In this document: positions 1 to 64,000 of the stretch, in pieces
Position numbering within the stretch: the stretch's first letter is position 1
How the letters are laid out: every line of letters starts with the position of its first letter
DNA from: Amoebophrya sp. A120
Taxonomy: Eukaryota > Protista > Dinoflagellata
Assembly (NCBI GenBank): GCA_905178155.1
Contig: CAJINV010000006.1
Location: 4,513,175-4,577,174 of the forward strand
Length of the DNA: 64,000 nt
Reading direction: 5' to 3'
Position numbers and translations under genes: made by a program
Notes under the pieces: generated by a model
Database searches by the model: none
The model's input: only the letters and a program-made list of their open reading frames with translations
Told to the model about the DNA's origin: nothing

Positions 1-454
1 GTTTTCGTGCCGCGTGCATTGCTTTTTCATACAATGTCGGTCTGTCGTGATAGGATTTTATCCCTCGGCAGTTGTCTCGTACGAATCCGAAGAGGACTGC
101 TCCACGGACCCCCGTATTTGGTCCTGCTCCAGTAAGCCAAAACAGGAGGCGTAAGAACTACACCACGTCAGACGCTGACCGTGATTCAAGATAAAGGCGA
201 CGCGTCGCAACTCCTTCTTCCGATGGGCTGCTTTATTTTCAAAAAGGAAAACAATTTTAACAGCAACACGCCTGATCGGTTCCCCCCAAGAACCGGTGTT
301 GTTTTGGTAATTTTCTCCCCTAAAAAACGAAGTCAACCTTCAATGTTTTTTCCTCATTTTTACAGTATGAATTTGTGAAGCATCAACTTTTTTTGTCAAG
401 AATCTGCGTTCTCGCCCTGAAATTTTGTTTTCGAATTGCAACTTCTAAATTTAC

Positions 455-2330
455 CAAATCGACAAGGAAGCTGAGGAGCCTGAAGAAGCTCGATCTAAGT
501 ATATGGACATTTGCACAACATCGACATCCAACAGTACCAGCTCAAGAACCCATTTAGGAGGACAGGCAGCAGCCCCAACATCATCACTCCCTGTAGTACC
601 ACCAGCGCGAGGACCTCGAAGATGATGAAAACTGGCCCGATGAAGGTTTTCTGCTGGTGGGTGGCCTTGTATGGAAGCATCAGGATCGACATCGACAAAG
701 GTGAAATAAGTACTTAGTTTGGGATGCATAAAATGCGACGCAAAAATTGCCTCTATTGCAGAGGACAGAAGGGATGCGGATTGTAAGCCTGTTGAGGGGT
801 AGAAATTGAGCCGCTAAAAAAAGTAGCATGACAAAATGCGTCTTCCTTACCCAAACAGCGCTGCAAACTGGATTTTAGGTCTGCCCAAATTTGTCATGCG
901 CCACGTGAAAACTAGGCAACAACTGGTATCCGTTTTATGCATCACAAATTATTTCAAATTCAACCCTGACGATTTCGATCCTGACACTTCCATACAATGA
1001 GCTGGGCAGGTCCCGTCTGCTTATCCTGTGCAAAAGTATCGTGCTCGTAGTAATTGCAAACATGCATTACAAATTTTGCTCTTAAGGTAAATCCGCATTA
1101 CAAATTTTCTTTCTCATGCTGAGGAAATTTGTAATTCATTTATACGAGGAGTACGATACTTTTGCAATGCATACTGCTTTTCGGGGAGCAACCAGATGAA
1201 CCTGGTCTCGTCCTTATCAAATGCAAATATGTCTGGGTCTGGAAACTTGTAATGCTGCGTCGGGAATAGTGGATGCTCTGTAATGCACAGCCAAGCATGA
1301 GAAATATCTGCGCTCCTTTGTGCTGCGTTTTTCGCATGACAAGCTGCGTTTTTGCATGAAAGGAAAAAGGGTCTCTTCTTGAACACGCATCACAAACTTT
1401 TGGGTCATGCCAGACAAGCATGACAAATCTCGGAAACGGAATCTTCCAGACCCAGACATTTTTGCATTTGATAGTTCTCGACAGGCAACAACATGTACGA
1501 CACTGCACAACTCGACGCCCTTCCCCTTTATCGTATAGCATGAACGGCAATAGTACAACCATCAGCAACGTTGCCGGTTTTGCATGACAAATTTGCAGTG
1601 CAGTGTGCCGCTAGTTGGGGTCGTGCCAGAACTTGTCATGCAAACAGTGCCACGAGGCAAAAAAAGGGTGGAATGTGGATTGGGTACTGTTTTGCATGAC
1701 AAATGAGGGGCAGGGGGGGTTGTGCACTGTCATATTAACATGCCGCTTTTATTCGTCGAGGCGGTGCGCAAGAAAGCGAGTCCTTCGCTTGTTGACCAAA
1801 TGCATGGCTTTCGTCGCTTCTCGGGTAGGGGCACCAGCGCTTTGGACTTTGACAAGTGGTCGCAGATGACGACGCAGGAGCTGCCGGAAGAAGAACGTAT
1901 CAACTGCAAAGGATTTGTTGACTTCGGTCGTGTGGTATCAAACGGAAAAATCCCCCCTCCCCATATCGAAAAGATATGTCTCCGAAAATTTGTGTTGCTG
2001 ATTTGTGAAGACCACAAATCGGGTCTGCCTTGCAAGAAGGCCCACTCAGGCTGTCCGCCACGTTATGGAGGCGAGTTGTAATGCTGTAAGGCATACAGGG
2101 TAGCCGGCTACCATGCTAGGCGCCTACACCAAAAGGCCCCCGCCTAGGCTCAGGATCTGCGTGCATTCCTCTACTGCAGCACAAGTGTGCTTTTTTGTGT
2201 ATCCAAATCCAGCATCAGCACTTTCGTTTTGATATGGGGAGGGGGGATTTTTCCCTTTGATATGTGGTCCTCTGGAATTTTTAAAATACCGGAACCGGGA
2301 TTGCACGACGGCTTGCCTCCGTGTATTAAG
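455..2330 (+). CDS. Introner-interrupted coding fragment of unknown function, paralogous to the 5' part of the gene at 11500-21317; boundaries uncertain
   Basis: atgccgcttttattcgtcgaggcggtgcgcaagaaa (1740) resembles atgccgctttttgtggaagcggtcagcaagaaa (~12914). Five TIR elements interrupt the region. Confidence 0.4.
670..994. mobile_element. Introner, family I
   Basis: TIR tatggaagcatcaggatcga...tcgatcctgacacttccata; degenerate TSD CCTTG/CAATG. Confidence 0.7.
1022..1173. mobile_element. Introner, family A
   Basis: tat..tgcaaaagtatcgt...acgatacttttgca..ata; TSD CTGCT. Confidence 0.85.
1215..1473. mobile_element. Introner, family B
   Basis: tatcaaatgcaaatatgtctgggtctggaa...ttccagacccagacatttttgcatttgata; TSD GTCCT/GTTCT. 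Confidence 0.88.
1496..1734. mobile_element. Introner, family F (degenerate left end)
   Basis: tacgacactgcacaac...gttgtgcactgtcata; ACATG on both sides, offset by 3 nt on the right. Confidence 0.65.
1936..2262. mobile_element. Introner, family C
   Basis: tatcaaacggaaaaatcccccctccccatatc...gatatggggaggggggatttttccctttgata; TSD TGTGG. Confidence 0.88.
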
Positions 2331-2744
2331 ATCTGTATGATTTTTGCATGACACGTGAGAACGCGACCGCGTTTGTCATGCAGAAACTACGCAGGTAGAG
2401 TTGCAGTTTCAGTGGAAGCGCACGCTGCGAGTGGGAATAGTAAAAAGCGTCAAGAAGTTGCTGCACAGAGAGCTCTAGTGCGTCTGCGTCTGGTGTTGAA
2501 GATGGACATGTTTGTATAAAATATGTAGGTTTATGTCGCTGTAGAGTTGTTGAAAATGCTGATTAAGATTAAGAGCAGTGTCGTGTTTGGTCGTGCTGCC
2601 CGTCAAGAAGTACTTAAGTATGATCGGGTCGTCGTCCCGTTTATTCACAATCCTCGTCGGGCCAAGAACTCCGTCCAGAGGACCGAAAGATCACTTCTTT
2701 TGTTATTTTGCAGTTGATACTATGTGAAACTGAAAGCGGAGAAG

Positions 2745-3129
2745 TATGGAAGTGTCAGGTTATTTGAAATCGATTATAAAGTTGAAGAGATTTATTTGTG
2801 ATGCACAAAATCGACACCGGAATCGGTTGGACTTCAAATTTCTAACCATACGCGGCGCGTTACAAATTTTGGAAACACCTCCCAAATCCAACCTGTCATT
2901 GACTGTTTGGGGCAAAGAATACTGCTTAATATTTTGTCACGCTCCGTCGCAGCTTTGACCCCCAACATCACCCCATCAAACAGGCGTAGGACAATTATCG
3001 GCCTTCTCACTTGATGCCATCCCTGCATGGCGGGCAGTCTGTGTCTGGCATCTTCTCATGTACCGCAAATTACTTATTTATAACTACTACACTTACGCCC
3101 CTGCCAATTTCGAGCCTGGCGCTTCCATA
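2745..3129. mobile_element. Introner, family I
   Basis: tatggaagtgtcagg...cctggcgcttccata; TSD unclear. Confidence 0.6.
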
Positions 3130-5348
3130 TTACGAAGCTCGAGGGGAAAGCGAGAATCAGCCGCCCGCATCGTGGTCAGGCTGGTTGCAGAAGCAGACTT
3201 TCGGACCGCTCGAATTGTCTCTGGCAGGACTTGTAGCAACCGAATTCGCCCTCGGGGCCTGGGCGAACGAGCTCGGAGCTTTCGACGACTTCAAAACTCG
3301 TGCGGCCGCGAGTTATGTCCCGCTTACGGTGTTTTTGCAATCGGATCTGTGTGAGCATATAGTTGTATATGCAGGCGGCAAAACAACATAGTACAACAAC
3401 TTCGTTGCCGCGCAAACGAAACACGATTTGGATCTGGGTCCTCTAGCCCATCCTCATCTTCAAAAAACATGGAAGAACACGTCGCGGCTGTGGAAACCAC
3501 AGCTCTGTCTGCTCAAGGTGGAACCACCAACATCTCTTCAAGAAATGTTCGTTTCCTGTGCTTCGGAGGTGTGAGCAAATAGTTCCATCTATGATCATGG
3601 ATGATGATGCATGCATCAAGAGACGCGGCTGCCCAGCAGATTAAGATGTCGTTGTAACAGTTGAGATTGTAAAAGCACCTGAGCGAGCTATAGAGTCTGG
3701 AATTCCATGCCGTTTTGGAAGAAAGTGAAAAACGAAGAGACTTTCAAGTCGATGCTCGAAAACATGACCACGGTTGCGGAGGAGACATTGGACGACGTGA
3801 CCAACCTGCCTGTTCCGCAAGCCGGGAAGCCTTTCACGGGAAACCAAGATGCGGACAAAATGGGGGAACTCGCAGCAAAGATGGCGGATTTGCAAGCGCA
3901 GGCGAAGAAGGTCGCGGACTTTTTCGACTGGAATCCTTGCTCCGGACCTGATGCTGCCACCTGTGCGAAAGATGAGTGGTTTGAAAAAACTGAAGCCGGC
4001 GCTGCTCCGCACCAGGCCCTTGTGAAGAACGCTGAGTTGCTGAACGCCGGCCTCAAGATTCTGTGAGAGGGGCTGGGTCTCGTGACCCTGGAACAACAAG
4101 GAGATACTACTACGTCGGTGGAGCCGGAGACCATGAACGCTCAAAAACTGCAGGAATTCTGGAACTTCGAGGACCGCCAACTGGAGTCTGACCTCCGGGA
4201 TGTGATCGCGATTTTGAAACACTTTCCGGGGGTTCTGCGGAAGTCGAAGACCGACGAAGACGTGGCGAGCATGCCGCGTGTAAATCTCAGCTTGGGGGAA
4301 GTCGGTATTTTGCAACTTAGTATCCGGCGATCTCTGGAGGATTTCGAAAAAATGTGGAGGAAGGTGGTTGACGATTTGCGTACAATCAAGAACTCTGGCA
4401 AACAGGAGGTATGATCCAGGAAAAGATTTAAACTGTGCTAGTGCAGATTTGTTGTGTAGAAGTCCTCGTGAAGAAGATGTTGACGAGCATGCTCACCAAG
4501 ACGTTTTTTCTTCGCGTTCGCATGAGGAAGGCGAAGGCACCCACTTCGGTAGTGAGTGAGTCAGCGACATAAAATTATACCCTCGAAGAAGCATGATGAA
4601 GGCGCAAAGAGTATTTTTAAAACCTGCAATGATGTGAAGACTTGTACGTAAGTAGCTGCCACATCTCCTCGGTATGTTGAGAAAAAACTAACATGGCGAG
4701 GACGTATGTGACGCAGACGCACACTTATCGAAGAGTGCGTCATGTACTAGGTATAAATAAACGTTGTGTGTCATCTTCTTGCAGCATCGTCTGTGACTGC
4801 AACTACAGAAACCTGCACTGGGCCAGTTTTTGTCGTGCATAAGTGCGGCTAGTGGCATATCACATGTAAAAACGTAGTACCCAGCATCCCCCATCAATAG
4901 TCAACATGCCACTCTTGCTAATACACAAGTCCAGAATTATTTGTGGCTGTTGTGCACCATGGCATTGGCAACTGGAACTTTGAGATTTACTATATAGTCT
5001 CGCTGTGGCTTCTTGCCAATATGCAGTCGTCTTGATCAATAACAAGTGCAGCAGGAAGACCGATTTCATTTCCCAGAGAGCATTCGATGAAAATGGCTCT
5101 CCTGTGGCTTCGCATATGATCAAACGCATATTATTTTGAAGGGCATGCAGATTGATTATTTCCTTCACAGAGATGGAGTCGCGGGCTGGTCGTTTTTACT
5201 TTATGATAAGGTAGCAGACGCTGAGGTCCTCTACACGGGCCTGCAAGGCATGCACATGATTGTCGATGAATACCCGGAGTTGTGGGACAACCCGGATGAT
5301 GTCACGCGGAACAAGTTGGAAGCGTTAGAAAAACTGCGCAGAGAACTA

Positions 5349-6218
5349 GGGGAGAAAAGTTTTGCCATCTCTACAAAAAGTTGACCCCCCCAGAACACGC
5401 GAAAAGAAGAAGTCGCGTCTTTGGGGCTTTGAGCTTTTTCTTTTTGTTTTTTCAGGCAGTCGGCGGCGTCGCGCAGCCACCCCCAATCGCCTGGGTCCGC
5501 CTGGGCCGCCGTGGTTTGCGGCTGCTTCGGTTGTCGGGGCTTCTTGGAGTCTTGCTTCACATGTGCCGGCCGTGCAAGGCGAGGGGGCCCCCGCTGTGAG
5601 CGCGCAGCCCTTAGCAAGGCTTTAGAATTTCTGCTAATCGCCGCTGTCGGTGGCGCTTGCGGGTTCCCGCGGCGAGAGTGTTCGAAACAATAAGAAAGCG
5701 CCCGCAGATTTCGCCCTGCCCGACCCCCGAAGGGGGTGGGCTAGGGCGGTCGGTTTTGGGGGTGCTTCAAATCGCCGGATCCTATAGGGGAGAAGGGGGT
5801 CGCTTTTGGGGCTCGTTTTTGGGGGTGGCTTCTGGGGCTCTCGTTGTTGGCAAGTGCGGCCTCCTAGGTCTGACGCTTCCCGCCAGACCGATCGGGCCAC
5901 AACGTGACTGGACTAACTTGATGCGCCCGCCGCGCTGCGTCGGTCCTGGGATCATTGGGCCGATTGCCTGACCGCCTTCGGCACCTGGGGAACACGGGGG
6001 GGCGAGCACCCGGCGGCGCCGCTCGCTCCTGCCCAATGGCTTCCGGCGGAAGTTCCTATTGATGTGAAACGCAACAGCCGCAAGCCAAATTTGCAGGAGC
6101 TGCGGAGCCCGCAAGCGGTCTGTCAAATAGGGCGAGACCCCCAAAAACAACTTTTTTTTTTCGCGGGCGTGTTCTGGGGGGGTCAACTTTTTGTAGAGAT
6201 GGCAAAATTTTTCTGCCC
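5349..6218. mobile_element. MITE-like element with ~52-bp TIRs, GGG...CCC ends and TA flanks
   Basis: 5349-5400 (ggggagaaaagttttgccatctctacaaaaagttgaccc...agaacacgc) is the near-perfect reverse complement of 6167-6218. TA on both sides; GC-rich interior. Confidence 0.85.
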
Positions 6219-6367
6219 TAAAAGAAACCAACATATGTGATTCCAAACTGCAACCACATTCTGACCGATCCTTCCTGGAATCCTCAATCCACTGTGACTT
6301 GAACTCGCTGGAAGACCGCCTTGGTGAAGCCTTCGTAGCTCTCGGGGATTCGTACCATCCTTTTCAA

Positions 6368-6699
6368 TATCCAGTGCAGCAAAAGCAAATGTGTTTGGGT
6401 CTGGAAAGTGAGTTGTGATGCATGTCAGTGAATAAGAATAGCCACACTTCTGAAAAATGTAGCGCCAACCATCACTTTTAGTTTCTTTTCGTGGCTCCTT
6501 TGTCGTGGAGTTGTGTATTTCGTATGAAAATATATAAACTGCGTTGTTGCATGACAGACTAGAGGAGCTTGTTTTCGTGCTGGCCACGCGAAAATACAGA
6601 GCACCTCCGTGCAGGCAACATGCGTCGAGACTAGCATGAAAAATTTCGCAACTACCTGCTTTCAGTCCCAGAGTAGATAAGTGATATTTGCAATGCATA
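6368..6699. mobile_element. Introner, degenerate family B
   Basis: tatccagtgca..tgtttgggtctggaaag...atatttgcaatgcata; TSD TTCAA. Confidence 0.75.
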
Positions 6700-7348
6700 T
6701 TCAACTTCCAGCGTTTGATGACAATTACGATCCGTCCGCTCCCGCACGACCCGTTTCGGGTACTAGTGCTTTTGCGGACGATCGTGGAGCTGCAAAAACC
6801 GCATCGGGGGAAGCAGGTGCAGCAGCAGCAAGTCCTCTTCCTCTGAGTGCGACTGCGACACTACTGCCAGCAGCGGCCAGCACCGCAGGAGCTGGAGCTC
6901 TTGCCGCTGCACCACCGGCAGGGCGTCCAGGTCGTGCTGTTCCGGAAACGAAAGCAGCTGGTGACACGCAAGCCATGGGGGATGACGCGAAGAAACCAAC
7001 AGCTGCCCCTTTTTATCCAGCAGTGCAAATTTGTTGATGTCTGTACCTGTTGCAAGGAGATGGAGCGTGCGCTTGCTTGTTTTAGTTTTACTCGTTGTAG
7101 CTTTGGATCATGATCTTCACACGATCGACCCATGTTGAGTCCACCCCGGAAGGCACATCACAAAAGTAATCTGATATAGCATCTTTACAGGAGGTCTGGT
7201 TTGTTGATGTTGTGTGACCCAAAGAAGTTACTGGCCGTGCCGGTGGAACTAATAATTGCACCAGAACCGCAGATCATTGATGTTTGCAATGCATACCCCT
7301 GCAGCTGCATCTCCCGGGGCCCCTGCAGCAGGTCCACTCACGACCGGG

Positions 7349-7626
7349 GGCGACCGTCGACCGCCGGGCGGGGCTCACGTCGCCCCACCACGAGCTTCCC
7401 CAGGAGAAGCTGCTTCAGCAGGAAGTCGAAGTTCTACACCAGCCACGGTCGCAGCAGGCACGTCCGCAATGTCCGCGGCACCACAAGGCGACCGTCGACC
7501 GCCGGGCGGGGCTCACGTCGCCCCACCACGAGCTTCCCCAGGAGAAGCTGCTTCAGCAGGAAGTCGAAGTTCTACACCAGCCACGGTCGCAGCAGGCACG
7601 TCCGCAATGTCCGCGGCACCACAAGG
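7349..7626 (+). repeat. Perfect 138-bp tandem duplication (46 codons) in an Ala/Pro-rich exon
   Basis: ggcgaccgtcgaccgccggg...gcaccacaa occurs at 7349 and 7487. Confidence 0.95.
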
Positions 7627-7949
7627 TCGTGGACTTCTTGTACCACCCGCACCATCTACAACTGCAGCGCCATCTAGTACTCCAACTACACCAGCCACGC
7701 CAGCGCCTGCCGTCGGGCGGGCTGCAGCCGCGCCAGGACAACTTCGAGGTGCTGGTGCACCAGCAACAACGGCAGTCGCGATGATGTTGACCCCAGCAGC
7801 CGCGGCTCCCGGGGCGAAGTTCCAGATGTCGCCGGCGGCTTCCAGCCCTTCCACCGTAGTTCCTGGTGCCGCGACCACAGGAGCTGCTTCCACGACGACC
7901 AAACAAGCCCCCGCACCAGGACAACATCAAGTTGTTTCCACACCAGAAC

Positions 7950-8091
7950 TATGAACTGCAAGAGTATCGTACTATGTATAAATGCAAGTCTTGCACTTTT
8001 ACAAATATTTTTCTTAATGTAAAATTTCTCATGCTGAGAATGAAAATTTGTAATGCATTTATACGATAATGCGATACTTTTGCAGTTCATA
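7950..8091. mobile_element. Introner, family A
   Basis: tatgaactgcaagagtatcg...cgatacttttgcagttcata; TSD AGAAC. Confidence 0.85.
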
Positions 8092-10052
8092 AGAACAAGG
8101 ACCTCCTGCGGCTGCGCCTGCTGGTGCAGCTGCAGGAGTATCTTCGACAATGCCTCCAGCAGCTGGCGCTCCTGGAGGCGGTGGCGCCGGTGCAGCACAA
8201 CAACCGCAGCAAGCAGCTGACGTGCGGGTTCTCCACCAGATGACGTGCCCCCGCCTGAAAAAGCTGCTTCCGGCGGCGACGGGTCATGCGCGGACTGCCT
8301 GATGGAAGATGCATAAAATCGTGTTTGGTCGTGCTGCCCGTCAAGAAGTATTAAACTGGTGTTCACGGGGCGGGGGTGGGCTCCTTTTCAGCGTTAATGC
8401 TTCGACCACAATCAGACTTCCACACTTTCAACGAAGAAAATGCACTTCACATTGTTCCCTGACGTTTACATATTTGTCGCAGATAATGAAAATAAAGATT
8501 TGCTTCGAGTTTTTTTTTGTTTAAGAATCCCGCGCGGAGCCCGCGCGTGCAAACACGCACTATAGATAGATAGATAGAATCAGTATAGCTGAAGCTGATT
8601 CCAAATATTCCTGTTTCTCATGCAAAAAAGCAATTTGCATGCTTTCCAATTATTCCAAAATTGAAGTTTAAGTAGAGTCAATCAGTATGTTGTAAACGTT
8701 CTGGCCAACAGCAACATGAACATGATGAATTAGAATTACTATGCTTGTATAATTAAATAAAGACTGCTGACAAGCACTTACAAGTTTCCAATCTGATATT
8801 ATAATAAACTCCGATGCTGTATTGAGTTTTCTCGTAGAAGATACATTTCATCCGTTGCCACGGGATGAACACGAAGGGATTGAAGGTTGGACGCGACTAG
8901 CACGGCGACATCAATGGAATTCGTTTCTTTCATGAGGAGGATACCTATGGAAAACAAAGACGGAATGAAATTGAAAATGAAAAAAAACTACAATCGTGCT
9001 CTCGCTCTGTTGTCCGAACTACTACAATTATAACATAATTTCAATTTGAGCAGCCTAATGCAACTGACTGGTTTGTTGCACCCCAAGTATATCAATCGTG
9101 ATGTTATTGTAGGCCTACTAGTACTCGCGATCAGCTCGATCGAATTCTCTTGGTTGATATTCTCGAATTATTTCGCGGTATCCTACTGGTCGCCGATGAT
9201 GAAGATTTGTCTTACATGCCGCGTGCGCTCGGTTTATTGTCGTCAACGAGGTACTAGAAGAACGTCAGTCGGTTCTCGGAAACGACCAAAAAATGCCTGC
9301 ACTCTGTCGGTCTTCGTCGTCAGCTTTCTTCGGACCACACCCTTTGAGGTGCGACGACGTAAGACTACTTGGCGCGGAAGAAAACCGTAAGTAATTTACA
9401 ATTTGTTTTTGTTACATCTCTTTTATTTTAATTTTGCACGACGTCTCAGTGTCAGTACTCTAAGTCTAATCAGTATGTAGAAGCTTGGGCTTCTCTATCT
9501 TCGGTTGACGACTGCACGCGCACCTTCCGTCTCGCGAGCGTCTGGCGACTGCGATTGTTTCAAGGGCCACTTTTAATGGTGAACCATACAACTCGTTCGG
9601 TATAGTTGCATAGCTACTTCTTTTTACCACGTTGTAGATTCAAGTACGTAGTGAAACTCTGGCTACATCGCTCTGTTCAAATCGTCGGTGTTTTAGTTGT
9701 TTTCCCCTTTTCATCTCGATCGGTGCACGAACTCGTCCTCTTAACACGAAGGAAAGCTTCATGATTGATGTGTTGATGTTGCCATTTTCTCGGTGTGGTA
9801 CTTTTTCTGGTCGTCAAGATTTTTTCCTCGGTTCATATTATATTTCAACGACTGTGTCGTGTCGCTGGTGTTACCGCGAGAGGATTTGTTCTTCGGTAGT
9901 AGCAACAGACGGAGACAGCGCCCACGTCCTGGATCTGCGCCTGAGCAGTTGGCGTCGTGGTAAGAAAATGAAAAACATAAAAGAACTCGTCAAACACCCG
10001 CGGTGATTCAAACCTGCGCGCCGTCGCAACTATACCTCTTCCAACGTTCTGC

Positions 10053-11075
10053 TTTTGTACTTCCATGAACTGACAGCAACGCCTGCGATTGATCTTTATT
10101 TATGGTCAAAACGGTGGTAGCAATAATACATTTGCAGGACTTGCTGGGGACTTGCAAAAAACTTGCGCAAGTCTAGCAATTTGCCCCATCCCGAAACGGC
10201 GAAAACACTTGCGCAGCGCCCCCTTCTCCGCCAATTGCAATGTCCTGGAAAAACTTGCGCGAACGACAGCGCGCGCGCAGCAAATTTCTGTGGAAAACGC
10301 TTGCGGCGACGGAGGACTGTGGCAATTTGAGAACTCCAAAAAAACTTGTGACTGCGCGCATTTTCGTGCGGTTCTTTCTTTTCGAAAACGCTTGCTGGGC
10401 TGCGTCGTTCACTGCGACTCAGCCCTCCGGAAAACACTGCCGGCCCTACCGCAGTCGGCGCTTTTTTGGCGCCTCGCTGACACGGTTTCTTGGCTTTGGC
10501 AGGGCCGTCAGTTCTCCGTTGTTTCGCCCATTTCGGAACCGCCTCCGTTTGCAAGGGCGCGCGTAGGCGTGGATGTGTCCCGATTCCTCGCGCGCTGGTA
10601 TGGTCGCCACAGGCTCTCCTCTCTGGCCCTTGCTTATTCTTCTTTCGACAGACCGACGAAGCTTTTGGCTTCAGCTACCACATGTCTCTTCGCAAATGCC
10701 CCGCCATCTGATAGGGAGAGCCCTTTGCCTGTGCCTGGGTTTGACTTCGGGGTCAGCTGTGCAATGGGAAAGCCCTCCGAGGGACAGGCGGCGAGCATGT
10801 GTCCCGAAGCTGCGCAGGATGTTGTCGCGGAGGCCTCTTCGCCCTGTATGAGTCATAGCGTGTTGCCTAATCAATATCATTCCATCCCGACGGCAGAGTG
10901 CGAGCCGCACCGGCCAAGTTGGCCCGCCAACGCTTGCCGCGCGAGATGAAGAATTTCGGTGGCGCCGGGGCTTCCGGCAGGCGAGAGCCCGCCGACCTCG
11001 CAGCCACTGCGCCGTCCTGTTTATGTTTTTGCACTTCCATGAACCGACAGCAACGCCCATGATTGATCTTTATTT
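10053..11075. mobile_element. 925-bp GC-rich insert flanked by a 49-bp imperfect direct repeat
   Basis: 10053-10101 and 11027-11075 match at 44/49 nt; composition changes abruptly between them. Confidence 0.65.
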
Positions 11076-11499
11076 CTCTCCCCCACCGGTGTTGTCTTGG
11101 TTAATTATTTGCTTCTCTTTCCCCCTTCAAGTTCAACTTTCATTCCTATTTTCAACGACCGTTGTAGAAGCCCTATCATTTCTATTCAAAATACGAGTAT
11201 ACTGAAACTATTAAAAAGAAAAACGACTCATAAAAATCTGGACGAAGAACACACTGAAACTTTGTCAACTACAGTCCCATCGCATTGAATAAATTTTGTT
11301 TCCGAAGAAGTACTTCTACACCCTTGCTTTGTCATCAAATTGAAGAAGGAGCGCGACCGCGTTGCTCTTTACTTGCACAACTAAGTCATTGAAGTTTTCC
11401 GTCAAAAAAACTTGGTGGAAGCGCAACTACGTGGTCTCTGCTCTCCCTGAAAGGCGAAGAACGTGATCTGCTGCCTCCTGCTGGAGAATTATTGCATCT

Positions 11500-14400
11500 G
11501 CTGCACTGTGTCACGTCGCGGAGCCGAGTCAATACCTATCTGTACGCAGAAGTACCAGCAGACGGCATTTTTGTGACTGCAGTTGTCAGGAACATATGCA
11601 TTGCAAAAATGTCTGGGTCTGGAAGAGTGCATGTTTGTCATGCTTGTCTGGCATGACTCTTAAATCTGTCTTGCACGTTACCCAAGACCTCGACTTTTCT
11701 GTGATGCAGAAACGCGGTTTGTCATGCAGAATAGGCAACACCTATAAGCTCAGAAACTTGTCATGCTGAGGCAGCACTTGTGGCCTCATCATGAGACGCC
11801 ACCCAGCATCACAAGTTTCCAGACCCAGACATTTTTACATTTGATAGAACAGGAGCAGGAACGAATCAAATCTTCGCGCTCGTGCGTATGGCGTTCTCAA
11901 ATGTTACATTCTCAACTGTTACATGATTTGTCATGCAAAATGAGCATCAACGTCCACACAGTGAAGCTACCTCGCGTGACAAATTCTGGAAGGGCTAAAC
12001 AGCATGGGAATCTGTGCCGGATTTGTAATGCAAGAGTTGCAAGATCCGGCCTTTCCCTGTTGCCAACATTCTTGCATCACAAATTCATGTAACAGTTGAG
12101 AATGTAACAGTTGAGAGCGCCATAGTGCGTCGTAAAGTTGAACCGCAACCGACGCGGAAGGCCACTGGCGCGGCTGCTGCGAGGTAAGGGTATTTTTCTG
12201 TGGATGTAGTAGTAACTAGACTGGGATTTCGGTTTTTTTTGCTTTGGGCTACAACAGTGCCCACGGGGGCACGAGCACGTTCTAGATACTTACCTTTACA
12301 ACCAAGCCCTTTAGTTACCGGAGCCGCTTGTCAAGAACAAGTGGCATACGGACGACAAGTTCGTCGTGCGCAGCTGTGGCCCTGCATGATTCTTGACACA
12401 GAAACTCTACGAGCGCCTGGATTACTAGTGGGTCGTGACGAGAGAAACGCTCACTTAAATAAAGCACGACGTTGACGAAGAAAGAAAACTTCATGAAAAT
12501 ACATGGTAAAAAAGCCTGCTTGCAAATAGAACGAAACTATTACTATCCTAGTGTGCATTCTGTCTCTACTTGCGCATTTGCGCTTGCAAATGAGCGTAAT
12601 AATCACCAGGGAGGATGTCCTCCTAATAAATTTTGTTTCACTTCGAATTTGTTATTTTAACTCACGACAGGACAAGCCACAACATGGCTACGTCGTGTGC
12701 AGCCGCCACCGCCATCATGAAAAAAACTGGCGCGAAACTCCTCTACTTATGGGCGGCCTTGGGAGGTGGACCAGGTCGGCTGTACTTGTCGGGAATGGAT
12801 GGAAACTTCTGCACGGGGAGTGCGCAACAAGCGGGGGGTGTTGGTGACAAGAACATCCAGTACGATCCGCTGCTCAACAGCCTGATCTTCTTGACGGGCA
12901 CAGGAACAAACTATATGCCGCTTTTTGTGGAAGCGGTCAGCAAGAAAAAGGACATTGATGTTGATGTGGATGACCTCCGGATGCAAAGTTTTGTCTCCGA
13001 AGACGAAGAAGAGGGCGATCCCGGTTCTTCGCCAGTGTCGATGACCTCGCAGTCGATGGAGACTTCTCGAGTTCTTGCACCAGCCTCCTCGTCGGACGAC
13101 ATGCTGTCGGGACATGATGAAGAGGTTGCGGAAGATGTACTTGCCGTTCTCGTATCAAACGCAAAAATGTCTGGGTCTGGGAGCTTCTGAGACTTGTCAT
13201 GCACGTTTTGCATGAGCCATGATGTCTATGATGCATGCCGTAGCATGACAGATTTTTCGAGGGGTTCTCTATGCCTATTTCGCATGACAAATAACCTATC
13301 CGCGTAGCAAAAATTACACTCCCTTTGCTACTCATGCAATAAAAACGTTTTTGGAATCCAAATGCAGCATCACAAGTTGCATTCTTCCAGACCCAGACAC
13401 TTTTACATTTCATATCTCGAGGGAACTGCCACTGAGCAGACGCAGACCAAGGTGGATCATGACGATCTTGGTGCCGGCGTTGTACGTCGTCCATTGTCGG
13501 CAGCAGCGTCTCGCTCTCGCAACAACAACAAAAACTCGTCCCCGCCTACTACAACTTCATCCTCGCCCGATGAAACAACGACCGAAACGACCCGGCGTCG
13601 CCCTGCCGGCTTTCTGGAGCGCCAGGCTGGGGGCGAGCCCTCGGCGCTGTTCGCCGCTACGCTGTATTAAATGCAAAAATGTCTGGGTCGGGAAGGTTGG
13701 AACTTGTGATGCTAACTTAGGACTGTAAAAAAATCTGTATTGCATGACCAGCAAGAGGTGGAGTCTAGTTAGTGCTACGCGGGAAGGGCGTTTGTCATGC
13801 GGAGTAGGCACCAGGAAGCCTTCTGAAAATCTGTGATGCTAGGGCGTGCGTTACAGGCGTCCTGGGTCATGCAAAACATGCATGACAAGGAAGTCTCAGA
13901 ATCTTCCAGACCCAGACACTTTTGCATTTGATACGCTGTCCGCGTGGGAGGCCGGGGCCGAGGTGGTGCGCCGCGCCTCCGCCGGCTGGACGACGGGTCG
14001 TGGTGGCGGCCACTTTGGCATTTCCGCCAAAGGGGATGGGGAAGAAGAGCATGTCCCCGCTAGTACAACTCCTGCTGTATCAACAGCGGCGGAGATCATG
14101 AAAGGAGCCGCGGGAGAGGACGAAAACGAAGCGGGGCACCGCCGTCCTGAAGACGACCAATTGCTGCCAGGAGCGCCGTTGTTCTTGGAGGGCCCTGCGG
14201 AGGACGAGGCTTCCCTCGCGGAGGAAGGGTCTGCAGCGGCGATGGCGCTGTCGTTTGTGGAGCAGGAGGCTGCGAAAGAGGTGGACGTGGAACAGCAGCG
14301 AGGGGAGGTTTCGACGATTCTCTACCACATGACCTTCGTTGCTGAGGCGACGTTGCGCGAGGTGAAGCTCGAACACACGTTCCCGCCCGCTACAGAAGTG

Positions 14401-17400
14401 GTTGATTTTTTGCAATCGCGGGCGAGACGGCTGAAAGAGTTTTTCAATTGGGGTATCCTGAGTAAAAACATCCCCAAGAACTCAGAGTTGCCATGTAAAT
14501 CTGCAAGTCTAATGCTAATTTTCATGCGTAGCCCTATGAGGGCCGTTAAACGGCCCTCATAGTGCTCCGTTTACATTTTCTATACAGCCATATAGAAAAT
14601 GTAAACGGCCGCCGTTTACATTTTCTATAATATAGAAAATGTAAACGGCGTGATTAAGAAATATGCCTTAAGACGGCTATATGCTGTCTGACAGTTTGTG
14701 ATGCTGAGATCAGGATAAGATGATCGATTTGTGATGCGATGTCAGTGTCACAGACTAAACAGGATCACACTACGAGCCAAGAACCTTGTCATGTGCAGCA
14801 ACACACAAAGGTTGTGCGTTTGTGTAGCAAAGTGCCGACTTTGACTCTAGGGCGGGGAGGTTTTTCCTCTTGATATGGGACTTCTGTTTGGTTCGTCAAT
14901 CAGCCTGTCCGGCAGCGGCGTTTGGAGAAACCGCCCGCGGAATCGGGCACCAGATCATTGTGAAGAACAGTGAAATGCTAAGTACCGCCCTCGTGGTTCT
15001 GTGGGAGGCGCTTGGGCTGGATAAGATGATGTTTCGTATGTCGAAAATCGTAGACGCAAAAACGGTGAAGGAGTTGTGGAAAGATGATGTCCGTCGGTTA
15101 GAATCCGACCTTGAGTATCCATTGCAATAGTGTCTGGGTCTGGAAATGAAGTGGAACTTGTGTTGCATGTCTTGCATTCCTGAAAAATCTGTGTTGCACA
15201 TCAGCCAGCAGAAAACAAGTGGCCACCTTTTCTTCACGCAAAAACGAGGAAGTTTGTCATGCGTGCTCCACACGACCATTTCCATTAGAAGGCGTAAAGT
15301 AAACTTGTCATGCTTGGCTGTACTTGACGAGGGCCGCGCCACACTCATCCATAGTACGTTAGCATCTTCACAGGTTTATTCCAGACGTAGAAATATTTGA
15401 ATGTGATAATGAGAACGTTGTGGCGATTTTGAAAAATTTTCCGGAGGTTCTGCGGATGGACGACTCGGACGAGGTGGATCGAAAGCGCGAGTTTAAGTCG
15501 CTTGAAAACCTGGTTCGACTGGCTACTCACGATCTCAAGCATATGGAAGTATCAGGACCGAAATCGACAAAGTCGAAAAATTTGCAAAATGCATAAAATG
15601 TAGGGCATGTGAGTGTGGCCTGTGCTGGGGAGCAGACAAATGAGACCGACTGCAAGCCTGTCTAAGGGGGACGATGCGCTGCCAGAGTTGCAAGACAGGA
15701 GCAGTCTTCTTTGCCTCAACAGCTTGACAGACTGGATTTGATTCGTGTTCTCGAAATTCGTCATGCGCCACTCAGAAACTGAGGCTCTAAGCGGTATCGA
15801 TTTGATGCATCACTACAAAGTATTTCGGTTTTGTTGATTTCGATCCTGACGCTTCCATAGGGCAGGTCCTGACGTTGGAGCAAGAAACGCTCATCGGACG
15901 ACCTGCTGAAGAAACGAAGGAGCACGGCCAGCGACTTGAAAGGGCGCGAAGGGACGCCAAGTCGAGGTGGCAGATACTCGTGCCGCGACTGAAACACGAA
16001 CAGGGCGCACTCAGGGCTGAAACTGCACGAGGGGGCGCCTCCGTGACTGTGCGACTGGCTTTTGCAATGGAAAAAGTGGTGGAGAGTTGTAAAGGCGCAG
16101 GGAGGCTCGAGCAAAAGGAAACAAAGGAGAAGCTTCTGTCGGCCGCGGAGGCTCTCCTGCGGGAGTTCCAGTTGGCCTTTCACCAAGAAGCACTTGGGGA
16201 AGATATCCGCCTCAGCGCGGGCGAAACTAGCATTCTGCAAGTGGCTATCGAACGCGCGATGACGGACCTGGAGGAAGAGGTGACCCATGTCGACGGCTTG
16301 TTTGGGAAAGCAGTGTCACCGGGAGTACCACAGCCGACAGCGGCAGAGGTGAAGCTCAACGGCGTGCAAGTCTTGATGCGGCTGAGGGAAGCCTTGGAAG
16401 GCTTTGCGCAGATGGACGCGCGGTTGTGGGGGAACGTGTCTGAGGTCAAAGGAAAGTTAGCTGTGGTGGCAGAAATGACCAGCGTTGTCAGTGCGTGTGC
16501 TAGCCAACTGGACGCGTTTCGCGGAGGCAGCGCGGAGTCGAAAAAACAACTGGAGCAGGCGCTACGAACATGCGGCAGAAATGCGGGGGACCAGTTTCAC
16601 AATGCCAGCATCCACACGGTCTTGGAAGCGGGCCTTCGCAGTGCAATCTACGACATCAAACAGTCGTACCGTCAGCTCCCGCTTCCACGTTTCGGTGAGG
16701 CTGCATACGATCCGTCAGCACCCGCGCATGATGAAGTTGCCTATGATCTGCAAAAGTATCGTACTAGTAGTACTCCTCGCATTTTTACATATTTGCGCAG
16801 CATGACGAATGGAATTGGTCATGCTCATTGATGACCTTGAGAAAGAGATTGGTCATGCATCATTGCAGCGATGATTTTACATTAGGATTACTACGAGTGC
16901 GATACAACTTTTTCACAGGATAATCATATTGCCCCAGGTGTAGCACTTTCTTCTGGCGGGGCAGGAGGTGCACGACCTCCACCAGCAGGTTCTTCCGCAG
17001 TACGACCTGCAGCTCCTGCTACGGTAGTTGTACCGACAGGCAGCGCGACTCCTCCACCGGGAAGTGCGGTCTCCAGTGCTCCGAGCGTTCCACCCGCTCC
17101 CGCCGCCTCCGGTTTCAGCGCTCCAGACGGTCCGACTCCCCCCGTCGCGTCCAGCGTTCCAAGCGCTCCCATCGCTTCGATCGCCCCCGCCGACGGTGCA
17201 GCAGCCGCAGCTGCTGCTGGAGGACTACTTCCTGCGGTTGGAGATGAGCCCACTACCGAGCAGTGGGTACTCCAGGAGCTTATTCCCCTTATGTTCAAGC
17301 TATCAAATCCGAACCACAAACAGCATGTCTATTCTTACTTACATTTGAGTCAGGGCCAGGGAGGTCAACATCAACATTGTAGCAAGGTTTCATTTCGCGG

Positions 17401-20400
17401 AGCTCAGCGAAAGTTTTGGGGAATAAAGACGCTGGGTCATGATCCAAATCAAGCACTCGCGATCATAGTGTGTGTGCGAGTTTCTTCTCCCAACTGCACT
17501 GTTAAAAAAAAATTCGGCCCACGAAGAAGTACAAAATGCAATGGTTAGTAGATTTTTTGTATATGTTGACCCACACATAAATCACGAGAAGAACAGGCAT
17601 CTGAGCGAATGATTTCATATCCTGTGCAAAAGTATCGTACTCGTCTAAATGCAAGCCTTGCATTACAGATCTTGTTCCCAAGACAAATCTGCATCACAAA
17701 TTTTATCTCATGCTGAAAAAATTTGTAATGCATTTATACGAGTACGATACTTTTGCAGTTCATATTTCAAACGCATACCCAATGAACGACGACATCCTGG
17801 ATTTGTTTTCGCGTCGGCAGCACGGCGAGACCGTGACCGATATCCATCGCAAAGGTGTTGCGTGGCGCGTGTGAAGAAAATATAAGACTTGCGTCGCGCA
17901 TATTCTTCTGATTTTCGTCCGACAGGTTGGAAAGCATGCGACAAGACTTGCATGTAGCATTGCGTAGTACAGCGACGGGTACAGGTAATAGAGAAGATGT
18001 ATAGCAATTAAAATTATGTCGGCCCGTGACCCCTGCGCGGAATCCGATTCCGAAATCTTGTGGTCCTTCGTACGACCACTGCGCCACTTTTGCACAGGAC
18101 ACTCTCTGAACAAGTCACGAATGCGCTGAACGTATCCTGAGTAAAAACGTACCCACACCAGAGTCAGGATGGGGATTTTGCAACACAAGCCTAGGAGTTT
18201 TGTGAGTCACGCATGACAAGTTTCAGTCCGTAAGGTAGTGCACGTTAGCAAGGAAAGCCGCATCGCAAATCGATCTGCTGATCCTGTTTACAGCATTACA
18301 AGTTCCCAAACACGATTCAAAATGCCTGTCATGGGGTTGCGCATCACAAATGTTCCTGTCATGGCAAAGTCGCGTGACAACTCTGGTGTGGGTACGTTTT
18401 TACTCAGGATAGAACGAGCTGGACCGCCTTTGCAACGAAGTCCGGACTACTCTTGGTGAAGCAACTGACCTCGTTATCCTGAGTAAAAACGTACCCACAC
18501 CATAGTCAAGATGGGGAATCGGCTAGACAAATCCACAAGTTTTGACTGTTTTGCATGACAAATTTGGACTCGTAGTGTAGTGCTGTTTGAGCTAGCTCAG
18601 CAGCATCACAGATCTAGCCTACCATGCTGATTGGAGCATGATAAATTGCAAAACACGACTAGAAAATGCTTCTCATGGGGCTCCGCATGAGAAACATTTT
18701 CAGCATGCAGATTTGCATTACAACTCTGGCGTGGGTACGTTTTTACTCAGGATACTCGTTTTTGGTGGTATCTCGGGTGATTTATGCAATTCTCAAACGT
18801 TAGCGTTACAGTGATCGCTGCTACAAGGTTTGTCGTGCAGGAAAGTAGGCACTACTAGTATCACCCCACACAGACCGTGGCAAGTTCTCGGCGAACTAAA
18901 TAGCATTGGAATGATCCTTGCGGCCAAATCTGTATACATGCAGGACCAAGACGCGCAAGAAGTTCCCTCCTATCCCTTCTTTCGCTTTTGCTAGTCTTGC
19001 AGGAGTAGCAGCGACCAGTGCATTAACGCCTGGGAACCCCATATGATTGGCGCGATTTTATCCTTGAGGAGTTAGGGGTTAGAGTGGCATTGGACAGCCT
19101 GCAAGGCGTATCGTGCGAAAAAACTGTTTTACGGTGGTCGAATATTTTGTTAGATTCGCGTGGCAAATTGGCTTCGTCGCATGGCAAATTTTTGTAGCGG
19201 ATTCCGCACGACGTGGTCCCGAAGCGTACTATTGATTGATTGATGACAAGGAAGCTTTTGCCATGCGTGGTGGAAAAAAACACCACGAGCATTGGAACTT
19301 GATAAAATGTGCGACTTTTTCTTGCAGCATAGTGTTTCTACCAAGACAAGCGCTTCTGTTTTGCATCATCTGCATCAGAAGATCACAGTGAAGATGCAGT
19401 TTTTCGTTACGATAAGGCGACATCCGCACAACCATCGAACGCTGTGCGACGAATCATTTCGCAAAACACGAACTCGAAGCCGTGCGGGAGGGGCTCCAGA
19501 AGTGTGCTTGGCTCGGGGGCGATCGCACCGTCTGCCCGATTGTTACCTTTTTGCAAGTGAAGCTGTACGGGACCATTTTTGAAATCGGGAAGGCGTTCCA
19601 TGAAGTCGCAAACGCCCGAAGCGGCCCCGCGGCAGATGAAGTTCCACCAGCCCCCGTCGTGACGGTGGACATGATCCGGTTCGAGATCCTTCCTGGCATG
19701 TGGGCTGTGGAGAAAAACATCCTGGACTTGTTTACGCGCCGCCAAAAAAACGAGGTTGTGAGTGCAGACGGCGTCAAGGATGCGTTGAGCGAGCTGACAG
19801 GCCTGTGCGACAGGTTCGAGGCCGGTCTTCGCAACGTGTTTGAAATAACGTCTCTGAACGCCTTGAAAGTTTCTCTAAAGATTAGAAACAGGTTGCGCGA
19901 TTTGAAAGGCGAGATCAGCTCTGGAATCCGGAACTGTGCAACGCAAAATTTCGGGAAGCCTCCCGGCGAATACGAAGACGTGAGAAGAGGTCTCCAAAAC
20001 TGCGCGCCACCGCACGGATCGGGAAAAAGTCCAGGCCCGATTGTCACGTATCTGAACGTGAAATATCCTGTGCAAAAGTATCGTACTCGTATTGCAATCA
20101 TGCATTACAAATCTTTTTCTTGAGGTAAATCAGCATTACAAATTTCATTCCTCTTGCTGAGGAAATTTGTAATGCATGTATATGAGTGCGATACTTTTGC
20201 AGCTCATATGAAACTGCGCGGCACCATTCATGACATCCAGCAGATCTTCAACGAAGCTCTTTACAAGCTGAACGAAGAGGAGGTCGCTGCGGCAGCAGCA
20301 GCAGTGGCTCCTGCATCTCCGGCTGCAACGCCAGTCGTGCCTGTTGTACAACCTGCTCAAGAACCAGCAGCACTTCCTACTCCGGAAGGACCCGCCGTCG

Positions 20401-21317
20401 CGTATGGAGCCTACACTGTCCCTGTCGATCTTATCCTGTGTAACATCATATCGCTCTGGGACGTCGAGGTGTTGTGATGGACAAACTGATCGAGCCTTTT
20501 CCTTGATGAATGGATTCTTTTGCCGCGTGTTGCATGTCGCCAGAGTTACGTATCATTCTCCCTGCTTGCTTGTGCCCGGCATCAGGAGATGATAAAGTTT
20601 TTCTGCGTAATTTTTCTTCATGCTAGTCTTCGGACACTGATTTTTAGTGCGTAGTACTAACGTTACACCGACCTAGTTGTCAATGTGCGTAAAGAAACCT
20701 AATAAATAACAACATGTTACGCAATCTTTCCCCAGCTGCCATATTTGCAATGCATAATACCACGACAACCACAACTTGCTGTTGGTGCTGGAGGCGCTGC
20801 TGCTGCTGCCGCCCAAGCACAGCAACTACAAATTGTTCCAGTACCACAAGCGTCCCCTTTTGCCCAGCCGGCGGGACGCGGGACTACGCCTCCAGCTGGT
20901 GCTGGTGCTGCTGCTATGCATGGCAAATATGTCTGGGTCAGGAAGATTCTACTTACATTTGGCATGCATGTCTGACATGACTCGAGAATCTGTGATGCAT
21001 AGGGGCATCGGAAAAGGCTCTCCTAGCTGTCATGTAAAAACGTTGTTTCTCATGCGGAATCCGCAACACGTAGCAGCTCAAAAATTTCTCATGCTTGGCT
21101 GCGTATAATTGCAGTCCGGCTATCATCCACTTTTAGCATTACCCAGACGTATTTGCACTTAATAGCTGCTGCTGCTGCTGCTCAGCAGCAACGACAACAA
21201 CAGCCACCACCACCAGCTGCTCCACCAGTTCCGCCACCCAGCGCCACGCCCAAAAAAGCAAAATCTTCTGGCGGTGGCCCATGCGGGCCGGGTGGGGGAG
21301 GTGGCGGGTGCCGGTGA
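11500..21317 (+). CDS. Large multi-exon protein of unknown function with Ala/Pro/Gln-rich C-terminus; start codon and some internal junctions unresolved
   Basis: ORF pieces at 12633, 13846, 15875, 19482 and 20154 are separated by ~16 introners and a probable GT-AG intron at 12184-12670. The frame checked across the 5' junctions reads TNQIFALVRRKVEP...ARTSHNMATS. Confidence 0.55.
11595..11846. mobile_element. Introner, family B
   Basis: B-type TIRs; TSD GAACA; closely similar to 34811-35063. Confidence 0.88.
11887..12124. mobile_element. Introner, family E
   Basis: tatggcgttctcaaatgttacattctcaactgtt...aacagttgagaatgtaacagttgagagcgccata; TSD GTGCG. Confidence 0.88.
13153..13414. mobile_element. 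Introner, family B
   Basis: B-type TIRs; TSD TCTCG; similar to 33236-33497. Confidence 0.88.
13665..13933. mobile_element. Introner, family B
   Basis: B-type TIRs; TSD CGCTG; similar to 47312-47576. Confidence 0.88.
14454..14875. mobile_element. Introner, family D, with internal stacked hairpins
   Basis: tatcctgagtaaaaac...gtttttcctcttgata; TSD TGGGG/TGGGA. Confidence 0.8.
15116..15408. mobile_element. Introner, degenerate family B
   Basis: tatccattgcaatagtgtctgggtctggaa...ttccagac..tgtgata; TSD TTGAG/ATGAG. Confidence 0.75.
15542..15859. mobile_element. Introner, family I
   Basis: tatggaagtatcaggaccgaaatc...gatttcgatcctgacgcttccata; TSD AAGCA/GGGCA. Confidence 0.78.
16742..16928. mobile_element. 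Introner, family A
   Basis: tatgatctgcaaaagtatcgtac start; TTGCC on both sides; right end uncertain. Confidence 0.7.
17618..17764. mobile_element. Introner, family A
   Basis: A-type TIRs; TSD TTTCA. Confidence 0.88.
18133..18411. mobile_element. Introner, family D
   Basis: Perfect TIR tatcctgagtaaaaacgtacccacaccagagt; TSD GAACG; near-identical to 36808-37086. Confidence 0.92.
18475..18754. mobile_element. Introner, family D
   Basis: D-type TIRs; TSD CTCGT. Confidence 0.9.
19109..19414. mobile_element. Introner, family H
   Basis: tatcgtgcgaaaaaactg...cagtttttcgttacgata; TSD AGGCG. Confidence 0.82.
20064..20208. mobile_element. Introner, family A
   Basis: A-type TIRs; TSD TGAAA. Confidence 0.88.
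20915..21164. mobile_element. Introner, family B
   Basis: B-type TIRs; TSD GCTGC. Confidence 0.8.
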
Positions 21318-23213
21318 GGAGAAGCGACAAGTTGTGTCTACTATTGCAACCGGGCGGGCAGGAGCTGCGGACGAGGAGGGACTACACTTCTATTGCTCAA
21401 AAACTGGCGGGTGCGCCGATGAGGAGAAGGTATTGTTAGCAACTAATATAGTGCCAAAAGCAAAGTAACAAAACTAAAAGTCCAGCAAATCCGGTAGCCG
21501 TGGTGCTAATGTTGTTTCAACCAGTACCCCCAGTAGAGCGCTTGAAAGTGAATCTGAAAGGATCAGGATGAAAATTCAGTATGGGGATTCGCGTCGGTTG
21601 AGTCGGTAAATGTGCACCTTGCTTCCGACGTAGGGGATCTTTTATCTTCATGCATTTGAGATGATCGCGGATATGTGTGCCATCTGGTCGCGAGGCTAAC
21701 TATCGGGATTGCGGATCGAGGAGCATCATTTCCATTCTGATTTCACCACCTACAGGCACACTCATGCAACGAACTACGTGCGCAGATGAGGCGCAGATGA
21801 GGAGAACAAGCTAGCCGCAGCTAGTACGCTTTTGCAACTCGGTGTGCAGATCATGAGGAGTCACAAAGTGCACCCTTTCAACTAGTCACGGGACGGGGGC
21901 GGAGTCCTCTGTGACGAAAATTCTTTTTTGACGACAAAGCATTACCTAATTCTTGTTACACATTTTCGAGTAGAAAAAGAATACCGTAACGCCATTGGCT
22001 TATTTCATTTTCGCATTCATTTTCATTCGCTTTTAATTTCTAACTTTAACATCACACTGCTTTTGGTTTTTGATTTTACACATTCATAACTCTCTCTGAA
22101 ACTGTATCTATGGGTACGGCGAACATCCAAGCACTATTCAACTACAAGTACAACATTTTATTTCTGCACCACAACCACTCAGTTGTTTCACCCAATTCCA
22201 ATCGTATTCGTATCAGATTATTTAAAGACGGCGCTCTCGCTCTCTATCGTAATGTTATCATTTTTCATTTTCTTATTTGAGATTGTCGCAGCTAAAATTT
22301 GTTTCAAACCATTTTCTGTTGCGAAACTACTACTATGTTGACATTTACATGACAGAGGTTGAAATTGAACATTAAGGACCGGCATACAACAAGTTTTCAA
22401 TCTCCTTTTCTAAATCTTTTCGTAGACGATGCATTCCATCTTTCGTCGTCCGTTTTTTCTTCGTGTATCTCCTCTACAAGACGAAACGCAAACGAGTGTC
22501 AATGTATAGTGATTGGACAGGAGGGAGCAGTATGGAAAATTGAGGAGCCCGACTACGTTGCTTTGACGAGAGCCATACATTGAAAACGGTAGGCGGTATA
22601 AAGCTCTCTTCGGATCGATCATGTTGAAATGCCTCGGCCGATAACCTCAAGATCATACGTCCTAGAGGCCAGTAGAGTTCTTTGGCTCCTTCGATGAACA
22701 ACAAGAAGAAAGTTGTTCACTCGATGGAAAGCGAGTACTAGAGCCTTGTTCTTCACTGAGCAAGCAGCTGCAGAAAGCCATTGGGCTAGCAGCTACAGAA
22801 AGTGATTCATTTTCATGCTATTCTCGCTGAGCAGCCATGATGAGAACCAGGTCGATACACATTTTGCGAGGATTGCAGTTGGAGTGATTTTTTGATAGAA
22901 GGAGCGAGTCGGAGGGCATTTTCGGTAGAGCATGAGCAGCTACCCGGCGCAATAAACCCTATTCTTGAGCGAAGGCTTGATTCGTTCTACATGGTCTTCC
23001 TACATCGTCTTTGCTTTTGTGGTTTGGGAGCGGCTTTTTTAAACGCTTCCTTGTTCCAAGGATTGCAGCTGCACGCGCTGCAACATCGGAAGATCAAGAT
23101 CTTCTTTAGGCCATTACGTATGGTTCGAGGCCGAATATTGATATTGAAGCCGCAGAGGTAGACGCACCCCGCCACAAATCGATTATTGTTGCAACACATC
23201 AATAAAACCAAAA

Positions 23214-26200
23214 ATGTTCTTCTCCAACGCCCTGGCCTACGTCGCGGAAAAAAAAGCCTCCAAGGACCCCTTTTTCGCCGATTTTACGATCGACGGAACA
23301 GTGGATGTGGATGGAGAACAGCAAGAAGATGATGAGGAGCACAAAGAACACAAAGGGGAAACTCAAACTACTGATAGAAAGTCTTCGCCATGGAACTCGA
23401 ACTCTCACAGCCAAGAAAACTTTTGCAGCAAAGAGTTTATTTTTCGCGGGTCCTCCAAGGACTACAGCAAGGAAAAGGATGTACAGCTTGCTAATCTCCG
23501 TGGTTCAGATCCAGAACAATCTGAGACAGAAGTGGTGCTGGACGTGCGGGACCTGCTGGAGGAAGATCAAGATGAGCAGGAAAAAATAATTCCAGTCGGG
23601 ATAAAGAACGAGCATGATCTACTACTTGTTGGTGCAGCGAATAAGAATAAGACTGCTGGCGCTTTTTCCACCTCCATGTCACCGTCAGAACAAGATATGG
23701 GTAAGACATCGGGCTCCATTCTTTCCACAAGCAACCCCACTGCAACAACCTCCCTCGCCGACGACCACGACGGCTTTTTCCGGGCGAGTCTGCGCAGCGC
23801 GATTTCTCCCTCGAAAGAAAAAGCACTGGTGGAGCATTTACAGGATCATGTTGAGGGAAAAAGAAAAACTACAAATGCTATGACAAATCACGGTCAGGAT
23901 CACGACCAGGAGCATACGGGGGATCAAGGAGCATCCTCGACGTCTCGAGGACGACTGGAACAAAGTAGACCAGAAGGCGATGGGAGCATGAGCAAGACTA
24001 CGAAGAAAAGCGTCGTCAAGTTCGGCGGGAATATCGTAAACTGCACTTCCGGAGGGAGTAGCAGCAGCAGCAGCGGCACATCGAGTAGTTCTTCAGCTGC
24101 TAGCCCAAGTTGCAATTCCGGCGCAGCTGTCGCTGAGAAAAACACGACTTCCGCTTCCTCCACTGCGACAGCAAGAACTTGTGCCTCGCCTTCCATCTTC
24201 TCCAGAAAAAGGCCCAGTTTTAGTTCATCGTCGTCCGCAGCCACCGCGATTTTGTCCGGAAAGTTGCCGAAAAACCATCAGCCCGCGAAAATGAAGAAGG
24301 TGTCTACTGAGGATGCAGACTTATTTAAAGCAAAGCCGGTGCAGCCGTTCTTGTTTTATTTGCAGCAGCAGCGGCAGGAGCAGAGTTCATCTTGTCACGA
24401 CGAGGTGCTGCAATTGCAAAGCAGCAATACAATTTGCAAGAAGACGAAGCTGCAGCATGTTGGACGAGAAGCGTCAGCTGCCCTGTTGGACAAGAAGCAG
24501 CACGTTGGACGACGAGAAGTGGCAGAGTGCGAAAAAGAAGAAGAAGGACACGACAAGAAGGATGATAACGAAAGAAAAATAGATACGGATTTCAAGTTTT
24601 CACGCGCAGGCGGCCTAGGTGGAGCTGCCGGGGGTGCAGCAGCAGCTCCACACACGGGGCGGACCGACGTGCTCTTAGCGGTAGACGAGGAACAGGGTGG
24701 TGATGCGGTAAAAAGTGGCGAACCCGAAGATGAAGCTCCTGGTCCTGCAGGTACTGATACTGTAACTGGTACATCTTCAAGTCATGGGCCTGCTGCGACG
24801 AGCCTAGTTACTAGGAAACAGGTCGTGCTTCATTCCGATTCACCCTCGCGGGTAGGTGAACTCCAGGTCCAGGTGGAGGACCACCTTCACGAGGCAGGAG
24901 AAGCAGGCGCCGCGATGAAAGGGGATGAAGTAGGTGGATTTCTTTTGCCGCTGCCACGTCGACACGGTGAACAAGCGGCTGTTGAAAAAAAATCCGAGTT
25001 CTACAACTACAACTTGGAAGCTACGACAGGGCAGGGACTAGGTCGACGAAAGAACGGCGCCAGCAATAACACCTTGAAAGTAGAACCAGATGGAGTTGTT
25101 CTCACTCCTCCCGCTCAAGAAGTAGAAGATCATCGAAAAATAACCGAAAATCAGGCTGACGTGAGTAACTTTTTTGTGGCGTTGCAATACAAAGAATCCT
25201 CTTCCTCTTCCTCCGCCTCGTCTTCTGCCAGTGGTGATATAATTGACCCACGTGGTGTGGCACCTTCTAGTACGAGGAACAGAACCACGCATAGTCACGG
25301 CAACGAAGATGTTGATGAAGTCGACAGTGAAGCTAGCCTGGAAGAACAAGATGGTTTGCTGGACGACGACGATGATAATGACTCTTCACGGAAAAATAAA
25401 CATTCCTCCGGCCGCGTGGCCTCATCATCATCTCGCGGTCGTGAACGGAATCGATCGGCTGGCACGTCGACGTCGACCCGAGGTAGAAATAAAATGAAGA
25501 AGCCATCGTCTTTCCACCCACACCCTGCTACCACACAGCATCTCAAAAATCCCGCTGCCGCCTCTGCACCGGAACTGCGCTTACAGCTGCGCCTTCTCAC
25601 CGAGTACAACGCCGAATTGGAAACCGAGTGCGAAACGAGGCAGCGCGAGATCCGCGAGTTGCGGCGGTTGTTGCGGGACAAGCAGGAACACATCGCGATG
25701 CAGAAGTCGCAATTTCTGGAGTTGGAATCGCAAACAATCGAGAAGGATTTGCGGATTAAGAAGTTGGAGAAGGAATACAAGGAGTTGGACGAAAAAACGT
25801 CCATGCGGATCACGATGTTGAAAAAATCCGCACACAGCCGCGGCGACAGGGACCCGCACCCGCTGGGGAATTCTTCGACCTTGACCACGAACAACCACAA
25901 TTTTCTCCAGGGGTCCGCGCACTTTCTCAACGCGGACTTTTTGGAGGAGATCACGAAGCACGACACGCTGCTGCACGCGGAGAAGGAATTGTTCATAAAA
26001 CAGATGCTGGGTTTCGTCGGGGGAGAAGTGTACGAAAAATTGAACCAAAAGGACCAGCAGGTGAAGCAGCTAAAGGAAACGCACGAGCAGCAGTTAGCGG
26101 ACTTGCGGAAACAGCTTTTGGCCGAAGACCGGAAATTTACGGAGAAGAAAAAGTTTTTCGAAAAGCAGATCAAGCAACTGGACAAGCAGCTGAAGGAAAC

Positions 26201-29200
26201 GGCGGTAGAGCTAGCGGACGCGCAAGACAAGTTGGACATGAAGGAACTGCTAGAGGCGAATAAGATCAGAGAAAACAAATTCGCAAAGGAGGAGCGAGAA
26301 AATTACGAAAAAAAGCTGCAAGAGATGGAAAACGAGGTGAAAAAACTTGACGTGGAAGTGAAAGACCGGGAGAGCGCGTTGCGCCTGCGGGACGACAAAA
26401 TTGCAGATTTGGAGTTCGTCGTGAAGCAGTATGGAGAACAGATGAATAATATGGTGGAGACCACAGGTGGCACTTCTTCTAACCGCGCGGGAGAGGAGGG
26501 AGGCGCGGCTGGGGCTGCTGATGTTGCTGGTGTTGTTTCTACGGACAAAAACATGACCGATAATCCATACTTGATGCCGGCAGCTGCCTCACTTTCCGCG
26601 ACTAGCCCTAGTCCGACCCGACGAGGGGTGTTTCATGCTCCCAGCTCCACAATTGGTACGGCATCAAAAAGTCCGTTTATTCAGAAGTCTTTTTCATCCG
26701 CGTCCAAATTCGACCAGCACAATTTAAAAGACCCGCACAACTTGCTCCGGAACATGATCAACAGCAACACAAGCTCCTCTTCCGCTATTATCCTCGGCAA
26801 AATTATCGTACAACTCGTAGTAATCGCAATCATGCATTACAAATTCCTTGGCTCCAATGGGAAACCCGCATTACAAATTCTATTTCTCACGCGGGACCGC
26901 CAGGCGAAAGCCTGCCATGGGTTTCACTGTCCACGGGTGGTGTTGCGGGTAATCCTGGCGAAAGCCAAAAACCGGCAGAAAATGGGGCCACGGAAGAGTT
27001 CTTGCTGGACATTACCAACATTTGCCCACGCAGAGCCGTCCTCTTGCCGGACACACCCAACATCTGTCCGAAACAGCCTAGGGCCAAGACGACACCGTGA
27101 GGACGACCACAGGGGGCTCGTCTCAATGATGATGATGACGCTGAGAGAATTTATTTGTCATGCGATTGCTACTACTACGATACTTTTGCACAGCATAGCC
27201 ATCGTCCCCGCGCAGTTCCTTCGGCAATTGGAACAGCAGCAGAATTTGCTGCAGCAAAATTTCGAAAAGGAAAAACTGTACTTGGAGCGCCGAATTGCCG
27301 AAGTCGAGGAGGAGCGGGACGCGGTGAGCGATTTGTTAAAGATAGAGAAGTATGAAGTGTAAATATGTCTGGATCAGGAAGAGTGCAGATTTTTGTCATG
27401 CTGTTTTTGCATGACACAGAAGGTCTGACATGGAAGCCCTAGCATCTCAGATTTCGAGAGTTATCTTTCGCATTGCCGAATCCGCATGACATCAAATCCC
27501 CCATTTCGGTGACAGGAAACGGGCATCTTTTGCTGCCTCTGCATGAGAGATTTGTGTGTGTTGTGAAATGCGCATCACAAGTTCGCAGCCTTCCAGACCC
27601 AGACATATTTGCATTTGATAAGAAGCAAAAGTTTTTGAAAGATTTGTCGGAAACGGAAAAAAATTGGCGGGAACGGGTGGAGGAGCTACAGGAGAGTTTG
27701 CACAAAGCGGTGCAGGGGAAAAGTTTTAGTACTGTTGGAGCTGCGCATCCGCATGACAAAGATCCACTGACTGGCGGTGTTTCAGCAACGCCTTCCGAAA
27801 TAAAATCCGACGAGGACAGGAAGAAACAGGAGGAAGAGCGCTCCCAATTTGTGAAAAAACTGGAAGTGGAGTTAGAAGATTGGAAGGAAAAGGCCCGCGA
27901 GCTGAAATCGATTTTGCAGGGAAGATATGCATTGCAAAAGCATCGCACTATATATGAACCAGCCATGCTCCGGCTGCCGCCGGAGTGCAAGGCTGTTGGG
28001 CGGGGGCAAGACTGTTGGCTGATCGGACCAGAACGCCATGGGCCTGCGCACAAAGAAACATGCTGGAGCTCTGCCGCCTGGTTGGGCCACGCCAACCCGC
28101 AGCACCACTTGCGCGCCTCCCGCGCCTGCGGGCGCTCTGCGCAGGGAGCAGCTGCAAAGAACGCCGGGGGCGAACAGAAGCCGCCCGGCGCGAGAGGGTG
28201 GCGCGAGAGGGTGGCGCGAGAGGGTGGCGCGAGAGGGTGCGCGAGAGGGTGCGCGAGAGGGTGGCGCGGAAAGGCGCCGAACAAAACAAGGCCGCGATAT
28301 GCCTGCAATGCCAAATGTGGGGACTACCATGCGGATTCGCGCCCGCTTTTTTGTGTTTTTACCCTCTCGCAGACCCCTCGCAGACCCTCTTTCTGACCTC
28401 TTTTGGGGGCCCCCGCTAATAGTCCGGCTATACTCGCGGGTAGAGGTCGACAGAGGTGGCCGAGAGGTGGCCAAGAGGGTCCGCGAGAGGTCGCCCCTTA
28501 TTCGCGCCACCTCTCTCCACCTCTGTCGACCTCTCGCGCCCCCTCTTTTTGACCTCTCTGCACCCTCTCAGGCACTTAGGCGGCGCCTTAAGGTGAGCGC
28601 TTCGGCGGGCCTTATTCGCGCGCCCTCTCGCCGACCCTCTCGAACGGGGTCCCGCGCCACCTCTCCACCTCTGTCGACCTCTTTTTTACCTCTTTTGACC
28701 TCTTTTTTACCTCTCGGCCACCTCATGTCTACCCTCTGTCTACCTCTTTTTTCGCATGAATATAATATATAGTAATTGCATTACAAATTTTTAAGTATAC
28801 GAAATGGAATTTGTAATGCTCATTGACCTTAGGAAGAAGATTTGTAATGCATGACTGCAATTTATTTTACTTACGAGTGCGATACTTTTGCACAGGATAG
28901 AAGAGAAAGAAATCTGATCGAGGAGCAGATGGAGAACAAACGGCTGAAAAAGGCGCGAGAAGAGCTGGAGAAGGAAGTGAAGAAGCTCGAGAAGGAGAAG
29001 AACAAAGCGACAGCAAACGAGGGAAAAGCCACACGAAAACACCAGAAAGAAAAGTCTTTACTGGAGAAAATCAACGCTGTTTTGGAAGAAGAGGAGGGCG
29101 GCAGCAGTAGCGCTACTGCGGGACCGGGACGAGAGGACGAGAGTCAGGTGGACTACAGCAACACCTTTCTATCGGGAGCAGGACGACCAGCGAGCAATAA

Positions 29201-32200
29201 ATCCGAGAAAACGAAAGCCACTTCAACTTCGCGCTCCGCCTCCGCCCGCAGTGTGCGAGACGGCGGTTTTTCTGACAAGAATTATGGCACTGGTGCTGTA
29301 GTAGACAATAGCAAGAAGAAAAATCTGTCCTTCTGGGACCAGGGTACGAAAAGCAAAGACAGTCCTTTCCTACAGGTTGAGAACGACCCGCAGAAGAACT
29401 TGATCCAGGTGCCGTTTCCGAGGGAAAGAAGTAGTGGCACAAGAGTATCCCCGGCTGATGTAGATGTTTCCAAATCAACATCTTCGCAGAAGATTAGAGG
29501 GAGGAGTAGTCCGACGCGAAACTACGTTCCACAAGAAGCCGGTGGCGGTTCTTCCTCTTCCTCTTCTCGCTCTGCTGCAACGACAGCGAAGAAAAACGAA
29601 GAGAAGCAAATCCTGCGTACTATTCGGGCGTTGAAACAACAAGTACAGAACGCGGAAAGCCGGGCGGAGGAGATGGAGATGCGGGAGGCGCTTGATGTTC
29701 TGCAACACGGTGAAATGAATAACGCGGCAAGAAGAGGCGGCTTGTTACGCTCCCCACTAGCTGATTTTTACAACGGCAACAACTTCTCGCGACTCCAAAG
29801 AGGTGGACTCTCGTCCCCAACGACCTCTAGAAGGATGGCTGGTGGTTTAGCAGCAGAACCATTACCCCCTGCAACCAGCCCTTCCTTCCAATCCCGGTCC
29901 GGTTTTATCCTACAGAGCCTCGAGAATTCCCGAAACGCGGTGAAAAACAGTATGAGGAAAAGCAATTTTGGAACGACGACGACGACGGACACAGGAGCAG
30001 ACTCCATGAGCACGCCCTCGGGTCCCTCAAAATCCTCGGCTAGCACCTTCGTGAAAAATTTAATCGATCAGTTGTTTTCGGACAAATTGGATCAGTTGGA
30101 ACAGGAGTTCAAGGTGAAAATGGAGGAATTGCACGTTGAGGAGGACAAGTATGAACTGCAAAAGCACCGTACTAGTAGTATGTAATTGCATTACAAACCA
30201 CCTCAGAATGACAAATGGAATCTGTCATGCTGTTCCACATTGGGATCGAGATTTGTAATGCATAATTGCAATTAGAAATTACTACGGATGCGATACTTTT
30301 GCACAGCATAACAAAGCCTTGGCGGCAATTGACGATTTGGAGAACGAGGAGAGTGCAAAATTGGACAAGCAGTTCTTCGAGTTCGAGGATGAGGATATGA
30401 AGAAAGAACAAGAAGAGGAAATTCTGAACCAGAATCACATCAGAGATGAGAAGAGTCGGGTAGAGAGTTTAACTCGAAACACGTCCAGTTCCAGTGCGAA
30501 GGTAAAGGTTTCAACATTGGGGCAAGATATTAATAGAAGGGATCGGTCGAAAAGCCGCGAAGAAGGTTCAGTAATGTTGGATGACGATGATGTTGAAAAT
30601 AAAGAGCAAACCCCTACCGCCCTGTCCCAAGAAACTGGTAAAAAGACAACCACATCTTCTACCTCCAGACCCGCCATGAAGTTCGCCTTGTCTAATTCTC
30701 TTTCCGGAAACAACGCTTTGAAAACGGATATTGCGGCGAGGTCCAGTTCCCCAACGATGAATAACGGAAAAAGCCCGAAAACCACCACGAAAAATGCAGG
30801 CAACACGACCAGAAGTAGAAACCAATACAACACGAACACGTCAAACAAGAGCAATAAACCGACTTCCGAAGTGGGAAAGCAATCCGCGCGGGACCGGCAC
30901 TACAATCGGAAACAGAAGCTGCTTTTGCACAAGTATGAGCCGAAAAAGATGAAAGTGATGAACGAATTTGAGGAGAAACGAAACATCTTATTAGTACAGC
31001 AAGAAGCGGATTTGGAAAAGTTCGAATTGAAGCGGCAGAACACTCTCGAGGCGGTGAACAACGCGATCCAAACGGACTTTGAGCTCATGACGTTGAAGAA
31101 CGAAAACAACGCGAAATTCGGCCACGGTCGCAACCAGGAGCACTTTGCGGAGTTGGCGGAGAAGTGCTACGCGCAGGTGGAAGAACTGAGAAACATGCAT
31201 GAAAAAGAAGTGGAGAAGCTGAAAAGAGAACACGATTTATTGTTGGAGGATATCAAATGCAAATATGTCTGGGTCTGGAAACTTGTAATGCTGGGCTGTC
31301 AATAGTGAATGGTCTGTAATGCACAGCCAAGCATGAGAAACATTTGCGAGGCTCAGCGTTGGCCTCTCTACATGACAAACTGCGTTTTTGCATGACAAGC
31401 AAAAGGGTCTCTTCTTGGACATGCATCACAAACTTTTCAGTCATGCCAGACAAGCATGACAAACCTTGCATCCTTCCAGACCCAGACATATTTGCAATGC
31501 ATAGAGGAAAAAATTTTGCAAAAAACCGACCAGATTCTAACCGACAGCACCAACGAAATCCGGGGGAAAGAGACGAAGTTTGAAAACGAAATTAAGCAGT
31601 TGGAAGAGTCGTACGAGCGGAAAATCTCGCTGTTGAAACTGGATTTGGAAACCACGGCGAAGCAGATTGAGAAGAAGGCAAACTTAGATTTTATGGAGTG
31701 CAAAAATGTCTGGGTCTGGAAGATTGCTACATTGTCACGCATGTCTGACATGACTCAAGAATCTGTGATGCATGGGCACGAAGCGGTCTTCTTAACTGTC
31801 ATGCAAAAACGCAGTCTGCCATGCGGAACACGCAACACAAAGGAGCCCAAAAATTTGTCATGCTTGGCTCCGTATTGCAGTCGAGCTCCCATTCACTTCT
31901 AGCATTACAAGTTTCCAGACCCAGACATCTTTGCAATGCATAGATTTGGAGATTCTGCAAGAAAAATTCGACAATCTGCAGAAGGACTACGCGTCGGAGA
32001 AAAAAATCGCGGCGGTTTTACGGGATCAGGCGTTTTGTGTTGGGGAAATCGTACAGGATCAGGATGACGCTAATGCTCCTCCTGCTGCTACCACCTCTGA
32101 AGTACTAGATCCCCTCGATGCTGGCGCGGGCGCACAAAGTCGTGCAGCAAAAACAAGTCCGGAAAAAAACAGCAAGCAAAAGCTCCTCGACTATTTCATC

Positions 32201-35200
32201 TCCATTCGCCAGGCTTCGGAGTCAGGAAATGGCAGTATCGCTACCAGTCCAGAAAAGCAGCTCGATTTGATAAGGCAGAAGCAGGAACAGGTGACCCAGA
32301 TGAAGGAATTGCACTCCGAGGTTCAAAGGTTAAAGCAGGAACTCGCACACTTAGAGCTCTCCAAGGTAGACCACGAGATGGAAATCGTCAAGCAGAGCGA
32401 GAAAAGGGAGAAGGAGAATTTAAAATCGTTATTACAGGCGCGAAAGGAGAAGGATGAAGTGCAAGTGAAATTGAGTACCACCACCGCGGAGTTACATTCG
32501 AAAACGGTCACGATCAACGAATTTTTGCCGAGGTTGGAGAAGGAGTTGAAAGATTTGAAGGAAGACTTGCAGCTGAAACAGACTATCAAAATGAAAAATC
32601 CCCCCTCCCCATAGATATTGAAACGGAAATTTCTGTTGCTGGATTTGTGAACACAAATCAGCTCTGTTTTGCAGTGGGGCACTACAAGCAGAGCCTAAAG
32701 CCTGCGTGGGGGGGGTTTGGCGTAGGTGCTTAGCATAGCAGAGGCCTGCCAAGATGCCGCCACAGCATTACAAACCGCCTGCATAGCGCGGCGGATTTTT
32801 CTTTGGATTTGCCTTCTTGCAAGAGAGACAGGATTTCTGATCACAATTCAGCATCACACACAAATCTTTAGGAGCGTACCTTTTCAGTATAATGGGGAGG
32901 GGAGATTTTTCCTCACAATACAGACCCGAATTGAGAAGCTGCAGAAGGAGAAAAGGAAACTCACCGATTCTCAATTTGAGCAAACGCAAAAGATGAAAGA
33001 GGACAGTGCTGGAGAGTATCCTGTGCAAAAGTATCGTACTCGTACTAATCGCATCCATGCAAGACAAATTTCTTTTTCAAGCTAAATCAGCATGAGAAAT
33101 TCCATTTGTCACGCTGAGCCAATTTGTATTGCAATACTACGAGTACGATGCTTTTGCAGTTCATAGAGAGGTGAACCAGCTGAAACTGGAATTGAGTAAA
33201 GCGAATCACGAGCTGCATAGTCAGACGCTGAAGAATATGAATTGTAAAAATGGCTGGGTCTGGAAGAATGCCAGACTTGTCATGCAGATTCTGTATGATC
33301 CATGACGCCTGTATTGCATGAGCTAGCATCACATATGTCCAGAGGGCCTCCTAATGCCTATACCGCATGAGAAATGCTCTGTCCGCGTAGCACAAACTGG
33401 ACTCCTGTTGCTGGTCATGCAATACTAATTTTTTTGGAATCCAAAGACAGCATTACAAGTTCCAACCTTCCAGACCCAGACACTTTTGCATTTGATAAAG
33501 AATGAGAAATTGGAGAAATTAGTTGTGGAAACAGAAGCGGAGTTGAATCGGTTCAAAACGGAAGTTATCACATGCAATAATATGTCTGGTTCTGGAAGAA
33601 AAAGAATGCAAGTTTGTCATGCTTGGTCGACAAGACACAAAAGTCTGTCATGCTCGTTGCGCTACAGTGCCACTTGTTTGTCATGCAAAAAGGCAATTTG
33701 TCATGCGGTTAACGCTAGATAGAGTCGCTCAGAAACTTGTCATGCGCGGCTCTGCAATACAGTTTGCGTATGATTCGGACATTAGCATGACAACTTTCCA
33801 GACCCAGACATATTTGCAATGCATAGAAGTGGTGGAAGAGTTGAAGAAGAATCACGAAGAGAAACTGGCGGACACGATTTTGAAACATGAAGAAGAGAAG
33901 AAAGGTATGATGGGGGAGCACGAGGAAAAAGTGCGGAAGTTGGTTTTGATGAAAACTGTCGATGTAGACGGAGGAGAAGGAGGCGCGTCGAAAAAGAGCC
34001 GAAGAAGCCGCTCCCTGTCGAGCAAGAAGAGCAACAGAAAATTGTCACAACAAGGTAAAAGCAAAGAGCCTGCTCCTTCCCGGCGCTCTGTGGACGCGAC
34101 TTTGGCGAAATTGACAGAAAAAGAACTCAGAAGGGAGGCGGCGGAGTGGAAGCGGAAAGCGAACTACTTGGAGAAATTGCTGGACGAGGCGAGGGACCGG
34201 GAGCAGGAACTGACCGAAAGGCTGTACAGCGGAAAAGGAAGAGGAGACCACACATCGCACAGAAATAGTGCAGGAGCTGTTGCAACTACATCCAAAAATC
34301 TTTACACGGCCAGCAGTGCATCTCCGACTTCTGCAGCCGCATCTAGCCTAGTGCAGAAGGACGAAAAAATCAGGAACTTAGAACAGCAACTCGAATCGGA
34401 GAAGCAGCAGCGGGAACAGGAAAAGAATTTAAACACGTGGCTATCAAAAGGAAAAATCCCCCCTCCCCATATCGAAATGGAAATCTGTGATGCAGGATTT
34501 GAGGTACCAAATCGACTTGTCATGCTAGAAGGCCAAGAGCCGCAGTCGTGGTCCCTTTTGCAGGCAATTTGTCATGCTGTTTCCCACTCTCAGCTGCCTC
34601 CTATCATGCTGAAGATGCAAGGCTCCCCCACGCCACCCAGCACTACAGTCCGCATCTTTTCCCGTGTAGCATGACAAAGCTGATTTGTGACAACAAATCT
34701 GCATCACAGATTTCCGTTTTGACATGGGGAGGGGGGATTTTTCATTTTGATAGTGGCTGTTGCAATCTTCCGCATTTGGATCGTCAAGTAGAGAACATCG
34801 CGGCGACTTCTATCAAATGCAAAAATGTCTGGGTCTGGAAGAATGCGAGCTCTGTCATGCTAGTCTGGCATGACTCTTAAATCTGTCATGCACGTTACCC
34901 AAGAGCCTCATTTTGCTGTCATGCAGAAACGTGGTTTGTCATTCAGAATAGGCAACACCTAGAAGCTCAAAAGCTTGTCATGCTGAGCCAGCACTTGTGG
35001 CCTGTTCATGATACGCCACCCAGCATCACAAGTTTCCAGACCCAGACATTGTTACAATCCATAACTTCTTCGACAGTACAACTAGCGGTGGGGGCGGTGG
35101 CAGGATGAAGGATAGATATCCTGAGAAAAAAGCGTTACACGTACACATTGTGTTGCAGGCCAAGCAAGACAGACAAGCTCTGGCATGCCGGATATGCATA

Positions 35201-38200
35201 GGGGCTTCGTTTCATAGTTGTTTTCCCGTAGGATTTTTGCATTACAAGTTTTCTCTCTCATGCAGCGAAATTTGTGTTGCTGAATTGGCTACAAATGTGT
35301 AACTGTAACACTTTTTTCGTGGGATAATAGACTACCGAAAGGTAGTACTGCCATGGGAGCTTCGTCGAGTAGCAGCAGTGTGGCAGATGATGCAAAGGTG
35401 GAAAAGACGCTGCTGTATAGGAGAAAGAATGACGATGATGAAGAAAACGGCGCTTCCGACATTTCGGAACAAGATGCCGATGGCATGGCGGCCGCAGTAG
35501 AGACAACTTCTGTGAGCAAAGACTTTCTTTTCCTGGAAGGTGATCATTTGATGACGGGGCCAGCGTCTTCCTCTGGAATTGCGTCGTCTTCCTCTATGTC
35601 CCCTTTTTCCAGCCTGATCCCCTCTGTAATTGGCAGCAAGGACAGCAGTTTGATGCCCAACAACTCCACCTCTGGATCAATCGCGATGGAGGTGAACTAC
35701 AGTGCGCCGGCCAGTCAACATGGTGCTGGTTCTGCGGCAATAGAAATATCTACGACTTCTCGATCCACATCAAAGGCAAGCAGCTGCGGTGGATCATTGT
35801 CAACCTCCCTGCGTCGAAGTGAACAGGTAGAAGTACAACCTGAGCAAGAACGCCCACCAGCGCGGTCGGGACCGGATTTTCTCTTCTACCAGGAAACCAC
35901 GCCAGCGATGTTTTTGAAAAACAAAAAGTCGCCAGCGGCTTCCACATACGGCGGTGCTTCATCATCAGGAGCTGTTGCTGTTTCTTCTTCTTCCTCTGCA
36001 ACACCTCTGGCGCCAGCAGTCCAACCTCTTCGCGACGGTATAGAAATTAGGCCGCAGGAACAGGTCGAGGAAGAGGGCTTTCAGGGTTTGCGCGCTCCCC
36101 CAACAAGTACTAGAACGCGACCACGGGTTAGTTTTAGTACTAACAGTCGAAAGAACTACGAGCTGTCAGCATCATGTTCAGGGACGCAGGCATCGCGGCG
36201 GGAGGACAGCTTTTTGTACTACGACGAGAATTCAGCCGAGGAACAAGATGTTGAGGACCGGGAAAGGAGCACAACTATCGTCCGAATTGATGTTGACGAT
36301 GAGGAAAGAAATCTCGAAGAGGACGACCACGACGAGAGCCTCAGCTCCGCCGCCGAGGAAAAAGCGGCGCAGAAAATCCAACATTTGATGAAGCGGCAAA
36401 CGGATTTGTTCGGGAAAAATACTAAAAACCAGTCTTCCTCCTCCACTTCCAGCAATAGAAACAGCAACTTCTTATTCGTGCAGAAACGGGATTTTGAGAA
36501 GCTCGAATCGGAGTTCATCACCAGTTCATCTGGTGGCAGTTTCTGTGGGGTGTCGTTCCTACAAGTAGAAAGAAACGACGACGATGAGGAAATGAGGGAC
36601 ATCACAGGAGTAGGAGATGAAAATCAACAGCAAGTGTCAACATCAGCCGCGACCACGAAGCGCTTAGCAGTGGTATTGAACAACATCCGACAGTTGAAAA
36701 AAGCGTTAATCCAGTCGAAGCACGACTCGAAGCTGAAGAAGCAACTCGAAGTCCGGTTGAAACTTTTACAAGAAAAGCAAGACAAGTACAAGAAGCAGAT
36801 TTTTGAATATCCTGAGTAAAAACGTACCCACACCAGAGTCAGGATGGGGATTTTGCAACACAAACCTAGGAGTTTTGTGAGTCACGCATGACAAGTTTCA
36901 GTCCGTAAGGTAGTGCAAGTTAGCAAGGAAAGCCGCATCACAAATCGATCTGCTGATCCTGTTTACAGCATTACAAGTTCCCAAACACGATTGAAAATGC
37001 CTGTCATGGGGTTGCGCATCACAAATGTTCCTGTCATGGCAAAGTCGCATGACAACTCTGGCGTGGGTACGTTTTTACTCAGGATATTGAATTTAAGAAT
37101 TTCATGGACGAAAAAATCGACCAGAAATTTAACCAGGAGGCGGAGCATATGAACTGCAAAAGCATCGCACTCGTAGTGATTGCAGATATGCATGACAAAC
37201 CTCCTTCCAAAGCTAAAACGGCATGACAAATTACATTTGTCATGCTAAGCTGATTTGTAATGCAATTTCTACTAGTACAAGCAGAAGCACGACTAGTACG
37301 GTGCTTTTGCAATCCATAGAGCATGAGAGACTGCAAAAGAAGTTTCTCCTCGCGAAAGCGGAGGAATTGCAGGAGTTTGAGAAGGAACTGCAGAAGAAAC
37401 AGAAAAAAATCATCGAGAACAAGCAGAAAGCGATGCTGGAAATCGAAAAGGAATCGAAGACGAAGGAAAAGTCATTAGCGAAAAAAAATCTCGAAACGCA
37501 TAAGGCGGAAATGCGGAATGAGATTTTGGAGCAGGAGGTGCAGAAAATGGAGAAGAGATTGTTTGAAGAGGAGGAGTTGCGGAAGAGAGACAGCGAAGAG
37601 AAACAAAAGGAGTTGGAAAAAGTGAAGGAGGATCTGGTAACCCAACAATCGTTAACCAACGCCTCGAAAAAGCAACTCGAGCAGATGACAAAAGATTTGC
37701 TGACCGCGGGGGGGACGAAGTTCCAGCACGACAAGATCGCGAACGAGAACAAGAATTTGAAACAGGAAGTGTCGCTGATGGAATCTCATTTGCAAGATGT
37801 GAAGAAAGACTTGGAAAAGGCGAAAAGACTTTTGAAGGAAGGGTTGCTGGTGAAAGAAGGTCAAAACGCCGGTGGGAGTCTGTCGTCAAAAAAATCGCTC
37901 CAAGAGCAAGTGCTGGACGAATTTGCACTGCTACAAGCGCACACCGACCAATATCGAAGAAGAAAACATTGCTAGTGTAACTTTGTGATGCGCAACATGC
38001 ATACTTCTTGCGGCTGTCATGCTAGAAATGCATTGCAAGGTCCACTCAAGCGCGTTTTCATGTACCATCTGCGCATGACAGGTTATTTTTGCTTTCATGC
38101 CAGACAGATTTGTAATGCTGTTCCTCCAAAAAAGTTGCACCTACACTCTTTTTTTCTTGGATAACCAACTGCACAGCTTCACCGACGATTTCGTGTTTGA

Positions 38201-39156
38201 TGTGGTGGTATGAAATGCAAATATGTCTGGGTCTCCTGGAAACTTGTAATGCTAAAAGTGAATCGTAGACGCACTGCAATGCGTAGCTACGCATGACAAA
38301 TTTTTTGGCTGCCATGTCTTACGTGTTCCGCCTGGCAAACTGCGTTTTTGCATGACAGGCAAGAGGGTCTTTTCGCGCCTATGCAAGACAGATTCTCGAG
38401 TCATGCCAGACAAGCATGACAAACGTGCACTCTTCCAGACCCAGACACTTTTGCAGTTCATAGGTGGTGAAGTCGCGACTGAAGCGGGAGACGAGGCAGC
38501 TGAAGATTATTGCAAGGAAAAATCCCCCCTCCCCATATCAAAACGGAATTTCTGATGCTGGATTTGTGTACACAAATCAGCTTTGTATTGCAGGAAGGCA
38601 GTGCGGCCAGATCCCCAGGCTAAGTAGGGGCGTATGGGTCTAGTTGTTCAGCATGACAAACGGCTCCCCTTTAGGCCCGACAGCGTGGCAAATCGCTTCC
38701 ATAATGGGGCGGAAGCTTCTGCCCTTGTCTTCTTGCAAGACAGATGTGATTTGTGGCCTCAAATCAGCAACACCAACACAAATCTTCGGGAGCATGCCCT
38801 TTCAATATGGGGAGGGGGGGCTTTTCATTTTGATAAAGATGCTCCAGGATTTGGTGGAATTAAGCGGGATCAACGAGGCGAGGAAATTGAAGATGCAAAC
38901 GACAACAAATAAAAATGACGGAACGACAACTGGAAGCAGGGGCGGTGAACTAGATCAGGATGGGAAAGACCGACCTCTTGGAGCTGTGGACGAAAGGGAC
39001 ACTTCTGGCACGAGGACCGGCCTTGAGCTGCAACAGACGCATGAAAAGACCTCCTCTTCTTTCTTTCCCAACGCAACAACCTTGTTCGAGCTGGATGCGT
39101 TTAATGAGGATTTTTTTCAGGTTTTGAAACAAACGAAACCGGCGATTGGGGCGTGA
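23214..39156 (+). CDS. Very large low-complexity/coiled-coil protein, 19 exons; no family recognised
   Basis: ATG 23214 to TGA 39156. Removing 18 TAT..ATA elements plus one TSD copy each gives a continuous frame with long E/K/Q/L heptad-like stretches and Ser-rich linkers. Confidence 0.85.
26789..27197. mobile_element. Introner, family A, with ~230-bp internal insert; stop-free in frame
   Basis: TSD GCTAT/GCCAT; element plus TSD = 414 nt, so the raw ORF reads through. Confidence 0.82.
27351..27620. mobile_element. Introner, family B
   Basis: TSD AGAAG; frame restored (IEK|QKF). Confidence 0.9.
27926..28899. mobile_element. Introner, family A, with ~800-bp nested GC-rich insert
   Basis: TSD GAAGA; insert ~27956-28760 lies between TATATA runs. 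Confidence 0.85.
30150..30310. mobile_element. Introner, family A
   Basis: TSD ACAAG/ACAAA. Confidence 0.88.
31251..31503. mobile_element. Introner, family B
   Basis: TSD GAGGA; similar to 1215-1473. Confidence 0.9.
31692..31942. mobile_element. Introner, family B, opposite orientation to 31251-31503
   Basis: TSD GATTT. Confidence 0.9.
32584..32920. mobile_element. Introner, family C
   Basis: TSD CAGAC. Confidence 0.88.
33017..33165. mobile_element. Introner, family A
   Basis: TSD GAGAG. Confidence 0.88.
33236..33497. mobile_element. Introner, family B
   Basis: TSD AAGAA. Confidence 0.88.
33566..33825. mobile_element. Introner, family B
   Basis: TSD GAAGT. Confidence 0.88.
34442..34752. 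mobile_element. Introner, family C
   Basis: TSD GTGGC. Confidence 0.9.
34811..35063. mobile_element. Introner, family B
   Basis: TSD ACTTC. Confidence 0.88.
35117..35326. mobile_element. Introner, family G
   Basis: tatcctgagaaaaaagcgttaca...tgtaacacttttttcgtgggata; TSD ATAGA. Confidence 0.88.
36808..37086. mobile_element. Introner, family D
   Basis: TSD TTGAA. Confidence 0.92.
37148..37318. mobile_element. Introner, family A
   Basis: TSD GAGCA. Confidence 0.85.
37952..38163. mobile_element. Introner, divergent TIR type
   Basis: tatcgaagaagaaaa...tttttttcttggata; TSD ACCAA. Confidence 0.8.
38209..38462. mobile_element. Introner, family B
   Basis: TSD GGTGG; empty site present in the duplicate at ~41065. 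Confidence 0.93.
38508..38835. mobile_element. Introner, family C
   Basis: TSD AAGAT; empty site present in the duplicate at ~41105. Confidence 0.93.
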
Positions 39157-40071
39157 TGATGATGATGATGAAAATTATGGGGATCATCATGTGGAGCACG
39201 ACCGCGGGGCAATTGCACAAAACGTGAGCTCTACAACTTGCACTAGTATAGCGGAACTTGTTCAAGATCAAGATGAACGTGATGAACTTGTGACTCTATC
39301 GTTCTGTAGGATTTATTTTCAATGTTACTTTTTACCAATAATCTCAGCTGCAGTAGTTCCTTGTTTTGGAACAGCAGTTGCGCTAGCAAGCCGTTCTTAA
39401 AGAAGCCATAATCGATAGTAGACATTGCCGAGCAGAGTCTGCAACTGCAAGGATCTTTTTTGTTGTAGAATTACAGTTAAATTTCAAAGTTAAAGTAGAC
39501 GACGAAGAGCACGAGGATGCCAGAAGAGGCTAAAACGCACAAGAGGATGCTAAAAATTATGTTTCGAGCGACTTTAGTTACGAAAGCGAGCCAGAAGTAC
39601 AAGTAGAGAAGTAACGATAGAACATGAACCGCAAAAGGCCAATGGCAAAATGCATGATGATGTCCTAGTGGGTCGACTACGTAGAAGTTGCTGTTCCGAT
39701 AATGATGATCATTTTTAACCACAAGCGATCATGGCAACTGGTGATACAGATCTGACAACTACTTCTGTTTACGTACTTAGCACTTTCTCGTCTCATCCAT
39801 CGCCTTTCGCGACACCACGCATGATTCACTTCTACAGCCGGCCAACTCGTTTTTGCTGCTTACATTTTTGACAAAATTACGAGCTGATGTACTATCGTGT
39901 AGAATTTATTCCAAACACCATATTAGACAACGGCCTAATTCGAATCTTTGGATGACTTATCGGCTTCTTGTCGCAGTAGAATAGCACCAGAGCAACCTTT
40001 TTTTCCTGTCTGTTTCCTGTCGTTTTAATATAGACTTCGAACAGAAATCTCTGCTCTCTTTTTCTCACAAA

Positions 40072-40408
40072 ATGGGCTACGTTCTTCGACGACACATGAG
40101 AGCCGCACACCTGAGCAAGAAAAATCCTGCGCCGCTCTATAATTGCTCGGTTGCCGGGTTCTTGATTGCAACTGCAGGTGCTTGTATTGCAGGAGCACTA
40201 GCAGCCTCGCATCACACGAGGACCTACACTGGCGAGAAAGCAGCAGAGGGAGCTACGAGGACCCACAGCCGCCTCCTTTCAGAAGAGCTACCCGGGGATG
40301 CGGACGCTGCGGCCGGTCCTGTCGTGTCCCCCGCCATGGTGGATCCACCTTTTCCAACAAGCGCGGAGAGTACAACATCTCCTACTTTCGCGGTAGGAAC
40401 AACGGGCG
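40072..40408 (+). pseudogene. Truncated 5' paralog of ORF 42574-45351
   Basis: MGYVLRRHMRAAHLSKK...ELPGDADAAAGPV matches MGYSFRRRMRAAHLSKK...ELPGDADAAAGPV, then breaks at the duplication junction. Confidence 0.8.
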
Positions 40409-41023
40409 ACCAACTGCACAGCTTCACCGACGATTTCGTGTTTTGCAGTGAGGCACTACAAGCAGAGCCTAAAGCTTGCGTGGGGGGGACGTTGGTGTAG
40501 GTGCTTAGCATAGCAGAGGCCTGCCAAGATGCCACCACAGCTCGTGGTGACACGAAATTCGCGACTTTTTTGGCTCCGTGTCACCGTCCCGTGTCACCAC
40601 TCGTGTCACCAACCCAAAAAGCTGCCCCGATGCCCTCCCACCCCCGCTTGATATCTGCCCAAATGGCCCCCAGATAGGCTTGGTGGCTGCCACAATGGAC
40701 CCCTGAATGCACGCGCAGCAGCCTGGAGTCAACATCTTCATGACGACTCCAGGCTGCATAACTGCATCTATTAAGGCTGTGGCAGAGGCTTTGCCTCTAC
40801 ATCAAAAGGTCAGGGCTAGCCGGCCCATCCTCCTCACGACTCTGACTACTTACAGTCAGAGAAGCGGCCTCCACTGGCTGAGAAAGGACAGGCGAAAGAA
40901 GCATCATCGCAGGCATTGAGACCTAGCACAAAGGCCGTCGCTGGGGGGGGTGCCAGAAATTCATATTGCTCGGCAGTCACCTGAAAGTCACGGACTGAAT
41001 TCCTAACGTCCATCCAAGCTGTA

Positions 41024-41665
41024 ACCAACTGCACAGCTTCACCGACGATTTCGTGTTTGATGTGGTGGTGAAGTCGCGACTGAAGCGAGAGACGAGGCAG
41101 CTGAAGATGCTCCAGGATTTGGTGGAATTGAGCGGGATAAACGAGGCGAGATATCAAATGTAAAAATGTCTGGGTCTGGAAAAATACGCGATTTGTCATG
41201 CAGCTTTTCCAAATGACCCATGAGGTCTGCAATGCAGGACCTGGCGTGACAGATTCTGTGCGAAGATCTCTCTCATGCCTATCTTGCATCAGAAACTCCC
41301 TCCCGACTTGGTCAAAAGTGGGCAACTTTTGGTAATCATGCAACACAGATTTTTGCATGCTTCAGATTTAGCATGACAAGTGGGATTCTTCCAGACATCC
41401 AGGGATTTTCGCATTTGATACGAGAAGTGTGAAAACCAAAACGACAACAAATAAGCACGGAACGACGACTGGAGATCAGGAGGACGGGATGAACAAAGAA
41501 CAAGTGGAAGACGCGGACCACACTTCTGGCACGACCCGTCTGGAACAACCGACCCGAATGGCGTCATCCTTTCTTCCCAACGCAACAACCTTGTTCGAGC
41601 TGGATGCGTTTAACGAGGATTTTTTTCAGGTTTTGAAACAAACGAAACCGGCGATTGGGGCGTGA
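41024..41665 (+). pseudogene. Duplicated 3' fragment of the coiled-coil gene with different intron content
   Basis: Same C-terminus PNATTLFELDAFNEDFFQVLKQTKPAIGA*; no upstream exons. Confidence 0.8.
41152..41420. mobile_element. Introner, family B, private to the duplicated copy
   Basis: TSD CGAGA; absent at the homologous site ~38880. Confidence 0.9.
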
Positions 41666-42573
41666 TGATGATGAAAATGGGGATCATGTGGAGCACCACG
41701 ACCGCGGGGCAATTGCAAAAAAGAACGTGAGCCCTTCATCTAATAAATTAGACTAGTATAGCGGAACTCCAAGAACTTGTGACCGTCGATCTGTAGGATT
41801 TTGGAATGTTACTTGTTTTTACCGATTATACTCTCCGCTGCAATAGTTCCTTGTTTTGGAACAGCAGTTGATGTGCTAGCAAGCCGTTCTTAAAGAAGCC
41901 ATAAAATAATCGATAGTAGACATTGCCGAGCAGGGTCTGCAACTGCAGCAAGGATCTTTTTGTAGAATTACAGTCAAAAGTCAAAGTAGACGACGACCAG
42001 CACGAGGATGCCAGAAGAAGCTAAAACGCACAAGAGGATGCTAAAAATGTTTCGAACGACTTTACTTACGAAAGCGAGCCAAAAGCAACGATAGAACATG
42101 AACCGCAAAAGGCCAATGGAAAAATGCATGATGATGTCCTAGTGGTTCGACTACGTAGAAGTAGCTGTTCCGATGTTGATGATCATTAGCCACAAGCGAT
42201 TATGACCGACAAGGCAACTGGTGATCCTGATCTGAAAACTACTCCTGTTTACTATACGTACTTAGCACTTTCTTGTCACATCTATCGCCTTTCGCGGCAC
42301 CACGCATGATTCACTTCTACAGCCGGTCAACTCGTTTTTTTCTGTTGCATTTTTGACAAAGTTACGAGCTGATGTATCGATCGTGTAAAATATTTCAAGC
42401 AACATATTGGACAACGGCATAATTCGAATCTTTGGATGACTTGTTGACTTCTTGTCGCAGTAGAATCAATAGCAAGAGCAACATAGACCACGAGCAGCCT
42501 TTTTTTCCTGTTTGTTTCCTGTTGTTTTAATATAGACGTCGAACAGAAATATCTGCTTTCTTTTTCTCACAAA

Positions 42574-45351
42574 ATGGGCTACTCTTTTCGACGACGCATG
42601 AGAGCCGCACACCTGAGCAAAAAACCTGCGCTCTACTGCTATGTTGTTGGATTCTTAATCTCAACTGGAGCTTGTATTGGAGGAGCACTAGGGGCCTCGG
42701 AGGACTACACCTACACGGGCACTAAGGTAGCGGGAACTCGTTCAGATGAGCTGCCCGGTGATGCAGACGCTGCGGCCGGTCCTGTTTTTTCCACTATGGA
42801 GCCACCCTTTCCAACAACAAGCGAGACGAGTACTACAACTATTTCCACTCCTTTCGGAGCGGTAGCAAGGCTTGGGTCCTCCTCAGGTTTTTCGGCTGCG
42901 TCTACTGCATTACCGGGCGCCGGGTCTTCACCTAATACCCCGGTTTTGCGGCGCGAAACCTCGATCACATCCACCGGGTCGTGGCAATATGAGGATGAGA
43001 GACATCTTCGGAGAGAAAATTTTTCCCTCGCAAGTGGAAGTGGAGGCGCAGCTGCAACTGCTGCTGCTACTGCCAGTCACCATGAGCAGCAACAAGAACA
43101 ACCGCAGGAACAACCCCACGATTCTCTGATCGAGGTGCTTCTCTGCAACTGGACTGGGTTAGTGGAAACGCCGTGCAGAAAATACGACGAGCCAAATAAC
43201 CCGGATCCGACTGTGCAAGATTTGAAAAATTGGCTGTTAAAGAACAGTGCGCCGGAAGAGTTCTTTCAACACCGTGTTCAACCTGCGTCGGCCGGCGTGG
43301 AAGGTAAAAATTGGCAACCGTCTTCTACCTCCGGAGCGTTGTGGTCAAAAAGACCTTTCTTCGACCCTGCAACCTGGCTTCCGTATTTCAACGGAACCGA
43401 GCCCGACATTCGGATCAGTAGTTCAAGCCGCCCGGAGCTCTACTGCTTGTCGGACGACGTGAAGGTGCAGGATCTTTACAAGGAGAAGCTGAAGCTGCGA
43501 TTGGAGACGCAAGCAAGACGTCCAGACCATTATGGCTATCAACACGGAGGGACGACGAGCGCAACCATGAAAAACATCAATGCGACCTTGTTACAACAAC
43601 CGGGAGCTCCTGAGCAAACAGTTGGTGGAACAAGGCAAAAAGGCAATTATGCGTCGGCAGCTCATCTTCTTCAACAGCGGCAAAAATTACAGAACGCAAC
43701 GTCTCAAGACCTGATGCTTGAGTACGACCTAGTGGAAAAAAAAGACGACGATATGCTACACTCACACCTATCCGGGTTTTTGAGATTTCTGCACGCCGAG
43801 GACGCGGTGGAGCGTGCAAATTTTATCCAGCGAGTGAAACAAGAGGCTGGGAAGATCTCCGGTGGAGGTGCTAGTACCGGTGAACCATTCGGTGGTGATC
43901 AGGATCACGCCGGACAAGGACAAGGAGTCGGCGTCGTGCCAGCAGCCTTAGCGGATAACCTGGTTTTCGGCGAGTCTCTGAAAGAAGACACTGGAGTGCA
44001 GCTCTGGGATTTTTACCAACGGGATTTGCGTGTAGATGAAGAAGCCGAGGATCTTGTTCTGGAGCGCCAGCGCACTAGAGACGCGGCCCATGATGTCGAG
44101 AAAGAGGATGGAAGAACGAGAAGGCGGCGCGTCTATACTGATTTCCGCGATAAGAAGGATACGTCAAAGCGGCGGACATCTGGTTCAACGCTGAGGACCC
44201 ACACCAGCACAAAACTGCCAACCAATAGGCGTCAAAAAGGCCGCGTTGCAATGAAAGACCGGAATCGGTCATCTCTTTTGAAAACGAGAACGCTACGTCT
44301 GCCGAGCGGCACTAAAGATGGCCTGGACGGGACTATAGCAAAGCTGGCTCGTAGTCGTAATTCCACGTCTTCGCACAAGAAGGGCGCTGTTGTTGTTCCA
44401 GACAAAATAAATGCAACCGACGTCGTACTAGCACCACCGGAACAACAACAAGCCGAAAAATCCATCCTGAAGATCCAGCGCGACCAAATTTTCACCCCCC
44501 AGCAAGACCCTACTTTGTACTTAACTTCGCCTTTCACGACGATGAGCGTGGGCCACGGGCTGGAGCCGGAGGTGGGGAACGCCGTGTTTCTCGCTGCGGC
44601 AAAGGAACTGCTTTTGTGGCAGATATTCGGGACAAAAGACGGTGGCCTGCTTTTAGGCGGCGGGGGCAGAGGGACAGCTAAAATGGGTCCTCGTGGAGCT
44701 GCTCCGAACCGTGACGCTGAAGATGATGTCACGCTTAGCACAGAGACCGTCTTCAACACTCCTGGCCGCAAGCTGTTTTCCGCGGCTCGAAATATGTTTG
44801 AGAATCAGGATGGAGGAGGCTCGAGAACTACATCTCGTGGCGGTGGAAATCCCAGTACAGATGACACTGCGGTGGAACAAGAAGGTGCTGTAGCTGACCA
44901 GCTTTCATCTGTGGTACACGCGGAGGACAGCGCACTCAAGCAAGTCCGCGCCACGCTGGAGTATCCGAGCAACGATGCTGATGTGGGCCAAGTGCAGCCA
45001 CATAAGGAACTTTCGAATGACGTGGTAAAGCTCGGCGACGACGTGTCGATTCGAGTGGAATATGAATTCGATAATACGAATAGCTTCTATCACGACCGGA
45101 TCTTCCAGACTTTCACTTTCCGGGACCACAGCAGAAGCCTGTCCTACGAACTAGAAGTCGTAGCAGTACAACAATCAGGAGAACCTTCAGACGTCGAGAG
45201 ACTGCGTCCAGGGGAAGTAGTCGACGCGGGTGCAGCTACACACGCGACAGGTACTACAGCGGGAGCCGCGTCATCATCGTCTTTACTTCCCTTGCCAATT
45301 TTTGTGCCCTGCTCGCACTGGAGAACGGAGGCTGTCACTGTGAGCATCTAG
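42574..45351 (+). CDS. Intronless 925-aa hypothetical protein with an N-terminal hydrophobic segment (signal or anchor)
   Basis: Uninterrupted ORF; ALYCYVVGFLISTGACIGGALGA near the N-terminus; the N-terminus is conserved in the paralog at 40072. Confidence 0.8.
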   Translation: MGYSFRRRMRAAHLSKKPALYCYVVGFLISTGACIGGALGASEDYTYTGTKVAGTRSDELPGDADAAAGPVFSTMEPPFPTTSETSTTTISTPFGAVARLGSSSGFSAASTALPGAGSSPNTPVLRRETSITSTGSWQYEDERHLRRENFSLASGSGGAAATAAATASHHEQQQEQPQEQPHDSLIEVLLCNWTGLVETPCRKYDEPNNPDPTVQDLKNWLLKNSAPEEFFQHRVQPASAGVEGKNWQPSSTSGALWSKRPFFDPATWLPYFNGTEPDIRISSSSRPELYCLSDDVKVQDLYKEKLKLRLETQARRPDHYGYQHGGTTSATMKNINATLLQQPGAPEQTVGGTRQKGNYASAAHLLQQRQKLQNATSQDLMLEYDLVEKKDDDMLHSHLSGFLRFLHAEDAVERANFIQRVKQEAGKISGGGASTGEPFGGDQDHAGQGQGVGVVPAALADNLVFGESLKEDTGVQLWDFYQRDLRVDEEAEDLVLERQRTRDAAHDVEKEDGRTRRRRVYTDFRDKKDTSKRRTSGSTLRTHTSTKLPTNRRQKGRVAMKDRNRSSLLKTRTLRLPSGTKDGLDGTIAKLARSRNSTSSHKKGAVVVPDKINATDVVLAPPEQQQAEKSILKIQRDQIFTPQQDPTLYLTSPFTTMSVGHGLEPEVGNAVFLAAAKELLLWQIFGTKDGGLLLGGGGRGTAKMGPRGAAPNRDAEDDVTLSTETVFNTPGRKLFSAARNMFENQDGGGSRTTSRGGGNPSTDDTAVEQEGAVADQLSSVVHAEDSALKQVRATLEYPSNDADVGQVQPHKELSNDVVKLGDDVSIRVEYEFDNTNSFYHDRIFQTFTFRDHSRSLSYELEVVAVQQSGEPSDVERLRPGEVVDAGAATHATGTTAGAASSSSLLPLPIFVPCSHWRTEAVTVSI

Positions 45352-46402
45352 GTCAAGTTGTGCCTCCCCTAGACACGATAAAAATGATTGTTGTAGCAGC
45401 TACAAATAGCTGCAGTGCCGCTTTGGAACTTGTCGCCTTTGACAGACGTAGTGTGTAGCAGTAGCCGCGGCCAACATTCAACATTGACATAAGGCCTTCT
45501 CTATTAGCCGTAAAAAGTTAGTAAATCTAAACGCATTGTGATTGTAATGAGTGATCGCGATGAGTGCATTTGCCTATGCAGACACTTTCCATGTCCATAT
45601 GTTAGTCCTACTGAGACGAAACAGATCGATGGATCGATCCTGTTTTAGCACTACGCCCTGTTTGAACGATTTGAATGATTTCTTGTACAATATATTCGAT
45701 TTTTAAAAGCTTTAGCAACCTACCTGATCTTGCTGTATGATGTCAATACGCGCCGCCGCCGCGACAACTCTTGACCTCACTTAGAGGAGCGCATCTTGAA
45801 GACAAGCTTCTTTATTTCTGCAAGTTTTGTATGATATCCCGAAAGTGGTCATCTACTTCGGAAACTTAGACTCTCACTTACCTGAAGCAGCCGCAGATTT
45901 AATTCCCAGGGACATTTCATTCTTGTACGCCAAAAAGAGTGCTGAAGCCAGCACAACTCAGTGTTCTTCGCTTTGTTCCTTTTTGTTGTGCGCCAGCAGC
46001 ACCTAGTAGCTCTTTCTCGAGATCGAGTTTCAACCCGACGGAGTAGTGGTTGACCGATGTGATCTTATTTTGAGGAAGTACAACAACATAACTTTTGTTT
46101 TGCTTCCATCTCAGGAACGATCGATCTGCTCTGGTGCTACTACAATAACATTAACACGCGCATGATCTTCTGCCCCTTGTTCACAGTTGACCAGGTTCCT
46201 TTTTTGGCGACGCAGGTCCCCTTATATGCTCGCACTTGGTCAAGTAGAACATCACACAGTAGGAGCCACAGTTTGAAAGTCCTCGTAAATAATAAATCGT
46301 GTTTGGTTTAAGCATTTGCTTTCGTGGATCTTATATTTCACTTTTTCTTTTGAAGACAAAAAAATATACTTGGAGCAGCTGCCTCGAGCGAAGAAAAACA
46401 AA

Positions 46403-49400
46403 ATGTCGACTGTCCGTGGAGGTGCAACATCCGGTTCATTTGTGCCGCGAAGGGACGACTACCCCCGCCACAAGAGCTGCCCGTGGTCCACCGCGCGGCC
46501 ATCATGCTTGTCGTTTTCATCTTCTCCTACCAGTTTCTTTGCTTTGACTTTGTTCACCGTCTACCTTCGCTCCGCTTTTCATGTTTTACCGGTAGCCGCC
46601 TTCGGTTGCTTTTCCGATTACAGCATGTCATGGTGTATATGCATTGCAAAAGTATCGTACTCGTATGAATGCATGACAAATTTCCTCAGCATGAGAGATA
46701 AAATTTGTAATGCGGATTTACCTTAAAAAGAAGATTTGTGATGCATGACAATGCCTACGAGTGCAGTGCGATACTTTTGCGCAGGATAGTGCAACAACCA
46801 CACAGAGGAGTCTTGCGTTCACGACTACACGTTTTCCGTTTCTCACTTCCAACGGAAACTGAACAAGTACTACCAGAAAAACCACCGACCACCGCTGCTC
46901 GAGGCGTATTTTTTGATAAAAACCCCGCAACCCTACCAAGCGGAGTTTTTGGATGCGGATTGCGCGCCGCCGTTGATCATGGCGCTGTTGCTCGTGTGCG
47001 AAGCGAGGATGGAGTACGACAGTGGACAAGCGGTGCAGTTGTTTGAATTGGCGATGAACTACTTGCAGAACCGGGTTTCACCAGAACAAGCGTACATTCT
47101 CACCAACACCGACACGTGGCCGTTTAAGAAAGCGGTTGCGAGAATTCAGACCATGATGACGGAGCTGGAACAGCGCAAATTGAAGATCGAGGAAAAACTC
47201 GCGGTGCAAAAACAACCAAGAATAAAGGTCGATTTCGTGATTTCCCACTGCAAAGAGCAAGATTTGAATTGGCTCGTCGAGGATTTGACCCCGATGCTTG
47301 TGACCGGGCAGTATCAAATGCAAATATGTCTGGGTCTGGTGGAAGGTTGGAACTTGTGATGCTAACTTTGGACTCTAAAAAAATCTGTATTGCGTGACCA
47401 GCAAGAGGAGTCTAGTTTGTGCTACGCGGGGAGGGCATTTGTCATGCGGAGTAGGCATCAGGAAGCCCGCTACAGATCTGTGATGCTAGGCCGTGCATTA
47501 CAGACATCCTGGGTCATGCAAAATATGCATGACAAACCCTGCAACATTCCAGACCCAGACGCTTTTGCATTTTATAGCCAGGCGAGGGAGACGATTCAAC
47601 CGAAGCTGCTCGTGTACGAAAAGTGTCACCAGGTGACGGATGTCGGGAAGGTTTTTGAGCAATGGAACAACTACCAGAAGAGCAAGGGAAATGTGCAGAA
47701 AATCGCAACAGAGAATCCGTTTGACCTTGATCCGAGCAGGAATCCGGTGCAAGGTAGTTACGAGATCGTCCCGACGCCTGACCCGTCCTTTGTTGTATCA
47801 AATGCAAATATGTCTGGGTCTGGAAGAATGTAAGTTTGTCATGCTTATCTTTCACGACTCCTAACTTTGTGATGCATAAGCAGGATGCTGAGAGTCTTTT
47901 GCCTGTCATGCAAAAACTACGCAGTTTGCCATGCAGAAAACGGAACACATAGCAGCTCAAGAACTTGTCATGCTTGGGTGCGTATTGCAGTGCTTCCACC
48001 ATTCCCAAACCAGCATCACAAGTTTCCAGACCCAGACATATTTGCAGTTGATATGTTGCCCGGGGAGACGAATGCTCGGCGTACTTGAAACACATCCGGA
48101 ATTCCTTCGGAGGAGGAGGAGGTTTTGCCCACGGTGACGAAATGAAGTCGAACACGTTTGCCGACTTTACGTTTTTTCTCCACTCGGACCCCTGGGACCA
48201 CATGCACAAGGAATTTATGAGAGTGGACAACTAGTATTTTTGCCACCTGAAGATGAAGTCCCCGTCATGTTGTGCGGAAGAGGATACTAAGACCTAGGCA
48301 CTTATCTAAAGGATCATCATGCACCAGGAGCTCGGCTCCCTGATGAAAACAAACCGAAACTCACGCCCGCGATTGTAGCTCTGGGAAAGATGAAAGTGAT
48401 GAACGAATTTGAAGAAAAACGTATCGCAAGAAAAAAGTGTTACAGTTACACATTGTGTTGCAGGCCAAGCATGACAGACAAGCTCTGCCATGCGGGATAT
48501 GCATAGGAGCCTCGTTTCATAGGTGTTTTCCCGGAGGATTTCTGCATTACAAGTTTTCTCTCTCATGCAGAGAAATTTGTGTTGCTGAATTCACTACAAA
48601 TGTTTAACTGTAACACTTTTTTCGGTGGATAAAACGGAACATCTTATTAGTACAGCAAGAAGCGGATTTGGAAAAGTTTGAATTGAAGTATAACCCGCTC
48701 AGGTGTTACAATCTCAAACGTTACAATAGAATCTAGAATTTGTGTTGCAAAATGCGCAACATCTGGCCTACTCCCACAGGAGCGCGCATGACAAGTTTCG
48801 GAGCTCCAAACCCCATGAGAATCTGCCGAAATTTGTATTGCGAAAAGCCCGATTCTCTGTTTGGTACTCATGCTGTTCATGCAACACAAATTTCACATTC
48901 TACTGTAACGTTTGAGATTTACTGTAATACGGATCACCGTGTCCCTGAAAACAAACCGAAACTCACGCCCGCGATTGTCTGGTAACCAAATGCGTGCGCG
49001 CGCGCGCGCAGAGGTGGGCGCGCGCGCTCTGCGCGCTTGCGATATTGCTTAGCAAACGCAGCGCGAAGGCAGTTGCCGTTACCATATAGGGCAACCGCCG
49101 GGAGGCGTGAAGGTCAGGGAAATGGCCAGAAATGAAGCGGGAGAAGGGAAAAAAAGCGGACCAGATGGGAAAATGGCCAGGAGGTCAAAAATGTCGCAAA
49201 AATGGCAGAAACCAAGCGGGAGAAGGTGAAAAAAGAGCATTTTTGCGGTTTGGCCCACTTGATATCTGAAAAAGAGACGGACTATTTTTTGCTCCGCCCG
49301 GTGGCCAGCTGCGTTGGAGAAGCAGGCCCGCGACCTGTCCGGAAGCCTTGGGCCGCTTCGTAACTGGAAAAAGTTGGAAAAAAATGACAAAAAATTGCTT

Positions 49401-52047
49401 CATAACGTGGGTGGAAGCAATCGTCGGATTTTGTCCAGATCACCCGGGCCACTTTGAAAATGAAAAAAGATGAGAAATTGCGCAAAAGCGCAATCCTTCC
49501 GCAGGCTTCAAAACTGCCAGTCAGATGCGGGCGGTAAAAATGTCCAGGTCGCCGGGGCCACTTGGAAAATAGAAAAAGACCACTTGGAAAATAGAAAAAA
49601 GACTTGGAAAATAGAAAAAGATGAGTTTTCTAAAGGCTCCCTGAAAACAAACCGAAACTCACGCCCGCGATTGATAGAAGTCGCAATACCATAACCCAAG
49701 AAATTTCTCATGCGTTCATGCTGTACAAAGCGCCGCTCTACCATGAATGACTCAGCAACACAAATTCGCCGCGCGCTTCCAGACCCAGACAAATTTTTGC
49801 ATTTGATTCGCGTTCAACCCCCACGACTGGACGCACTATCAAAAGGAAAAATCCCCCCTCCGCGTCCCCATATCAAAAATCGGAAATCTGTGTTGCAGAT
49901 TTGTGGTCACACATCAGCTTTCTCATGCTAGAAGGCAGAAGAGGCGGACTGTAGTGCTGGGTGGCTTGGGAAAGCCTTGCATCCTCAGCATGACATGAGG
50001 CAGCTGGAAGTGGGAAACAGCATGACAAATCGCCTGCAATTAAGGCCGCGACTGCGTCGCTTGGCCTTCTAGCAATACAAGGCGAAGACTTGTGTACTCA
50101 AATACAGCATCACAAGTTCCCCCTGAAAAAAACCGAAACTCACGCCCGCGATTCCAGTTCTGGAAACTTGTATTGCAGACACGGCTCCTGCTCCTCGCGG
50201 GCCTAAATATAAGATATAGCGTTTAAATTTCTAACTTGTACGACCAACGAAGGGGAATAATGCTAATGTGGCACGTCGAGTTCTTCTTGTCTTCTCTTCC
50301 ATACACTTCATGTCCGTGATTCTGTCCACCATCGCCGCAAAAACTTTCGACAGCGAGAAAAACGGATTCTTACACCTCAACGGCCCGCGACACGTCCGAA
50401 CGCTGACGCCCTGCCTCCAGGCGGTGTCCGAGAAGATTTTCGGTTTCCCAGTGAAAAACTCCGTCGGGCCGTACTGTTATTCGAAGTAAAAACATCCCCA
50501 CCCCAGAGTTGTCATGCAAATCTGCATGCCAAAAAAGTTTCTCTTGCGAAGCCCCATGACGAGAAGCTTTTTCTAGTCGTGTTTTGGGATTTGTGATGCT
50601 AGAAATAGCGTGATATGATAGATCTGTGATGCTGCTGAACTAGCTGAACAGGATCACACTACGAGGGCGAACTTGTCATGCGAAACAACCAAAGTTGGCT
50701 GATTTGTCTAGCAGATATTCCCATCTTCAACACTCTGGTACTATGGGGACGCTTTTACTCAGGATAACTGTTGTGCCCAGTTCATGGTGACGAAGGAGCG
50801 CATTCTGAAGAGGCCGCAAAGCTTCTACAGCAACATGCTAACCATGGTAAATGGGACCATGACTGAAGATTTGTGTACCAGTAGCAAAACCGCGCGGTCG
50901 ACGCATTGCTACGGAATGGAATTCCTCTGGCACCTGGTGTTTTCCGACTTATCTAACGAGGAACTCCAGTATCTGAACGAACAGGGATCTTTAGTGCAGC
51001 AGCAACTGCATATGACAGTGCACAACTCCCCCTGCTCCCCCTCATTTGTAATGCAAACTGTCAAGAAATCAAGTCGCTGCCTTGTGGCACTGTTTGCATG
51101 ACAAAGTCCGGAACAAACCCAAACAGCACTACATTAGAGCCATACATTTGTCATGCATAGACTTCATGCTTGCTCGCGTGTGTATTGCTGCTCATGCCAT
51201 ACAAATGAAGGGGAGCAGCGGGAGTTGTGCACTCTCATACTGCAAAAAAACGAGTTACAACTGACTGACGAAGTCGAGCAACAACAGGCGATGATTGACT
51301 CGGTGTTCGACCCCCCATTATGCATTGCAAATATGTCTAGGTATGGGAACTACTTGTGATGCTGAACAGTGGATGGTGAAAACACTTTCGAATAGTACAG
51401 CCAAGCATGACAAGTTTGCAGAACGCCTTCTGATGTTGCACAGTTCGCATGACAGCCTCCTGCAGCGTTTTTGTAAATGTAATGACAAAAAAGGCCGCTG
51501 GGGGTCATGCAATACAGAATCCACATGAATGTAAGACCAGCATTGCAAGCTGCAACTTTCCAGACCCAGACATAGTTGCACTTCATATCAATTACGCCCG
51601 GACGACTGGTCGTTGCCGATTCAGTTCCGGCTCAAGTTTGGGGTGGAGCACGCGAAAAAGGATTGGAATGACGTCGTTTTATCGCCCAACGTCCCGAAAA
51701 AAATCGTGACGAGACAAGACTGGAATGGGAACGAATTTGTCTACACACTCGGCGGAGAGCAGCACGTCGCGAGCTTGAGCGGGAAAGGCAACAGCAGTCC
51801 GGCGGGAAGCGCGAGTGGGATCCAGAATCAAGCGCAACTACAGCAACCACAACATCAAGCCTTGGGATCATCCGGATCTGCAGCTTCTTTGCCGCCAATA
51901 TCGGTTAGGCCAGTAAGTAGTGACACAACTACTAGCGCAGGAACTGGAACTACAGCTTCCGTTGGTGCTTCATCTTCTTTGAGTGCTGCGCAACAGCAAC
52001 TGAGAAACGCGAATGCCGCTGCTAGTATGTTGAACCAACAGTTCTGA
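46403..52047 (+). CDS. DUF3431-like protein, probably secreted or type II membrane; 8 exons
   Basis: Spliced motifs FVISHCKEQDLNWL, RGDECSAYLKHI, ADFTFFLHSDP, YCCAQFMVTKERILKRPQSFY and YGMEFLWHLVF match my recollection of the DUF3431 pattern. Hydrophobic N-terminal segment; 7 introners. Confidence 0.8.
46638..46788. mobile_element. Introner, family A
   Basis: TSD GTGTA/GTGCA. Confidence 0.87.
47312..47576. mobile_element. Introner, family B
   Basis: TSD GGCAG/GCCAG. Confidence 0.87.
47796..48053. mobile_element. Introner, family B
   Basis: TSD TGTTG. Confidence 0.9.
48334..50153 (+). repeat. Four ~35-bp direct repeats (ccctgaaaacaaaccgaaactcacgcccgcgatt) separated by unique spacers of ~566, ~657 and ~444 bp
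   Basis: Copies at 48334-48375, 48942-48977, 49635-49673 and 50121-50153. Confidence 0.92.
48422..48631. mobile_element. Introner, family G, inside a captured exon fragment
   Basis: TSD AAACG; similar to 35117-35326. Confidence 0.9.
50478..50766. mobile_element. Introner, family D
   Basis: TSD ACTGT; frame restored (PYC|CAQ). Confidence 0.88.
51011..51239. mobile_element. Introner, family F
   Basis: tatgacagtgcacaactccc...gggagttgtgcactctcata; TSD CTGCA. Confidence 0.9.
51319..51587. mobile_element. Introner, family B
   Basis: TSD CCCAT/TCAAT. Confidence 0.8.
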
Positions 52048-52969
52048 TAGATAGGTTTGCTTGAGAGCCTGCATGAAAAGCAAAAATTACAGCGAGGCAC
52101 GAAAAGACTTTTATACCGATGATAGTGATCAACAGTAGACGAGACTGTAGGTCTCACAGTTGGCCCAGGAGTGTTGTTGAGTGAGTTCCTCTACTACTGC
52201 AGCTTTCAGCAATACGTTTGAGAGTACAGTTTGAGCTTGTTCTTATGTGGTTTGAAGAAATAGACCAGGATTTTGGATTTGCGACACCTTTGTGGAAAAA
52301 AAATGTTCGTATGATCCACCACATAGTTAAAGTTTTCAAAAAATGCTCTCCAGGACCAAGCTTACCACTATTAGCCCCTGTAGCCACATCATTTTTTTCT
52401 GCTTGTTTTCGTGTGCATCTTCTTTCTGAATTGAGTAGTTTACTTTATTTTTTTTCCTTTTTTTTCTCCGACCCTAGAACTTTTTTCCGTCTTGTTGTGT
52501 GGTTTGATTGATCTGTAGTTTTTATTTTCGACGTTCGGTGTCATGGTCTTGCACATGCTCTTGGTCACGTCTCAAAAAGAGAAGGACTACTACAAATTCA
52601 GCCCGCGTTCTACGGATTCCAATTCTTTGCCATGAGCTGTTATTAAACTTAAAGCACGACTCTGCCTTTCCTCGCCACCGATCACTTGAAGCATCTCTGA
52701 CCACAGGAGCACCTCATTGTTGTTTCTGTGTCGACCACGTTGTGCAGCTCAATGCTGATGTTGGTCCCTTCACTTGATACAACTACGTGATAAATACCGC
52801 TAGTTGCAATACTCCTGCCTCTTCTAAGTTGTGCCTTCTTGTTTTCGCGGCCTACTACATCACAACTACATAATTGACTGCAAGCAACAAGTTGTCAACT
52901 AATAGACGAGGAGTTCTTGTTGCGCGCTCACCATTTCTACAGCGAGAAATCGAGTTTCGTTATCAATGA

Positions 52970-55900
52970 ATGCAGTTCTTCGCTCGTGGTCCTAATGCGC
53001 CATCGTGGCCGTCCCACAGAAGAGGGCTATGCATTGCAAAAGTATCGTACTCGTATAAATGCATTACAAATTATTTCCTCAGCATGAGAAAGAAAAATTG
53101 GTAATGCAGATTCGCCTTGGAAACAAGATTTGTAATGCAAGGCCCGCATTTCTTGTACGAGTTGTACGATACTTTTGCACAGGATAAGGGCTCGTCCTCG
53201 TGAGCAACCTCTTGTTTTGCCCGCCTCTACTGCGGAAATGGTTCTTTTTGCTTGGTTCCGTCAGCACCGCCTCCAACGATGGCAGCTCTACTACGCCTTT
53301 TCGGGCGTCCGCAACGATCCCGGCGGCGACCGCGCTCTTCACCTGGTCGGGAGACGAGGATGAGGATAACAGCGCAATTATCCTGAGTAAAAACGTCCCC
53401 ACCCCATAGTTGTCATGCAGATTTGCGATTACAGGAAGATTTGTAATGCGCATCTCCGTGGGAGGCATTTCCAGTTGCGTTTTGGAATTTGTAATGCTGT
53501 AAACGGGATGAGCAGATGGCTTTGTGATGCGGCTGCACTTGCTAAACTGCACTACACTACGGACTGGAATTTGTCATGCGTTGCTCCCAAAGCCTCTGGG
53601 TTTGTGTTGCTAAGTTCCCAACTTGACTATGGGGTGGGGACGTTTTTACATATGATAGCAATCTGGGAAGATGTGGAGCGAGAAAGTTTCTTGCAAGATG
53701 AGGAAGAGTATGACTTGCAAAAGTTGTACTAGCATAAAGTGCAATACAAATTGGCTCAGCATTGCGGATTTACATATAGCGCCTAGATTTGTAATGCATA
53801 ATTAACAGCAATGAGTACTAGCACGCTACTTTTGCAACGCATAAAGAGGATTGGTCCACCGCCGGGACGGAGGTTGGAACCGGAGCGGGGACGACAACAA
53901 GAACGGCGAGGAAGAGAGCCACGAAAACTGCAAGTAAAAAAACCGCTGGTGTGGTAATAGACGATGGCGAAGAAGCAACAGCTCCTGAGAAGGAGGAAGA
54001 ACTACCGGAAGCAGCAGGAGATGACGTAGTAGGTGACGCAGCAAAAGCAATACGACCAGATGAAGACAAAGAGGAAGGTCTACTTCCAGAAGTAGAACCT
54101 CCAGATAAACAAGAGGACCAAGACCGTGAAGTAGATGAACCCAGCAAAACTGCATCCTCGTCCTCCCCCCGAGATGCCGCTGCTGCAGCAACCTCAACAT
54201 CTTCAGACTCCGACGACCCCGAAATATGCATTGCAAAAGAATCGTACTAGGAGAGATAGCATTTAACAAATTTTTTTAAGAATAAAAACGCAACCTGTGA
54301 TGCTAAATCAGGTGGAATATTAGATTTGTCTTGCACGGTTGCTGCAATTATACTACGAGTGCGATAGTACTTTTACAATGCATACGAAAAGTCCGTCTAC
54401 GAAAGGGGGTTGTATCCGAAAGACCCGGATTTCACACGACAAGTGAACTGCGACTTTTCATATGCAATACAAATTTCCCGTACATCATGTACAAGATGCA
54501 TCACAAAAAAAAAAGATGCATCACAATTTTCACCAATTTAGGGCGTAACACTTCATCATGCTAAACCAGGATCGGAGCCAAGTTTTGTGATGCAGAGACC
54601 GCATGTGTACGTGTACGGGAAATTTATTGTGGATATTTCAAGGCCAGAATGGCAGCAGTACCGGCACGTTTACGAAGTAGCGCTGAACCGGGAGGACCAA
54701 CATGACGACGACACGAGAAGCAACCAAGAAAAGATCAACGAGCTAATCCAGTCCACGAGGATACTGTCGTCTGTCTTATGGGCACGCGCGAGAAACGTGA
54801 CCGATATTTTGACCTGCAACGTCGGGATTATCGCGGGTTATCAGCGCCTCTCGCACGCGCTGCTGATCGCGGGTCTCGGTCCCAAAACCGCACTGTACCG
54901 CTACCGGTTGTTGCAGTTAGCTCTGATCTATGAACTGCAAAAGTATCGTAATCGTATAAATGCATTACAAATCTTCTCAGCATGAGATTGAGAAATAAAA
55001 TCTGTGATGCTGATTTGCCTTGACAAAGAAATTTGTAATGCAAGACCTGCATTTATACGAGTCCGACACTTGTTTTGCACAGCATATGATCTTCATTTTC
55101 ACACTGAGAAACGCGAACAAGATACCGAAAGTCGCAGGGGAGTATTGGGCAGCGTCGGAGCATATGCATTGCAAATATGTCTGGGTCTGGAATAAACTTG
55201 TGATGCGGGTTAGCGAATCTTAACGACGCCGCAATTGACGGCCCAGCATGACAGGTTTCATCAGGGGTGCTAGGTGTTGTCTATTCTGCATGACAAACTG
55301 CGTTTCTGCATGATAGAAAAGTTGTGAGGCTTTTGGGTGAGTTGCATCACAGGCTTGAGATTCATGCCAGGCTAGCATGACAAATCTCGCAATCTTCCAG
55401 ACGCAGATGACATGATTGCATTTGATAGAGCAGTACATTATTCCGAATATCATGGCGATAAGAAGACACGTGGAGCAGGTGGAATTGCAGCAACGGAAGG
55501 AAAGAGAGTGGTTCACCGGCAGAACCGTCGCGAACACCTTTAGAGACCCGAACATGCGAATAGCGATCGTCAGTATCTGCGCCTACCCGCCGACAAGTAC
55601 TTATGATATAAATACTGATGCATTTTTGTGGTCATGCGAATGGTTTGTGAGAATTTTGTAGCTGGTTGTAGTTCGACTTCATCAGCGAGAGAAGAATCTT
55701 GTGCCATCCCACAATTTGAATCCCGTGCAATTGCAAACTAAATGCGAATGCTTCTCTTTCAACTACTACAAATCAGGTGACATTGCTTTGAAGGACGTCA
55801 CACCCGTTAACCGCGAGGTCTACGCTATCATTTGTCAAAACGTCCCCGCCCCCGGGTTGTGATGCAGATTTGCAATCACAGGAACATTTGTAATGCGCAT

Positions 55901-58900
55901 CTCCATAAGAGGCGTTTGAACCGCCTCTCATGGAGATGCGCATTACAAATGAGAAACGCCGCGTTTCTAGTCGTGTTTTGGAATTTGTAATGCTGTAACC
56001 AGGATAAGCAGACGGATTTGTGATTCACGTTTGTCCTTGCTAGCCCGCACTACGCTAGTACAGACTGCAACTTGTAATGCGTGAGGCCCGAAAGCGAAGC
56101 TGCTAGGTTTGTGTTGCAAAATCCCCACTCTGGGGTGGGGATGTTTTTGCAGAGGATATACGCAAGGAAACACGGCTACGCGTTGCGGCTACACACCGAG
56201 CCGCCCTTATCGCACGAAAAAACTGTTTCACTGTGAACTTGTAATGCAGAAACTGCATCTCAGAAGTGTTTGTGTTTGTCTTGCTACACATGCAAGACTG
56301 GGAGTTTTTAGCTGCGTTTTCCCTTAGGAACCTCGCATGGCAAGTTTTGTGTGTCATGTGTAACAAACTTGTGATGCAGATCTTGCAAAATCATCACAGT
56401 GAAACAGTTTTTTCATACGATAACCCCTGCTGGGCGGGAACGTGCAGATTCAGCACGCGAAGCTAGCGACCGTGAACCACTACGTATAGAAGCTTCTAGT
56501 TTGCCATGCGTATTATATCACCAAAAGAAAGTTTTTGTCATGCGTACTTGACATGACAATCATTTACAACCCAAAAAATCATTCCAGATCCGCAGCGGTG
56601 AATTTGATTGGGTCGTGTGGCTCGATTGCGACAGTTATCAACTGCAAAAATGTCTGGGTCTGGAAGATCGTAACTTGTCGTGCTAGATCTGAATCCTGTA
56701 AAAGTCTGTGTTGCGTGATTACCAAAAGCTGTCCAGTTTTGACCTAATCGAGAGGCAGTTGCTCATGCAGGATAGGCATGGCAAAGACCTCACAAAGTCT
56801 GTCATGCTAGGTCCCGCATTCAGGAACTCGTGGGTCATGGAAGTCCTGCCATTACAAGTTTGCACTGTTCCAGACCCAGACACTTTTGCATTTGATAACA
56901 GTTTAATCATGAACCTGGACCACACCATTGATTCCATCATTTACCGGGCCGCCGGAAAATGGTCCTCGAACAACTTTTATCACGTGCAAATAAAGTATCG
57001 TACTCGTATAAATGCATTACAACTTTCCTTAGCATGAGAAAAAAAGATTTGTAATGCTGATTTACCTTGAGAAAAAGATTTGTAATGCATGACTGCATAC
57101 GAGTACGATACTTTTGCACAGGATAACTTTGCGGGCGAGTGGAAGGACACCTGGGACCCGAACGTGATCGAGATCAAAGTGAACGAGAACGTATGCAGTG
57201 CAAAAGCATCGTGATCGTATAAATGCATTACAAGTTTCCAGGAAACTTCCTCAGCATGAGAAATAAAATTTGTAATGCTGGTTGACCTCAAGGAAAAGAC
57301 TTGTAATGCATGATTGGAATACGAGTACGATACTTTTGCACAGGATAAAACGAGGTGACCGCGAAAGCGATCCAGTTTGGTACCGCGACCGGCCACATGG
57401 AGGGGAAAACGTTGGTGATGGAGTTTGAAAACGCCATGGAGCCGTTAGAAGGACAGCTGCAGCAGACGGAAGAAGGGGATATCATTCAGTGGAGCAACGG
57501 AGCGGTTTGGCACAGAACCCGGAATTATCTACTGCAAATATGTCTGGGTCTGGAACATGGCAACTTGTCATGCCAAATCTGAATCATGTAAAGATCTGTG
57601 TTGCAGGATTACCAAAAGCTGGCCACTTTTGACCAAGTTGGCCGGGGGTTTCTCATGCAGAATAGGCATGATAGAGGTGAGTAAGTCATGTCTCTAGAGA
57701 CTGGAGGTCTCACAGACGGCGCAGAAATCCATGCTAGAAGACAAGATTGAGATAGAGAAAATGAGGTCTCACAGAATCTGTCATGCTAGGTCCTGCATTT
57801 TTGCAGGCCTCATGCGTCATGTAACACCTGCATGACAAGTTTGCATCTTTCCAGACCCAGACATATTTGCAATGCATAGGAAAATCGAGCCTTGCTTGAA
57901 CCCAGCGGACTGTCCGGAATTGAAAGGCTTGGACGATAGCATTGACTTGCTGATAACAGAAGAATATCCATTGCAAAAGTTTCACCATCGGGCGCGTAGT
58001 ACTCATGGCGATGTCGCATGACAAATAGAAGTTTCTTACCTGAATCAGCATTGCAAACGTCATTTTTGCTTGCCGCGAATGAAAAATTGGTGATGCAAGG
58101 TGCTTATACTAGTACGACACGGATGTACAACTTTTGCGTTCCATAAAGAAGGCTGGGGACTCAGCAGCGCCAACTGGATGGTATCGATACATTATAGCGA
58201 TTTGGTTATTGGCACTTTCATGCAAGAGCGAGCTGATGCTAGAAAGCACTTACTCGTAGCTTGGGCTAGCTAGCCGTCCGTGGACTTGTCCTCACTGTTT
58301 CTTGGGTACGATTACGTATAGATCGATTCACTTCTACGCGATATTCATCCTTGGAGAAAACATGGGAGTTCTTCGCGAATTTTGGGAACGATAAAAACAA
58401 AATTTTGGAATTTCGCGGATTTTTGAAAGTGGTAAAAATAAAATTTGAAAGTTTCGTGGGTTTCTAGTAGCTTTCATTTCAGATTGGGCGTGCACGAGCA
58501 TGGTTTTGTTATGAATGTGTCTACCCAAGAACTCCTTACGGCTCAGATTCTTATCCCTGAGCCCTCGCCTCGAACATTGTCATTTGTCAAGGTGGCAATT
58601 AAAATTAAAATTTTGAAGTTTCGCGGATTTGCCAGCTGGCCTCCAGCTTGGCCAGGCAAAATCGCCTACTTTTTCGACAAGTGAAATCGACCATAGCGTG
58701 GAGGGAGCGAACGCGCGAAGGGTATTTTGGTCCAGCCATGCTAGTCCAGCTGGCCAGGCAAAATCGTCTATTTTTTCGACACGTCAAATCGGCCATAGCC
58801 TCGGGGGAACGAAAACGCGCGCGCTATTTTGGCCCGGCCGAGCTGGCCCAGCTTGGCCAGGCAAAATCGTCTCCTTTTTCGACACGCCAAATCGACCATA

Positions 58901-61900
58901 GCCTCGGGGGAACGAAAACGCGCGCGCTATTTTGGCCCGGCCGACCTGGCCCAGCTTGGCCAGGCAAAATCGTCTCCTTTTTCGACACGCCAAATCGACC
59001 ATAGCCTCGGGGGAACGAAAACGCGCGCGCTATTTTGGCCCGGCCGAGCTGGTCCAGCTTGGCCAGGCAAAGTCGTCTACTTTTTCGACACGCCAAATCG
59101 ACCATAGCCTCGGGGGAACGAAAACGCGCGCGCTATTTTGGCCCGGCCGACCTGGCCCAGCTTGGCCAGGCAAAATCGTCTCCTTTTTCGACACGCCAAA
59201 TCGACCATAGCCTCGGGGGAACGAAAACGCGCGCGCTATTTTGGCCCGGCCGAGCTGGCCCAGCTTGGCCAGGCAAAGTCGTCTACTTTTTCGACACGTC
59301 AAATCGACCATAGCCTCGGGGGAACGAAAACGCGCGCGCTATTTTGGCCCGGCCGAGCTGGCCCAGCTTGGCCAGGCAAAGTCGTCTACTTTTTCGACAC
59401 GTCAAATCGACCATAGCCTCGGGGGAACGAAAACGCGCGCGCTATTTTGGCCCGGCCGAGCTGGCCCAGCTTGGCCAGGCAAAATCGTCTACTTTTTCGA
59501 CACGTCAAATCGACCATAGCCTCGAGGGAACGAAAACGCGCGCACTATTTTGGCCCGGCCGAGCTGGCCCAGCTTGGCCAGGCAAAATCAGCTACTTTTT
59601 CGACACGTGAAATCGATCATAGCCTCGGGGGAACGAAAACGCGCGCGCTATTTTGGCCCGGCCGAGATAGCCCAGCTTGGCCAGGCAAAATCGTCTACTT
59701 TTTCGACACGTCAAATCGACCATAGCGCCGCGGGAGCGAACGCGCGGAGGACATTTTGGCCCGGCCAAGCTGGCCTCCAGCTGGCGAGGCAAAGTCGGCT
59801 ACTTTTTGGGCGGGCGAAATCGACCATAGCCTCGAGGGAATGAAAACGCGGAGGACATTTTGGCCCGGCCAAGTTGGACTCCAGCTGGCTAGGCAAAGTC
59901 GGCTACTTTTTGGGCGGGTGAAGTCGACCATAGCGCCGCGGGAGCGAACGCGCGGGGGGCATTTCGGCCCGGCCAAGCTGGACTCCAGCTGGCGAGGCAA
60001 AGTCGGCTACTTTTTGGGTGGGCGAAATCGACCATAGCCTCGAGGGAACGAAAACGCGGAAGACATTTTGGCCCGGCCAAATTGGACTCCAGCGAGCTGG
60101 CTAGGCAAAGTGGGCTACTTTTTGGGCGGGTGAAGTCGACCATAGCGCCGCGGGAGCGAACGCGCGGAGGACATTTTGGCCCGGCTCAGCTGGCCAGCAA
60201 GAGTCGGCTCGGCCCAGCTGGGCCAGGTAAAGTCGCCAACTTTTTCTTGGGCGGTGGCGAAATGGGCCATAGCGGCGAGTTCGACGACAACAAAACATAA
60301 CGAAACTGACAGGTTCGTCGTTCTCATTGGACCATCAATTTCCTGGATCAAGCGCTCGACGTTGCCCATGTCCAGATCCTATGTATTGCAAAAGTACCGT
60401 ACTACCGTACTAGCATATAGTGATCAATTCGGTCAGCATCAGGAATGGAATTTGTAATGCGGACGCAGCTTAGGAAAGGGATTTGTAATGCATAAATACA
60501 ATTGCTACGAGTGCGACACTTTTGCACACCATAGATCCCGCTTTTTGGTGACCAAGATGCGATCATTTACCTGGTCATGAACGACCAAACTATGAGAGTG
60601 CACAACCCCCCCTCCCGGTCCCGCTCATTTCCATTTGCCATGCAAAATCCCAAATCTACCTCTTGTATGTTAGCACTTTTTGCATGACAGATTCCGACAG
60701 CCAAAACAGCACTACAATCCTCCAGGAATTTGTCATGCAAAAGCTGCAGCTTTGCCAGCGCTTGCGTTGCTGTTCATGCAACACAACTGAGGGGGACGAG
60801 GGGGATTTGTGCACTCTCATACAAACCCTGCGAGGTTTAACCGACGTATTGGCCGACGATGCGGAGCAGATCACTTCCTTAAAGGAAAGCGAGCAACTCC
60901 CGGACCCTTTGGACAGTCACGTGCGCGTGATCCCGCAACGGGAACTGAATGCGTATGATCTATGGCGTTCTCATCAAATGTTAAACTCTCAGCTAATACA
61001 TGGCTTGTCATGCAAAAACACTATCACCCTTCACACGATCAAGCCTTCTTCGAATGACAACTTCTCGACGCGCTACATAGAACTACAATACGCCGCCCCA
61101 AATCTGTAATGCAAAAGTCGCAATCTTCCTCCACTCCTTTGCCTTTCACTTTTGCCATTGTTGCATTACAAATTTATGTAGCAGCTGAGAATCAATGTAA
61201 CGTTTGAGAACTCGATATGATCATCTAAACGCGTACACCATGGACGTGGATTATGAAAGTGCACAACTCCCCCTCCCCCTCGTTTGTCATGCAAAATCCC
61301 AAATCCACTTGCTGCCCTGTAGCACTGGTGATTACGTGTATGGGAGTCAGCATGGTGATTACGTGTATGGGAGTCAGCATACACGTAGAGTTGTGATCTC
61401 CTTCGGGTCGGTTTTCTTCTTGTGTCGCTTTCTTTTGTGCCACCGGCGTTCTTCAACAAGAAGACTTTCTCGCGCCTGATTGTCTGGTATGCATGTGAGA
61501 ATTTGTATGTCGATTTGGTTGCACGGGACTGAGACTGAACAGACGGCGAGCGTTTTCAGTTTTGACGTGTATCGGAACTGACACTACAGTGGCCAGCTCG
61601 AATAGAGCTTGTTCGTTCCTTGTGGCTTTCGTGTTCCCCTGTCTGTGCCATGGGTCTATGAGAGACTTCGACGTAGAAGTAGTAACGGTAGTTTTGTAAT
61701 CCACGTATTTTTCGCGTGGTTGTCCTAGGTGAGCTAGCACCCGTGTCCGTGGACAACCATCTAAGACGCGGAAAATAGCGAGCACTTTAGTTTTTGGCTT
61801 TCTCTGGTTTGGTCATGATTTTTGGACCGCTTCTTAGGGTGGTCGAGAAAGCCAGACTAAAGACGGCACGGGCAGAAGTGGATCGGTTTAGAAGCGCGCT

Positions 61901-63300
61901 AGTATGTAGTGTTAGTTAAGGTAGATTATAGTTATTTTAGCTTGGATTAAATAGTTTATTTCCCGTCTTGGGGTTTGTAATGTAGTTGCTCCGCCCTTGT
62001 TGTTTCGGGCTTGTTCCGACCTTTTGCATGATCTGATGCTGTCTCGGTCGGTGGTGTGTGTGGTTTCATCTCTGCTCCCTCGGTTGCGGACGTTTTTGCA
62101 TTTGTCCGCTGCGACAGTTCGCCTTGTTTGCAGCTGCTCGCCATGAAAGCAACTACATTACATCTTGCCTCACTTTTTTGAGATGGGTTCTTTCGTATCT
62201 AGGACTGTGCCATAGTAGATGACTTTACCGCTTTTTTACTTTTCTTTTATCCCTCAGCGCTGGTGGGTCTGCCGGCAAAATTATCCCTACTCAGATAGCT
62301 ACAAAGCTCATTCCGCAGCCGTCCCAGGAGCTCTTGTGGCTGTCTCTCGGTAGTGATCGCTTTGCCCGTGCTTATTCCGCTCAGAGTTTGCTGGGTAGGT
62401 GGTTACCGTTTGTAGCTTTTATAAAGAAATGGGACGCCCTGCCCTTAGCCTTCCAACATGACAAATTCCGGAAGCCCAAAGAGTAATACACAAGGCGCAT
62501 AAATTTGCCATGCATAGGCTCCATGTGTGCTGGTGTCTGTATTGCTGCTCATGCCATACAAATGAGGGGAAGGGGGAGTTGTGCACTGTCATATGGATGG
62601 GTACCAGTTCGGCGATCTGCTCGTTACCTTCCCACAGTGCAAGGACGCGAGCTGCAACGCGTTGTTCCACCTCGCCGCGGAGTACGCGCACGAACGGGAC
62701 GAGTTCGCGTTCAATCCCCACGACTGGACGCACGTCCGGCTGTTTGGACCGAGGGACTTGGTCGCCATGTGGTGGCGGAGACATATGGAGGAGGAGAGGA
62801 GGCGGGAAAACGAAAATGAGGATGAGGACGACAACGACGATGAAAATGCTAGCGGTAATAAAGCGGAACAGGATGATGTTGAGGAAGACGATAACGATGC
62901 AGCGAGTACAACAAGTTCTAACCCGGCGAAAATCTCTGTTCGGGGGGAGGAGCAGCAACAGGAGGAGTCGTTACTTTCCTCCGTCGAGGGACTGGAAGAT
63001 GACGTGTACGAGGAAGGGAACAACCCTGCTGACGAGGCAGAGGCTGGCGTGGACGCGGAGACAGGAGAGGACGTCCTAGATGCAGGGCAACAAGATCTTC
63101 ATGACGACCAGTACGATGATGAACCAGGAGTAGAACCAGGAGTAGAACAACCCGAGGATCCGGAACTAGAAGGGGGAGTAGATGAAAACGAGCACCTTGC
63201 TGAGCCTGAAATCATGGAAGAGGAAGAGCATTTCACTGGGGACGGGGAAGGCTTTGAAGAGACCTACGATGCTGGGGGCGGGACTGTGGAGGATGAGTAA
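52970..63300 (+). CDS. Glycosyltransferase family 34-like protein (GMA12/MNN10 galactosyl/mannosyltransferase type) with acidic N- and C-terminal extensions; 22 exons
   Basis: Spliced motifs RIAIVS, NREVYARKHGY, HAKL, EFDWVVWLDCDSLIMN (DxD), DLLITEEGWGLSSANWMVRRSHW, GDQDAI, IPQRELNAY and YQFGDLLVTFPQC occur in GT34 order. 18 introners plus GT-AG introns at 55597-55776, 56484-56587 and 58181-60312. Start codon tentative. Confidence 0.87.
53028..53186. mobile_element. Introner, family A
   Basis: TSD AGGGC. Confidence 0.88.
53379..53657. mobile_element. Introner, family D, opposite orientation to 36808-37086
   Basis: TSD GCAAT. Confidence 0.88.
53709..53843. mobile_element. Introner, degenerate family A
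   Basis: TSD AAGAG. Confidence 0.82.
54225..54384. mobile_element. Introner, degenerate family A
   Basis: TSD CGAAA. Confidence 0.82.
54461..54635. mobile_element. Introner, family J
   Basis: tatgcaatacaaatttcccgtaca...tgtacgggaaatttattgtggata; TSD TTTCA. Confidence 0.82.
54929..55086. mobile_element. Introner, family A
   Basis: TSD TGATC. Confidence 0.87.
55163..55427. mobile_element. Introner, family B
   Basis: TSD GAGCA. Confidence 0.87.
55597..55776 (+). other. Canonical GT-AG intron
   Basis: gtactt...atcag; spliced frame YPPTSDIALK. Confidence 0.75.
55826..56158. mobile_element. Introner, family D, with internal fold-back
   Basis: TSD TACGC; spliced frame EVYARKHGY. Confidence 0.88.
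56208..56422. mobile_element. Introner, family H
   Basis: tatcgcacgaaaaaactgtttcactgtga...tcacagtgaaacagttttttcatacgata; TSD GCCCT/ACCCC. Confidence 0.85.
56484..56587 (+). other. Canonical GT-AG intron carrying introner-type internal motifs
   Basis: gtatag...ttccag; frame VNHY|IRSGEFDW. Confidence 0.78.
56636..56897. mobile_element. Introner, family B
   Basis: TSD ACAGT; frame LDCDS|LIMN. Confidence 0.9.
56978..57125. mobile_element. Introner, family A
   Basis: TSD ACTTT. Confidence 0.88.
57192..57347. mobile_element. Introner, family A
   Basis: TSD GAACG/AAACG. Confidence 0.87.
57526..57878. mobile_element. Introner, family B, with ~90-bp internal insertion
   Basis: TSD GGAAT/GGAAA. 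Confidence 0.85.
57965..58145. mobile_element. Introner, degenerate family A
   Basis: TSD AAGAA. Confidence 0.8.
58181..60312 (+). other. 2.1-kb canonical GT-AG intron containing a satellite
   Basis: ATG|gtatcg...ctgacag|GTT gives NWM|VRRSHW. Confidence 0.82.
58628..60270. repeat. GC-rich tandem satellite with ~103-bp unit, ~16 copies
   Basis: Exact 103-bp period in the core (ORF starts 58829, 58932, 59035 ... 59550); diverged ~104-bp units at the edges. Confidence 0.95.
60380..60533. mobile_element. Introner, family A
   Basis: TSD GATCC. Confidence 0.85.
60591..60821. mobile_element. Introner, family F
   Basis: TSD CAAAC. Confidence 0.88.
60961..61217. mobile_element. Introner, family E
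   Basis: TSD TGATC. Confidence 0.85.
61252..62593. mobile_element. Introner, family F, expanded by a ~1.1-kb internal insert
   Basis: tatgaaagtgcacaactcccc...ggggagttgtgcactgtcata; TSD TGGAT; frame MDVD|GYQF. Confidence 0.87.
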
Positions 63301-64000
63301 AAGCATTCTCGCTCCTTATGTGGTAGTTGAGCTTCTACTTTTTTATCACCCCGGCGGTGTTGAGCATTAATTTCGTAGTAAGTAAAAAAAAAAACTTCGA
63401 TAAAGCTGCATCGATCGTCAATACGTACGTACAGTGTCTGTTGATTTTACAATCGTTACTGCCGAGATTCTTTTTATGTTCTTGTCACGTACTAGTACTC
63501 GTGATTTTTTCAAAATGATGCGCATTTCATGTCGTGAAATATATAGGTACATAGATGAACCGTATCTGCAAAAATTGCTATAGTAGAAGCTGCTGTAGCT
63601 GCATGAGAAACTACTGAACTTTTAGGTCCAGCATAAAAGCGCCGGCGCTGCGTGGATCTTTCAAAACATCCCCTCAAAGTGCTTTGTTTGTATGTAGTGA
63701 GGTCACCGAACGGTTCTAACCGGGGAGTTTTTTTGCCACCTCCCGTGAAAAACGACCGGCAGTTTTGAAGCGGGCGGAAGTGTTTTTTGACAGAAAAAAT
63801 TTTCAATTGTCAAGCGGCCGGGGCGTTGCCATCAAACAAGCCCGGTTGAAAACTATCGATTCGCACTTGATAAAACGACGCAGGGGAGCCGGCAAAAGGG
63901 GCGCCCTTCTGAGGCGCCCGCCGCCTTGGTTTCTGGCGATTTGGGGCGCCCAAAAAGGGGCGCGCAAAAAACGCGCCCAAAATCAGAACAGCGAAACAGC

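Follow-up and report, generated by a model that had tools for sequence, protein, structure and literature searches.

The non-canonical introns of Amoebophrya sp. A120 were described by Farhat et al. 2021 (PMC7789003), who reported 66,565 introns in this strain, more than 60% of them non-canonical, with RNA-seq support and with the mechanism of removal left open. In their description the inverted repeats begin with TAT, followed by seven variable bases and three or more A, and the legend of their Fig. S19 gives 'Direct repeats of 5 bp'. In Gozashti 2025 (PMC12130899), one A120 family (family 38) is filed in the supplement as TIR DNA/Ginger with '5-bp TSD, TA/TA Termini', and the main text describes it as being without the expected Ginger termini and TSD. 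Most of the other A120 families (50 of the 58 rows inspected) are classed there as 'TIR DNA, unknown' or simply as unknown; their TSDs, called automatically, are 2-6 bp long or missing, and their splice calls are mixed. The available parts of that paper give no register common to the A120 families.

We analysed a stretch of 64,000 nucleotides (the window), whose host is A120, two of its exons being 100% identical to A120 proteins. Its TAT...ATA elements are the introners of Farhat et al., as a preliminary description made from the sequence alone had recognised: they share the organism, inverted repeats starting with TAT, short direct repeats, non-canonical borders, hairpins and a length of about 240-270 nt. 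The 5-bp repeat is not new, being already in the published legend. Compared with the description of Farhat et al., the repeat here is 5 bp, the excision register appears constant (-1/+4), and excision can do without the repeat. The elements and their 5-bp repeat are published; a fixed, non-variable cut was not found in print.

Elements of the window

The catalogue comprises 65 TAT...ATA elements, spanning 670..62593 without strand assignment and measuring 135-1342 bp (median 258 bp). This agrees with the earlier estimate of about 65. At least four further spliced, decayed elements (17301-17777, 17841-18101, 20432-20756 and 48216-50303) were missed by that estimate or lie outside the catalogue. 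With these four, 69 elements occupy 20,481 bases, about a third of the window. The composite element 48216-50303 (2,088 bp) has degenerate arms and nested fragments. The proposed number of about nine TIR families hinges on the clustering cut-off: body similarity gave 9 multi-member clusters and 9 singletons, TIR similarity 7 and 8, respectively. As seen in the consensus table, the inverted repeats read TAT, about seven variable bases and then a run of A; the main termini are TA..TA, two groups begin TATGG, and TGT is a rare end variant. Predicted hairpins had a median z of -6.5, with z < -2 in 60 of 63. A subterminal motif (UGUNAU) is common to the elements, which hold 147 of its 154 copies; the exact motif is absent from 8 short elements. 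Family pairs lay on the same strand in 77 cases and on opposite strands in 87, all host genes being on the + strand.

Depending on the threshold, a direct repeat of 5 bp was found in 39-48 pairs with TIR similarity, and one of 6 or 7 bp in none; five Markov-simulated control sequences yielded no pair with a 5-bp repeat. Perfect TSD pairs flank 51 of the 65 catalogued elements. Likewise, 248 of 328 element pairs in a second assembly had perfect 5-bp repeats, and 6-bp repeats were found in no pair of the window and in none of these 328. TSD positions hold about 0 bits of information, and mismatches within TSDs are spread evenly over all five positions. A paralogous copy of G2 exons (41022..41150, +) contains exact empty sites, each with a single 5-mer, for elements 38209 and 38508, and empty sites for elements 41152 and 48422 were matched with flanking mismatches; because such sites hold one TSD copy, insertion adds the element plus 5 bp. 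Element 41152-41420 follows the paralogous copy and is absent from G2. With TIRs, a TSD of constant length, dispersed copies without coding capacity and empty sites, these are almost certainly MITE-like elements whose 5-bp repeat arose as a TSD.

No transposase or integrase family was detected by Pfam in any of the 136 stop-to-stop ORFs of at least 110 aa in the window, which bears out the earlier remark that no transposase is present. Among the 25 longest element pairs in the fetched loci no ORF exceeded 238 aa, the ORF at this limit being inspected by eye, and the commonest TIR had no match in a viral contig collection. The available text of Farhat et al. (PMC7789003) likewise states that no transposase was found in A120. 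On balance the mobiliser is probably an integrase-type transposase (IS3EU/GingerRoot/Ginger-like) encoded elsewhere. The former statement that the elements fit no DNA-transposon superfamily was too strong, given that IS3EU/GingerRoot share TA..TA ends and that family 38 has been filed as Ginger. Transib, also considered as a source superfamily, is excluded by its termini.

Removal from transcripts

In transcript-type contigs the element plus 5 nt was gone at 14 of 14 directly readable element joints, and length sums between contig pieces gave the same result for 11 further elements; exon length is thereby restored exactly. The runs with joined forms consist of contigs from two samples of one study, their RNA label is guessed, and they are perhaps not independent of the annotation behind proteins P0001 and P0006. 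The same contigs lack two GT-AG introns as well as the elements. In run X1, which also covers intergenic DNA, single contigs cross both junctions of six elements. The raw-read RNA runs X9 and X10, with 0 and 38 mapped reads, provided no test. The first mapping used piece coordinates, and the joints it listed (15 of 739) were element-to-element joints of X1; joints of this kind in the second mapping (e.g. 53558 to 56103) were set aside as derived from other copies. Of six boundaries predicted beforehand, five were seen and agreed; the sixth (57526) fell outside the matches listed. Use of nearby GT-AG sites was rejected: in-frame GT..AG pairs lie close to 24 of the 65 elements, but not one of the 12 element joints listed falls on such a pair. 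In the register used, 0 of 65 introns have GT..AG borders (G at +1 in 18, an AG end in 5); together with the absence of information at the TSD, this supports the view that its sequence varies freely with no GT-AG requirement. We conclude, with very little doubt, that the elements are removed at the RNA level.

The 43 junctions reported for three genes were reproduced (18 in G2, 7 in G3/4, 18 in G5), as was the count of perfect TSDs at exactly 34 of them. Removal of the element plus 5 nt restores ORFs of 3524, 720 and 953 aa in G2, G3/4 and G5, as claimed, and removal of +0, +1, +3, +4, +6 or +7 leaves at most 1269, 286 and 248 aa. The frame by itself also allows +2 (3542, 727 and 971 aa) and +8 (2145, 713 and 935 aa); therefore the length of 5 is fixed by the RNA contigs and not by frame alone.

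Genes and introns

All genes and introns described here lie on the + strand. G1 (12684..21317; 1409 aa) has 15 element-type introns, with elements at 13153-13414, 13665-13933, 14454-14875, 15116-15408, 15542-15859, 16742-16922, 17301-17777 (which holds 17618-17764), 17841-18101, 18133-18411, 18475-18754, 18783-19043, 19109-19414, 20064-20208, 20432-20756 and 20915-21164; its -1/+4 rebuild equals annotated protein P0006, and pieces of it are present in RNA contigs. G2 (23214..39156) encodes a coiled-coil-rich protein of about 3500 aa by ORF rebuild, with 18 element introns (26789 to 38835); its RNA evidence includes the joint 30144 to 30311 and a length sum over 31251 and 31692. G3/4 (46403..52047), found in one RNA contig in each of four runs, encodes a 686-aa DUF3431 protein identical to annotated A120 protein P0001, which together with RNA supports its seven element introns (46638-46788, 47312-47576, 47796-48053, 48216-50303, 50478-50766, 51011-51239 and 51319-51587). 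The composite element 48216..50303 is removed as element plus 5 nt: the distance between RNA pieces is 538 nt, as computed, in agreement with P0001.

G5 (52970..63300), a member of glycosyltransferase family 34 by its A25 orthologue P0007, contains 18 element introns (53028 to 62593) and three GT-AG introns. Twelve of its element joints were seen directly in RNA contigs, and the alignment to P0007 is gap-free at 15 of the 18 element junctions. The canonical introns begin GTAC, GTAT and GTAT, and two have A at -7: those at 55597..55776 and 56484..56587 (GTAT start), each with A at -7, are absent from the same RNA contigs, and that at 58181..60312 (GTAT start, C at -7), which holds a 103-bp tandem array, is deduced from ORF continuity and the orthologue alignment, with no RNA row.

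A fixed cut register

Wherever the cut can be located, the intron takes in 1 nt upstream of TAT and 4 nt downstream of ATA, and we hold with high confidence that this -1/+4 register is fixed. Let k be the number of bases of the 5' repeat that are kept, k=4 corresponding to -1/+4. Most junctions have perfect repeats and cannot reveal the register; all 13 informative ones fit k=4, and two admit no other value. RNA limits k to at most 4 at 30150, 14454 and 56208, to at least 1 at 57192, at least 2 at 15542 and 47312, at least 3 at 51319, 4 or 5 at 46638 and 4 only at 16742; annotated proteins require at least 1 at 15116, 3 or 4 at 17301 and 20432, and 4 only at 17841. Moreover, G1 and G3/4 rebuilt with k=4 equal their annotated proteins exactly, over 15 and 7 junctions.

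The intron 16741..16926 is pinned to -1/+4 by an RNA piece that ends at 16740. Its flanking 5-mers agree at only one of five positions, and a second ATA with a perfect repeat, 6 nt further on, is unused; an element ending at that second ATA (16928) is excluded by RNA and protein, the latter allowing k=4 or 5. The decayed-element intron 17840..18105, with an ACA end and no direct repeat, is known from the annotated protein only, no RNA row having been seen, and the single joint compatible with that protein (17839 to 18106) is -1/+4. Two other decayed-element introns without a direct repeat, 17300..17781 and 20431..20760, allow k=3 or 4 by annotated protein, and at 46637..46792, which has a mismatched repeat (k=4 or 5), the predicted RNA joint 46636 to 46793 was seen. 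The register thus holds whichever way the element points, at lengths up to 2.1 kb, and even where no direct repeat exists. When stop codons were used to test the register in the second assembly, four cases were informative. Two, lying on a coding strand, ruled out k=1 and k=0; the other two favoured k=5, one of them being the antisense of one of the first two and the other L057, a 214-aa frame.

The single excision rule of the preliminary description therefore holds in RNA, and its wording needs correction: the 5 nt removed do not make up a single TSD copy. One of them is the final base of the 5' copy and the other four open the 3' copy, and excision does not require a repeat.

Possible mechanism and alternatives

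In this register, position +2 is U, +3 is a purine and -7 is A almost without exception. Our preferred reading is that non-coding TIR elements with 5-bp target duplications, probably inserted by an integrase-type transposase encoded elsewhere, are excised at -1/+4 by a modified U2-type spliceosome. The intron 5' end, N-U-A-U, would correspond to the canonical GUA(U) donor with +1 freed; the A 7 nt from the 3' end would serve as branch point, and its distance to the 3' cut, rather than an AG, would fix that cut. In place of U1/U2AF, both ends would be kept together by the long inner stem, while the tip (TIR positions 4-7), which is loosely paired, would unfold to admit U6 and U2. We give excision by a derived spliceosome with a branch-point ruler at A(-7) roughly an even chance. 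It is tentatively proposed that the A120 spliceosome needs neither a +1 G nor a terminal AG, the U(+2), purine +3 and branch A(-7) supplied by the element tips being sufficient, and, equally tentatively, that the tens of thousands of 'variable' non-canonical introns form one class, removed without a scar in any orientation or target.

Among 180 ORF-oriented elements of the second assembly, U(+2) is present in 180 and the mirror A(-5) in 174 (Fisher p=0.03); +3 is a purine in all 180, with changes only to G (4), and A(-7), present in 179, is not significant alone (p=0.37). Positions +2 and -7 together differ from their mirror positions (1/360 versus 10/360 variants, p=0.011), an asymmetry that rests on 16 variant ends with orientation inferred from ORFs, in a test prompted by an overlapping smaller sample, a stricter set giving p=0.06 and 0.04. 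Agreement with the branch consensus is poor upstream of A(-7), where 27 of 65 have U at -9, and conservation of TAT (0.94-0.98) is no higher than at inner TIR positions in the unascertained test. No lariat, circle or enzyme was observed in the contig data, and no full-length circle joint occurs among the matches listed. Fixed branch-to-3' distances have been described for Entamoeba invadens (-8), diplomonads and parabasalids (bioRxiv 2022.06.08.495308).

A spliceosome-independent process, in which a protein endonuclease recognises the base of the stem and cleaves 1 nt and 4 nt beyond it before a ligase seals the exons, as has been proposed for euglenids, is less probable and still a serious contender. 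It would suit the symmetric signal, the splicing of elements in both orientations (the 77 same-strand and 87 opposite-strand pairs), the strong stems, the lack of a consensus around the cuts and the G-U pair retained by several variant ends in which +3 or -7 has changed from A to G; in euglenid introns, too, pairing occurs at a constant offset (+4..+6 with -8..-6), and these introns are released as circles (PMC11282704), and U1 snRNA was undetected in A120 according to Farhat et al. (PMC7789003), which counts against a spliceosome. However, elements 17301 and 48216 are removed in register though no pairing is predicted at the tips of their arms, the 5' and 3' arms tolerate different changes, and of six possible registers the one used is that placing U at +2 and A at +3. 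A spliceosomal branch elsewhere, for example in the internal UGUNAU repeat, with the stem alone setting both cuts, seems unlikely: on the transcribed strand this subterminal motif has the form U-n-A-U, and most elements carry it, but of the 76 copies in that orientation a single one falls within an element's last quarter, and the motif, which is symmetric, is accounted for as a binding repeat for the transposase.

Two further alternatives concern the observations themselves. Alveolate relatives eliminate DNA elements (IES-like), and the RNA nature of the joined-form runs is guessed, so one may ask if the joined contigs are DNA from which elements were eliminated, ciliate-IES-like, in part of the life cycle. 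This is extremely improbable, given the two GT-AG introns missing from the same contigs, the six elements crossed unbroken in X1, a register asymmetric in transcript orientation, and the RNA-seq validation of the introns by Farhat et al. (PMC7789003). The same paper places the repeats 1-5 nt from the splice sites, and perfect repeats at most junctions hide the register, which could therefore vary among elements, the -1/+4 agreement being chance. That is quite unlikely in view of the 13 informative junctions: under a uniform register the chance of agreement is 0.077, 0.062 and 0.015 for three junction sets (p=0.06 for the five junctions predicted beforehand alone).

Under the preferred reading, excision by a derived spliceosome, the palindromic motif would make a clean intron of nearly any insertion in either orientation and so account for the invasion; the loss of the GU-AG rule would be unusually complete. 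Invasion is cheap because the element and exactly one TSD length are lost whatever the target sequence or orientation. Where the removal mechanism in A120 was left open and the borders were described as variable, a single register predicts exactly what sequence each excised intron has, names A(-7) as a candidate for the branch nucleotide, and shows which bases to mutate. It also allows re-annotation of the non-canonical A120 introns.

Comparison with known systems

Regarding their origin, the window elements resemble family 38 of Gozashti 2025 (PMC12130899) in the 5-bp TSD and TA/TA termini, that family having integrase-like homology. IS3EU/GingerRoot share the TA..TA termini (TAYGG..CCRTA in rust fungi, comparable to the two TATGG groups), but their TSD is usually 6 bp (PMC10045372) rather than 5 bp, and they encode an IS3-like DDE transposase related to integrases, whereas no coding copy of the window elements was found. 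Ginger2/TDD resemble the A120 elements in having a TSD of 4-5 bp. Ginger2 termini are TG..CA, in place of the TA..TA of A120.

Regarding removal, euglenid nonconventional introns also have a MITE-like origin, a terminal stem at a fixed cut offset, a longer 3' overhang and no GT-AG. Their offset is +4..+6/-8..-6 with CAG/CTG, compared with +2..+4/-7..-5 with TAT/ATA in A120, where decayed copies include exceptions to the fixed stem offset. The euglenid introns have been shown to leave as circles. In Fritillaria borealis, TIR/TSD-derived introns without GT-AG are handled by the major spliceosome (PMC11282704); the preferred ends there are AG-AC and AG-AT and U1 is kept, whereas in A120 positions +1, -2 and -1 are free and U1 was undetected. 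The introner-like elements of Polarella and Symbiodinium (bioRxiv 2020.10.14.339549) are likewise dinoflagellate TIR elements; they become introns through the loss of one TSD length, some of them in both orientations. Their GT/GC/GA and AG are taken from the TSD or from the element itself, whereas the A120 elements need neither.

Element inventory and direct repeats

For element detection, every TAT was combined with an ATA further downstream, and each pair was scored for arm similarity. The direct repeat proved to be sharply 5 bp long (39-48 pairs, depending on the threshold), whereas no TAT/ATA pairs with similar arms in the window had 6- or 7-bp repeats, and five simulated control sequences contained no 5-bp repeat pairs. 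The curated set comprises 65 elements between 670 and 62593, 51 of them with a perfect repeat, in agreement with the about 65 elements of the preliminary description, whose figures for three genes (43 junctions, 34 perfect repeats) were also reproduced. Its statement that deletion of the element plus 5 nt (element+5) restores the frame was confirmed by ORFs of 3524, 720 and 953 aa, but deletion of +2 or +8 is likewise frame-preserving, so that the frame test by itself cannot settle the removed length. For the nine or so families proposed, comparison of element bodies gave nine multi-member clusters and nine singletons, and comparison of the arms seven clusters and eight singletons. In a pattern scan of a second assembly (prefix JACKZZ01; 156 loci used, 162 of an estimated 590 stretches retrieved), the same families were present, and adjacent arm pairs had a perfect 5-bp repeat in 248 of 328 cases and a 6-bp repeat in none.

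The elements are genuine and were known before, since A120 introners were described by Farhat et al. (2021, PMC7789003); two window exons align with proteins of Amoebophrya sp. A120 at 100% identity. The accessible parts of that paper give inverted repeats in which TAT is followed by seven variable bases and then by a run of A, and direct repeats of 3-5 nt (a 5-bp example is in their Fig. S19) located 1-5 nt from the splice sites.

Removal from transcripts and cut register

Contigs of sequencing runs X3-X6, presumed to be RNA from two samples of one study, skip exactly element+5 at 14/14 directly readable element joints (12 among the 15 listed of 27 joints, and two from adjacent pieces). Length sums agree for 11 more elements (365, 181, 538 and 78 nt, observed as predicted), and together these data cover 22 of the 43 junctions. 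Because two GT-AG introns are missing from the same contigs, and contigs of run X1 continue through both junctions of six elements, removal occurs at the RNA level. Gapless alignment was obtained at 15/18 element junctions with the orthologue of the glycosyltransferase gene (G5) in strain A25, and at 4/7 with DUF3431 homologues.

The cut position was read from mismatched repeats, which reveal the number k of 5'-copy bases kept. In the RNA contigs, k is at most 4 at 30150 and 14454, 1-4 at 56208, at least 1 at 57192, at least 2 at 15542 and 47312, at least 3 at 51319, 4 or 5 at 46638, and only 4 at 16742. Boundaries for k=4 had been fixed in advance for six junctions, and 5/5 of those listed agreed. 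The annotated protein P0006 of gene G1 indicates k of at least 1 at 15116 and reveals three decayed elements that have no direct repeat: 17841-18101 is compatible with k=4 only, and the other two (17301-17777 and 20432-20756) with k=3 or 4. Rebuilds with k=4 of G1 (1409 aa) and of the DUF3431 gene (686 aa) are identical to the annotated proteins. From the RNA and the annotated proteins it follows that the intron is N-TAT...ATA-NNNN, running from 1 nt before TAT to 4 nt after ATA (the -1/+4 register). For the three sets, the probability of chance agreement under a uniform register would be 0.077, 0.062 and 0.015, with the reservation that the annotation may share the same RNA data. The direct repeat is dispensable for removal, ACA is tolerated at one end, and the same rule holds for a composite of 2,088 bp whose arms are degenerate.

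A fixed register was not found in the portions consulted of the Amoebophrya introner literature (Farhat 2021, Gozashti 2025, reviews), on which Farhat Figures S19-S23 and subscription papers may bear; Amoebophrya is unmentioned in an apparent preprint of Roy et al. 2023, and the genome of a Karlodinium parasite, also among the literature covered, has canonical introns. What is new and testable is that the register is fixed and does not depend on the direct repeat, together with a candidate branch A.

Possible mechanism of removal

No sequence information is present at intron positions +1 and -4 to -1. In the -1/+4 register, U falls at +2 and A at +3, matching the three canonical G5 donors (GTAC, GTAT, GTAT), and A falls at -7, also found in 2/3 canonical G5 introns. 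Both ends were compared in 180 of 355 JACKZZ01 elements (ORF-oriented, at least 3/5 repeat matches; 175 dropped). U(+2) had no variants versus six at its mirror A(-5) (p=0.03), +3 varied to G only, and A(-7) had one variant versus four at mirror +4 (p=0.37 alone). Pooling +2 and -7 gave p=0.011, and a stricter set (n=143) gave p=0.06 for +2 and 0.04 pooled; the numbers are small and not independent of the sample that prompted the test. Such asymmetry is expected from a donor and a branch point, and not from a symmetric DNA or stem signal.

We give roughly even odds to removal by a derived spliceosome with a branch ruler, in which U(+2)/A(+3) would act as the donor and A(-7) as the branch point setting the 3' cut. 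A fixed distance from branch point to 3' end is known from reduced systems, Entamoeba invadens (-8) among them. The bases preceding A(-7) fit U2 poorly, and Farhat et al. (2021, PMC7789003), as far as seen, detected no U1 snRNA in A120. Removal by a Euglena-like nuclease/ligase (PMC11282704 and PMC11170887, in part) is a possible but somewhat less probable alternative. The predicted hairpins are strong (median z -6.5 from eight shuffles per element), pairing reaches about 0.7 at the tips and 0.83 in the inner stem, and such folding would suit either mechanism. Against a nuclease/ligase, no tip pairing is predicted for two decayed elements that are spliced, and a symmetric stem signal would not give the observed end asymmetry.

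Decayed, composite and duplicated segments

A decayed G1 paralogue with its own introners occupies 499-2400 and 3683-4414, where no long ORF was restored; its introner at 1496-1734 has a TAC end and no repeat. An ORF of about 925 aa at 42574-45351 has no introns and no Pfam match, whereas all other genes there are heavily invaded. In the glycosyltransferase gene, an inferred GT-AG intron of 2.1 kb contains a 103-bp tandem array of 15 copies (58634-60195).

Within the 2,088-bp intron, 48344-50153 contains a 33-36-bp sequence four times, separated by fragments of 450-650 bp. Among these fragments are one exon piece resembling G2, which carries an introner of its own (48422-48631), one resembling G5, and further introner pieces. 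The arrangement suggests that sequence similar to neighbouring genes was captured repeatedly by a templated process. The same architecture is seen at 40409-41058, where a 35-bp direct repeat surrounds about 580 bp of foreign sequence, within which an inner piece is 93% like element 32584. On a short JACKZZ01 contig (L067:70-783), pieces like 29310-29743 (89%) and 17147-17317 (82%), from two different window genes, are joined around an element. An 820-bp low-complexity insert occurs in elements of two TIR groups (27958-28777 and, in JACKZZ01, L020:776-1573; 78.5% alike), its window copy without a Pfam match. The 1,342-bp element at 61252-62593 carries a nested 1.1-kb insert that starts at a 27-bp tandem duplication and of which a part matches long elements at JACKZZ01 loci L008 and L059. 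A tandem segmental duplication (38999-42840, 78% alike over 1.4 kb) extends from the 3' end of G2 through the intergenic DNA into the first part of the following gene, and its copies acquired different introners afterwards.

Origin of the elements

In a paralogous copy of G2 exons (41022-41150), two elements are absent and each 5-mer is present once; two further filled/empty site pairs agree, with flanking mismatches. Family members occur in both orientations (77 pairs on the same strand versus 87 on opposite strands). A subterminal 9-bp motif is common to them; of its 154 copies, 147 lie inside elements. The youngest pair in the window (18133-18411 and 36808-37086, 97.8% identical) points to recent movement. 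No transposase or integrase family occurs among the 136 window ORFs of at least 110 aa, in line with the lack of a transposase previously proposed for the window; no transposase was detected in A120 by Farhat et al. (2021, PMC7789003), to the extent seen.

Pairing of the TIRs is good at positions 1-3 and 8-20 and poor at 4-7 (26-39 of 65). The ends of IS elements consist of a tip plus a binding domain, and the pairing pattern resembles this layout. The suggestion that the elements fit no DNA-transposon superfamily is largely pre-empted by earlier literature: A120 family 38 was filed as Ginger, with a 5-bp TSD and TA/TA ends (Gozashti 2025, supplement file 8, of which 50 of 58 A120 rows were covered), and TA..TA termini are shared with IS3EU/GingerRoot (PMC10045372, PMC12730594, in part). 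Given these two likenesses, an integrase-type mobiliser appears likely. Membership in IS3EU itself does not hold, the TSD of IS3EU/GingerRoot usually being 6 bp (same sources) and that of the window elements 5 bp.

Follow-up and report, generated by a model that had tools for sequence, protein, structure and literature searches.

Within the window, by which we mean the whole 64-kb stretch of DNA analysed, the exon at 46790-47311 matches an Amoebophrya sp. A120 protein with 100% identity over 174 aa, and we catalogued 63 elements of the form TAT...ATA flanked by 5-bp target site duplications (TSDs), which are perfect in 49 of them (Table 1). These elements are the published introners of Amoebophrya sp. 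A120, described in the available text as having TAT + seven variable bases + AAA ends, 3-5-nt direct repeats and non-canonical splicing, and classed in the accessible 21 of 58 A120 supplement rows mostly as DNA elements with terminal inverted repeats (TIRs) of unknown superfamily (PMC7789003; PMC12130899). In the accessible part of their paper, Farhat et al. describe putative transposases from A25 alone and contend that transposases do not account for mobilisation in general, and U1 snRNA was undetected in A120 (PMC7789003).

Together with 272 elements from a metagenome assembly, those of the window make a sample of 335, found with a detector that needs a TAT end and allows at most one mismatch, and that gave zero false positives over 89.7 kb of shuffled sequence. 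The TAT + seven variable bases + AAA inverted repeats were found at the 670 ends, whose position frequencies give a common pattern, TAT-S-M-A-N-T-G-C-AAAA. The preliminary description was therefore mistaken in calling the TIRs of the families unrelated: the terminal repeats, 15-20 bp long, are family-specific, but within the ends only about positions 15-30 are so, and end 10-mers such as TATGCATTGC recur in several families.

In one gene, all 13 of 13 elements are skipped in probable RNA contigs, the piece removed being the element plus 5 bp whichever orientation the element has. Four runs marked 'RNA?' provided these skips and pass over two GT-AG introns as well. Of the 15 joints shown, 13 correspond to catalogued elements, and at each of these the skip equals the element length plus 5; in a DNA-like run (X1) the contigs continue into the elements. 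The element at 57526-57878 is skipped despite the internal insertion that it carries. The near-identity of the copies at 18133-18411 and 36808-37086, whose TSDs differ, suggests a recent move, and the GT-AG intron in Table 1 is possibly a decayed introner.

Table 1. Features of the window; entries are introners, named by the type of their ends, unless stated otherwise
Feature	Position	Strand
GGAAG-type ends, sites <54 >161 <226 >274	670..994	
GTATCGTAC-type (~150 bp), sites >47 >78 <94 <112, 1064/1095 31-bp pair, TSD ctgct	1022..1173	
TGTCTGGGTCTGGAA-type	1215..1473	
GTGCACAAC-type, TSD degenerate (1 of 5)	1496..1734	
CCCCCCTCCCCATATC-type	1936..2262	
GTATCG-type	7950..8091	
TGTCTGGG-type	11595..11846	
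TTCTCA-type, alternating sites <46 >92 <141 >192	11887..12124	
TGTCTGGG-type	13153..13414	
TGTCTGGG-type	13665..13933	
CGTACCC-type, lengthened and degenerate	14454..14875	
TGTCTGGG-type, degenerate	15116..15408	
GGAAG-type	15542..15859	
GTATCG-type	17618..17764	
CGTACCC-type, 97.8% identical to 36808-37086, TSD differs	18133..18411	
CGTACCC-type, all sites in one direction	18475..18754	
Old introner, one recognisable site, perfect TSD, removal restores frame	18783..19043	
AAAAAACTG-type	19109..19414	
GTATCG-type	20064..20208	
TGTCTGGG-type	20915..21164	
GTATCG-type, internal insertion	26789..27197	
TGTCTGGG-type	27351..27620	
GTATCG-type, ~820-bp internal insertion, also in L103/L104 (78.5%)	27926..28899	
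GTATCG-type, skipped with one TSD copy (contig 10, run X3)	30150..30310	
TGTCTGGG-type, RNA fold closed by terminal repeats (z -6.1)	31251..31503	
TGTCTGGG-type	31692..31942	
CCCCAT-type	32584..32920	
GTATCG-type	33017..33165	
TGTCTGGG-type	33236..33497	
TGTCTGGG-type	33566..33825	
CCCCAT-type, sites <48 <80 <132 >232 >264	34442..34752	
TGTCTGGG-type	34811..35063	
AAAAAAGTGTTAC-type	35117..35326	
CGTACCC-type, sites mostly GCAT..ACAA on + strand	36808..37086	
GTATCG-type	37148..37318	
AAAA-type	37952..38163	
TGTCTGGG-type	38209..38462	
CCCCAT-type	38508..38835	
TGTCTGGG-type	41152..41420	
GTATCG-type, next exon of the gene is the 100% A120 protein match	46638..46788	
TGTCTGGG-type	47312..47576	
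TGTCTGGG-type	47796..48053	
AAAAAAGTGTTAC-type	48422..48631	
CGTACCC-type	50478..50766	
GTGCACAAC-type	51011..51239	
TGTCTGGG-type	51319..51587	
GTATCG-type, 164-nt skip (159+5)	53028..53186	
CGTACCC-type, six sites all TTGT..ATGC on sense strand, 284-nt skip (279+5)	53379..53657	
GTATCG-type, 140-nt skip	53709..53843	
GTATCG-type, 165-nt skip	54225..54384	
AAATTTCCCGTAC-type, 180-nt skip	54461..54635	
GTATCG-type, 163-nt skip	54929..55086	
TGTCTGGG-type, 270-nt skip	55163..55427	
CGTCCCC-type, 338-nt skip	55826..56158	
AAAAAACTG-type, 220-nt skip	56208..56422	
GT-AG intron, two motif sites 34 bp apart (56505, 56539)	56484..56587	+
TGTCTGGG-type, 267-nt skip	56636..56897	
GTATCG-type, 153-nt skip	56978..57125	
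GTATCG-type, 161-nt skip	57192..57347	
TGTCTGGG-type with internal insertion, 358-nt skip	57526..57878	
GTATCG-type, degenerate	57965..58145	
GTATCG-type	60380..60533	
GTGCACAAC-type	60591..60821	
TTCTCA-type	60961..61217	
Exact GCAT(G/T/C)ACAA sites, n=154, all positions listed	826..61292	both

Though the introners themselves are known, the word that their interiors share and conserve appears to be new: our literature search found no earlier report of it, and the available text of PMC7789003 and PMC12130899 treats the families separately and describes no shared interior motif, spacing rule or preferred distance of 35-89 bp between neighbours. As first described, the word occurs in several copies, on both strands and across families, with 154 exact GCAT(G/T/C)ACAA copies in the window compared to 2.33 +/- 1.49 in dinucleotide shuffles (shuffle maximum 7). 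By middle base, and counting forward plus reverse complement, these are GCATGACAA (33 + 37), GCATTACAA (22 + 30) and GCATCACAA (16 + 16); A is found as the middle base at one site only. Its rarity elsewhere was also borne out, as 146 of 155 GCATNACAA sites lie inside catalogued elements (16,071 bp) and nine in the remaining 47,929 bp. On inspection, the strong outside sites are mostly in broken, undetected elements (e.g. 48704-48929, 49680-50180 and 16742-16921), and a few outside sites are exonic (e.g. 27751). The span had been drawn to 62593, where a broken element ends; the exact copies stop with the one at 61284.

Across the whole sample, 1,505 interior sites define a longer motif of about 15 bits, W-G-C-A-(T/a)-B-A-(C/g)-A-(A/g)-R-Y-Y-Y, with GCATGACAG, GCATGAGAA and GCAAYACAA as frequent variants. 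At least two interior sites are present in 329 of the 335 elements, and longer elements hold more of them (rho 0.52). The first site lies 36-52 bp inward of each end and the others are found throughout the interior, with none in about the first 35 bp bar a terminal variant. In the three largest families the ends themselves score like a weak copy of the motif (mean -7 to 0 bits compared to a background of -31), as would be expected if one domain reads both ends and interior; in F03-F09 and F11 the ends resemble the motif weakly or not at all.

The sites are also regularly arranged. When same-direction neighbours 26-37 bp apart are considered, 314 of 365 are spaced by 31-33 bp (ascertained elements included), a peak that survives removal of the 64 ascertained elements and is seen again in families that the window lacks (F10, F11, F14, F35, F36 and F44). 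This spacing amounts to three helical turns. The spacing of 20-35 bp given at the outset covers 39% of 1,173 adjacent gaps, though 15-19 and 45-54 bp are common too, and of the two examples of a 31-bp recurrence, 1064/1095 is a true pair whereas 18180 is the variant GCAACACAA. A wider phasing at 10.4 bp, by which all sites would face one side of the helix, fits the ten main families strongly (F00-F09; 0 of 3000 jitters as strong), with phases fitted after the data had been seen. It was not reproduced in held-out families when the 31-bp pairs were kept constant (p 0.25 and 0.49), gaps of 18, 39 and 49 bp between sites of one direction fall off this phase, and element lengths have no helical period. 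Between elements, neighbouring introners are 35-89 bp apart irrespective of family in 103 of 276 cases, compared to 29 under the null.

Conservation is concentrated on the motif. In 11 of 11 aligned families the core is conserved above the linkers, with a pairwise identity of 0.855 at the eight core positions, compared to 0.639 for linkers and 0.657 for the free middle base. Similarly, 27 pairs of at least 88% identity differ at 43 of 1208 core, 288 of 3405 linker and 57 of 972 TIR positions, or 0.036 differences per core site compared to 0.085 per linker site. The families are not alignable throughout, since with motif and ends masked the best cross-family match falls to 27 bits (E 0.04). Between families, linkers of the 31-bp pairs share 0.24-0.42 identity, and within the five large families 0.51-0.66; some 40-bp modules containing the motif are common to different families (49 bits, 88%). 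Neither of the outcomes first named as refuting the idea was thus obtained: the motif is constrained, unlike the intervening DNA, and the families cannot be aligned once it is masked. A common factor acting irrespective of orientation is therefore plausible, as was originally proposed.

We give an even chance to the reading in which the motif is a putative double-stranded DNA binding array for the machinery that moves all introner families, much like the subterminal repeats of transposons. Candidates for this machinery are the DNA-binding domain of a transposase or integrase, or a co-opted DNA-bending partner. Proteins would occupy the sites cooperatively and impose a bend or a wrap on the 110-330-bp element, which could pair its ends for cutting out or copying, so that copies would leave descendants only if their array is intact; for splicing, the terminal-repeat stem would be the main requirement. 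More speculatively, the same protein on a resident element might attract insertions that land 35-89 bp away from the edge of that element. The filling of the whole interior, rather than of subterminal zones alone, counts against a role in mobilisation, and neither a protein that binds the array nor an autonomous element was found. Selection during movement and selection after insertion were compared through TSD mismatch. Copies with mismatched TSDs give a hint of core decay when aligned (p 0.049), which an alignment-free repeat of the contrast does not show (p 0.3-0.9), and the deviation of the best sites does not exceed that predicted from TSD mismatch, a comparison biased by ascertainment.

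The main rival, which we regard as a tentative possibility, is a sequence-specific host DNA-binding protein, chromatin or architectural, that would occupy the arrays in the chromosome and mark introner DNA, for example to help the co-transcriptional removal of U1-independent introns, such that introners carrying the word would be tolerated and spread. It accounts for strand indifference, sharing across families, tiling of the whole interior and the scaling of site number with length, for the distance between neighbours as an exclusion zone plus an open flank, for the two sites retained in a GT-AG intron, and it fits the failure to detect U1. Many main sites moreover deviate by 0.00-0.03 per copy at G, C and A, at or below the decay of 0.023-0.046 suggested by TSD mismatches. 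However, the word is nearly absent outside introners, which would make it a host site made for these elements alone, and core divergence is alike in frame-supported and other copies (0.088 and 0.092, p 0.82). Removal of the six elements with 0-1 sites also still restores the reading frame in six of six cases, although this alone is no proof that such motif-poor copies are spliced.

Action in RNA, as a protein-bound splicing enhancer or as internal helices that fold the intron, is improbable. It would suit splicing without canonical sites (only 110 of 231 acceptor flanks have an AG near enough), the strong RNA folds of the elements (z -6.3 and -6.1) and the offering of both versions of the word by most elements. 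Yet the sense strand is not preferred (499 and 526 sites, p 0.42), all sites point one way in 34 of 304 elements, nine tabulated families occur in genes both ways round, and the element at 53379-53657 is spliced with all six sites reversed. Free bases of outermost opposing sites are complementary in 88 of 201 cases compared to 83 +/- 3.5 when shuffled, and thus do not covary, whereas TIR arms within elements do (0.781 compared to 0.749 +/- 0.005). Local inverted pairs match at 7.27 of nine positions compared to 7.18 at random, though perfect ones are in slight excess (19 compared to 12.9 +/- 3.4), and a fixed spacing of 31-33 nt over unrelated linkers would suit the DNA helix better than single-stranded RNA. 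With neither strand bias nor a pairing signal, a double-stranded DNA site is favoured, and of the factors first suggested one acting on splicing at the RNA level is disfavoured.

That the motif is a functionless leftover of one ancestral element of tandem ~31-bp units, shuffled among families, is highly improbable and largely refuted, for although the common end pattern, the recurrent end 10-mers and the shared 40-bp modules agree with it, neutral ancestry would erode core and linkers alike, and across families the core was kept while linkers and middle base diverged towards random.

A broader version of the mobilisation reading, which we hold to be doubtful, would make all A120-type families one system, in which a single putative factor reads a 14-bp word set out in helical phase, wraps the element to bring its ends together and tethers insertions 35-89 bp from resident introners, whereby introns would give rise to further introns next to them, and in which the mark may guide U1-less splicing.

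Short transposase-bound motifs inward of the TIRs are known from the TnpA sites of En/Spm. hAT elements have 8-bp TSDs and pogo elements a TA, and the 5-bp TSDs of the A120 elements do not agree with membership of the hAT superfamily. In the available descriptions, BED domains of the hAT transposase Hermes bind to short repeats in the subterminal regions, whichever their direction (PMC10368747), and Lemi1 proteins bind subterminal motifs of Emigrant MITEs cooperatively (PMC1636448). The A120 introners likewise have several short motifs in both orientations inward of their TIRs. Unlike such subterminal repeats, their sites are spread through the interior rather than concentrated near the ends, and the word is longer (~15 bits), spaced by 31-33 bp and common to families with different TIRs; transposase binding is known for the Hermes and Emigrant motifs, whereas the A120 word is a putative site recognised from sequence. 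A similar picture emerges for the non-conventional introns of euglenids, which share stems closed by TIRs, TSD-like repeats, non-canonical junctions and a likely MITE origin, though no interior repeated motif is described for them in the available text (PMC11282704).

In its available text, the source paper leaves two questions open: by what means A120 introners, tens of thousands in number, are mobilised when no transposase is recognised, and how splicing removes them when U1 and fixed splice sites are lacking (PMC7789003). The conserved interior word can serve as bait in pull-downs and be mutated in minigenes, in an organism that is kept in culture, and it gives a signature for tracing an autonomous parent; it also suggests that a single machine serves the many published families. 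If the distance between neighbours reflects targeting, introns would build up densely in a self-reinforcing manner. The ACAA half of the motif resembles an HMG-box core. The reverse complement, RYTTGTNATGCW, resembles the Sox2/Oct4 composite as given in the accessible part of its description, a CATTGTC-like site beside a ATGCAAAT-like one for HMG and POU domains (PMC4551974). This composite, unlike the introner word, is an animal enhancer element, and the likeness is most likely a coincidence, to be taken as a lead only.

The elements that carry the motif GCAT(G/T/C)ACAA belong to a class already described in this organism, since their end pattern, direct repeats and removal from transcripts agree with the published introners of Amoebophrya sp. 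A120. A protein of that strain matches the exon at 46790-47311 with 100% identity. In the sections of the published account considered here, A120 introners have inverted repeats of TAT, seven variable bases and AAA, with direct repeats of 3-5 nt, and the ends of our elements, both in the window and in the metagenome assembly JACKZZ01, fit this pattern (PMC7789003). Putative-RNA contigs from four runs skip 13 catalogued elements in the 53-58-kb gene, each time by exactly the element length plus 5, and also skip two GT-AG introns (among the 15 joints listed of 25). A 7.1-kb contig likewise skips elements in the 28.9-39.1-kb gene, while DNA-like run contigs read into elements. Among 21 of the 58 A120 supplement rows of Gozashti et al., families are mostly DNA elements with terminal inverted repeats (TIRs), type unknown, and the portion of that work considered also notes one A120 family with integrase-like homology (PMC12130899). 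This family is a candidate of interest. Duplications of 5 bp are typical of copia integrases. Literature searches, and the text and supplement files covered of the Amoebophrya and introner papers examined, gave us no mention of the interior motif or of neighbour spacing. The elements are thus known; the shared cis-element with its spacing rule is apparently new to the literature, and its mechanism is one that we infer.

Elements in the window were sought by their TAT...ATA ends, their matching arms and the direct repeats on either side. From 64 detector calls, two (4858 and 59414) were removed by eye and one (1496) was added, leaving 63 elements, 49 of which have a perfect 5-bp target duplication (TSD); on 89.7 kb of shuffled DNA the detector made no false calls. 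Scanning metagenomes with the 31-bp paired motif pattern gave 145 loci, the majority from JACKZZ01. Of 79 long loci, 14 from outside JACKZZ01 were discarded as chance matches or foreign organisms, and the short loci L168-L232 (65 in all) were excluded from analysis. The 65 long JACKZZ01 loci (391 kb) yielded 273 detected elements. With 62 window elements (a 974-bp one was excluded from the family set) they make 335 distinct entries, of which 29 are singletons and the others fall into 17 families of at least two members. The closest JACKZZ01 element is 94.9% identical to a window element; one open reading frame of the assembly gave no relative and a second matched no protein named as A120. This assembly was not treated as an independent lineage. 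The 64 JACKZZ01 elements ascertained through the paired pattern were excluded from the opposite-direction gap, first-site and initial spacing histograms, and retained for the same-direction gap counts and for tests of core and linker conservation, strand balance, covariation, TSD mismatch, held-out phasing and site counts. A scan of viral contigs with a paired-motif pattern returned 89 loci, mostly with one 30-bp-spaced match, which we judged to be coding repeats or chance and did not use.

Counting both strands, the window has 154 copies of the three 9-mers, compared to 2.33 ± 1.49 in dinucleotide shuffles. The preliminary description held the motif to be rare elsewhere, and this is what we find: GCATNACAA has 146 copies within the 16,071 bp of catalogued elements versus 9 in the remaining 47,929 bp, and strong off-catalogue sites lie mostly inside broken elements, as judged by inspection. 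At least two interior sites are present in 329 of the 335 elements of the window and JACKZZ01, and a weight matrix gives the wider consensus W-G-C-A-(T/a)-B-A-(C/g)-A-(A/g)-R-Y-Y-Y. The ACAA half is HMG-box-like. The reverse complement, RYTTGTNATGCW, looks like the animal Sox2/Oct4 composite site, a likeness that is probably coincidental.

Plain shared ancestry would have families alignable throughout, which they are not. Cross-family BLAST gives 49 bits on 40-bp modules containing the motif and at most 27 bits once motif and ends are masked, and the linkers of 31-bp pairs show identities of 0.24-0.42 across families. Within 11 aligned families, the eight core positions are better kept than non-motif positions (pairwise identity 0.855 versus 0.639 in linkers), with 0.657 for the free middle base and 0.837 for TIR positions 15-30. 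The members of 27 close pairs differ at a rate per site of 0.036 in the core, 0.085 in linkers, 0.059 in TIRs, 0.04 (6/151) at the middle base and 0.13 at positions 4-10 of the ends. Since the core is conserved, linkers have diverged and masked families lack strong alignment, these comparisons indicate that word and spacing are retained by selection, whatever their origin.

Gaps between same-direction neighbours cluster at 31-33 bp (182, 72 and 60 of the 365 gaps in 26-37 bp), bearing out the 31-bp recurrence noted earlier, and opposite-direction neighbours peak at 15-17, 33-37, 46-50, 59 and 68 bp. Measured from the element end, the first site lies at 36-40 or 44-48 bp if its ACAA side points outward, and at about 38-43 or 47-52 bp if it points inward. 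A period of 10.4 bp is seen only with a shift of about half a turn for opposite-direction sites, and none of 1500 random layouts reaches it; the phase offsets of 0, 4.0 and 6.0 bp sum to a full turn, matching a one-face model. Phasing near 10.5 bp, which the preliminary description suggested looking for, holds for the ten main families, where the 10.4-bp model, fitted post hoc, is reached by none of 3000 jitters with 31-bp pairs fixed, but not for held-out families (jittering every gap gives p 0.03 and 0.08 there, and keeping the 31-bp pairs in place gives p 0.25 and 0.49). A grid of 16 bp is a poorer fit than the 10.4-bp model in the main families and also fails the held-out ones, and element lengths show no periodicity (amplitude at most 0.24). 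Direct three-turn spacing is the safe claim, with general helical phasing unproven.

For 231 of 336 elements, the restored reading frame gave the host strand. Their sites fall on the sense strand and its opposite almost equally (499 versus 526), and nine tabulated families are present both ways round relative to genes, in agreement with the idea that the motif acts regardless of orientation. All sites point one way in 34 of the 304 elements having at least three, and one such copy (53379-53657) is spliced in the putative-RNA contigs. Opposing sites show no covariation (88/201 versus 83 ± 3.5), and local inverted pairs match no better than random site pairs do (7.27 versus 7.18 of 9), with 19 perfect pairs versus 12.9 ± 3.4. 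TIR arms covary within elements (0.781 versus 0.749 ± 0.005, to which subfamily structure could contribute) and close predicted RNA folds, and removal of the six elements with 0-1 sites still restores the reading frame. From these results we infer a role in splicing for the TIR stem, and that the motif is read as double-stranded DNA.

What reads it is less certain. We give about even chances to a role in the movement of the elements, with the array bound by shared mobilisation machinery, since the word is restricted to mobile elements and, in the three largest families, is similar to the element end, and since transposase-bound subterminal repeats provide a precedent in the parts of two reports considered (PMC10368747; PMC1636448). 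That a host DNA-binding factor, such as a chromatin protein, reads the motif instead is a less likely but serious alternative. Contrasts aimed at separating movement from host function favour neither: copies with mismatched TSDs have slightly higher core divergence in alignments (p 0.049; alignment-free counts give p 0.3-0.9), and the deviation of main motif sites is about equal to or below the TSD-mismatch expectation.

Adjacent introners are also spaced non-randomly. In the window and JACKZZ01 together, 103 of 276 gaps measure 35-89 bp (mean 62, SD 14), where the null gives 28.7 and at most 43 in 1000 trials; 6 gaps are shorter than 35 bp, and after a sharp fall at 90 bp 20 lie at 90-144 bp. 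The class makes up 20 of 62 gaps in the window alone and 77 of 178 within called reading frames, and exceeds a within-cluster null (91/187 observed versus 52 expected, maximum 69 in 2000). There is no periodicity inside these gaps, nor any relation between gap size and the first-site distance of either neighbour. One reading is tethering by a motif-bound protein; another is a general preference for short exons, which is possible because both GT-AG introns of the 53-58-kb gene are also flanked by 43-60-bp exons. Local hopping from a neighbour can be dismissed, as close neighbours are no richer in the same family (15/103, versus an expected fraction of 0.16).

These two GT-AG introns contain motif-like sequence themselves: 56484-56587 has two sites 34 bp apart and 55597-55776 a one-mismatch site, and both are possibly decayed introners turned canonical. 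At element ends, the terminal 10-mers (positions 1-10) TATGCATTGC, TATCAAATGC and TATGAACTGC recur across families whose inner repeats differ, and a single element often has two unlike ends, which suggests that ends are swapped or that only a few kinds of end are allowed.

Other features of the window
Feature	Position	Remarks
Different TIR family	5347-6220	54-bp arms, 96% complementary; GC-rich interior; without motif
Very long coiled-coil gene	23148-39156	Introner-free first ORF (1,404 codons), then an 18-introner region
GC-rich repeat of ~820 bp inside introner	27958-28777	Also in metagenome loci L103/L104, 78.5%
Local duplication	38836-40400 and 41000-42800	Coiled-coil gene 3' end and next gene start
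Nested/truncated introner pieces	48700-50200	Around repeated CCCTGAAAACAAACCGAAACTCACGCCCGCGATT segment and GC-rich insert
Tandem array	58640-60230	~81-bp units (TTGGCCAGGCAAAATCG...), without motif

A short part of the coiled-coil gene near 30950 recurs in the region of nested pieces. The copies of the local duplication carry unlike introners (38209 and 38508 versus 41152).

Follow-up and report, generated by a model that had tools for sequence, protein, structure and literature searches.

Introner elements of families B and D are absent from Amoebophrya sp. A120 spliced RNA in both orientations, with a cut that appears fixed relative to the element

Introner elements of families B and D are absent from spliced RNA of Amoebophrya sp. 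A120 in both orientations while they are present in its DNA, and we lean, by a modest degree, towards a putative altered spliceosome that does not need GT/AG as the likely agent of their removal from RNA, either way round and at an apparently fixed position. Non-canonical introns make up about 65% of the RNA-supported set in A120, and the A120 genome paper (Farhat 2021, PMC7789003) could not approach the removal mechanism because intron borders slide within a direct repeat. The elements themselves, and introners in both orientations in other algae, are already published; new here is the fixed register together with both orientations, diverged duplications fixing the cut that the genome paper left unknown.

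We curated 64 elements (68 candidates, less 10 low-scoring chance pairs, plus 6 added) in a 64-kb window, by which we mean the whole stretch of DNA analysed, and 49 of the 64 carry a perfect flanking duplication, compared with 0–1 of 64 at eight shifted offsets. In a position table, their terminal inverted repeats (TIRs) read TAT, seven looser bases and then AAA; TAT/ATA was built into element detection, leaving AAA alone as an independent match to the published repeat. Base bias is absent at every duplication position among 120 strand-called elements with perfect duplications, and the elements have the features of MITEs (short length, TIRs, constant duplication length, dispersed copies, both orientations). 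Orientations are balanced in a related strain (39 vs 39), and a search for the TIR pattern in viral contigs gave no match. Farhat 2021 (PMC7789003) describes the same organism, A120 (proteins P0001 and P0002 are 100% identical), and likewise reports inverted repeats of TAT, seven looser bases and AAA, direct repeats no longer than 5 nt, and elements that are repeated, RNA-supported and devoid of a splice signature. Its Fig. 3 legend treats the border as unknown and variable relative to the hairpin, whereas we find one fixed register, and in its text (four occurrences) and supplement (three) "orientation" refers to genes, whereas we describe both orientations of the element.

All elements cited in the initial annotation were confirmed at their coordinates, with a TAT start, an ATA end, TIRs and a 5-nt flanking duplication. 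Family orientation was evaluated by alignment after stripping the TIRs, and the element at 31692 aligned to that at 31251 in reverse only (score 140, 69% identity; forward score −4; shuffle maximum −24), bearing out the claim that family B lies in opposite directions within one + strand gene. The proposed split of family D held equally well against 36808, with forward alignments for 18133 (98%) and 18475 (68%) and reverse alignments for 50478 (65%), 53379 (80%) and 55826 (65%). Family D comprises two subfamilies, D1 (18133, 36808, 53379, 55826) and D2 (18475, 50478), each with both orientations, and the host genes of the cited B and D elements are on the + strand throughout. In the following list, X3 and X6 are the two runs whose cDNA-derived transcript contigs constitute the RNA evidence.

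31251–31503, + strand: family B element, reference orientation; duplication GAGGA; inferred intron 31250–31507; removed in an X3 contig
31692–31942, − strand: family B element, reversed, in the + strand gene of 31251; duplication GATTT; inferred intron 31691–31946; removed in the X3 contig lacking 31251
18133–18411, + strand: family D1, forward; 98% identical to 36808; skip of 284 in protein P0001
18475–18754, + strand: family D2, forward; skip of 285 in protein P0001
36808–37086, + strand: family D1, forward; an X3 contig departs from the genome at 36802, just 5' of the duplication; frame open after removal
50478–50766, − strand: family D2, reversed; joint 50472–50767, skip of 294, X3 and X6
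53379–53657, − strand: family D1, reversed; joint 53373–53658, skip of 284, X3 and X6
55826–56158, − strand: family D1, reversed; joint 55820–56159, skip of 338, X3 and X6

Removal was evaluated element by element. The three reversed D elements are each individually missing, as element plus 5 nt, from both RNA runs, and the B pair is missing together from one X3 contig as 514 nt, that is (253+5)+(251+5). The junction at 36808 is seen on its upstream side only (X3 contig), and removal of 18133 and 18475 rests on the annotated protein P0001 rather than on RNA contigs. We also considered whether one orientation goes unspliced, and RNA contigs lack element plus 5 nt both ways round, so that the proposed independence from orientation stands. 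One contig without elements also lacks two canonical introns.

55597–55776, + strand: canonical GT-AG intron, missing from the same contig as elements (RNA contig joint)
56484–56587, + strand: canonical GT-AG intron, missing from the same contig as elements (RNA contig joint)

Reading frames follow the common rule that had been proposed for all checked cases, in that taking out element plus 5 nt across 18 elements of one host gene yields a single 3,524-codon frame, the other two frame classes reaching at most 1,269 codons. The conserved part of the Amoebophrya A25 ortholog P0003, which offers a protein-level view only of uninterrupted sites, aligns without extra residues at the junctions. Among 15 exon translations scanned against Pfam, one was named (DUF3431).

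12684–21314, + strand: host gene of 18133 and 18475; annotated A120 protein P0001 (1,409 aa); 15/15 introns TAT-type
23148–39156, + strand: host to the B pair and 36808; taking out 18 elements opens a frame of about 3,500 codons; Pfam scan of four exons without a match
52970–63300 (approximate bounds), + strand: host gene of 53379 and 55826; A25 ortholog P0003, Pfam PF05637

Run X1 is DNA-like, with a flat depth of about 25–37 in unique DNA, and its contigs bear on whether elements instead leave the DNA during part of the life cycle, as pointer-bounded ciliate IESs do, with transcripts then made from cleaned genes. A precise event of that kind would take out the element plus one duplication, and X1 is a single run whose contigs drop rare variants and whose joints are mostly repeat-to-repeat, with 15 of 1,074 joints listed. 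However, X1 holds the elements at 30150, 18783 and 19109 each whole within single contigs and extends 25–30 nt into others, unbroken at the duplication, whereas ciliate IESs are absent from expressed DNA; a second assembly still carries 309 elements; and the cut is polar relative to the gene while element orientation is random, which points to the transcript. With the element-free contigs being spliced RNA, the earlier suggestion of IES-like removal loses its footing, and we regard excision from DNA as highly improbable. Reads from the raw RNA runs X9 and X10 (6 and 123) all fall on element interiors, so they derive from a different strain or organism and say nothing about splicing efficiency.

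To place the cut, we used junctions at which the two copies of the duplication differ; 15 were informative, with RNA contigs supplying 3 and published gene models 12. Register 4, in which the intron is N-TAT...ATA-NNNN, is the sole register to fit all 15, while registers 0, 1, 2, 3, 5 and 6 fit 2, 4, 5, 10, 9 and 3; RNA contigs alone leave register 3 or 4, and register 3 is excluded by gene models only. Left out of this count were 26789, 46638 and 47312 (diverged duplications synonymous), 57192 and 57526 (comparison with the A25 ortholog uninformative) and 4858 (no frame placement). Key junctions are listed here, with strand where assigned.

51319–51587, + strand: B-type, diverged duplication (3/5); RNA keeps at least 3 left-copy bases; joint 51316–51591
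56208–56422: diverged duplication (3/5); RNA keeps 1–4 left-copy bases; joint 56203–56424
30150–30310: family A, duplication differing at position 5; RNA keeps at most 4 left-copy bases; X3 record, whole in X1 contig 28876–31275
17841–18101: old, ends ACA, duplication lost; single possible donor, one base 5' of TAT; gene model
16742–16922: old family A, duplication lost (1/5); register 4 or 5; gene model
17301–17777: old, contains a nested family A element (17618–17764); register 3 or 4; gene model
20432–20756: old, arms match poorly, no duplication; register 3 or 4; gene model

Judging from these 15 junctions, the cut appears to lie one base 5' of TAT and four bases 3' of ATA, asymmetrically and independently of the duplication, and a cut of this polarity (1 vs 4 nt) is made on the sense strand. 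Six old elements with 0–2 of 5 duplication matches, plus the one ending ACA, keep the same register in gene models, and 51319 and 56208 are removed in RNA contigs with 3/5 matches, all of which speaks against the flanking repeat as the guide that the initial annotation took it to be. Long stems with direct repeats are a known substrate for template-switch artefacts, and all RNA evidence comes from cDNA-derived contigs. The joints might then have arisen at a repeat-flanked hairpin, where reverse transcriptase switches template or a polymerase skips. Switching predicts that the whole right copy is kept (2 of 15 junctions) and skipping the whole left copy (9 of 15), however, and with each of them two of the three RNA-contig junctions disagree. 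Gene models also show removal of elements that have no duplication, and the frame of about 3,500 codons appears only after 18 elements are taken out. The skipping reaction offered earlier thus fares poorly, and an artefact of either kind has very little probability in our estimation.

Turning to splice signals, no GT/GC-AG reading gives the observed mRNA in any of 23 RNA-supported elements (one GA-AG option exists at 31251), in line with the claim that canonical sites are not needed and leaving no cryptic canonical pair among the 23. The branch motif YTRAY occurs within the last 59 nt in 5 of 23 elements and CTRAC in 0 of 23, although A120's own consensus may differ. Counting against a spliceosome, position +5 is more commonly C (97/145) than G (40/145). 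The N-T-A-T ends match the local canonical GTAY donors (GTAC, GTAT and GTAT; n=3, with 58181 placed by homology, not RNA). In Table S4 of Farhat 2021 (PMC7789003), the predominant boundary types start N-T in 9/9 cases for A120 and TT in 9/9 for A25, whose repeats begin TTA; this pattern may reflect an aligner preference for GT-like donors. The same study recovered 83 of 89 spliceosome proteins in A120, together with U2, U4, U5 and U6 but no U1; in strain Kv, both U1 and canonical introns are present.

The terminal repeats give every transcript the 5' end TAT-S-N6-AAA and the 3' end TTT-N6-S-ATA, which makes the orientation of the element invisible to the machinery. If an altered spliceosome is responsible, the putative donor would be N-T-A-T with its first base free, the putative acceptor would be measured from the ATA motif, and the stem would putatively bring the ends together, standing in for the undetected U1. 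A TIR element thus has the same 5' and 3' ends either way round, and introners with spliceosomal sites in both orientations are already published, so the argument that orientation independence excludes the spliceosome does not follow. Of the symmetric features proposed for recognition, the TAT/ATA ends and TIR, alike from both sides, survive as candidates, while the flanking repeat does not.

The RNA removal and register data would also fit a putative non-spliceosomal nuclease and ligase making staggered cuts at the terminal stem base, 1 nt (5') and 4 nt (3') outside, as has been proposed for Euglena nonconventional introns, which we rate as a substantial possibility, if a lesser one. Euglena introns of like geometry are considered non-spliceosomal, with the tested signature N3-CDG...CH'G-N5-6, which lacks terminal dinucleotides and has a 3' overhang longer than the short 5' one (PMC12501133, PMC11282704), and the scarcity of branch motifs noted above would suit such an enzyme. 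A stem is predicted to join the ends of the eight cited B and D elements (mean arm pairing 0.79–1.00 at positions 9–24), and a long stem is predicted to be possible in nearly all elements. Yet the stem is weaker in some old elements, with 0.3–12.9 expected end-to-end pairs in 17301 and 8.7 in 20432 versus 25–31 in young ones, and both keep their register in gene models. Sense-strand arm mismatches show no excess of G-U (41) over A-C (54; p 0.22), a small sample in which many mismatches are inherited family features. The motifs differ from those of Euglena as well, and no purine preference follows the 3' cut (72/120). We consider rather doubtful the more specific notion of a putative dedicated cut-and-join reaction with an origin separate from the euglenid one, no conserved terminal base and a ruler set 1 out from TAT and 4 from ATA.

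Comparison with known systems places the A120 elements among several. Introners of Aureococcus, Micromonas and Polarella are likewise TIR transposons with duplications, spliced either way round and often leaving the mRNA unchanged, as here (PMC10228655, a review of Huff 2016; 10.1101/2020.10.14.339549). They use G(T/C/A) plus AG, whereas such sites occur in 0 of 23 elements here, and this need restricts their targets and biases their orientation, in contrast to the present elements, which show balanced orientations and targets free of base bias. Euglenid nonconventional introns (PMC12501133, PMC11282704) share the lack of terminal dinucleotides, inset paired motifs, a shorter 5' overhang and slidable borders that were resolved by leaving out direct repeats; their CDG/CH'G motifs stand at 3 and 5–6 nt, followed by a purine, whereas in A120 TAT/ATA stand at 1 and 4 nt. 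Fritillaria borealis (PMC13326754, PMC11282704) also has MITE-derived introns without GT-AG beside a canonical minority, and its major spliceosome processes non-GT/AG introns; there AG-AC/AG-AT ends are favoured, U1 is present and U2AF duplicated, while in A120 the terminal positions are free and U1 was not found.

Both readings would be out of the ordinary: under the altered-spliceosome one, the machinery would be indifferent to both terminal dinucleotides, and otherwise A120 would hold a non-spliceosomal mRNA splicing system, the second to be independent. The one 5' and four 3' flanking bases together equal the 5-bp duplication, so the original mRNA is regained wherever in a coding sequence an element inserts, and with no constraint on target site or orientation a transposon can saturate coding sequence with little penalty. 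The fixed register supplies a rule for correcting gene models and the exact ends to be expected of lariats or circles; reports on Euglena nonconventional introns describe circular products (PMC12501133, PMC11282704). As a hint only, with retrieval and strand calling favouring intact ends, coding-like and non-coding-like B elements do not differ significantly at the 5' TAT (p 0.16), while the terminal ATA is intact at 168 of 168 positions in the former versus 95 of 102 in the latter (p 0.001).

The window holds dozens of elements of 135-974 nt that start with TAT, end with ATA and carry terminal inverted repeats (TIRs), from which we curated a set of 64 (58 of the 68 candidates on one inverted-repeat list plus six from another), with six further elements revealed by protein mapping. 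In 49 of the 64, the five bases 5' of TAT equal the five bases 3' of ATA, a duplication matched by 0-1 of 64 elements at each of eight shifted control offsets. These are the A120 introners of Farhat et al. 2021 (PMC7789003), described there as having an inverted repeat of TAT, seven looser bases and three A, direct repeats of 3-5 nt, no splice signature and a border of unknown position. Two exon queries from the window were 100% identical to A120 proteins, while a third found its ortholog in another Amoebophrya strain, A25, at 81% identity. Once every element has been deleted together with five bases, 23148-39153 reads as a single open frame of 3,524 codons spanning 18 elements, with the two alternative frame classes reaching at most 1,269 codons.

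Orientation was compared after stripping repeats. Family B element 31692 resembles 31251 in reverse only, and within family D, 18133 and 18475 align forward to 36808 while 50478, 53379 and 55826 align in reverse; families A, B2 and C likewise occur both ways. Among atypical copies, 27926-28899 has family A ends around 974 nt of mainly low-complexity, GA/TC-rich palindromic expansion with a perfect duplication, and a transcript contig picks up again at 28900. Intergenic truncated fragments at 49600-50170 and 48689-48919 have neither matching ends nor duplications, while genic copies retain their ends. A different element type lies at 5347-6220 (874 nt, 54-nt inverted repeats beginning TAG rather than TAT, no evident 5-nt duplication).

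Assembled contigs from two RNA-like runs, X3 and X6, bear out the initial annotation's observation that such copies are both present and removed in either orientation. One 7,116-nt X3 contig, with zero mismatches in the five pieces shown, skips 166, 514, 1,028 and 789 nt, the exact sums of the ten intervening elements plus five bases each; both family B copies are among the ten, their loss visible as one combined skip whose two outer borders are correctly placed. Across 50200-56630, X3 and X6 share 14 identical joints, and 12 of 12 elements, including the three reversed D copies, are skipped with five extra bases. Because two GT-AG introns are also gone from the contig covering 53379 and 55826, we read these contigs as spliced RNA (the run record allows only a guess). 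The two runs are samples of one study, some of their material may be the same as that behind the window's assembly, and assembled contigs lose rare forms. A GT/GC-AG reading at terminal sites was possible at an mRNA-equivalent position in 0 of 23 RNA-supported elements, counting 36808, which is seen from one side only as the X3 contig departs from the genome immediately 5' of its duplication. As far as terminal sites go, then, neither an unspliced orientation nor cryptic canonical sites, the two outcomes that would have undone the initial annotation's reading, was seen. Removal of DNA, as in ciliate-like IESs, had been proposed, yet was not seen in the DNA-like run X1, which has flat depth in unique DNA, contains three elements whole and has contigs running into the others.

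A perfect duplication allows at least six equivalent border positions; if the two copies are not identical, the one retained can be read from the mRNA, and we define k as the number of left-copy bases retained. RNA contigs informed three junctions, and the transcript-based gene models P0001 and P0002 supplied twelve more; six other sites with diverged duplications were uninformative and excluded.

Informative junctions, by window start of the element, with permitted k and source
51319: k at least 3, RNA contig
56208: k 1-4, RNA contig
30150: k at most 4, RNA contig
670: k 3-5, gene model
1215: k 3-5, gene model, read by hand
1898: k 4-6, gene model
2745: k 4-5, gene model
3314: k 4-6, gene model
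14454: k 0-4, gene model
15116: k 1-5, gene model
15542: k 2-5, gene model
16742: k 4-5, gene model
17301: k 3-4, gene model
17841: k 4 only, gene model
20432: k 3-4, gene model

A cut at k=4 is compatible with all 15 junctions, whereas k=0, 1, 2, 3, 5 and 6 fit 2, 4, 5, 10, 9 and 3, and the intron is therefore N-TAT...ATA-NNNN; RNA contigs by themselves give k=3 or 4, and gene models can err. At 3314 the model uses k of at least 4 even though k=3 would give GT-AG. In Farhat Table S4 (PMC7789003) the nine boundary types that predominate in A120 all begin N-T, as k=4 predicts, though the aligner may favour N-T. The flanking repeat, once suggested as a recognition cue, does not appear to serve as one: gene models skip element plus five bases in six old elements in which 0-2 of five duplication positions match, and in a seventh that ends ACA, so that the duplication is a relic of insertion, not a guide. 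At 16742-16928 the repeat-paired ATA has a rival 6 nt further 3', a second ATA followed by an exact repeat of the left 5-mer; the gene model goes with the repeat-paired one and retains the six bases.

The asymmetry of one base against four follows gene direction rather than element direction, which points to action on the transcript, and we hold with high confidence that the elements are removed from RNA at a fixed register. Reverse-transcriptase template switching would be expected to retain the right copy, whereas a skipping polymerase should leave the left one, and the junctions fit neither; the skipping reaction put forward earlier is contradicted by the retained-copy pattern. Orientation independence had also been taken to exclude the spliceosome. 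A TIR element, however, contributes to the transcript first and last 15-30 bases that do not change with its orientation, so this anatomy accounts for the independence, which alone does not exclude a spliceosome. The initial annotation's observation thus stands, and its mechanism falls in part.

As the agent of removal we lean towards an altered spliceosome. Cutting at k=4 would place T-A-T at +2 to +4, which is donor-like, and the three canonical donors in the window (GTAC, GTAT, GTAT) share the T-A at +2/+3. Some reduced spliceosomes place acceptors by distance from the branch point. Counted against the spliceosome are a branch motif in only 5 of 23 RNA-supported elements, where the A120 consensus may differ, and a +5 position at which C is commoner than G. 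In the published account most of the A120 spliceosome is present and U1 was not found (PMC7789003), which suits an altered machinery; strain Kv is reported to have U1 and canonical introns (PMC12005148), and non-GT/AG introns of Fritillaria to be spliced by a changed major spliceosome (PMC13326754, PMC11282704). A stem-reading nuclease with a ligase, excising the elements from RNA, is possible though less probable: long stems are predicted, and the staggered cut geometry resembles that described for Euglena introns (PMC12501133), while the lack of a G-U excess in the arms (41 G-U vs 54 A-C mismatches, for 56 coding-like of 128 B-type elements) counts for the spliceosome.

A metagenome contig scan returned 148 loci, and the 80 listed all belong to a single assembly, whose source is a related strain with 89% identity to the window in one exon. 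In 147 loci we found 309 elements, 244 with perfect duplications, a figure that may be raised by element picking that favoured matching duplications. Frame length called the strand of 145 of 333 unique elements, the window's included; all 40 window calls were +, and the metagenome calls are provisional. Family-assigned metagenome elements divided 39 to 39 by orientation. Among strand-called elements of both sources, the duplication had no sense-strand base bias and the two arms had near-identical base profiles. At one related-strain locus (L057, 70-783), an exon like window 29310-29743 is joined to sequence like 17147-17317, from another gene, through a hybrid element with an A-like 5' end and a B-like 3' end, a join explained either by chimeric assembly or by two elements having recombined.

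The A120 elements, a real and RNA-supported feature of a known system, are already in print (PMC7789003), and introners in both orientations have been published for Aureococcus, Micromonas and Polarella (PMC10228655; 10.1101/2020.10.14.339549; PMC9860276; PMC12130899), where they are described as using G(T/C/A) and AG sites, unlike those of A120. Neither orientation independence nor cut register was found in the Amoebophrya literature searched, mostly open-access text; Farhat Figs 3 and S19-S23 and preprint supplements may bear on both. What is new is one asymmetric cut rule that resolves the border left open in the literature and opens the splicing mechanism to direct test.

Two elements contain others, a family A copy (17618-17764) in the older 17301-17777, 13 nt from its 3' end, and a family C copy (1936-2262) in 1898-2719; gene models delete both outer elements entire. 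Because the 17301 arms are predicted to pair only once the inner element is gone (0.3 expected pairs with it vs 12.9 without), the nesting hints at ordered removal. Elsewhere, a tandem array of a 103-nt unit (58600-60300, ~15 copies) sits inside an apparent 2.1-kb GT-started intron of a PF05637 gene. A gene at ~3.7-4.3 kb (within 620-4414) is a paralog of part of the P0001 gene (12684-21314) at 35% identity, with an in-frame stop at 4064-4066 inside the aligned stretch. Two + strand open frames, 39985-40497 and 42487-45348, share a near-identical amino-acid start, a local duplication, and the latter has 954 codons and zero elements.

What the first reader, a model, noticed from the sequence alone, without database searches (positions are those of the whole stretch)
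48334..50153. Intronic repeat-spacer array that stores fragments of neighbouring genes in an alternative intron state
Seen: four copies of a ~35-bp repeat (ccctgaaaacaaaccgaaactcacgcccgcgatt) separate three unrelated spacers of ~566, ~657 and ~444 bp, all inside one intron of the DUF3431-like gene. Spacer 1 contains exon sequence of the coiled-coil gene ~17 kb upstream. Spacer 3 contains exon sequence of the GT34 gene ~13 kb downstream. Both are in the same orientation as the resident genes and end mid-introner at the next repeat. Inference: ~0.5-kb genomic fragments were integrated repeatedly at one site, re-duplicating the target each time. The layout recalls CRISPR adaptation or cassette accretion, but the spacers are over ten times longer and no cas or integrase gene is present. 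I do not know a described eukaryotic equivalent. It could be a repair by-product, or a source of RNA that targets introners.
Basis: partly seen in the sequence, partly recalled or inferred. Interest (0 to 1): 0.92.

Follow-up and report, generated by a model that had tools for sequence, protein, structure and literature searches.

The report
Repeat-flanked captures of foreign neighbouring alleles
Inside one spliced intron of a marine parasite (Amoebophrya), a 34-base site recurs four times around ~0.5-kb inserts, two of which match neighbouring genes in a differently mutated version, and a second site nearby has the same build with a different repeat, so these are likely scars of repeated break repair that probably copied from a divergent mating partner's chromosome, not a CRISPR-like memory.

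Summary
The array is there: four 33-37 nt repeats, three spacers (568, 662, 448 nt), inside a 2,093-nt intron that an RNA-type contig shows spliced. Read contigs bridge 3 of 8 junctions at single-copy depth. The host gene matches an Amoebophrya sp. A120 protein exactly. Spacers 1 and 3 hold exon pieces of genes 17 kb upstream and 13 kb downstream, with extra introners; all 5 differences are synonymous, so the donor was a working, diverged allele, not the resident gene. New: a second array at 38164-41058 uses a different 35-nt repeat, a piece of coding exon, around a 2.2-kb copy of a ~10%-diverged allele and a 580-nt insert. So the repeat is a long target-site duplication, not a dedicated repeat or transposon end. 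A third, 55-nt repeat pair shares 20 of 26 bases with the first repeat, hinting at a preferred cut site. Best reading (0.5): staggered breaks, repaired by copying from a divergent homolog, recut repeatedly. The nuclease is unidentified, no cas-like or guide-RNA evidence was found, and no genome-wide test was possible. New variant of templated insertion; interest 0.68.

The parts
48216..50308 (+). Host intron of the DUF3431 gene (2,093 nt): an old introner-type intron with decayed TAT..ATA ends and a 3/5 match between its 5-bp flanks; about 310 nt without the array
   Evidence: Spliced in RNA-type contig X4 record 17 and in protein P0001; boundaries
48338..48374 (+). Repeat R1 (37 nt, 3-nt insertion)
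   Evidence: contigs 48028-48375 with 0 differences
48375..48942 (+). Spacer 1 (568 nt): 11-13 nt resembling the sequence after R4 (9/13), then exon of the gene at 30945-31032 in a diverged allele, with a complete introner (48422-48631, perfect 5-bp duplication) and a second introner (48689-48942) cut off just short of its end
48943..48976 (+). Repeat R2 (34 nt)
48977..49638 (+). Spacer 2 (662 nt): piece of a multi-copy non-coding repeat family; source not traced
   Evidence: depth 785 and 2073 against about 30 and 42 for single-copy contigs; no close match in the window
49639..49672 (+). Repeat R3 (34 nt; shares 4 more nt on the left with R1)
49673..50120 (+). Spacer 3 (448 nt): 3' part of one introner, 30 nt of exon of the gene at 62704-62733 (49807-49836), and a second introner cut about 36 nt before its end
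   Evidence: contigs 49644-49995 and 50089-50513
50121..50153 (+). Repeat R4 (33 nt, 1-nt deletion)
   Evidence: bridged on both sides with 0 differences
30945..31032 (+). Resident counterpart of spacer 1 exon; no introners here
62704..62733 (+). Resident counterpart of spacer 3 exon (GT34-family gene); no introners here
38164..38198 (+). Second array, repeat T1: 35 nt of coding exon
38199..40408 (+). Second array, insert a (2.2 kb): one allele of the gene's 3' end, the intergenic region and the 5' start of the next gene, cut mid-exon; has two introners that the other allele lacks
40409..40443 (+). Second array, repeat T2 (identical to T1)
40444..41023 (+). Second array, insert b (580 nt): starts mid-introner, 91/98 identical to 32670-32766, with a 5-nt microhomology to the end of T2; remainder untraced
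41024..41058 (+). Second array, repeat T3 (identical to T1)
41059..42850 (+). The other allele of the segment in insert a; has one introner (41152-41420) that a lacks and runs on into the complete next gene
10047..11075 (+). Third case L4: 55-nt direct repeat (10047-10101, 11021-11075; 87% alike) around a 919-nt GC-rich insert; repeat shares 20/26 nt with R
2581..8354 (+). Possible fourth case L3: 37-nt direct repeat (2581-2617, 8319-8354) 5.7 kb apart; insert not shown to be a captured allele

Best explanation
The 34-nt repeat is a long duplication of a site, and two of its three inserts are pieces of a diverged, working allele of neighbouring genes; they likely arose when a staggered break at that site was repaired by copying from the paired chromosome of a divergent mating partner, and the regenerated site was probably cut again. 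Shown: repeat-insert-repeat build at two loci with different repeats, one of them plain coding exon; donors diverged about 8-16% where unconstrained yet synonymous-only in conserved exons; introner states differ in both directions; inserts hold unspliced introners and intergenic DNA. Inferred steps: (1) two nicks about 35 nt apart leave complementary 3' overhangs; (2) the left overhang primes synthesis on the partner chromosome, at the matching position (insert a; first 13 nt of spacer 1) or at a nearby microhomology (spacers 1, 3, insert b); (3) after 0.45-2.2 kb the new strand is released and end-joined to the right overhang, and fill-in doubles the site; (4) the intact site is cut again, adding units. 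The nuclease is unknown; the motif shared by R and L4 suggests a sequence preference. The product is most likely neutral and survives because the intron is still spliced.
For: Second array with a different 35-nt repeat in three identical copies. Removing the inserts and one repeat each restores an open frame there and a 310-nt intron at R. 5 of 5 differences in spacer 1/3 exons are synonymous (P 0.001-0.005 if neutral with transition weighting), and 3 of 3 in the 127-nt conserved exons of a versus its twin; both twins keep open frames through many indels. No second copy of the host exons at 88% or more in the DNA contigs (depth 27-38 in X1, single contigs with 0 differences), which argues against a resident duplicate of the whole neighbourhood and against a mixed culture. 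5-nt microhomology at T2-b. All four traced inserts lie on the strand of their resident counterpart. Amoebophrya expresses SPO11, DMC1, HOP2, MND1 and HAP2 in one spore type and A120 is suggested to be heterothallic (10.1101/2025.04.10.648098, passages); related cryptic species share hosts and seasons (PMC7018713, passages). 43-nt 3' overhangs from paired nicks yield near full-length duplications (PMC8355091, passages); one-end synthesis with end-joining of the other end is an established route to templated insertions (PMC11724301, passages).
Against: No nuclease identified, and three hits at one site need one. T matches the R/L4 motif only at background level (score 9.5; the tenth-best score in 20 simulated windows was 8.1-10.7). 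R copies come in three indel variants while the captured exons show no decay, which fits a recent single origin poorly. Spacer 2, most of b and the L4 and L3 inserts are untraced. The allelic origin of b is weak: a non-allelic introner pair in this window is 190/210 alike. No partner strain was seen (1 of 498 candidates, 39% identity); k-mer data suggest little gene flow between ribotypes and no zygotes were seen. The second array, L3 and L4 have no read support, and 4 of 8 junctions of the first are unconfirmed. Protein searches for paralogs of the donor genes missed even the resident A120 proteins, so they exclude nothing.
Confidence: 0.5

Rival explanations
1. A non-LTR retrotransposon protein with a site-preferring endonuclease nicks the two strands about 35 nt apart and its reverse transcriptase copies whatever template is near (nascent unspliced RNA or DNA of the partner allele, or its own non-autonomous elements such as spacer 2 and the L4 insert).
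For: Explains recutting, the R/L4 motif (20/26, P about 1e-4 after 1,200 comparisons), sense orientation and microhomology at the left junction. CRE and R4 elements make target duplications and R9 an 'exceptionally long' one (PMC3636483, passages and a reference title). A120 has non-LTR elements. It differs from the best reading mainly in naming the enzyme.
Against: No poly(A) or element tail at any insert end; insert a spans a stop codon, 0.9 kb of intergenic DNA and the next gene with introners unspliced; no retroelement coding sequence was identified in any insert (not searched against a transposon library).
Confidence: 0.18
2. Same repair scar, but the donor is an old diverged duplicate of this region that still lies elsewhere in the same genome, so no cross is needed.
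For: Would give synonymous-only change and different introner states. A120 has old paralogs (P0003 for the host gene). Donor-gene paralogs could not be excluded.
Against: The host gene, which lies between the two donors, has no second copy at 88% or more in the DNA contigs; P0003 is only 60% identical in protein.
Confidence: 0.12
3. R and the L4 repeat are terminal direct repeats of a low-copy mobile element family (R2-spacer 2-R3 and L4 being elements) that carries off flanking DNA.
For: R and L4 share a motif and both flank non-coding inserts; spacer 2 is multi-copy.
Against: Does not explain the second array, whose repeat is coding exon. An RNA-type contig of the spacer 2 family begins at 48978, two bases after R2, not inside it (X4 record 19). 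Spacer 2 and the L4 insert are unrelated. Rough depth gives R about 6-27 copies against 27-49 for spacer 2 (depth is a poor copy count).
Confidence: 0.1
4. A dedicated CRISPR-like acquisition system stores foreign-allele or introner DNA between repeats and uses it as guide RNA.
For: n+1 repeats around n spacers, a degenerate last repeat, repeat length 34-35 nt, spacers rich in introner DNA, transcribed as part of an intron.
Against: The repeat differs between arrays and one is coding exon; spacers range 448-2,210 nt; no Rfam match (3 weak hits, none at the repeat); no integrase gene was identified nearby; no match in viral or metagenome contigs.
Confidence: 0.05
5. Assembly or library artefact: adapter-joined or haplotype-mixed pieces.
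For: 4 of 8 junctions and the whole second array are unconfirmed; X1 and X2 are one sample and may be the source of the assembly.
Against: 3 junctions bridged with 0 differences at single-copy depth in both runs; the R1 and R4 indels are in the contigs; host exons show one haplotype.
Confidence: 0.05

Closest known systems
Templated insertions at double-strand breaks (yeast dna2/rad27/RPA mutants, cancer genomes; PMC11724301, passages)
   Same: Copy-paste of local or distant fragments, several per break, short microhomology, one end priming synthesis and the other end-joined.
   Different: The passages read show no 35-nt target duplication between fragments, no repeated use of one site, and no donor from a diverged allele.
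Tandem duplications at paired nicks with 3' overhangs (PMC8355091, passages)
   Same: A 43-nt staggered break is filled in and duplicated near full length.
   Different: Engineered nicks; no 0.5-2 kb insert between the copies in the passages read.
SPO11 double-cut mutagenesis (10.1101/2020.06.23.168138 and 10.1101/2019.12.18.881268, passages)
   Same: Meiotic origin, inter-homolog events, inserts of 15-709 bp from other hotspots; double-cut ladder of about 33, 43, 53 nt is close to the repeat lengths here (33-37, 35, 37, 55).
   Different: Described inserts sit in deletions, local ones are inverted, and none is flanked by a duplicated site. The length match rests on four values and is only a lead.
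Site-specific non-LTR retrotransposons with long target duplications (CRE, R4, R9; PMC3636483, passages; CRE1 29 bp and SLACS 49 bp are recalled)
   Same: Staggered nicks far apart at a preferred sequence; the site is regenerated.
   Different: They insert their own element; here the inserts are host alleles with no element tail.
CRISPR spacer acquisition (recalled)
   Same: Repeat duplicated at each insertion; degenerate terminal repeat; similar repeat length.
   Different: Spacers 10-60 times longer and of uneven length, repeat not shared between arrays, no cas genes or guide RNA shown.
Amoebophrya introner elements (PMC7789003, section 10 and passages; PMC12130899, passages)
   Same: The TAT..ATA inverted-repeat introns with 5-bp duplications in the window (56 found by a simple rule), the host intron among them in decayed form.
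   Different: Introners are markers and passengers here; their 5-bp duplication is not the 35-nt one.

Membership tests
CRISPR array | One conserved repeat shared by arrays | tested here: not met
   Second array uses an unrelated exon 35-mer
CRISPR array | Short spacers of even length (about 20-70 nt; recalled) | tested here: not met
   568, 662, 448, 2,210 and 580 nt
CRISPR array | Cas1-Cas2 or related integrase in the genome | not testable with these tools
   No whole genome available; the window's genes were not all annotated
CRISPR array | Processing into repeat-bounded guide RNAs | not testable with these tools
   No small-RNA data; no Rfam match at the repeat
Templated insertion at a DNA break | Insert copied from elsewhere with the locus of origin retained | tested here: met
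   Resident genes are intact at 30945-31032 and 62704-62733, though the copy came from another allele
Templated insertion at a DNA break | Short microhomology at junctions | tested here: inconclusive
   5 nt at T2-b, about 3-4 nt inside spacer 1; other donors unavailable
Non-LTR retrotransposon insertion | Target-site duplication | tested here: met
   33-37 and 35 nt repeats
Non-LTR retrotransposon insertion | RNA hallmarks: poly(A) or repeat tail, loss of introns | tested here: not met
   Insert ends lack tails; introners and intergenic DNA retained
Helitron or Pack-type gene capture | Captured pieces enclosed by element termini (TC..CTRR with hairpin, or inverted repeats with short duplication; recalled) | tested here: not met
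   Inserts are bounded by direct repeats of target sequence and end inside introners
Meiotic SPO11 double-cut event | Breakpoints at SPO11 hotspots, 10-nt length ladder | not testable with these tools
   No hotspot map; four repeat lengths are compatible with the ladder but too few
Amoebophrya introner (host intron) | Terminal inverted repeats plus 3-5 nt direct repeat, spliced | tested here: met
   Decayed ends (16/17 to a window family), 3/5 flank match, spliced

The most novel reading that the evidence does not exclude
Amoebophrya has a site-preferring nicking activity that, in crosses between diverged lineages, repeatedly opens 35-55 nt staggered breaks and fills them with 0.5-2 kb copies of the partner's nearby DNA, building polarised repeat-spacer arrays across the genome. 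The arrays would be a dated record of past matings, and a route by which introners, repeats and new gene ends cross between cryptic species without ordinary crossing-over.
Probability: 0.25. Interest if true: 0.9.

Novelty: new variant of a known kind. Interest (0 to 1): 0.68.

Why it matters
If the donor was a mate's chromosome, this is genomic evidence of sex or hybridisation between lineages about 10% apart in a parasite where zygotes have not been seen and gene flow between cryptic species is thought low. The captured pieces preserve the intron state of another lineage, so rates of introner gain can be read from one genome: five of the sites compared in spacers 1 and 3 and locus 2 carry an introner in one allele only at complete or partial copies (four in the spacers, plus three at locus 2, seven in all). 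At locus 2 the event swapped the 3' end of a gene. Two to four such structures in 64 kb suggest a common, unnoticed mutational process that is directly testable on existing genomes and strain data.

Tried and rejected
Repeat in public collections: 0 matches in viral contigs and 0 in metagenome contigs; uninformative for a eukaryote. Rfam on 48200-50320: 3 weak hits, none credible. No whole genome was available, so no genome-wide scan. Wild alleles of the spacer 1 donor: 1 of 498 candidates, 39% identity, irrelevant. Paralog searches: 0 of 91 candidates for the spacer 1 donor, 3 of 3 for the GT34 exon, none from A120; both missed the resident protein, so weak. No RNA holder listed on record; raw RNA run X14 laid only 77 reads on introner ends and none on host exons, so it says nothing on expression. 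Considered from recall and dropped: sequencing adapters, dinoflagellate spliced leader, telomere repeat (A120 motifs differ), loxP-type symmetric site (no arm symmetry by eye). Spacer 2 source at the window's end: only a weak, about 60% local similarity. L3 insert as captured allele: the match at 14.9-15.5 kb is an old paralog, 29-36% in protein. Left out of the count of repeat pairs: weak pairs under 40 bits (964/3099, 17792/19717, two beside the satellite), simple repeats at 28.2-28.7 kb and head-to-tail duplications. Earlier scan notes: nothing in 5 look-ups. Print: no description of such arrays in the listings, in the passages read of PMC7789003, or in its one supplement held as text (0 hits for 5 terms); most subscription papers and preprint supplements are not covered.


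Full report
Setting. The window is a eukaryotic genome full of introns with TAT..ATA inverted ends and 5-bp flanking duplications (56 by a simple rule), the introner type described for Amoebophrya (PMC7789003, section 10 and passages). One exon of the host gene is 100% identical to a protein that NCBI names Amoebophrya sp. A120 (P0001) and carries DUF3431. No whole genome was available, so all genome-wide statements below are indirect.

Four repeat copies and no others lie in the window: R1 48338-48374, R2 48943-48976, R3 49639-49672, R4 50121-50153, with spacers of 568, 662 and 448 nt. They sit in a 2,093-nt intron (48216-50308) that an RNA-type contig skips precisely while matching all exons with 0 differences (X4 record 17); P0001 reads through the same junction. 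Contigs of two DNA runs of one sample bridge 3 of 8 junctions by the tool's 31-letter rule, with 0 differences and at depth 27-43, the same as single-copy exons; a fourth (R3-S3) is covered with 29 letters on the repeat side; four are not among the 24 pieces listed. The R1 insertion and R4 deletion are in the contigs. This rules out an adapter and makes a chimera unlikely for the two ends, but these runs may be the source of the assembly, and the middle of the array is unverified. Depth arithmetic on the bin that holds R3 gives roughly 6 to 27 copies of the repeat (the tool warns that depth is no copy number), so it is not the end of an element with hundreds of copies. Spacer 2 itself belongs to a multi-copy family (27x and 49x).

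The spacers are not copies of the resident genes. Spacer 1 holds 87 nt of exon of the gene at 30945-31032 with 4 differences and spacer 3 holds 30 nt of the gene at 62704-62733 with 1; all 5 are synonymous. With 16-34% of possible changes synonymous, depending on transition weight, 5 of 5 has P 0.0001-0.005. The spacers carry four introners, complete or cut, at sites where the residents have one copy of the 5-bp target. So the donor was a working allele that had diverged and gained its own introners, and it was captured recently enough not to have decayed.

A second array changes the reading. A self-comparison of the window outside introners found a different 35-nt sequence in three identical copies at 38164, 40409 and 41024. 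It is coding exon, so it cannot be an inserted element. Between copies 1 and 2 lies a 2.2-kb twin of the sequence after copy 3: 10% substitutions overall, 7.5% in the intergenic part and 13-16% in fast-changing coding parts, with many indels, yet 3 of 3 differences in 127 nt of conserved exon are synonymous and both frames stay open. One twin has two introners that the other lacks, and the other has one. Between copies 2 and 3 lies a 580-nt piece that starts mid-introner, 91/98 identical to an introner 7.8 kb upstream against 64-70% for the other family members tested, joined by a 5-nt microhomology. That assignment is soft, because a non-allelic introner pair in the window is 190/210 alike. 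Two more repeat pairs exist: a 55-nt pair around 919 nt (L4, 10047/11021) and a 37-nt pair 5.7 kb apart (L3). In 30 simulated windows only one repeated 20-mer appeared in all. L4 shares 20 of 26 nt with R; no other non-R position of the window exceeds 17 (P about 1e-4 after 1,200 comparisons). The exon repeat T fits that motif only at the level of the tenth-best background site, and L3 does not rank. None of these other loci was checked against reads.

Where was the donor? If a diverged duplicate of the neighbourhood lay elsewhere in this genome, its host-gene exons should have laid at 88% or more; exon bins show single contigs with 0 differences at depth 27-38 in X1 and 41-51 in X2, with one empty bin in X2. 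That favours a chromosome that is no longer in the cell, such as a mate's homolog. It does not exclude paralogs of the two donor genes alone, and the protein searches were too weak to help. Amoebophrya has a spore type that expresses SPO11, DMC1, HOP2, MND1 and HAP2, no zygotes were seen, and heterothally was proposed (10.1101/2025.04.10.648098, passages). Eight cryptic species co-occur, several on the same hosts, with low gene flow if any (PMC7018713, passages).

Mechanism. Left repeat boundaries are sharp (0 to 4 nt) and right boundaries pass into the insert after 0 to 13 further nt (the 13 nt after R1 match those after R4 at 9, P about 0.016 after 12 comparisons). I infer two nicks about 35 nt apart giving 3' overhangs; the left overhang primes synthesis on the partner chromosome at the matching position or at a nearby microhomology; the new strand is released after 0.45-2.2 kb and joined to the right overhang; fill-in doubles the site, which can be cut again. 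Each step has a precedent: duplication of 43-nt 3' overhangs (PMC8355091, passages), one-ended templated insertion (PMC11724301, passages), inter-homolog and insertional events at meiotic breaks (10.1101/2020.06.23.168138, passages). The combination and the repeated use of one site have none in what I read. DNA is favoured over RNA as template because insert a spans a stop codon, intergenic DNA and the next gene with introners unspliced. The nuclease is the gap. A site-preferring non-LTR endonuclease and SPO11, whose double cuts run 33, 43, 53 nt, are the two leads; the first explains recutting better and is scored as the main rival. Against a simple recent origin, R occurs in three indel variants while the captured exons are undecayed.

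Verdict. Real; works like templated-insertion repair with a long target duplication; resembles CRISPR adaptation only in outline and fails the membership features that could be tested. No function is shown, and the array is probably tolerated because the intron is spliced. I found no description in the ten paper searches (listings only, apart from the nine papers whose passages are cited), in one supplement, or in earlier scan notes. New variant of a known kind. Interest 0.68, because it is odd, recurs in one window, and offers a direct test for crosses and for introner gain in Amoebophrya.

Noticed in passing
window 40072-40460: The cut-off 5' piece of the next gene in insert a runs in frame into repeat T2 and on into insert b, giving a chimeric open frame of about 140 codons.
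   Followed up: no
window 49092-49338: The same 247-nt spacer 2 contig has about 27x single-copy depth in one run and 49x in another run of the same sample; library bias or a non-chromosomal family.
   Followed up: no
window 48422-48631 and 35117-35326: The complete introner in spacer 1 is 190/210 identical to an introner at another position of the same resident gene; possible local hopping.
   Followed up: partly
window 7349-7626: Perfect head-to-tail duplication with a 138-nt period; another of 27 nt at 61326-61380.
   Followed up: no
window 58646-60193: GC-rich satellite of about 15 units of 103-104 nt.
   Followed up: no
window 5347-6220: 874-nt GC-rich element with about 80-nt terminal inverted repeats, MITE-like, inside the L3 interval.
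   Followed up: no
window 3707-4411: Intronless frame with one internal stop, 29-36% identical in protein to an introner-bearing gene at 14.9-15.5 kb.
   Followed up: partly
window 18133-18411 and 36808-37086: Two 279-nt introners 98% identical, a very recent gain.
   Followed up: no
window 14454-14875: A 422-nt introner swollen by a nested palindromic element.
   Followed up: no
window 48943-48976, minus strand: Read on the minus strand the repeat contains a 22-nt stretch that begins GT and ends AG with a pyrimidine run, like a tiny canonical intron; probably chance.
   Followed up: no
window 63690-63830, minus strand: GC-rich repeat-like sequence at the window's end with weak similarity to the 3' half of spacer 2.
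   Followed up: partly
proteins P0001-P0005: The host gene is a diverged duplicate: A120 has a second DUF3431 gene (P0003, 60% identical) that resembles the A25 protein more and lacks an insertion shared by P0001, P0004 and P0005.
   Followed up: no

Follow-up and report, generated by a model that had tools for sequence, protein, structure and literature searches.

An array of repeats and inserts in Amoebophrya sp. A120 raises the question of how a fragment of one gene, carrying introners that the resident gene does not have, came to lie within another gene. The window, the whole stretch of 64,000 nucleotides that was analysed, holds three inserts (spacers) between four direct repeats with a 31-bp core, in the putative intron of a DUF3431 gene (E = 3.8e-9 in exon 50769–50999). 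DUF3431 was the sole match in a Pfam scan of nine exon pieces, and Rfam returned two hits, both far below threshold. In the parts listed here, A and B denote two gene versions set out further below, and X1 is a short-read run.

48216–50308, plus strand: putative host intron in the DUF3431 gene, a TATGAGAGTG-type introner, about 313 bp long and decayed (the frame stays open across the join; TIR degenerate).
48334–48385, plus strand: repeat 1, with its core at 48344–48374, an extra TGA on the 5′ side and 10 bp similar to what follows repeat 4.
48386–48421, plus strand: spacer 1, exon piece a, attributed to version B of the coiled-coil gene X; 34/36 nt match 30945–30980, with two synonymous differences; joins to repeat 1 and introner G on a single X1 contig (depth 47.7).
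48422–48636, unstranded: spacer 1, complete introner G (48422–48631) and the second AAACG duplication; TAT...ATA ends, TIR and 5-bp TSD.
48637–48688, plus strand: spacer 1, exon piece b; 50/52 nt match 30981–31032, with two synonymous differences.
48689–48941, unstranded: spacer 1, E-like introner with its 3′ end cut by repeat 2; 40-bp arms, 90% complementary; an X1 contig (depth 49.8) crosses into repeat 2.
48942–48977, plus strand: repeat 2, identical to repeat 3 over 36/36 nt.
48978–49637, unstranded: spacer 2, the end of a multicopy genomic repeat (X1 depth) with a strong terminal hairpin (z −3.84 for 48978–49110).
49638–49673, plus strand: repeat 3; an X1 contig (depth 44.9) runs from it into spacer 3.
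49674–50120, plus strand: spacer 3, comprising the 3′ part of an introner, an exon piece (49807–49836, FAFNPHDWTH) and the 5′ part of a second introner (sequence comparison).
50121–50163, plus strand: repeat 4, with one C deleted; a 425-bp X1 contig (depth 40.6) spans it.
30945–31032, plus strand: the gene X exon of the resident version A, introner-free (sequence comparison and X1 contigs).
62704–62733, plus strand: resident exon matching spacer 3, introner-free (sequence comparison).

Joined, the two exon pieces of spacer 1 match the resident exon at 84/88 nt and encode the same residue at 29/29 codons (KMKVMNEFEEKRNILLVQQEADLEKFELK), which confirms the 88-nt exon copy with four synonymous differences reported in an earlier, sequence-only reading of this DNA. 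All four changes are transitions (GAG>GAA twice, CGA>CGG and TTC>TTT). Under neutral drift of a copied exon, four synonymous changes out of four would be expected with p = 0.0006–0.016, the range being set by transition bias; dS for the spacer is about 0.12–0.18 (confidence interval 0.04–0.42). The complete family G introner with the TSD AAACG and the E-like element from 48689, both described in that reading, were recovered, and its claim that neither lies in the resident exon was borne out by a 2,400-bp X1 contig with 0 differences across 30700–31275 (depth about 45; 45.3). The exon piece of spacer 3 matches 62704–62733 at 29/30 nt with one synonymous change, and both of its cut introners are absent from the resident site.

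The window is rich in elements of 130–340 bp, marked by inverted TAT...ATA ends and short duplications, which resemble the introners described for Amoebophrya in the accessible text of PMC7789003. In a census that admitted only elements with a perfect duplication, the duplication was 5 bp long in 42/45 elements. Introner G has the features of the Amoebophrya type, with TIRs starting TAT and the direct repeat AAACG at both exon borders, and its removal as a predicted intron restores the 29-codon frame. It is repeated in the genome, with 91.6% identity to a second copy at 35117–35326, an X1 depth of about 32,000 at 48534 and 7/197 nt differences (3.5%) from an estuary contig of the same family. 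The E-like element (48689 to about 48941) stands behind TGAAG and has terminal inverted repeats, of which the 3′ one is degenerate; the last TIR bases and a second TGAAG are missing. Elsewhere in the window, introner copies at 18133–18411 and 36808–37086 are 97.8% identical, pointing to recent transposition, and gene X introners at 26788–27198 and 27927–28902 apparently contain nested insertions, one of them GC-rich with 13-bp repeats. RNA run X17 gave 198 reads, every one a partial fit, and RNA run X6 gave 0 reads on 48200–48440; 0 reads from the estuary runs X9 and X10 were placed on the same interval. Beside the array, 50275–50479 is identical over 205 nt to an estuary metagenome contig (X9, depth 2.7).

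A structure of this kind might arise as an assembly or library artefact, or from a mixed culture merged in one contig; the inserts have sizes like those of library fragments, and X1 may be the window's source sample. We find this scarcely credible, because four array joints and the joint of version A to its anchor lie on short-read contigs at single-copy depth and a second allele of gene X or gene Y was not seen at depth. Querying X1 with 48200–48440 listed seven contigs, in which the host intron runs into repeat 1 at depth 43 and repeat 1, exon and introner G are unbroken. Joints between repeat 1 and spacer 1, spacer 1 and repeat 2, repeat 3 and spacer 3, and spacer 3 and repeat 4 all have depths of 40–50, and a contig on the repeat core has a depth of 117.5, corresponding to about three copies. 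Neither joint of spacer 2 is represented in the seven contigs listed, from which a filter can drop contigs. Genes X and Y have depths of 48–56 in introner-free bins, as expected for single copies.

The same data bear on whether the donor survives intact. Among the X1 contigs listed, none has the array repeat flanked by sequence from elsewhere, and exon piece a occurs on the array and resident contigs with no third, in a listing whose filter may miss a diverged paralog. Together with the single-copy depth of the joints, the absence of a third exon contig from those listed gives no indication of an artefact or an intact paralog. An intact paralog bearing these introners, the case that the sequence-only reading had set against itself, was not found in X1, a source-like run; these tests are based on contigs of that run, which is possibly the window's own sample and hence no independent individual. 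Searches for relatives of gene X confirmed 0/85 candidates in a protein collection and 0/94 pattern hits in metagenome contigs, and 0/35 candidates in the protein collection had a B-type gene X end, each a weak blank.

A masked self-comparison of the window revealed two versions of one segment of about 2.2 kb, each running from the gene X 3′ end across intergenic DNA into the beginning of gene Y.

38164–40408, plus strand: version A, with the gene X 3′ end (introners at 38209 and 38508), intergenic DNA and the first 112 codons of a truncated gene Y, in an open frame.
40409–41058, plus strand: A/B junction, a 35-bp direct repeat (40409–40443 = 41024–41058, 35/35 nt) around about 580 bp of filler.
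41024–42870, plus strand: version B, with the gene X 3′ end (41024–41665), intergenic DNA and the start of an intact gene Y (42574–45351); frames open.

Version A is supported by an X1 contig (39616–40438; 0 differences, depth 40) that spans the joint to the anchor. The intergenic parts of A and B differ by 100/856 substitutions, or 11.7% (95% confidence interval 9.6–14.0%), and the gene X ends by three synonymous and 0 non-synonymous changes in 41 conserved codons, with one of each in a further 30 or so codons. Since both cut halves have open frames, they appear to be two long-separated functional versions that were joined recently. The sequence-only reading had proposed that the donor was functional and had diverged from the resident gene, perhaps as 'another haplotype', and the 3′ end of version B at 41024–41665 supports this; that reading had missed this end, 7 kb upstream of the array, its junction with the resident version, which is built like the array, and the introner differences that run both ways there. 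The divergence of spacer 1 (4/29 codons with synonymous and 0 with non-synonymous changes) fits that of the B end (four synonymous and one non-synonymous in about 71 codons; Fisher p = 0.22), and the agreement of the 11.7% intergenic divergence with spacer dS counts for version B as the donor. We lean towards the view that spacer 1 survives from the 5′ part of version B, now lost, and that template-switching repair copied it while one cell contained both A and B.

The versions also differ in their introners. Version B does not have the introners of A at 38209 and 38508 and has one of its own at 41152–41420 that is absent from A; with four in the spacers, 7/7 comparable sites differ, in both directions. 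Because the differences are reciprocal, and because families are strain-specific in the accessible text of PMC7789003, they are most simply explained by independent gains in each version. Introner loss before capture may also have occurred: introner G lies 3.5% from its family contig, against a split of about 6% per lineage. An apparent sorting of introner subfamilies to the left and right of 41 kb was seen on the plus strand only and disappeared when both strands were used, when 28/53 nearest neighbours lay on the same side of the junction (27.4 expected, p = 0.49). This lack of sorting counts against a hybrid reading.

A and B could instead be paralogs of one lineage: 32 kb or more, reaching from gene X to the 62.7-kb gene, would have been duplicated long ago, in tandem or segmentally. 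Both copies would have stayed functional to 12% divergence until a recent deletion running from Y(A) to X(B) collapsed the pair, with fragments of what was deleted copied into the junction and the array. This history, which we regard as possible but unlikely, gives the same order of parts, makes X(B) the source of spacer 1 and the removed copy of the 62.7-kb gene that of spacer 3, and needs no mating. It does require five or more duplicate genes to have been long under purifying selection, and the accessible text of PMC7789003 describes low duplication, strong synteny and few conserved tandem duplicates (185–206) in the genus.

The A/B junction and the array share a build, a direct repeat of about 35 bp followed by an insert of about 0.5 kb. 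Across both loci the repeat-to-repeat distances are 615, 602, 696 and 482 bp, and each of four inserts (447–661 bp) is preceded by a re-copied anchor of about 35 bp. In the filler of the junction, 40439–40541 is introner interior and 40542–41023 has no placed source. The former (103 nt) is 93% identical to 32665–32766, within the gene X introner at 32584, and this match scores 170 against at most 39 for other family members in the window. It is likely, by sequence comparison, to be version B's orthologous copy of that introner, entered through the microhomology TGTTT at 40439; this is the one junction where clear microhomology was seen, the flanks of the other donors being lost. Spacers 1 and 3 and the filler at 40439 thus have in common that they resemble local resident DNA yet differ from it. 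Repeat edges in the array are ragged, with small fillers, and the four flanking 24-mers of the repeat core were found 4 times against 0.00 expected (100 shuffles). A 14-bp match between the repeat 3 joint and 34803–34816 was judged to be chance.

Such regularity might suggest a dedicated, integrase-like system that, much as in CRISPR adaptation, archives transposon-rich DNA and doubles a 35-bp target with every insertion. Four near-identical repeats of 31–36 bp, units of 482–696 bp and mobile DNA in every insert would suit it, but the two anchors are unrelated, one being plain exon DNA, and the edges are ragged. The repeat has no hairpin (z +0.5, +0.7 and −0.45) and was not seen elsewhere in X1 or, with 0 matches in each, in viral and metagenome contigs. 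An integrase of this kind is very improbable here.

Spacer 2 reaches an X1 depth of 2,073 at 49203 and 49301, compared with about 45 for single-copy DNA, and is present in estuary runs X9 and X10; an estuary contig differs from it at 7 of about 495 nt and ends at most 3 nt from its left edge. A 27-bp reverse match to spacer 2 (89%) at 63754–63780 begins repeat-like DNA that runs past the window end. With spacer 2 and the filler 40542–41023 unplaced, the homologues of the other inserts lie at −17 kb, +13 kb and −7.8 kb, and donor orientation is kept in 3/3 identified inserts. That both spacer donors fall in one 64-kb window has a chance of about 4e-7 (assuming a 100-Mb genome), so the capture was evidently local.

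The array is, on its sequence, far younger than the exon divergence. Its repeat cores (4 × 31 nt) have 0 substitutions and one deletion (copy 4), and the copied exons have 0 non-synonymous and five synonymous differences when compared with the residents; if all change is modelled as following capture, the likelihood is 29–2,186 times lower than for an already-diverged donor. This bears on the suggestion in the sequence-only reading that the copy preserves an ancestral state, the resident genes having precisely lost four introners while gaining synonymous changes. Long introner-free resident exons (30.3–31.25 kb and 62.6–63.3 kb) and a single target copy at the empty sites, as precise loss would leave, speak for it; the age of the array and the likelihood ratio disfavour intron loss after capture, and two introners of A that are absent from B show differences running both ways. 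We consider this ancestral-state history highly improbable.

Local donors and purely synonymous change could also be had without a single catastrophe if the array formed in cis in lineage or haplotype B, with gene X still intact, and its flanks were replaced later by recombination or introgression; spacer 3 would in that case be B-type and the 62.7-kb gene A-type. A second A/B boundary would then be required at 50.3–62.6 kb, where a second diverged duplication was not found, and the anchor-plus-filler build common to junction and array would become a coincidence or a general repair habit. We think this sequence of events improbable.

Under the reading we prefer, template-switching repair between A and B, a cell would have held chromosomes from two lineages about 12% apart, which recombined out of register near 40.4–41.0 kb. 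A nascent strand would have restarted repeatedly at one anchor, left that template about 35 nt on, copied homologous or repeat sequence in the vicinity over about 0.5 kb and gone back to the anchor template; error-prone break repair of this type would have put spacer 1 into the DUF3431 intron. The left part of version B would have been lost afterwards, which would leave the inserts as its only record. The re-copied anchor and kept donor orientation would favour replication over fragment ligation. For MM-BIR, the accessible parts of PMC7347108 and PMC13065848 describe chains of short templated insertions from local donors, with synthesis going back to the template it had left; clear microhomology at a single junction and an anchor held so closely to 35 bp at two loci, a regularity beyond that of these accounts, count against the proposed mechanism. 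Because an intact version B chromosome was not found in any collection searched, we infer the hybrid origin from one window. The few tandem duplicates and strong synteny of the genus favour hybrids. So do co-occurring cryptic species that share hosts (PMC7018713), and the same study reports low gene flow between ribotypes, which speaks against them; the accessible part of PMC13693241 cites a spore type expressing meiotic genes, in favour of hybrids, with gamete fusion not observed, which counts against them, and that of PMC12130899 gives further context. A capture route of fixed geometry, with about 35 bp re-copied and about 0.5 kb inserted (4/4 units) whenever diverged chromosomes meet, is a more doubtful proposal; if it were true, the genome would hold many small archives of partner DNA, recording hybridisation and introner turnover in a group whose sexual cycle is not known to have been observed.

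The window contains other repeats and duplications. At 10047–11075 an older 55-bp direct repeat (87%) encloses about 920 bp of GC-rich DNA, which may be an anchor-plus-insert unit that has aged or else a small mobile element, and a near-exact 37-bp repeat outside introners recurs 5.7 kb apart (2581–2617 and 8319–8354). Between exon-like pieces, 58634–60195 is a 103-bp satellite (15 copies, 89% matches) and a candidate second boundary. There is also a perfect 138-bp tandem duplication of coding-like DNA (7349–7626), an element of about 870 bp with 80-bp inverted ends (86%) at 5347–6220, and short coding similarities (74–91%) at 4009–4241 and 14947–15456 that suggest older paralogous genes.

CRISPR spacers are tens of bases long, uniform in length and exact at their edges. 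The array shares with CRISPR arrays the repeat–spacer–repeat look, short near-identical direct repeats and a repeat length within range; its spacers are ten times longer (447–661 bp) and ragged at the edges, it is intronic, and its anchor is local sequence. Reading it as a CRISPR array is ruled out on spacer length and edges.

As in the chromosome restructuring that accompanies genome elimination in hybrids (accessible text of PMC4461816), pieces of a lost partner's genome would have been kept after hybridisation, although here what is visible is a local event. If a hybrid was involved, the locus would be sequence evidence for recombination between syndinian lineages about 12% apart, in which gamete fusion has never been observed. 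The introners match those of PMC7789003, in its accessible text, in TAT inverted repeats, short direct repeats at exon borders, many families and lineage-specific positions; that study compares two distant strains, whereas here nearly all introner positions differ between versions only about 12% apart. Micromonas likewise differs in introner content among close relatives, which the accessible text of PMC4540971 proposes to impede recombination; here, by contrast, a single genome contains both states, in captured fragments and where the junction is out of register. Existing resequencing data could address introner gain versus loss over short times, and whether introner differences drive recombination out of register.

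A literature search, with most subscription journals and supplements outside its coverage, found no description of such a structure; its anchor-plus-insert signature offers a simple target for genome-wide searches. The three array inserts and the two-part filler at 40.4 kb, with donors that cluster locally, constitute tandem templated insertion. As far as the accessible parts of PMC7347108 and PMC13065848 go, they share with tandem short template (TST) jumps and MM-BIR the tandem short inserts, local donors, narrow size range, template return and, probably, little microhomology. They differ in insert length (447–661 bp against medians of 150–199 bp), in the 35-bp anchor before each insert, in being germline-fixed in a protist and in drawing on a diverged second version of the region. 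The feature is real, and it belongs to a known mechanistic class in a new setting.
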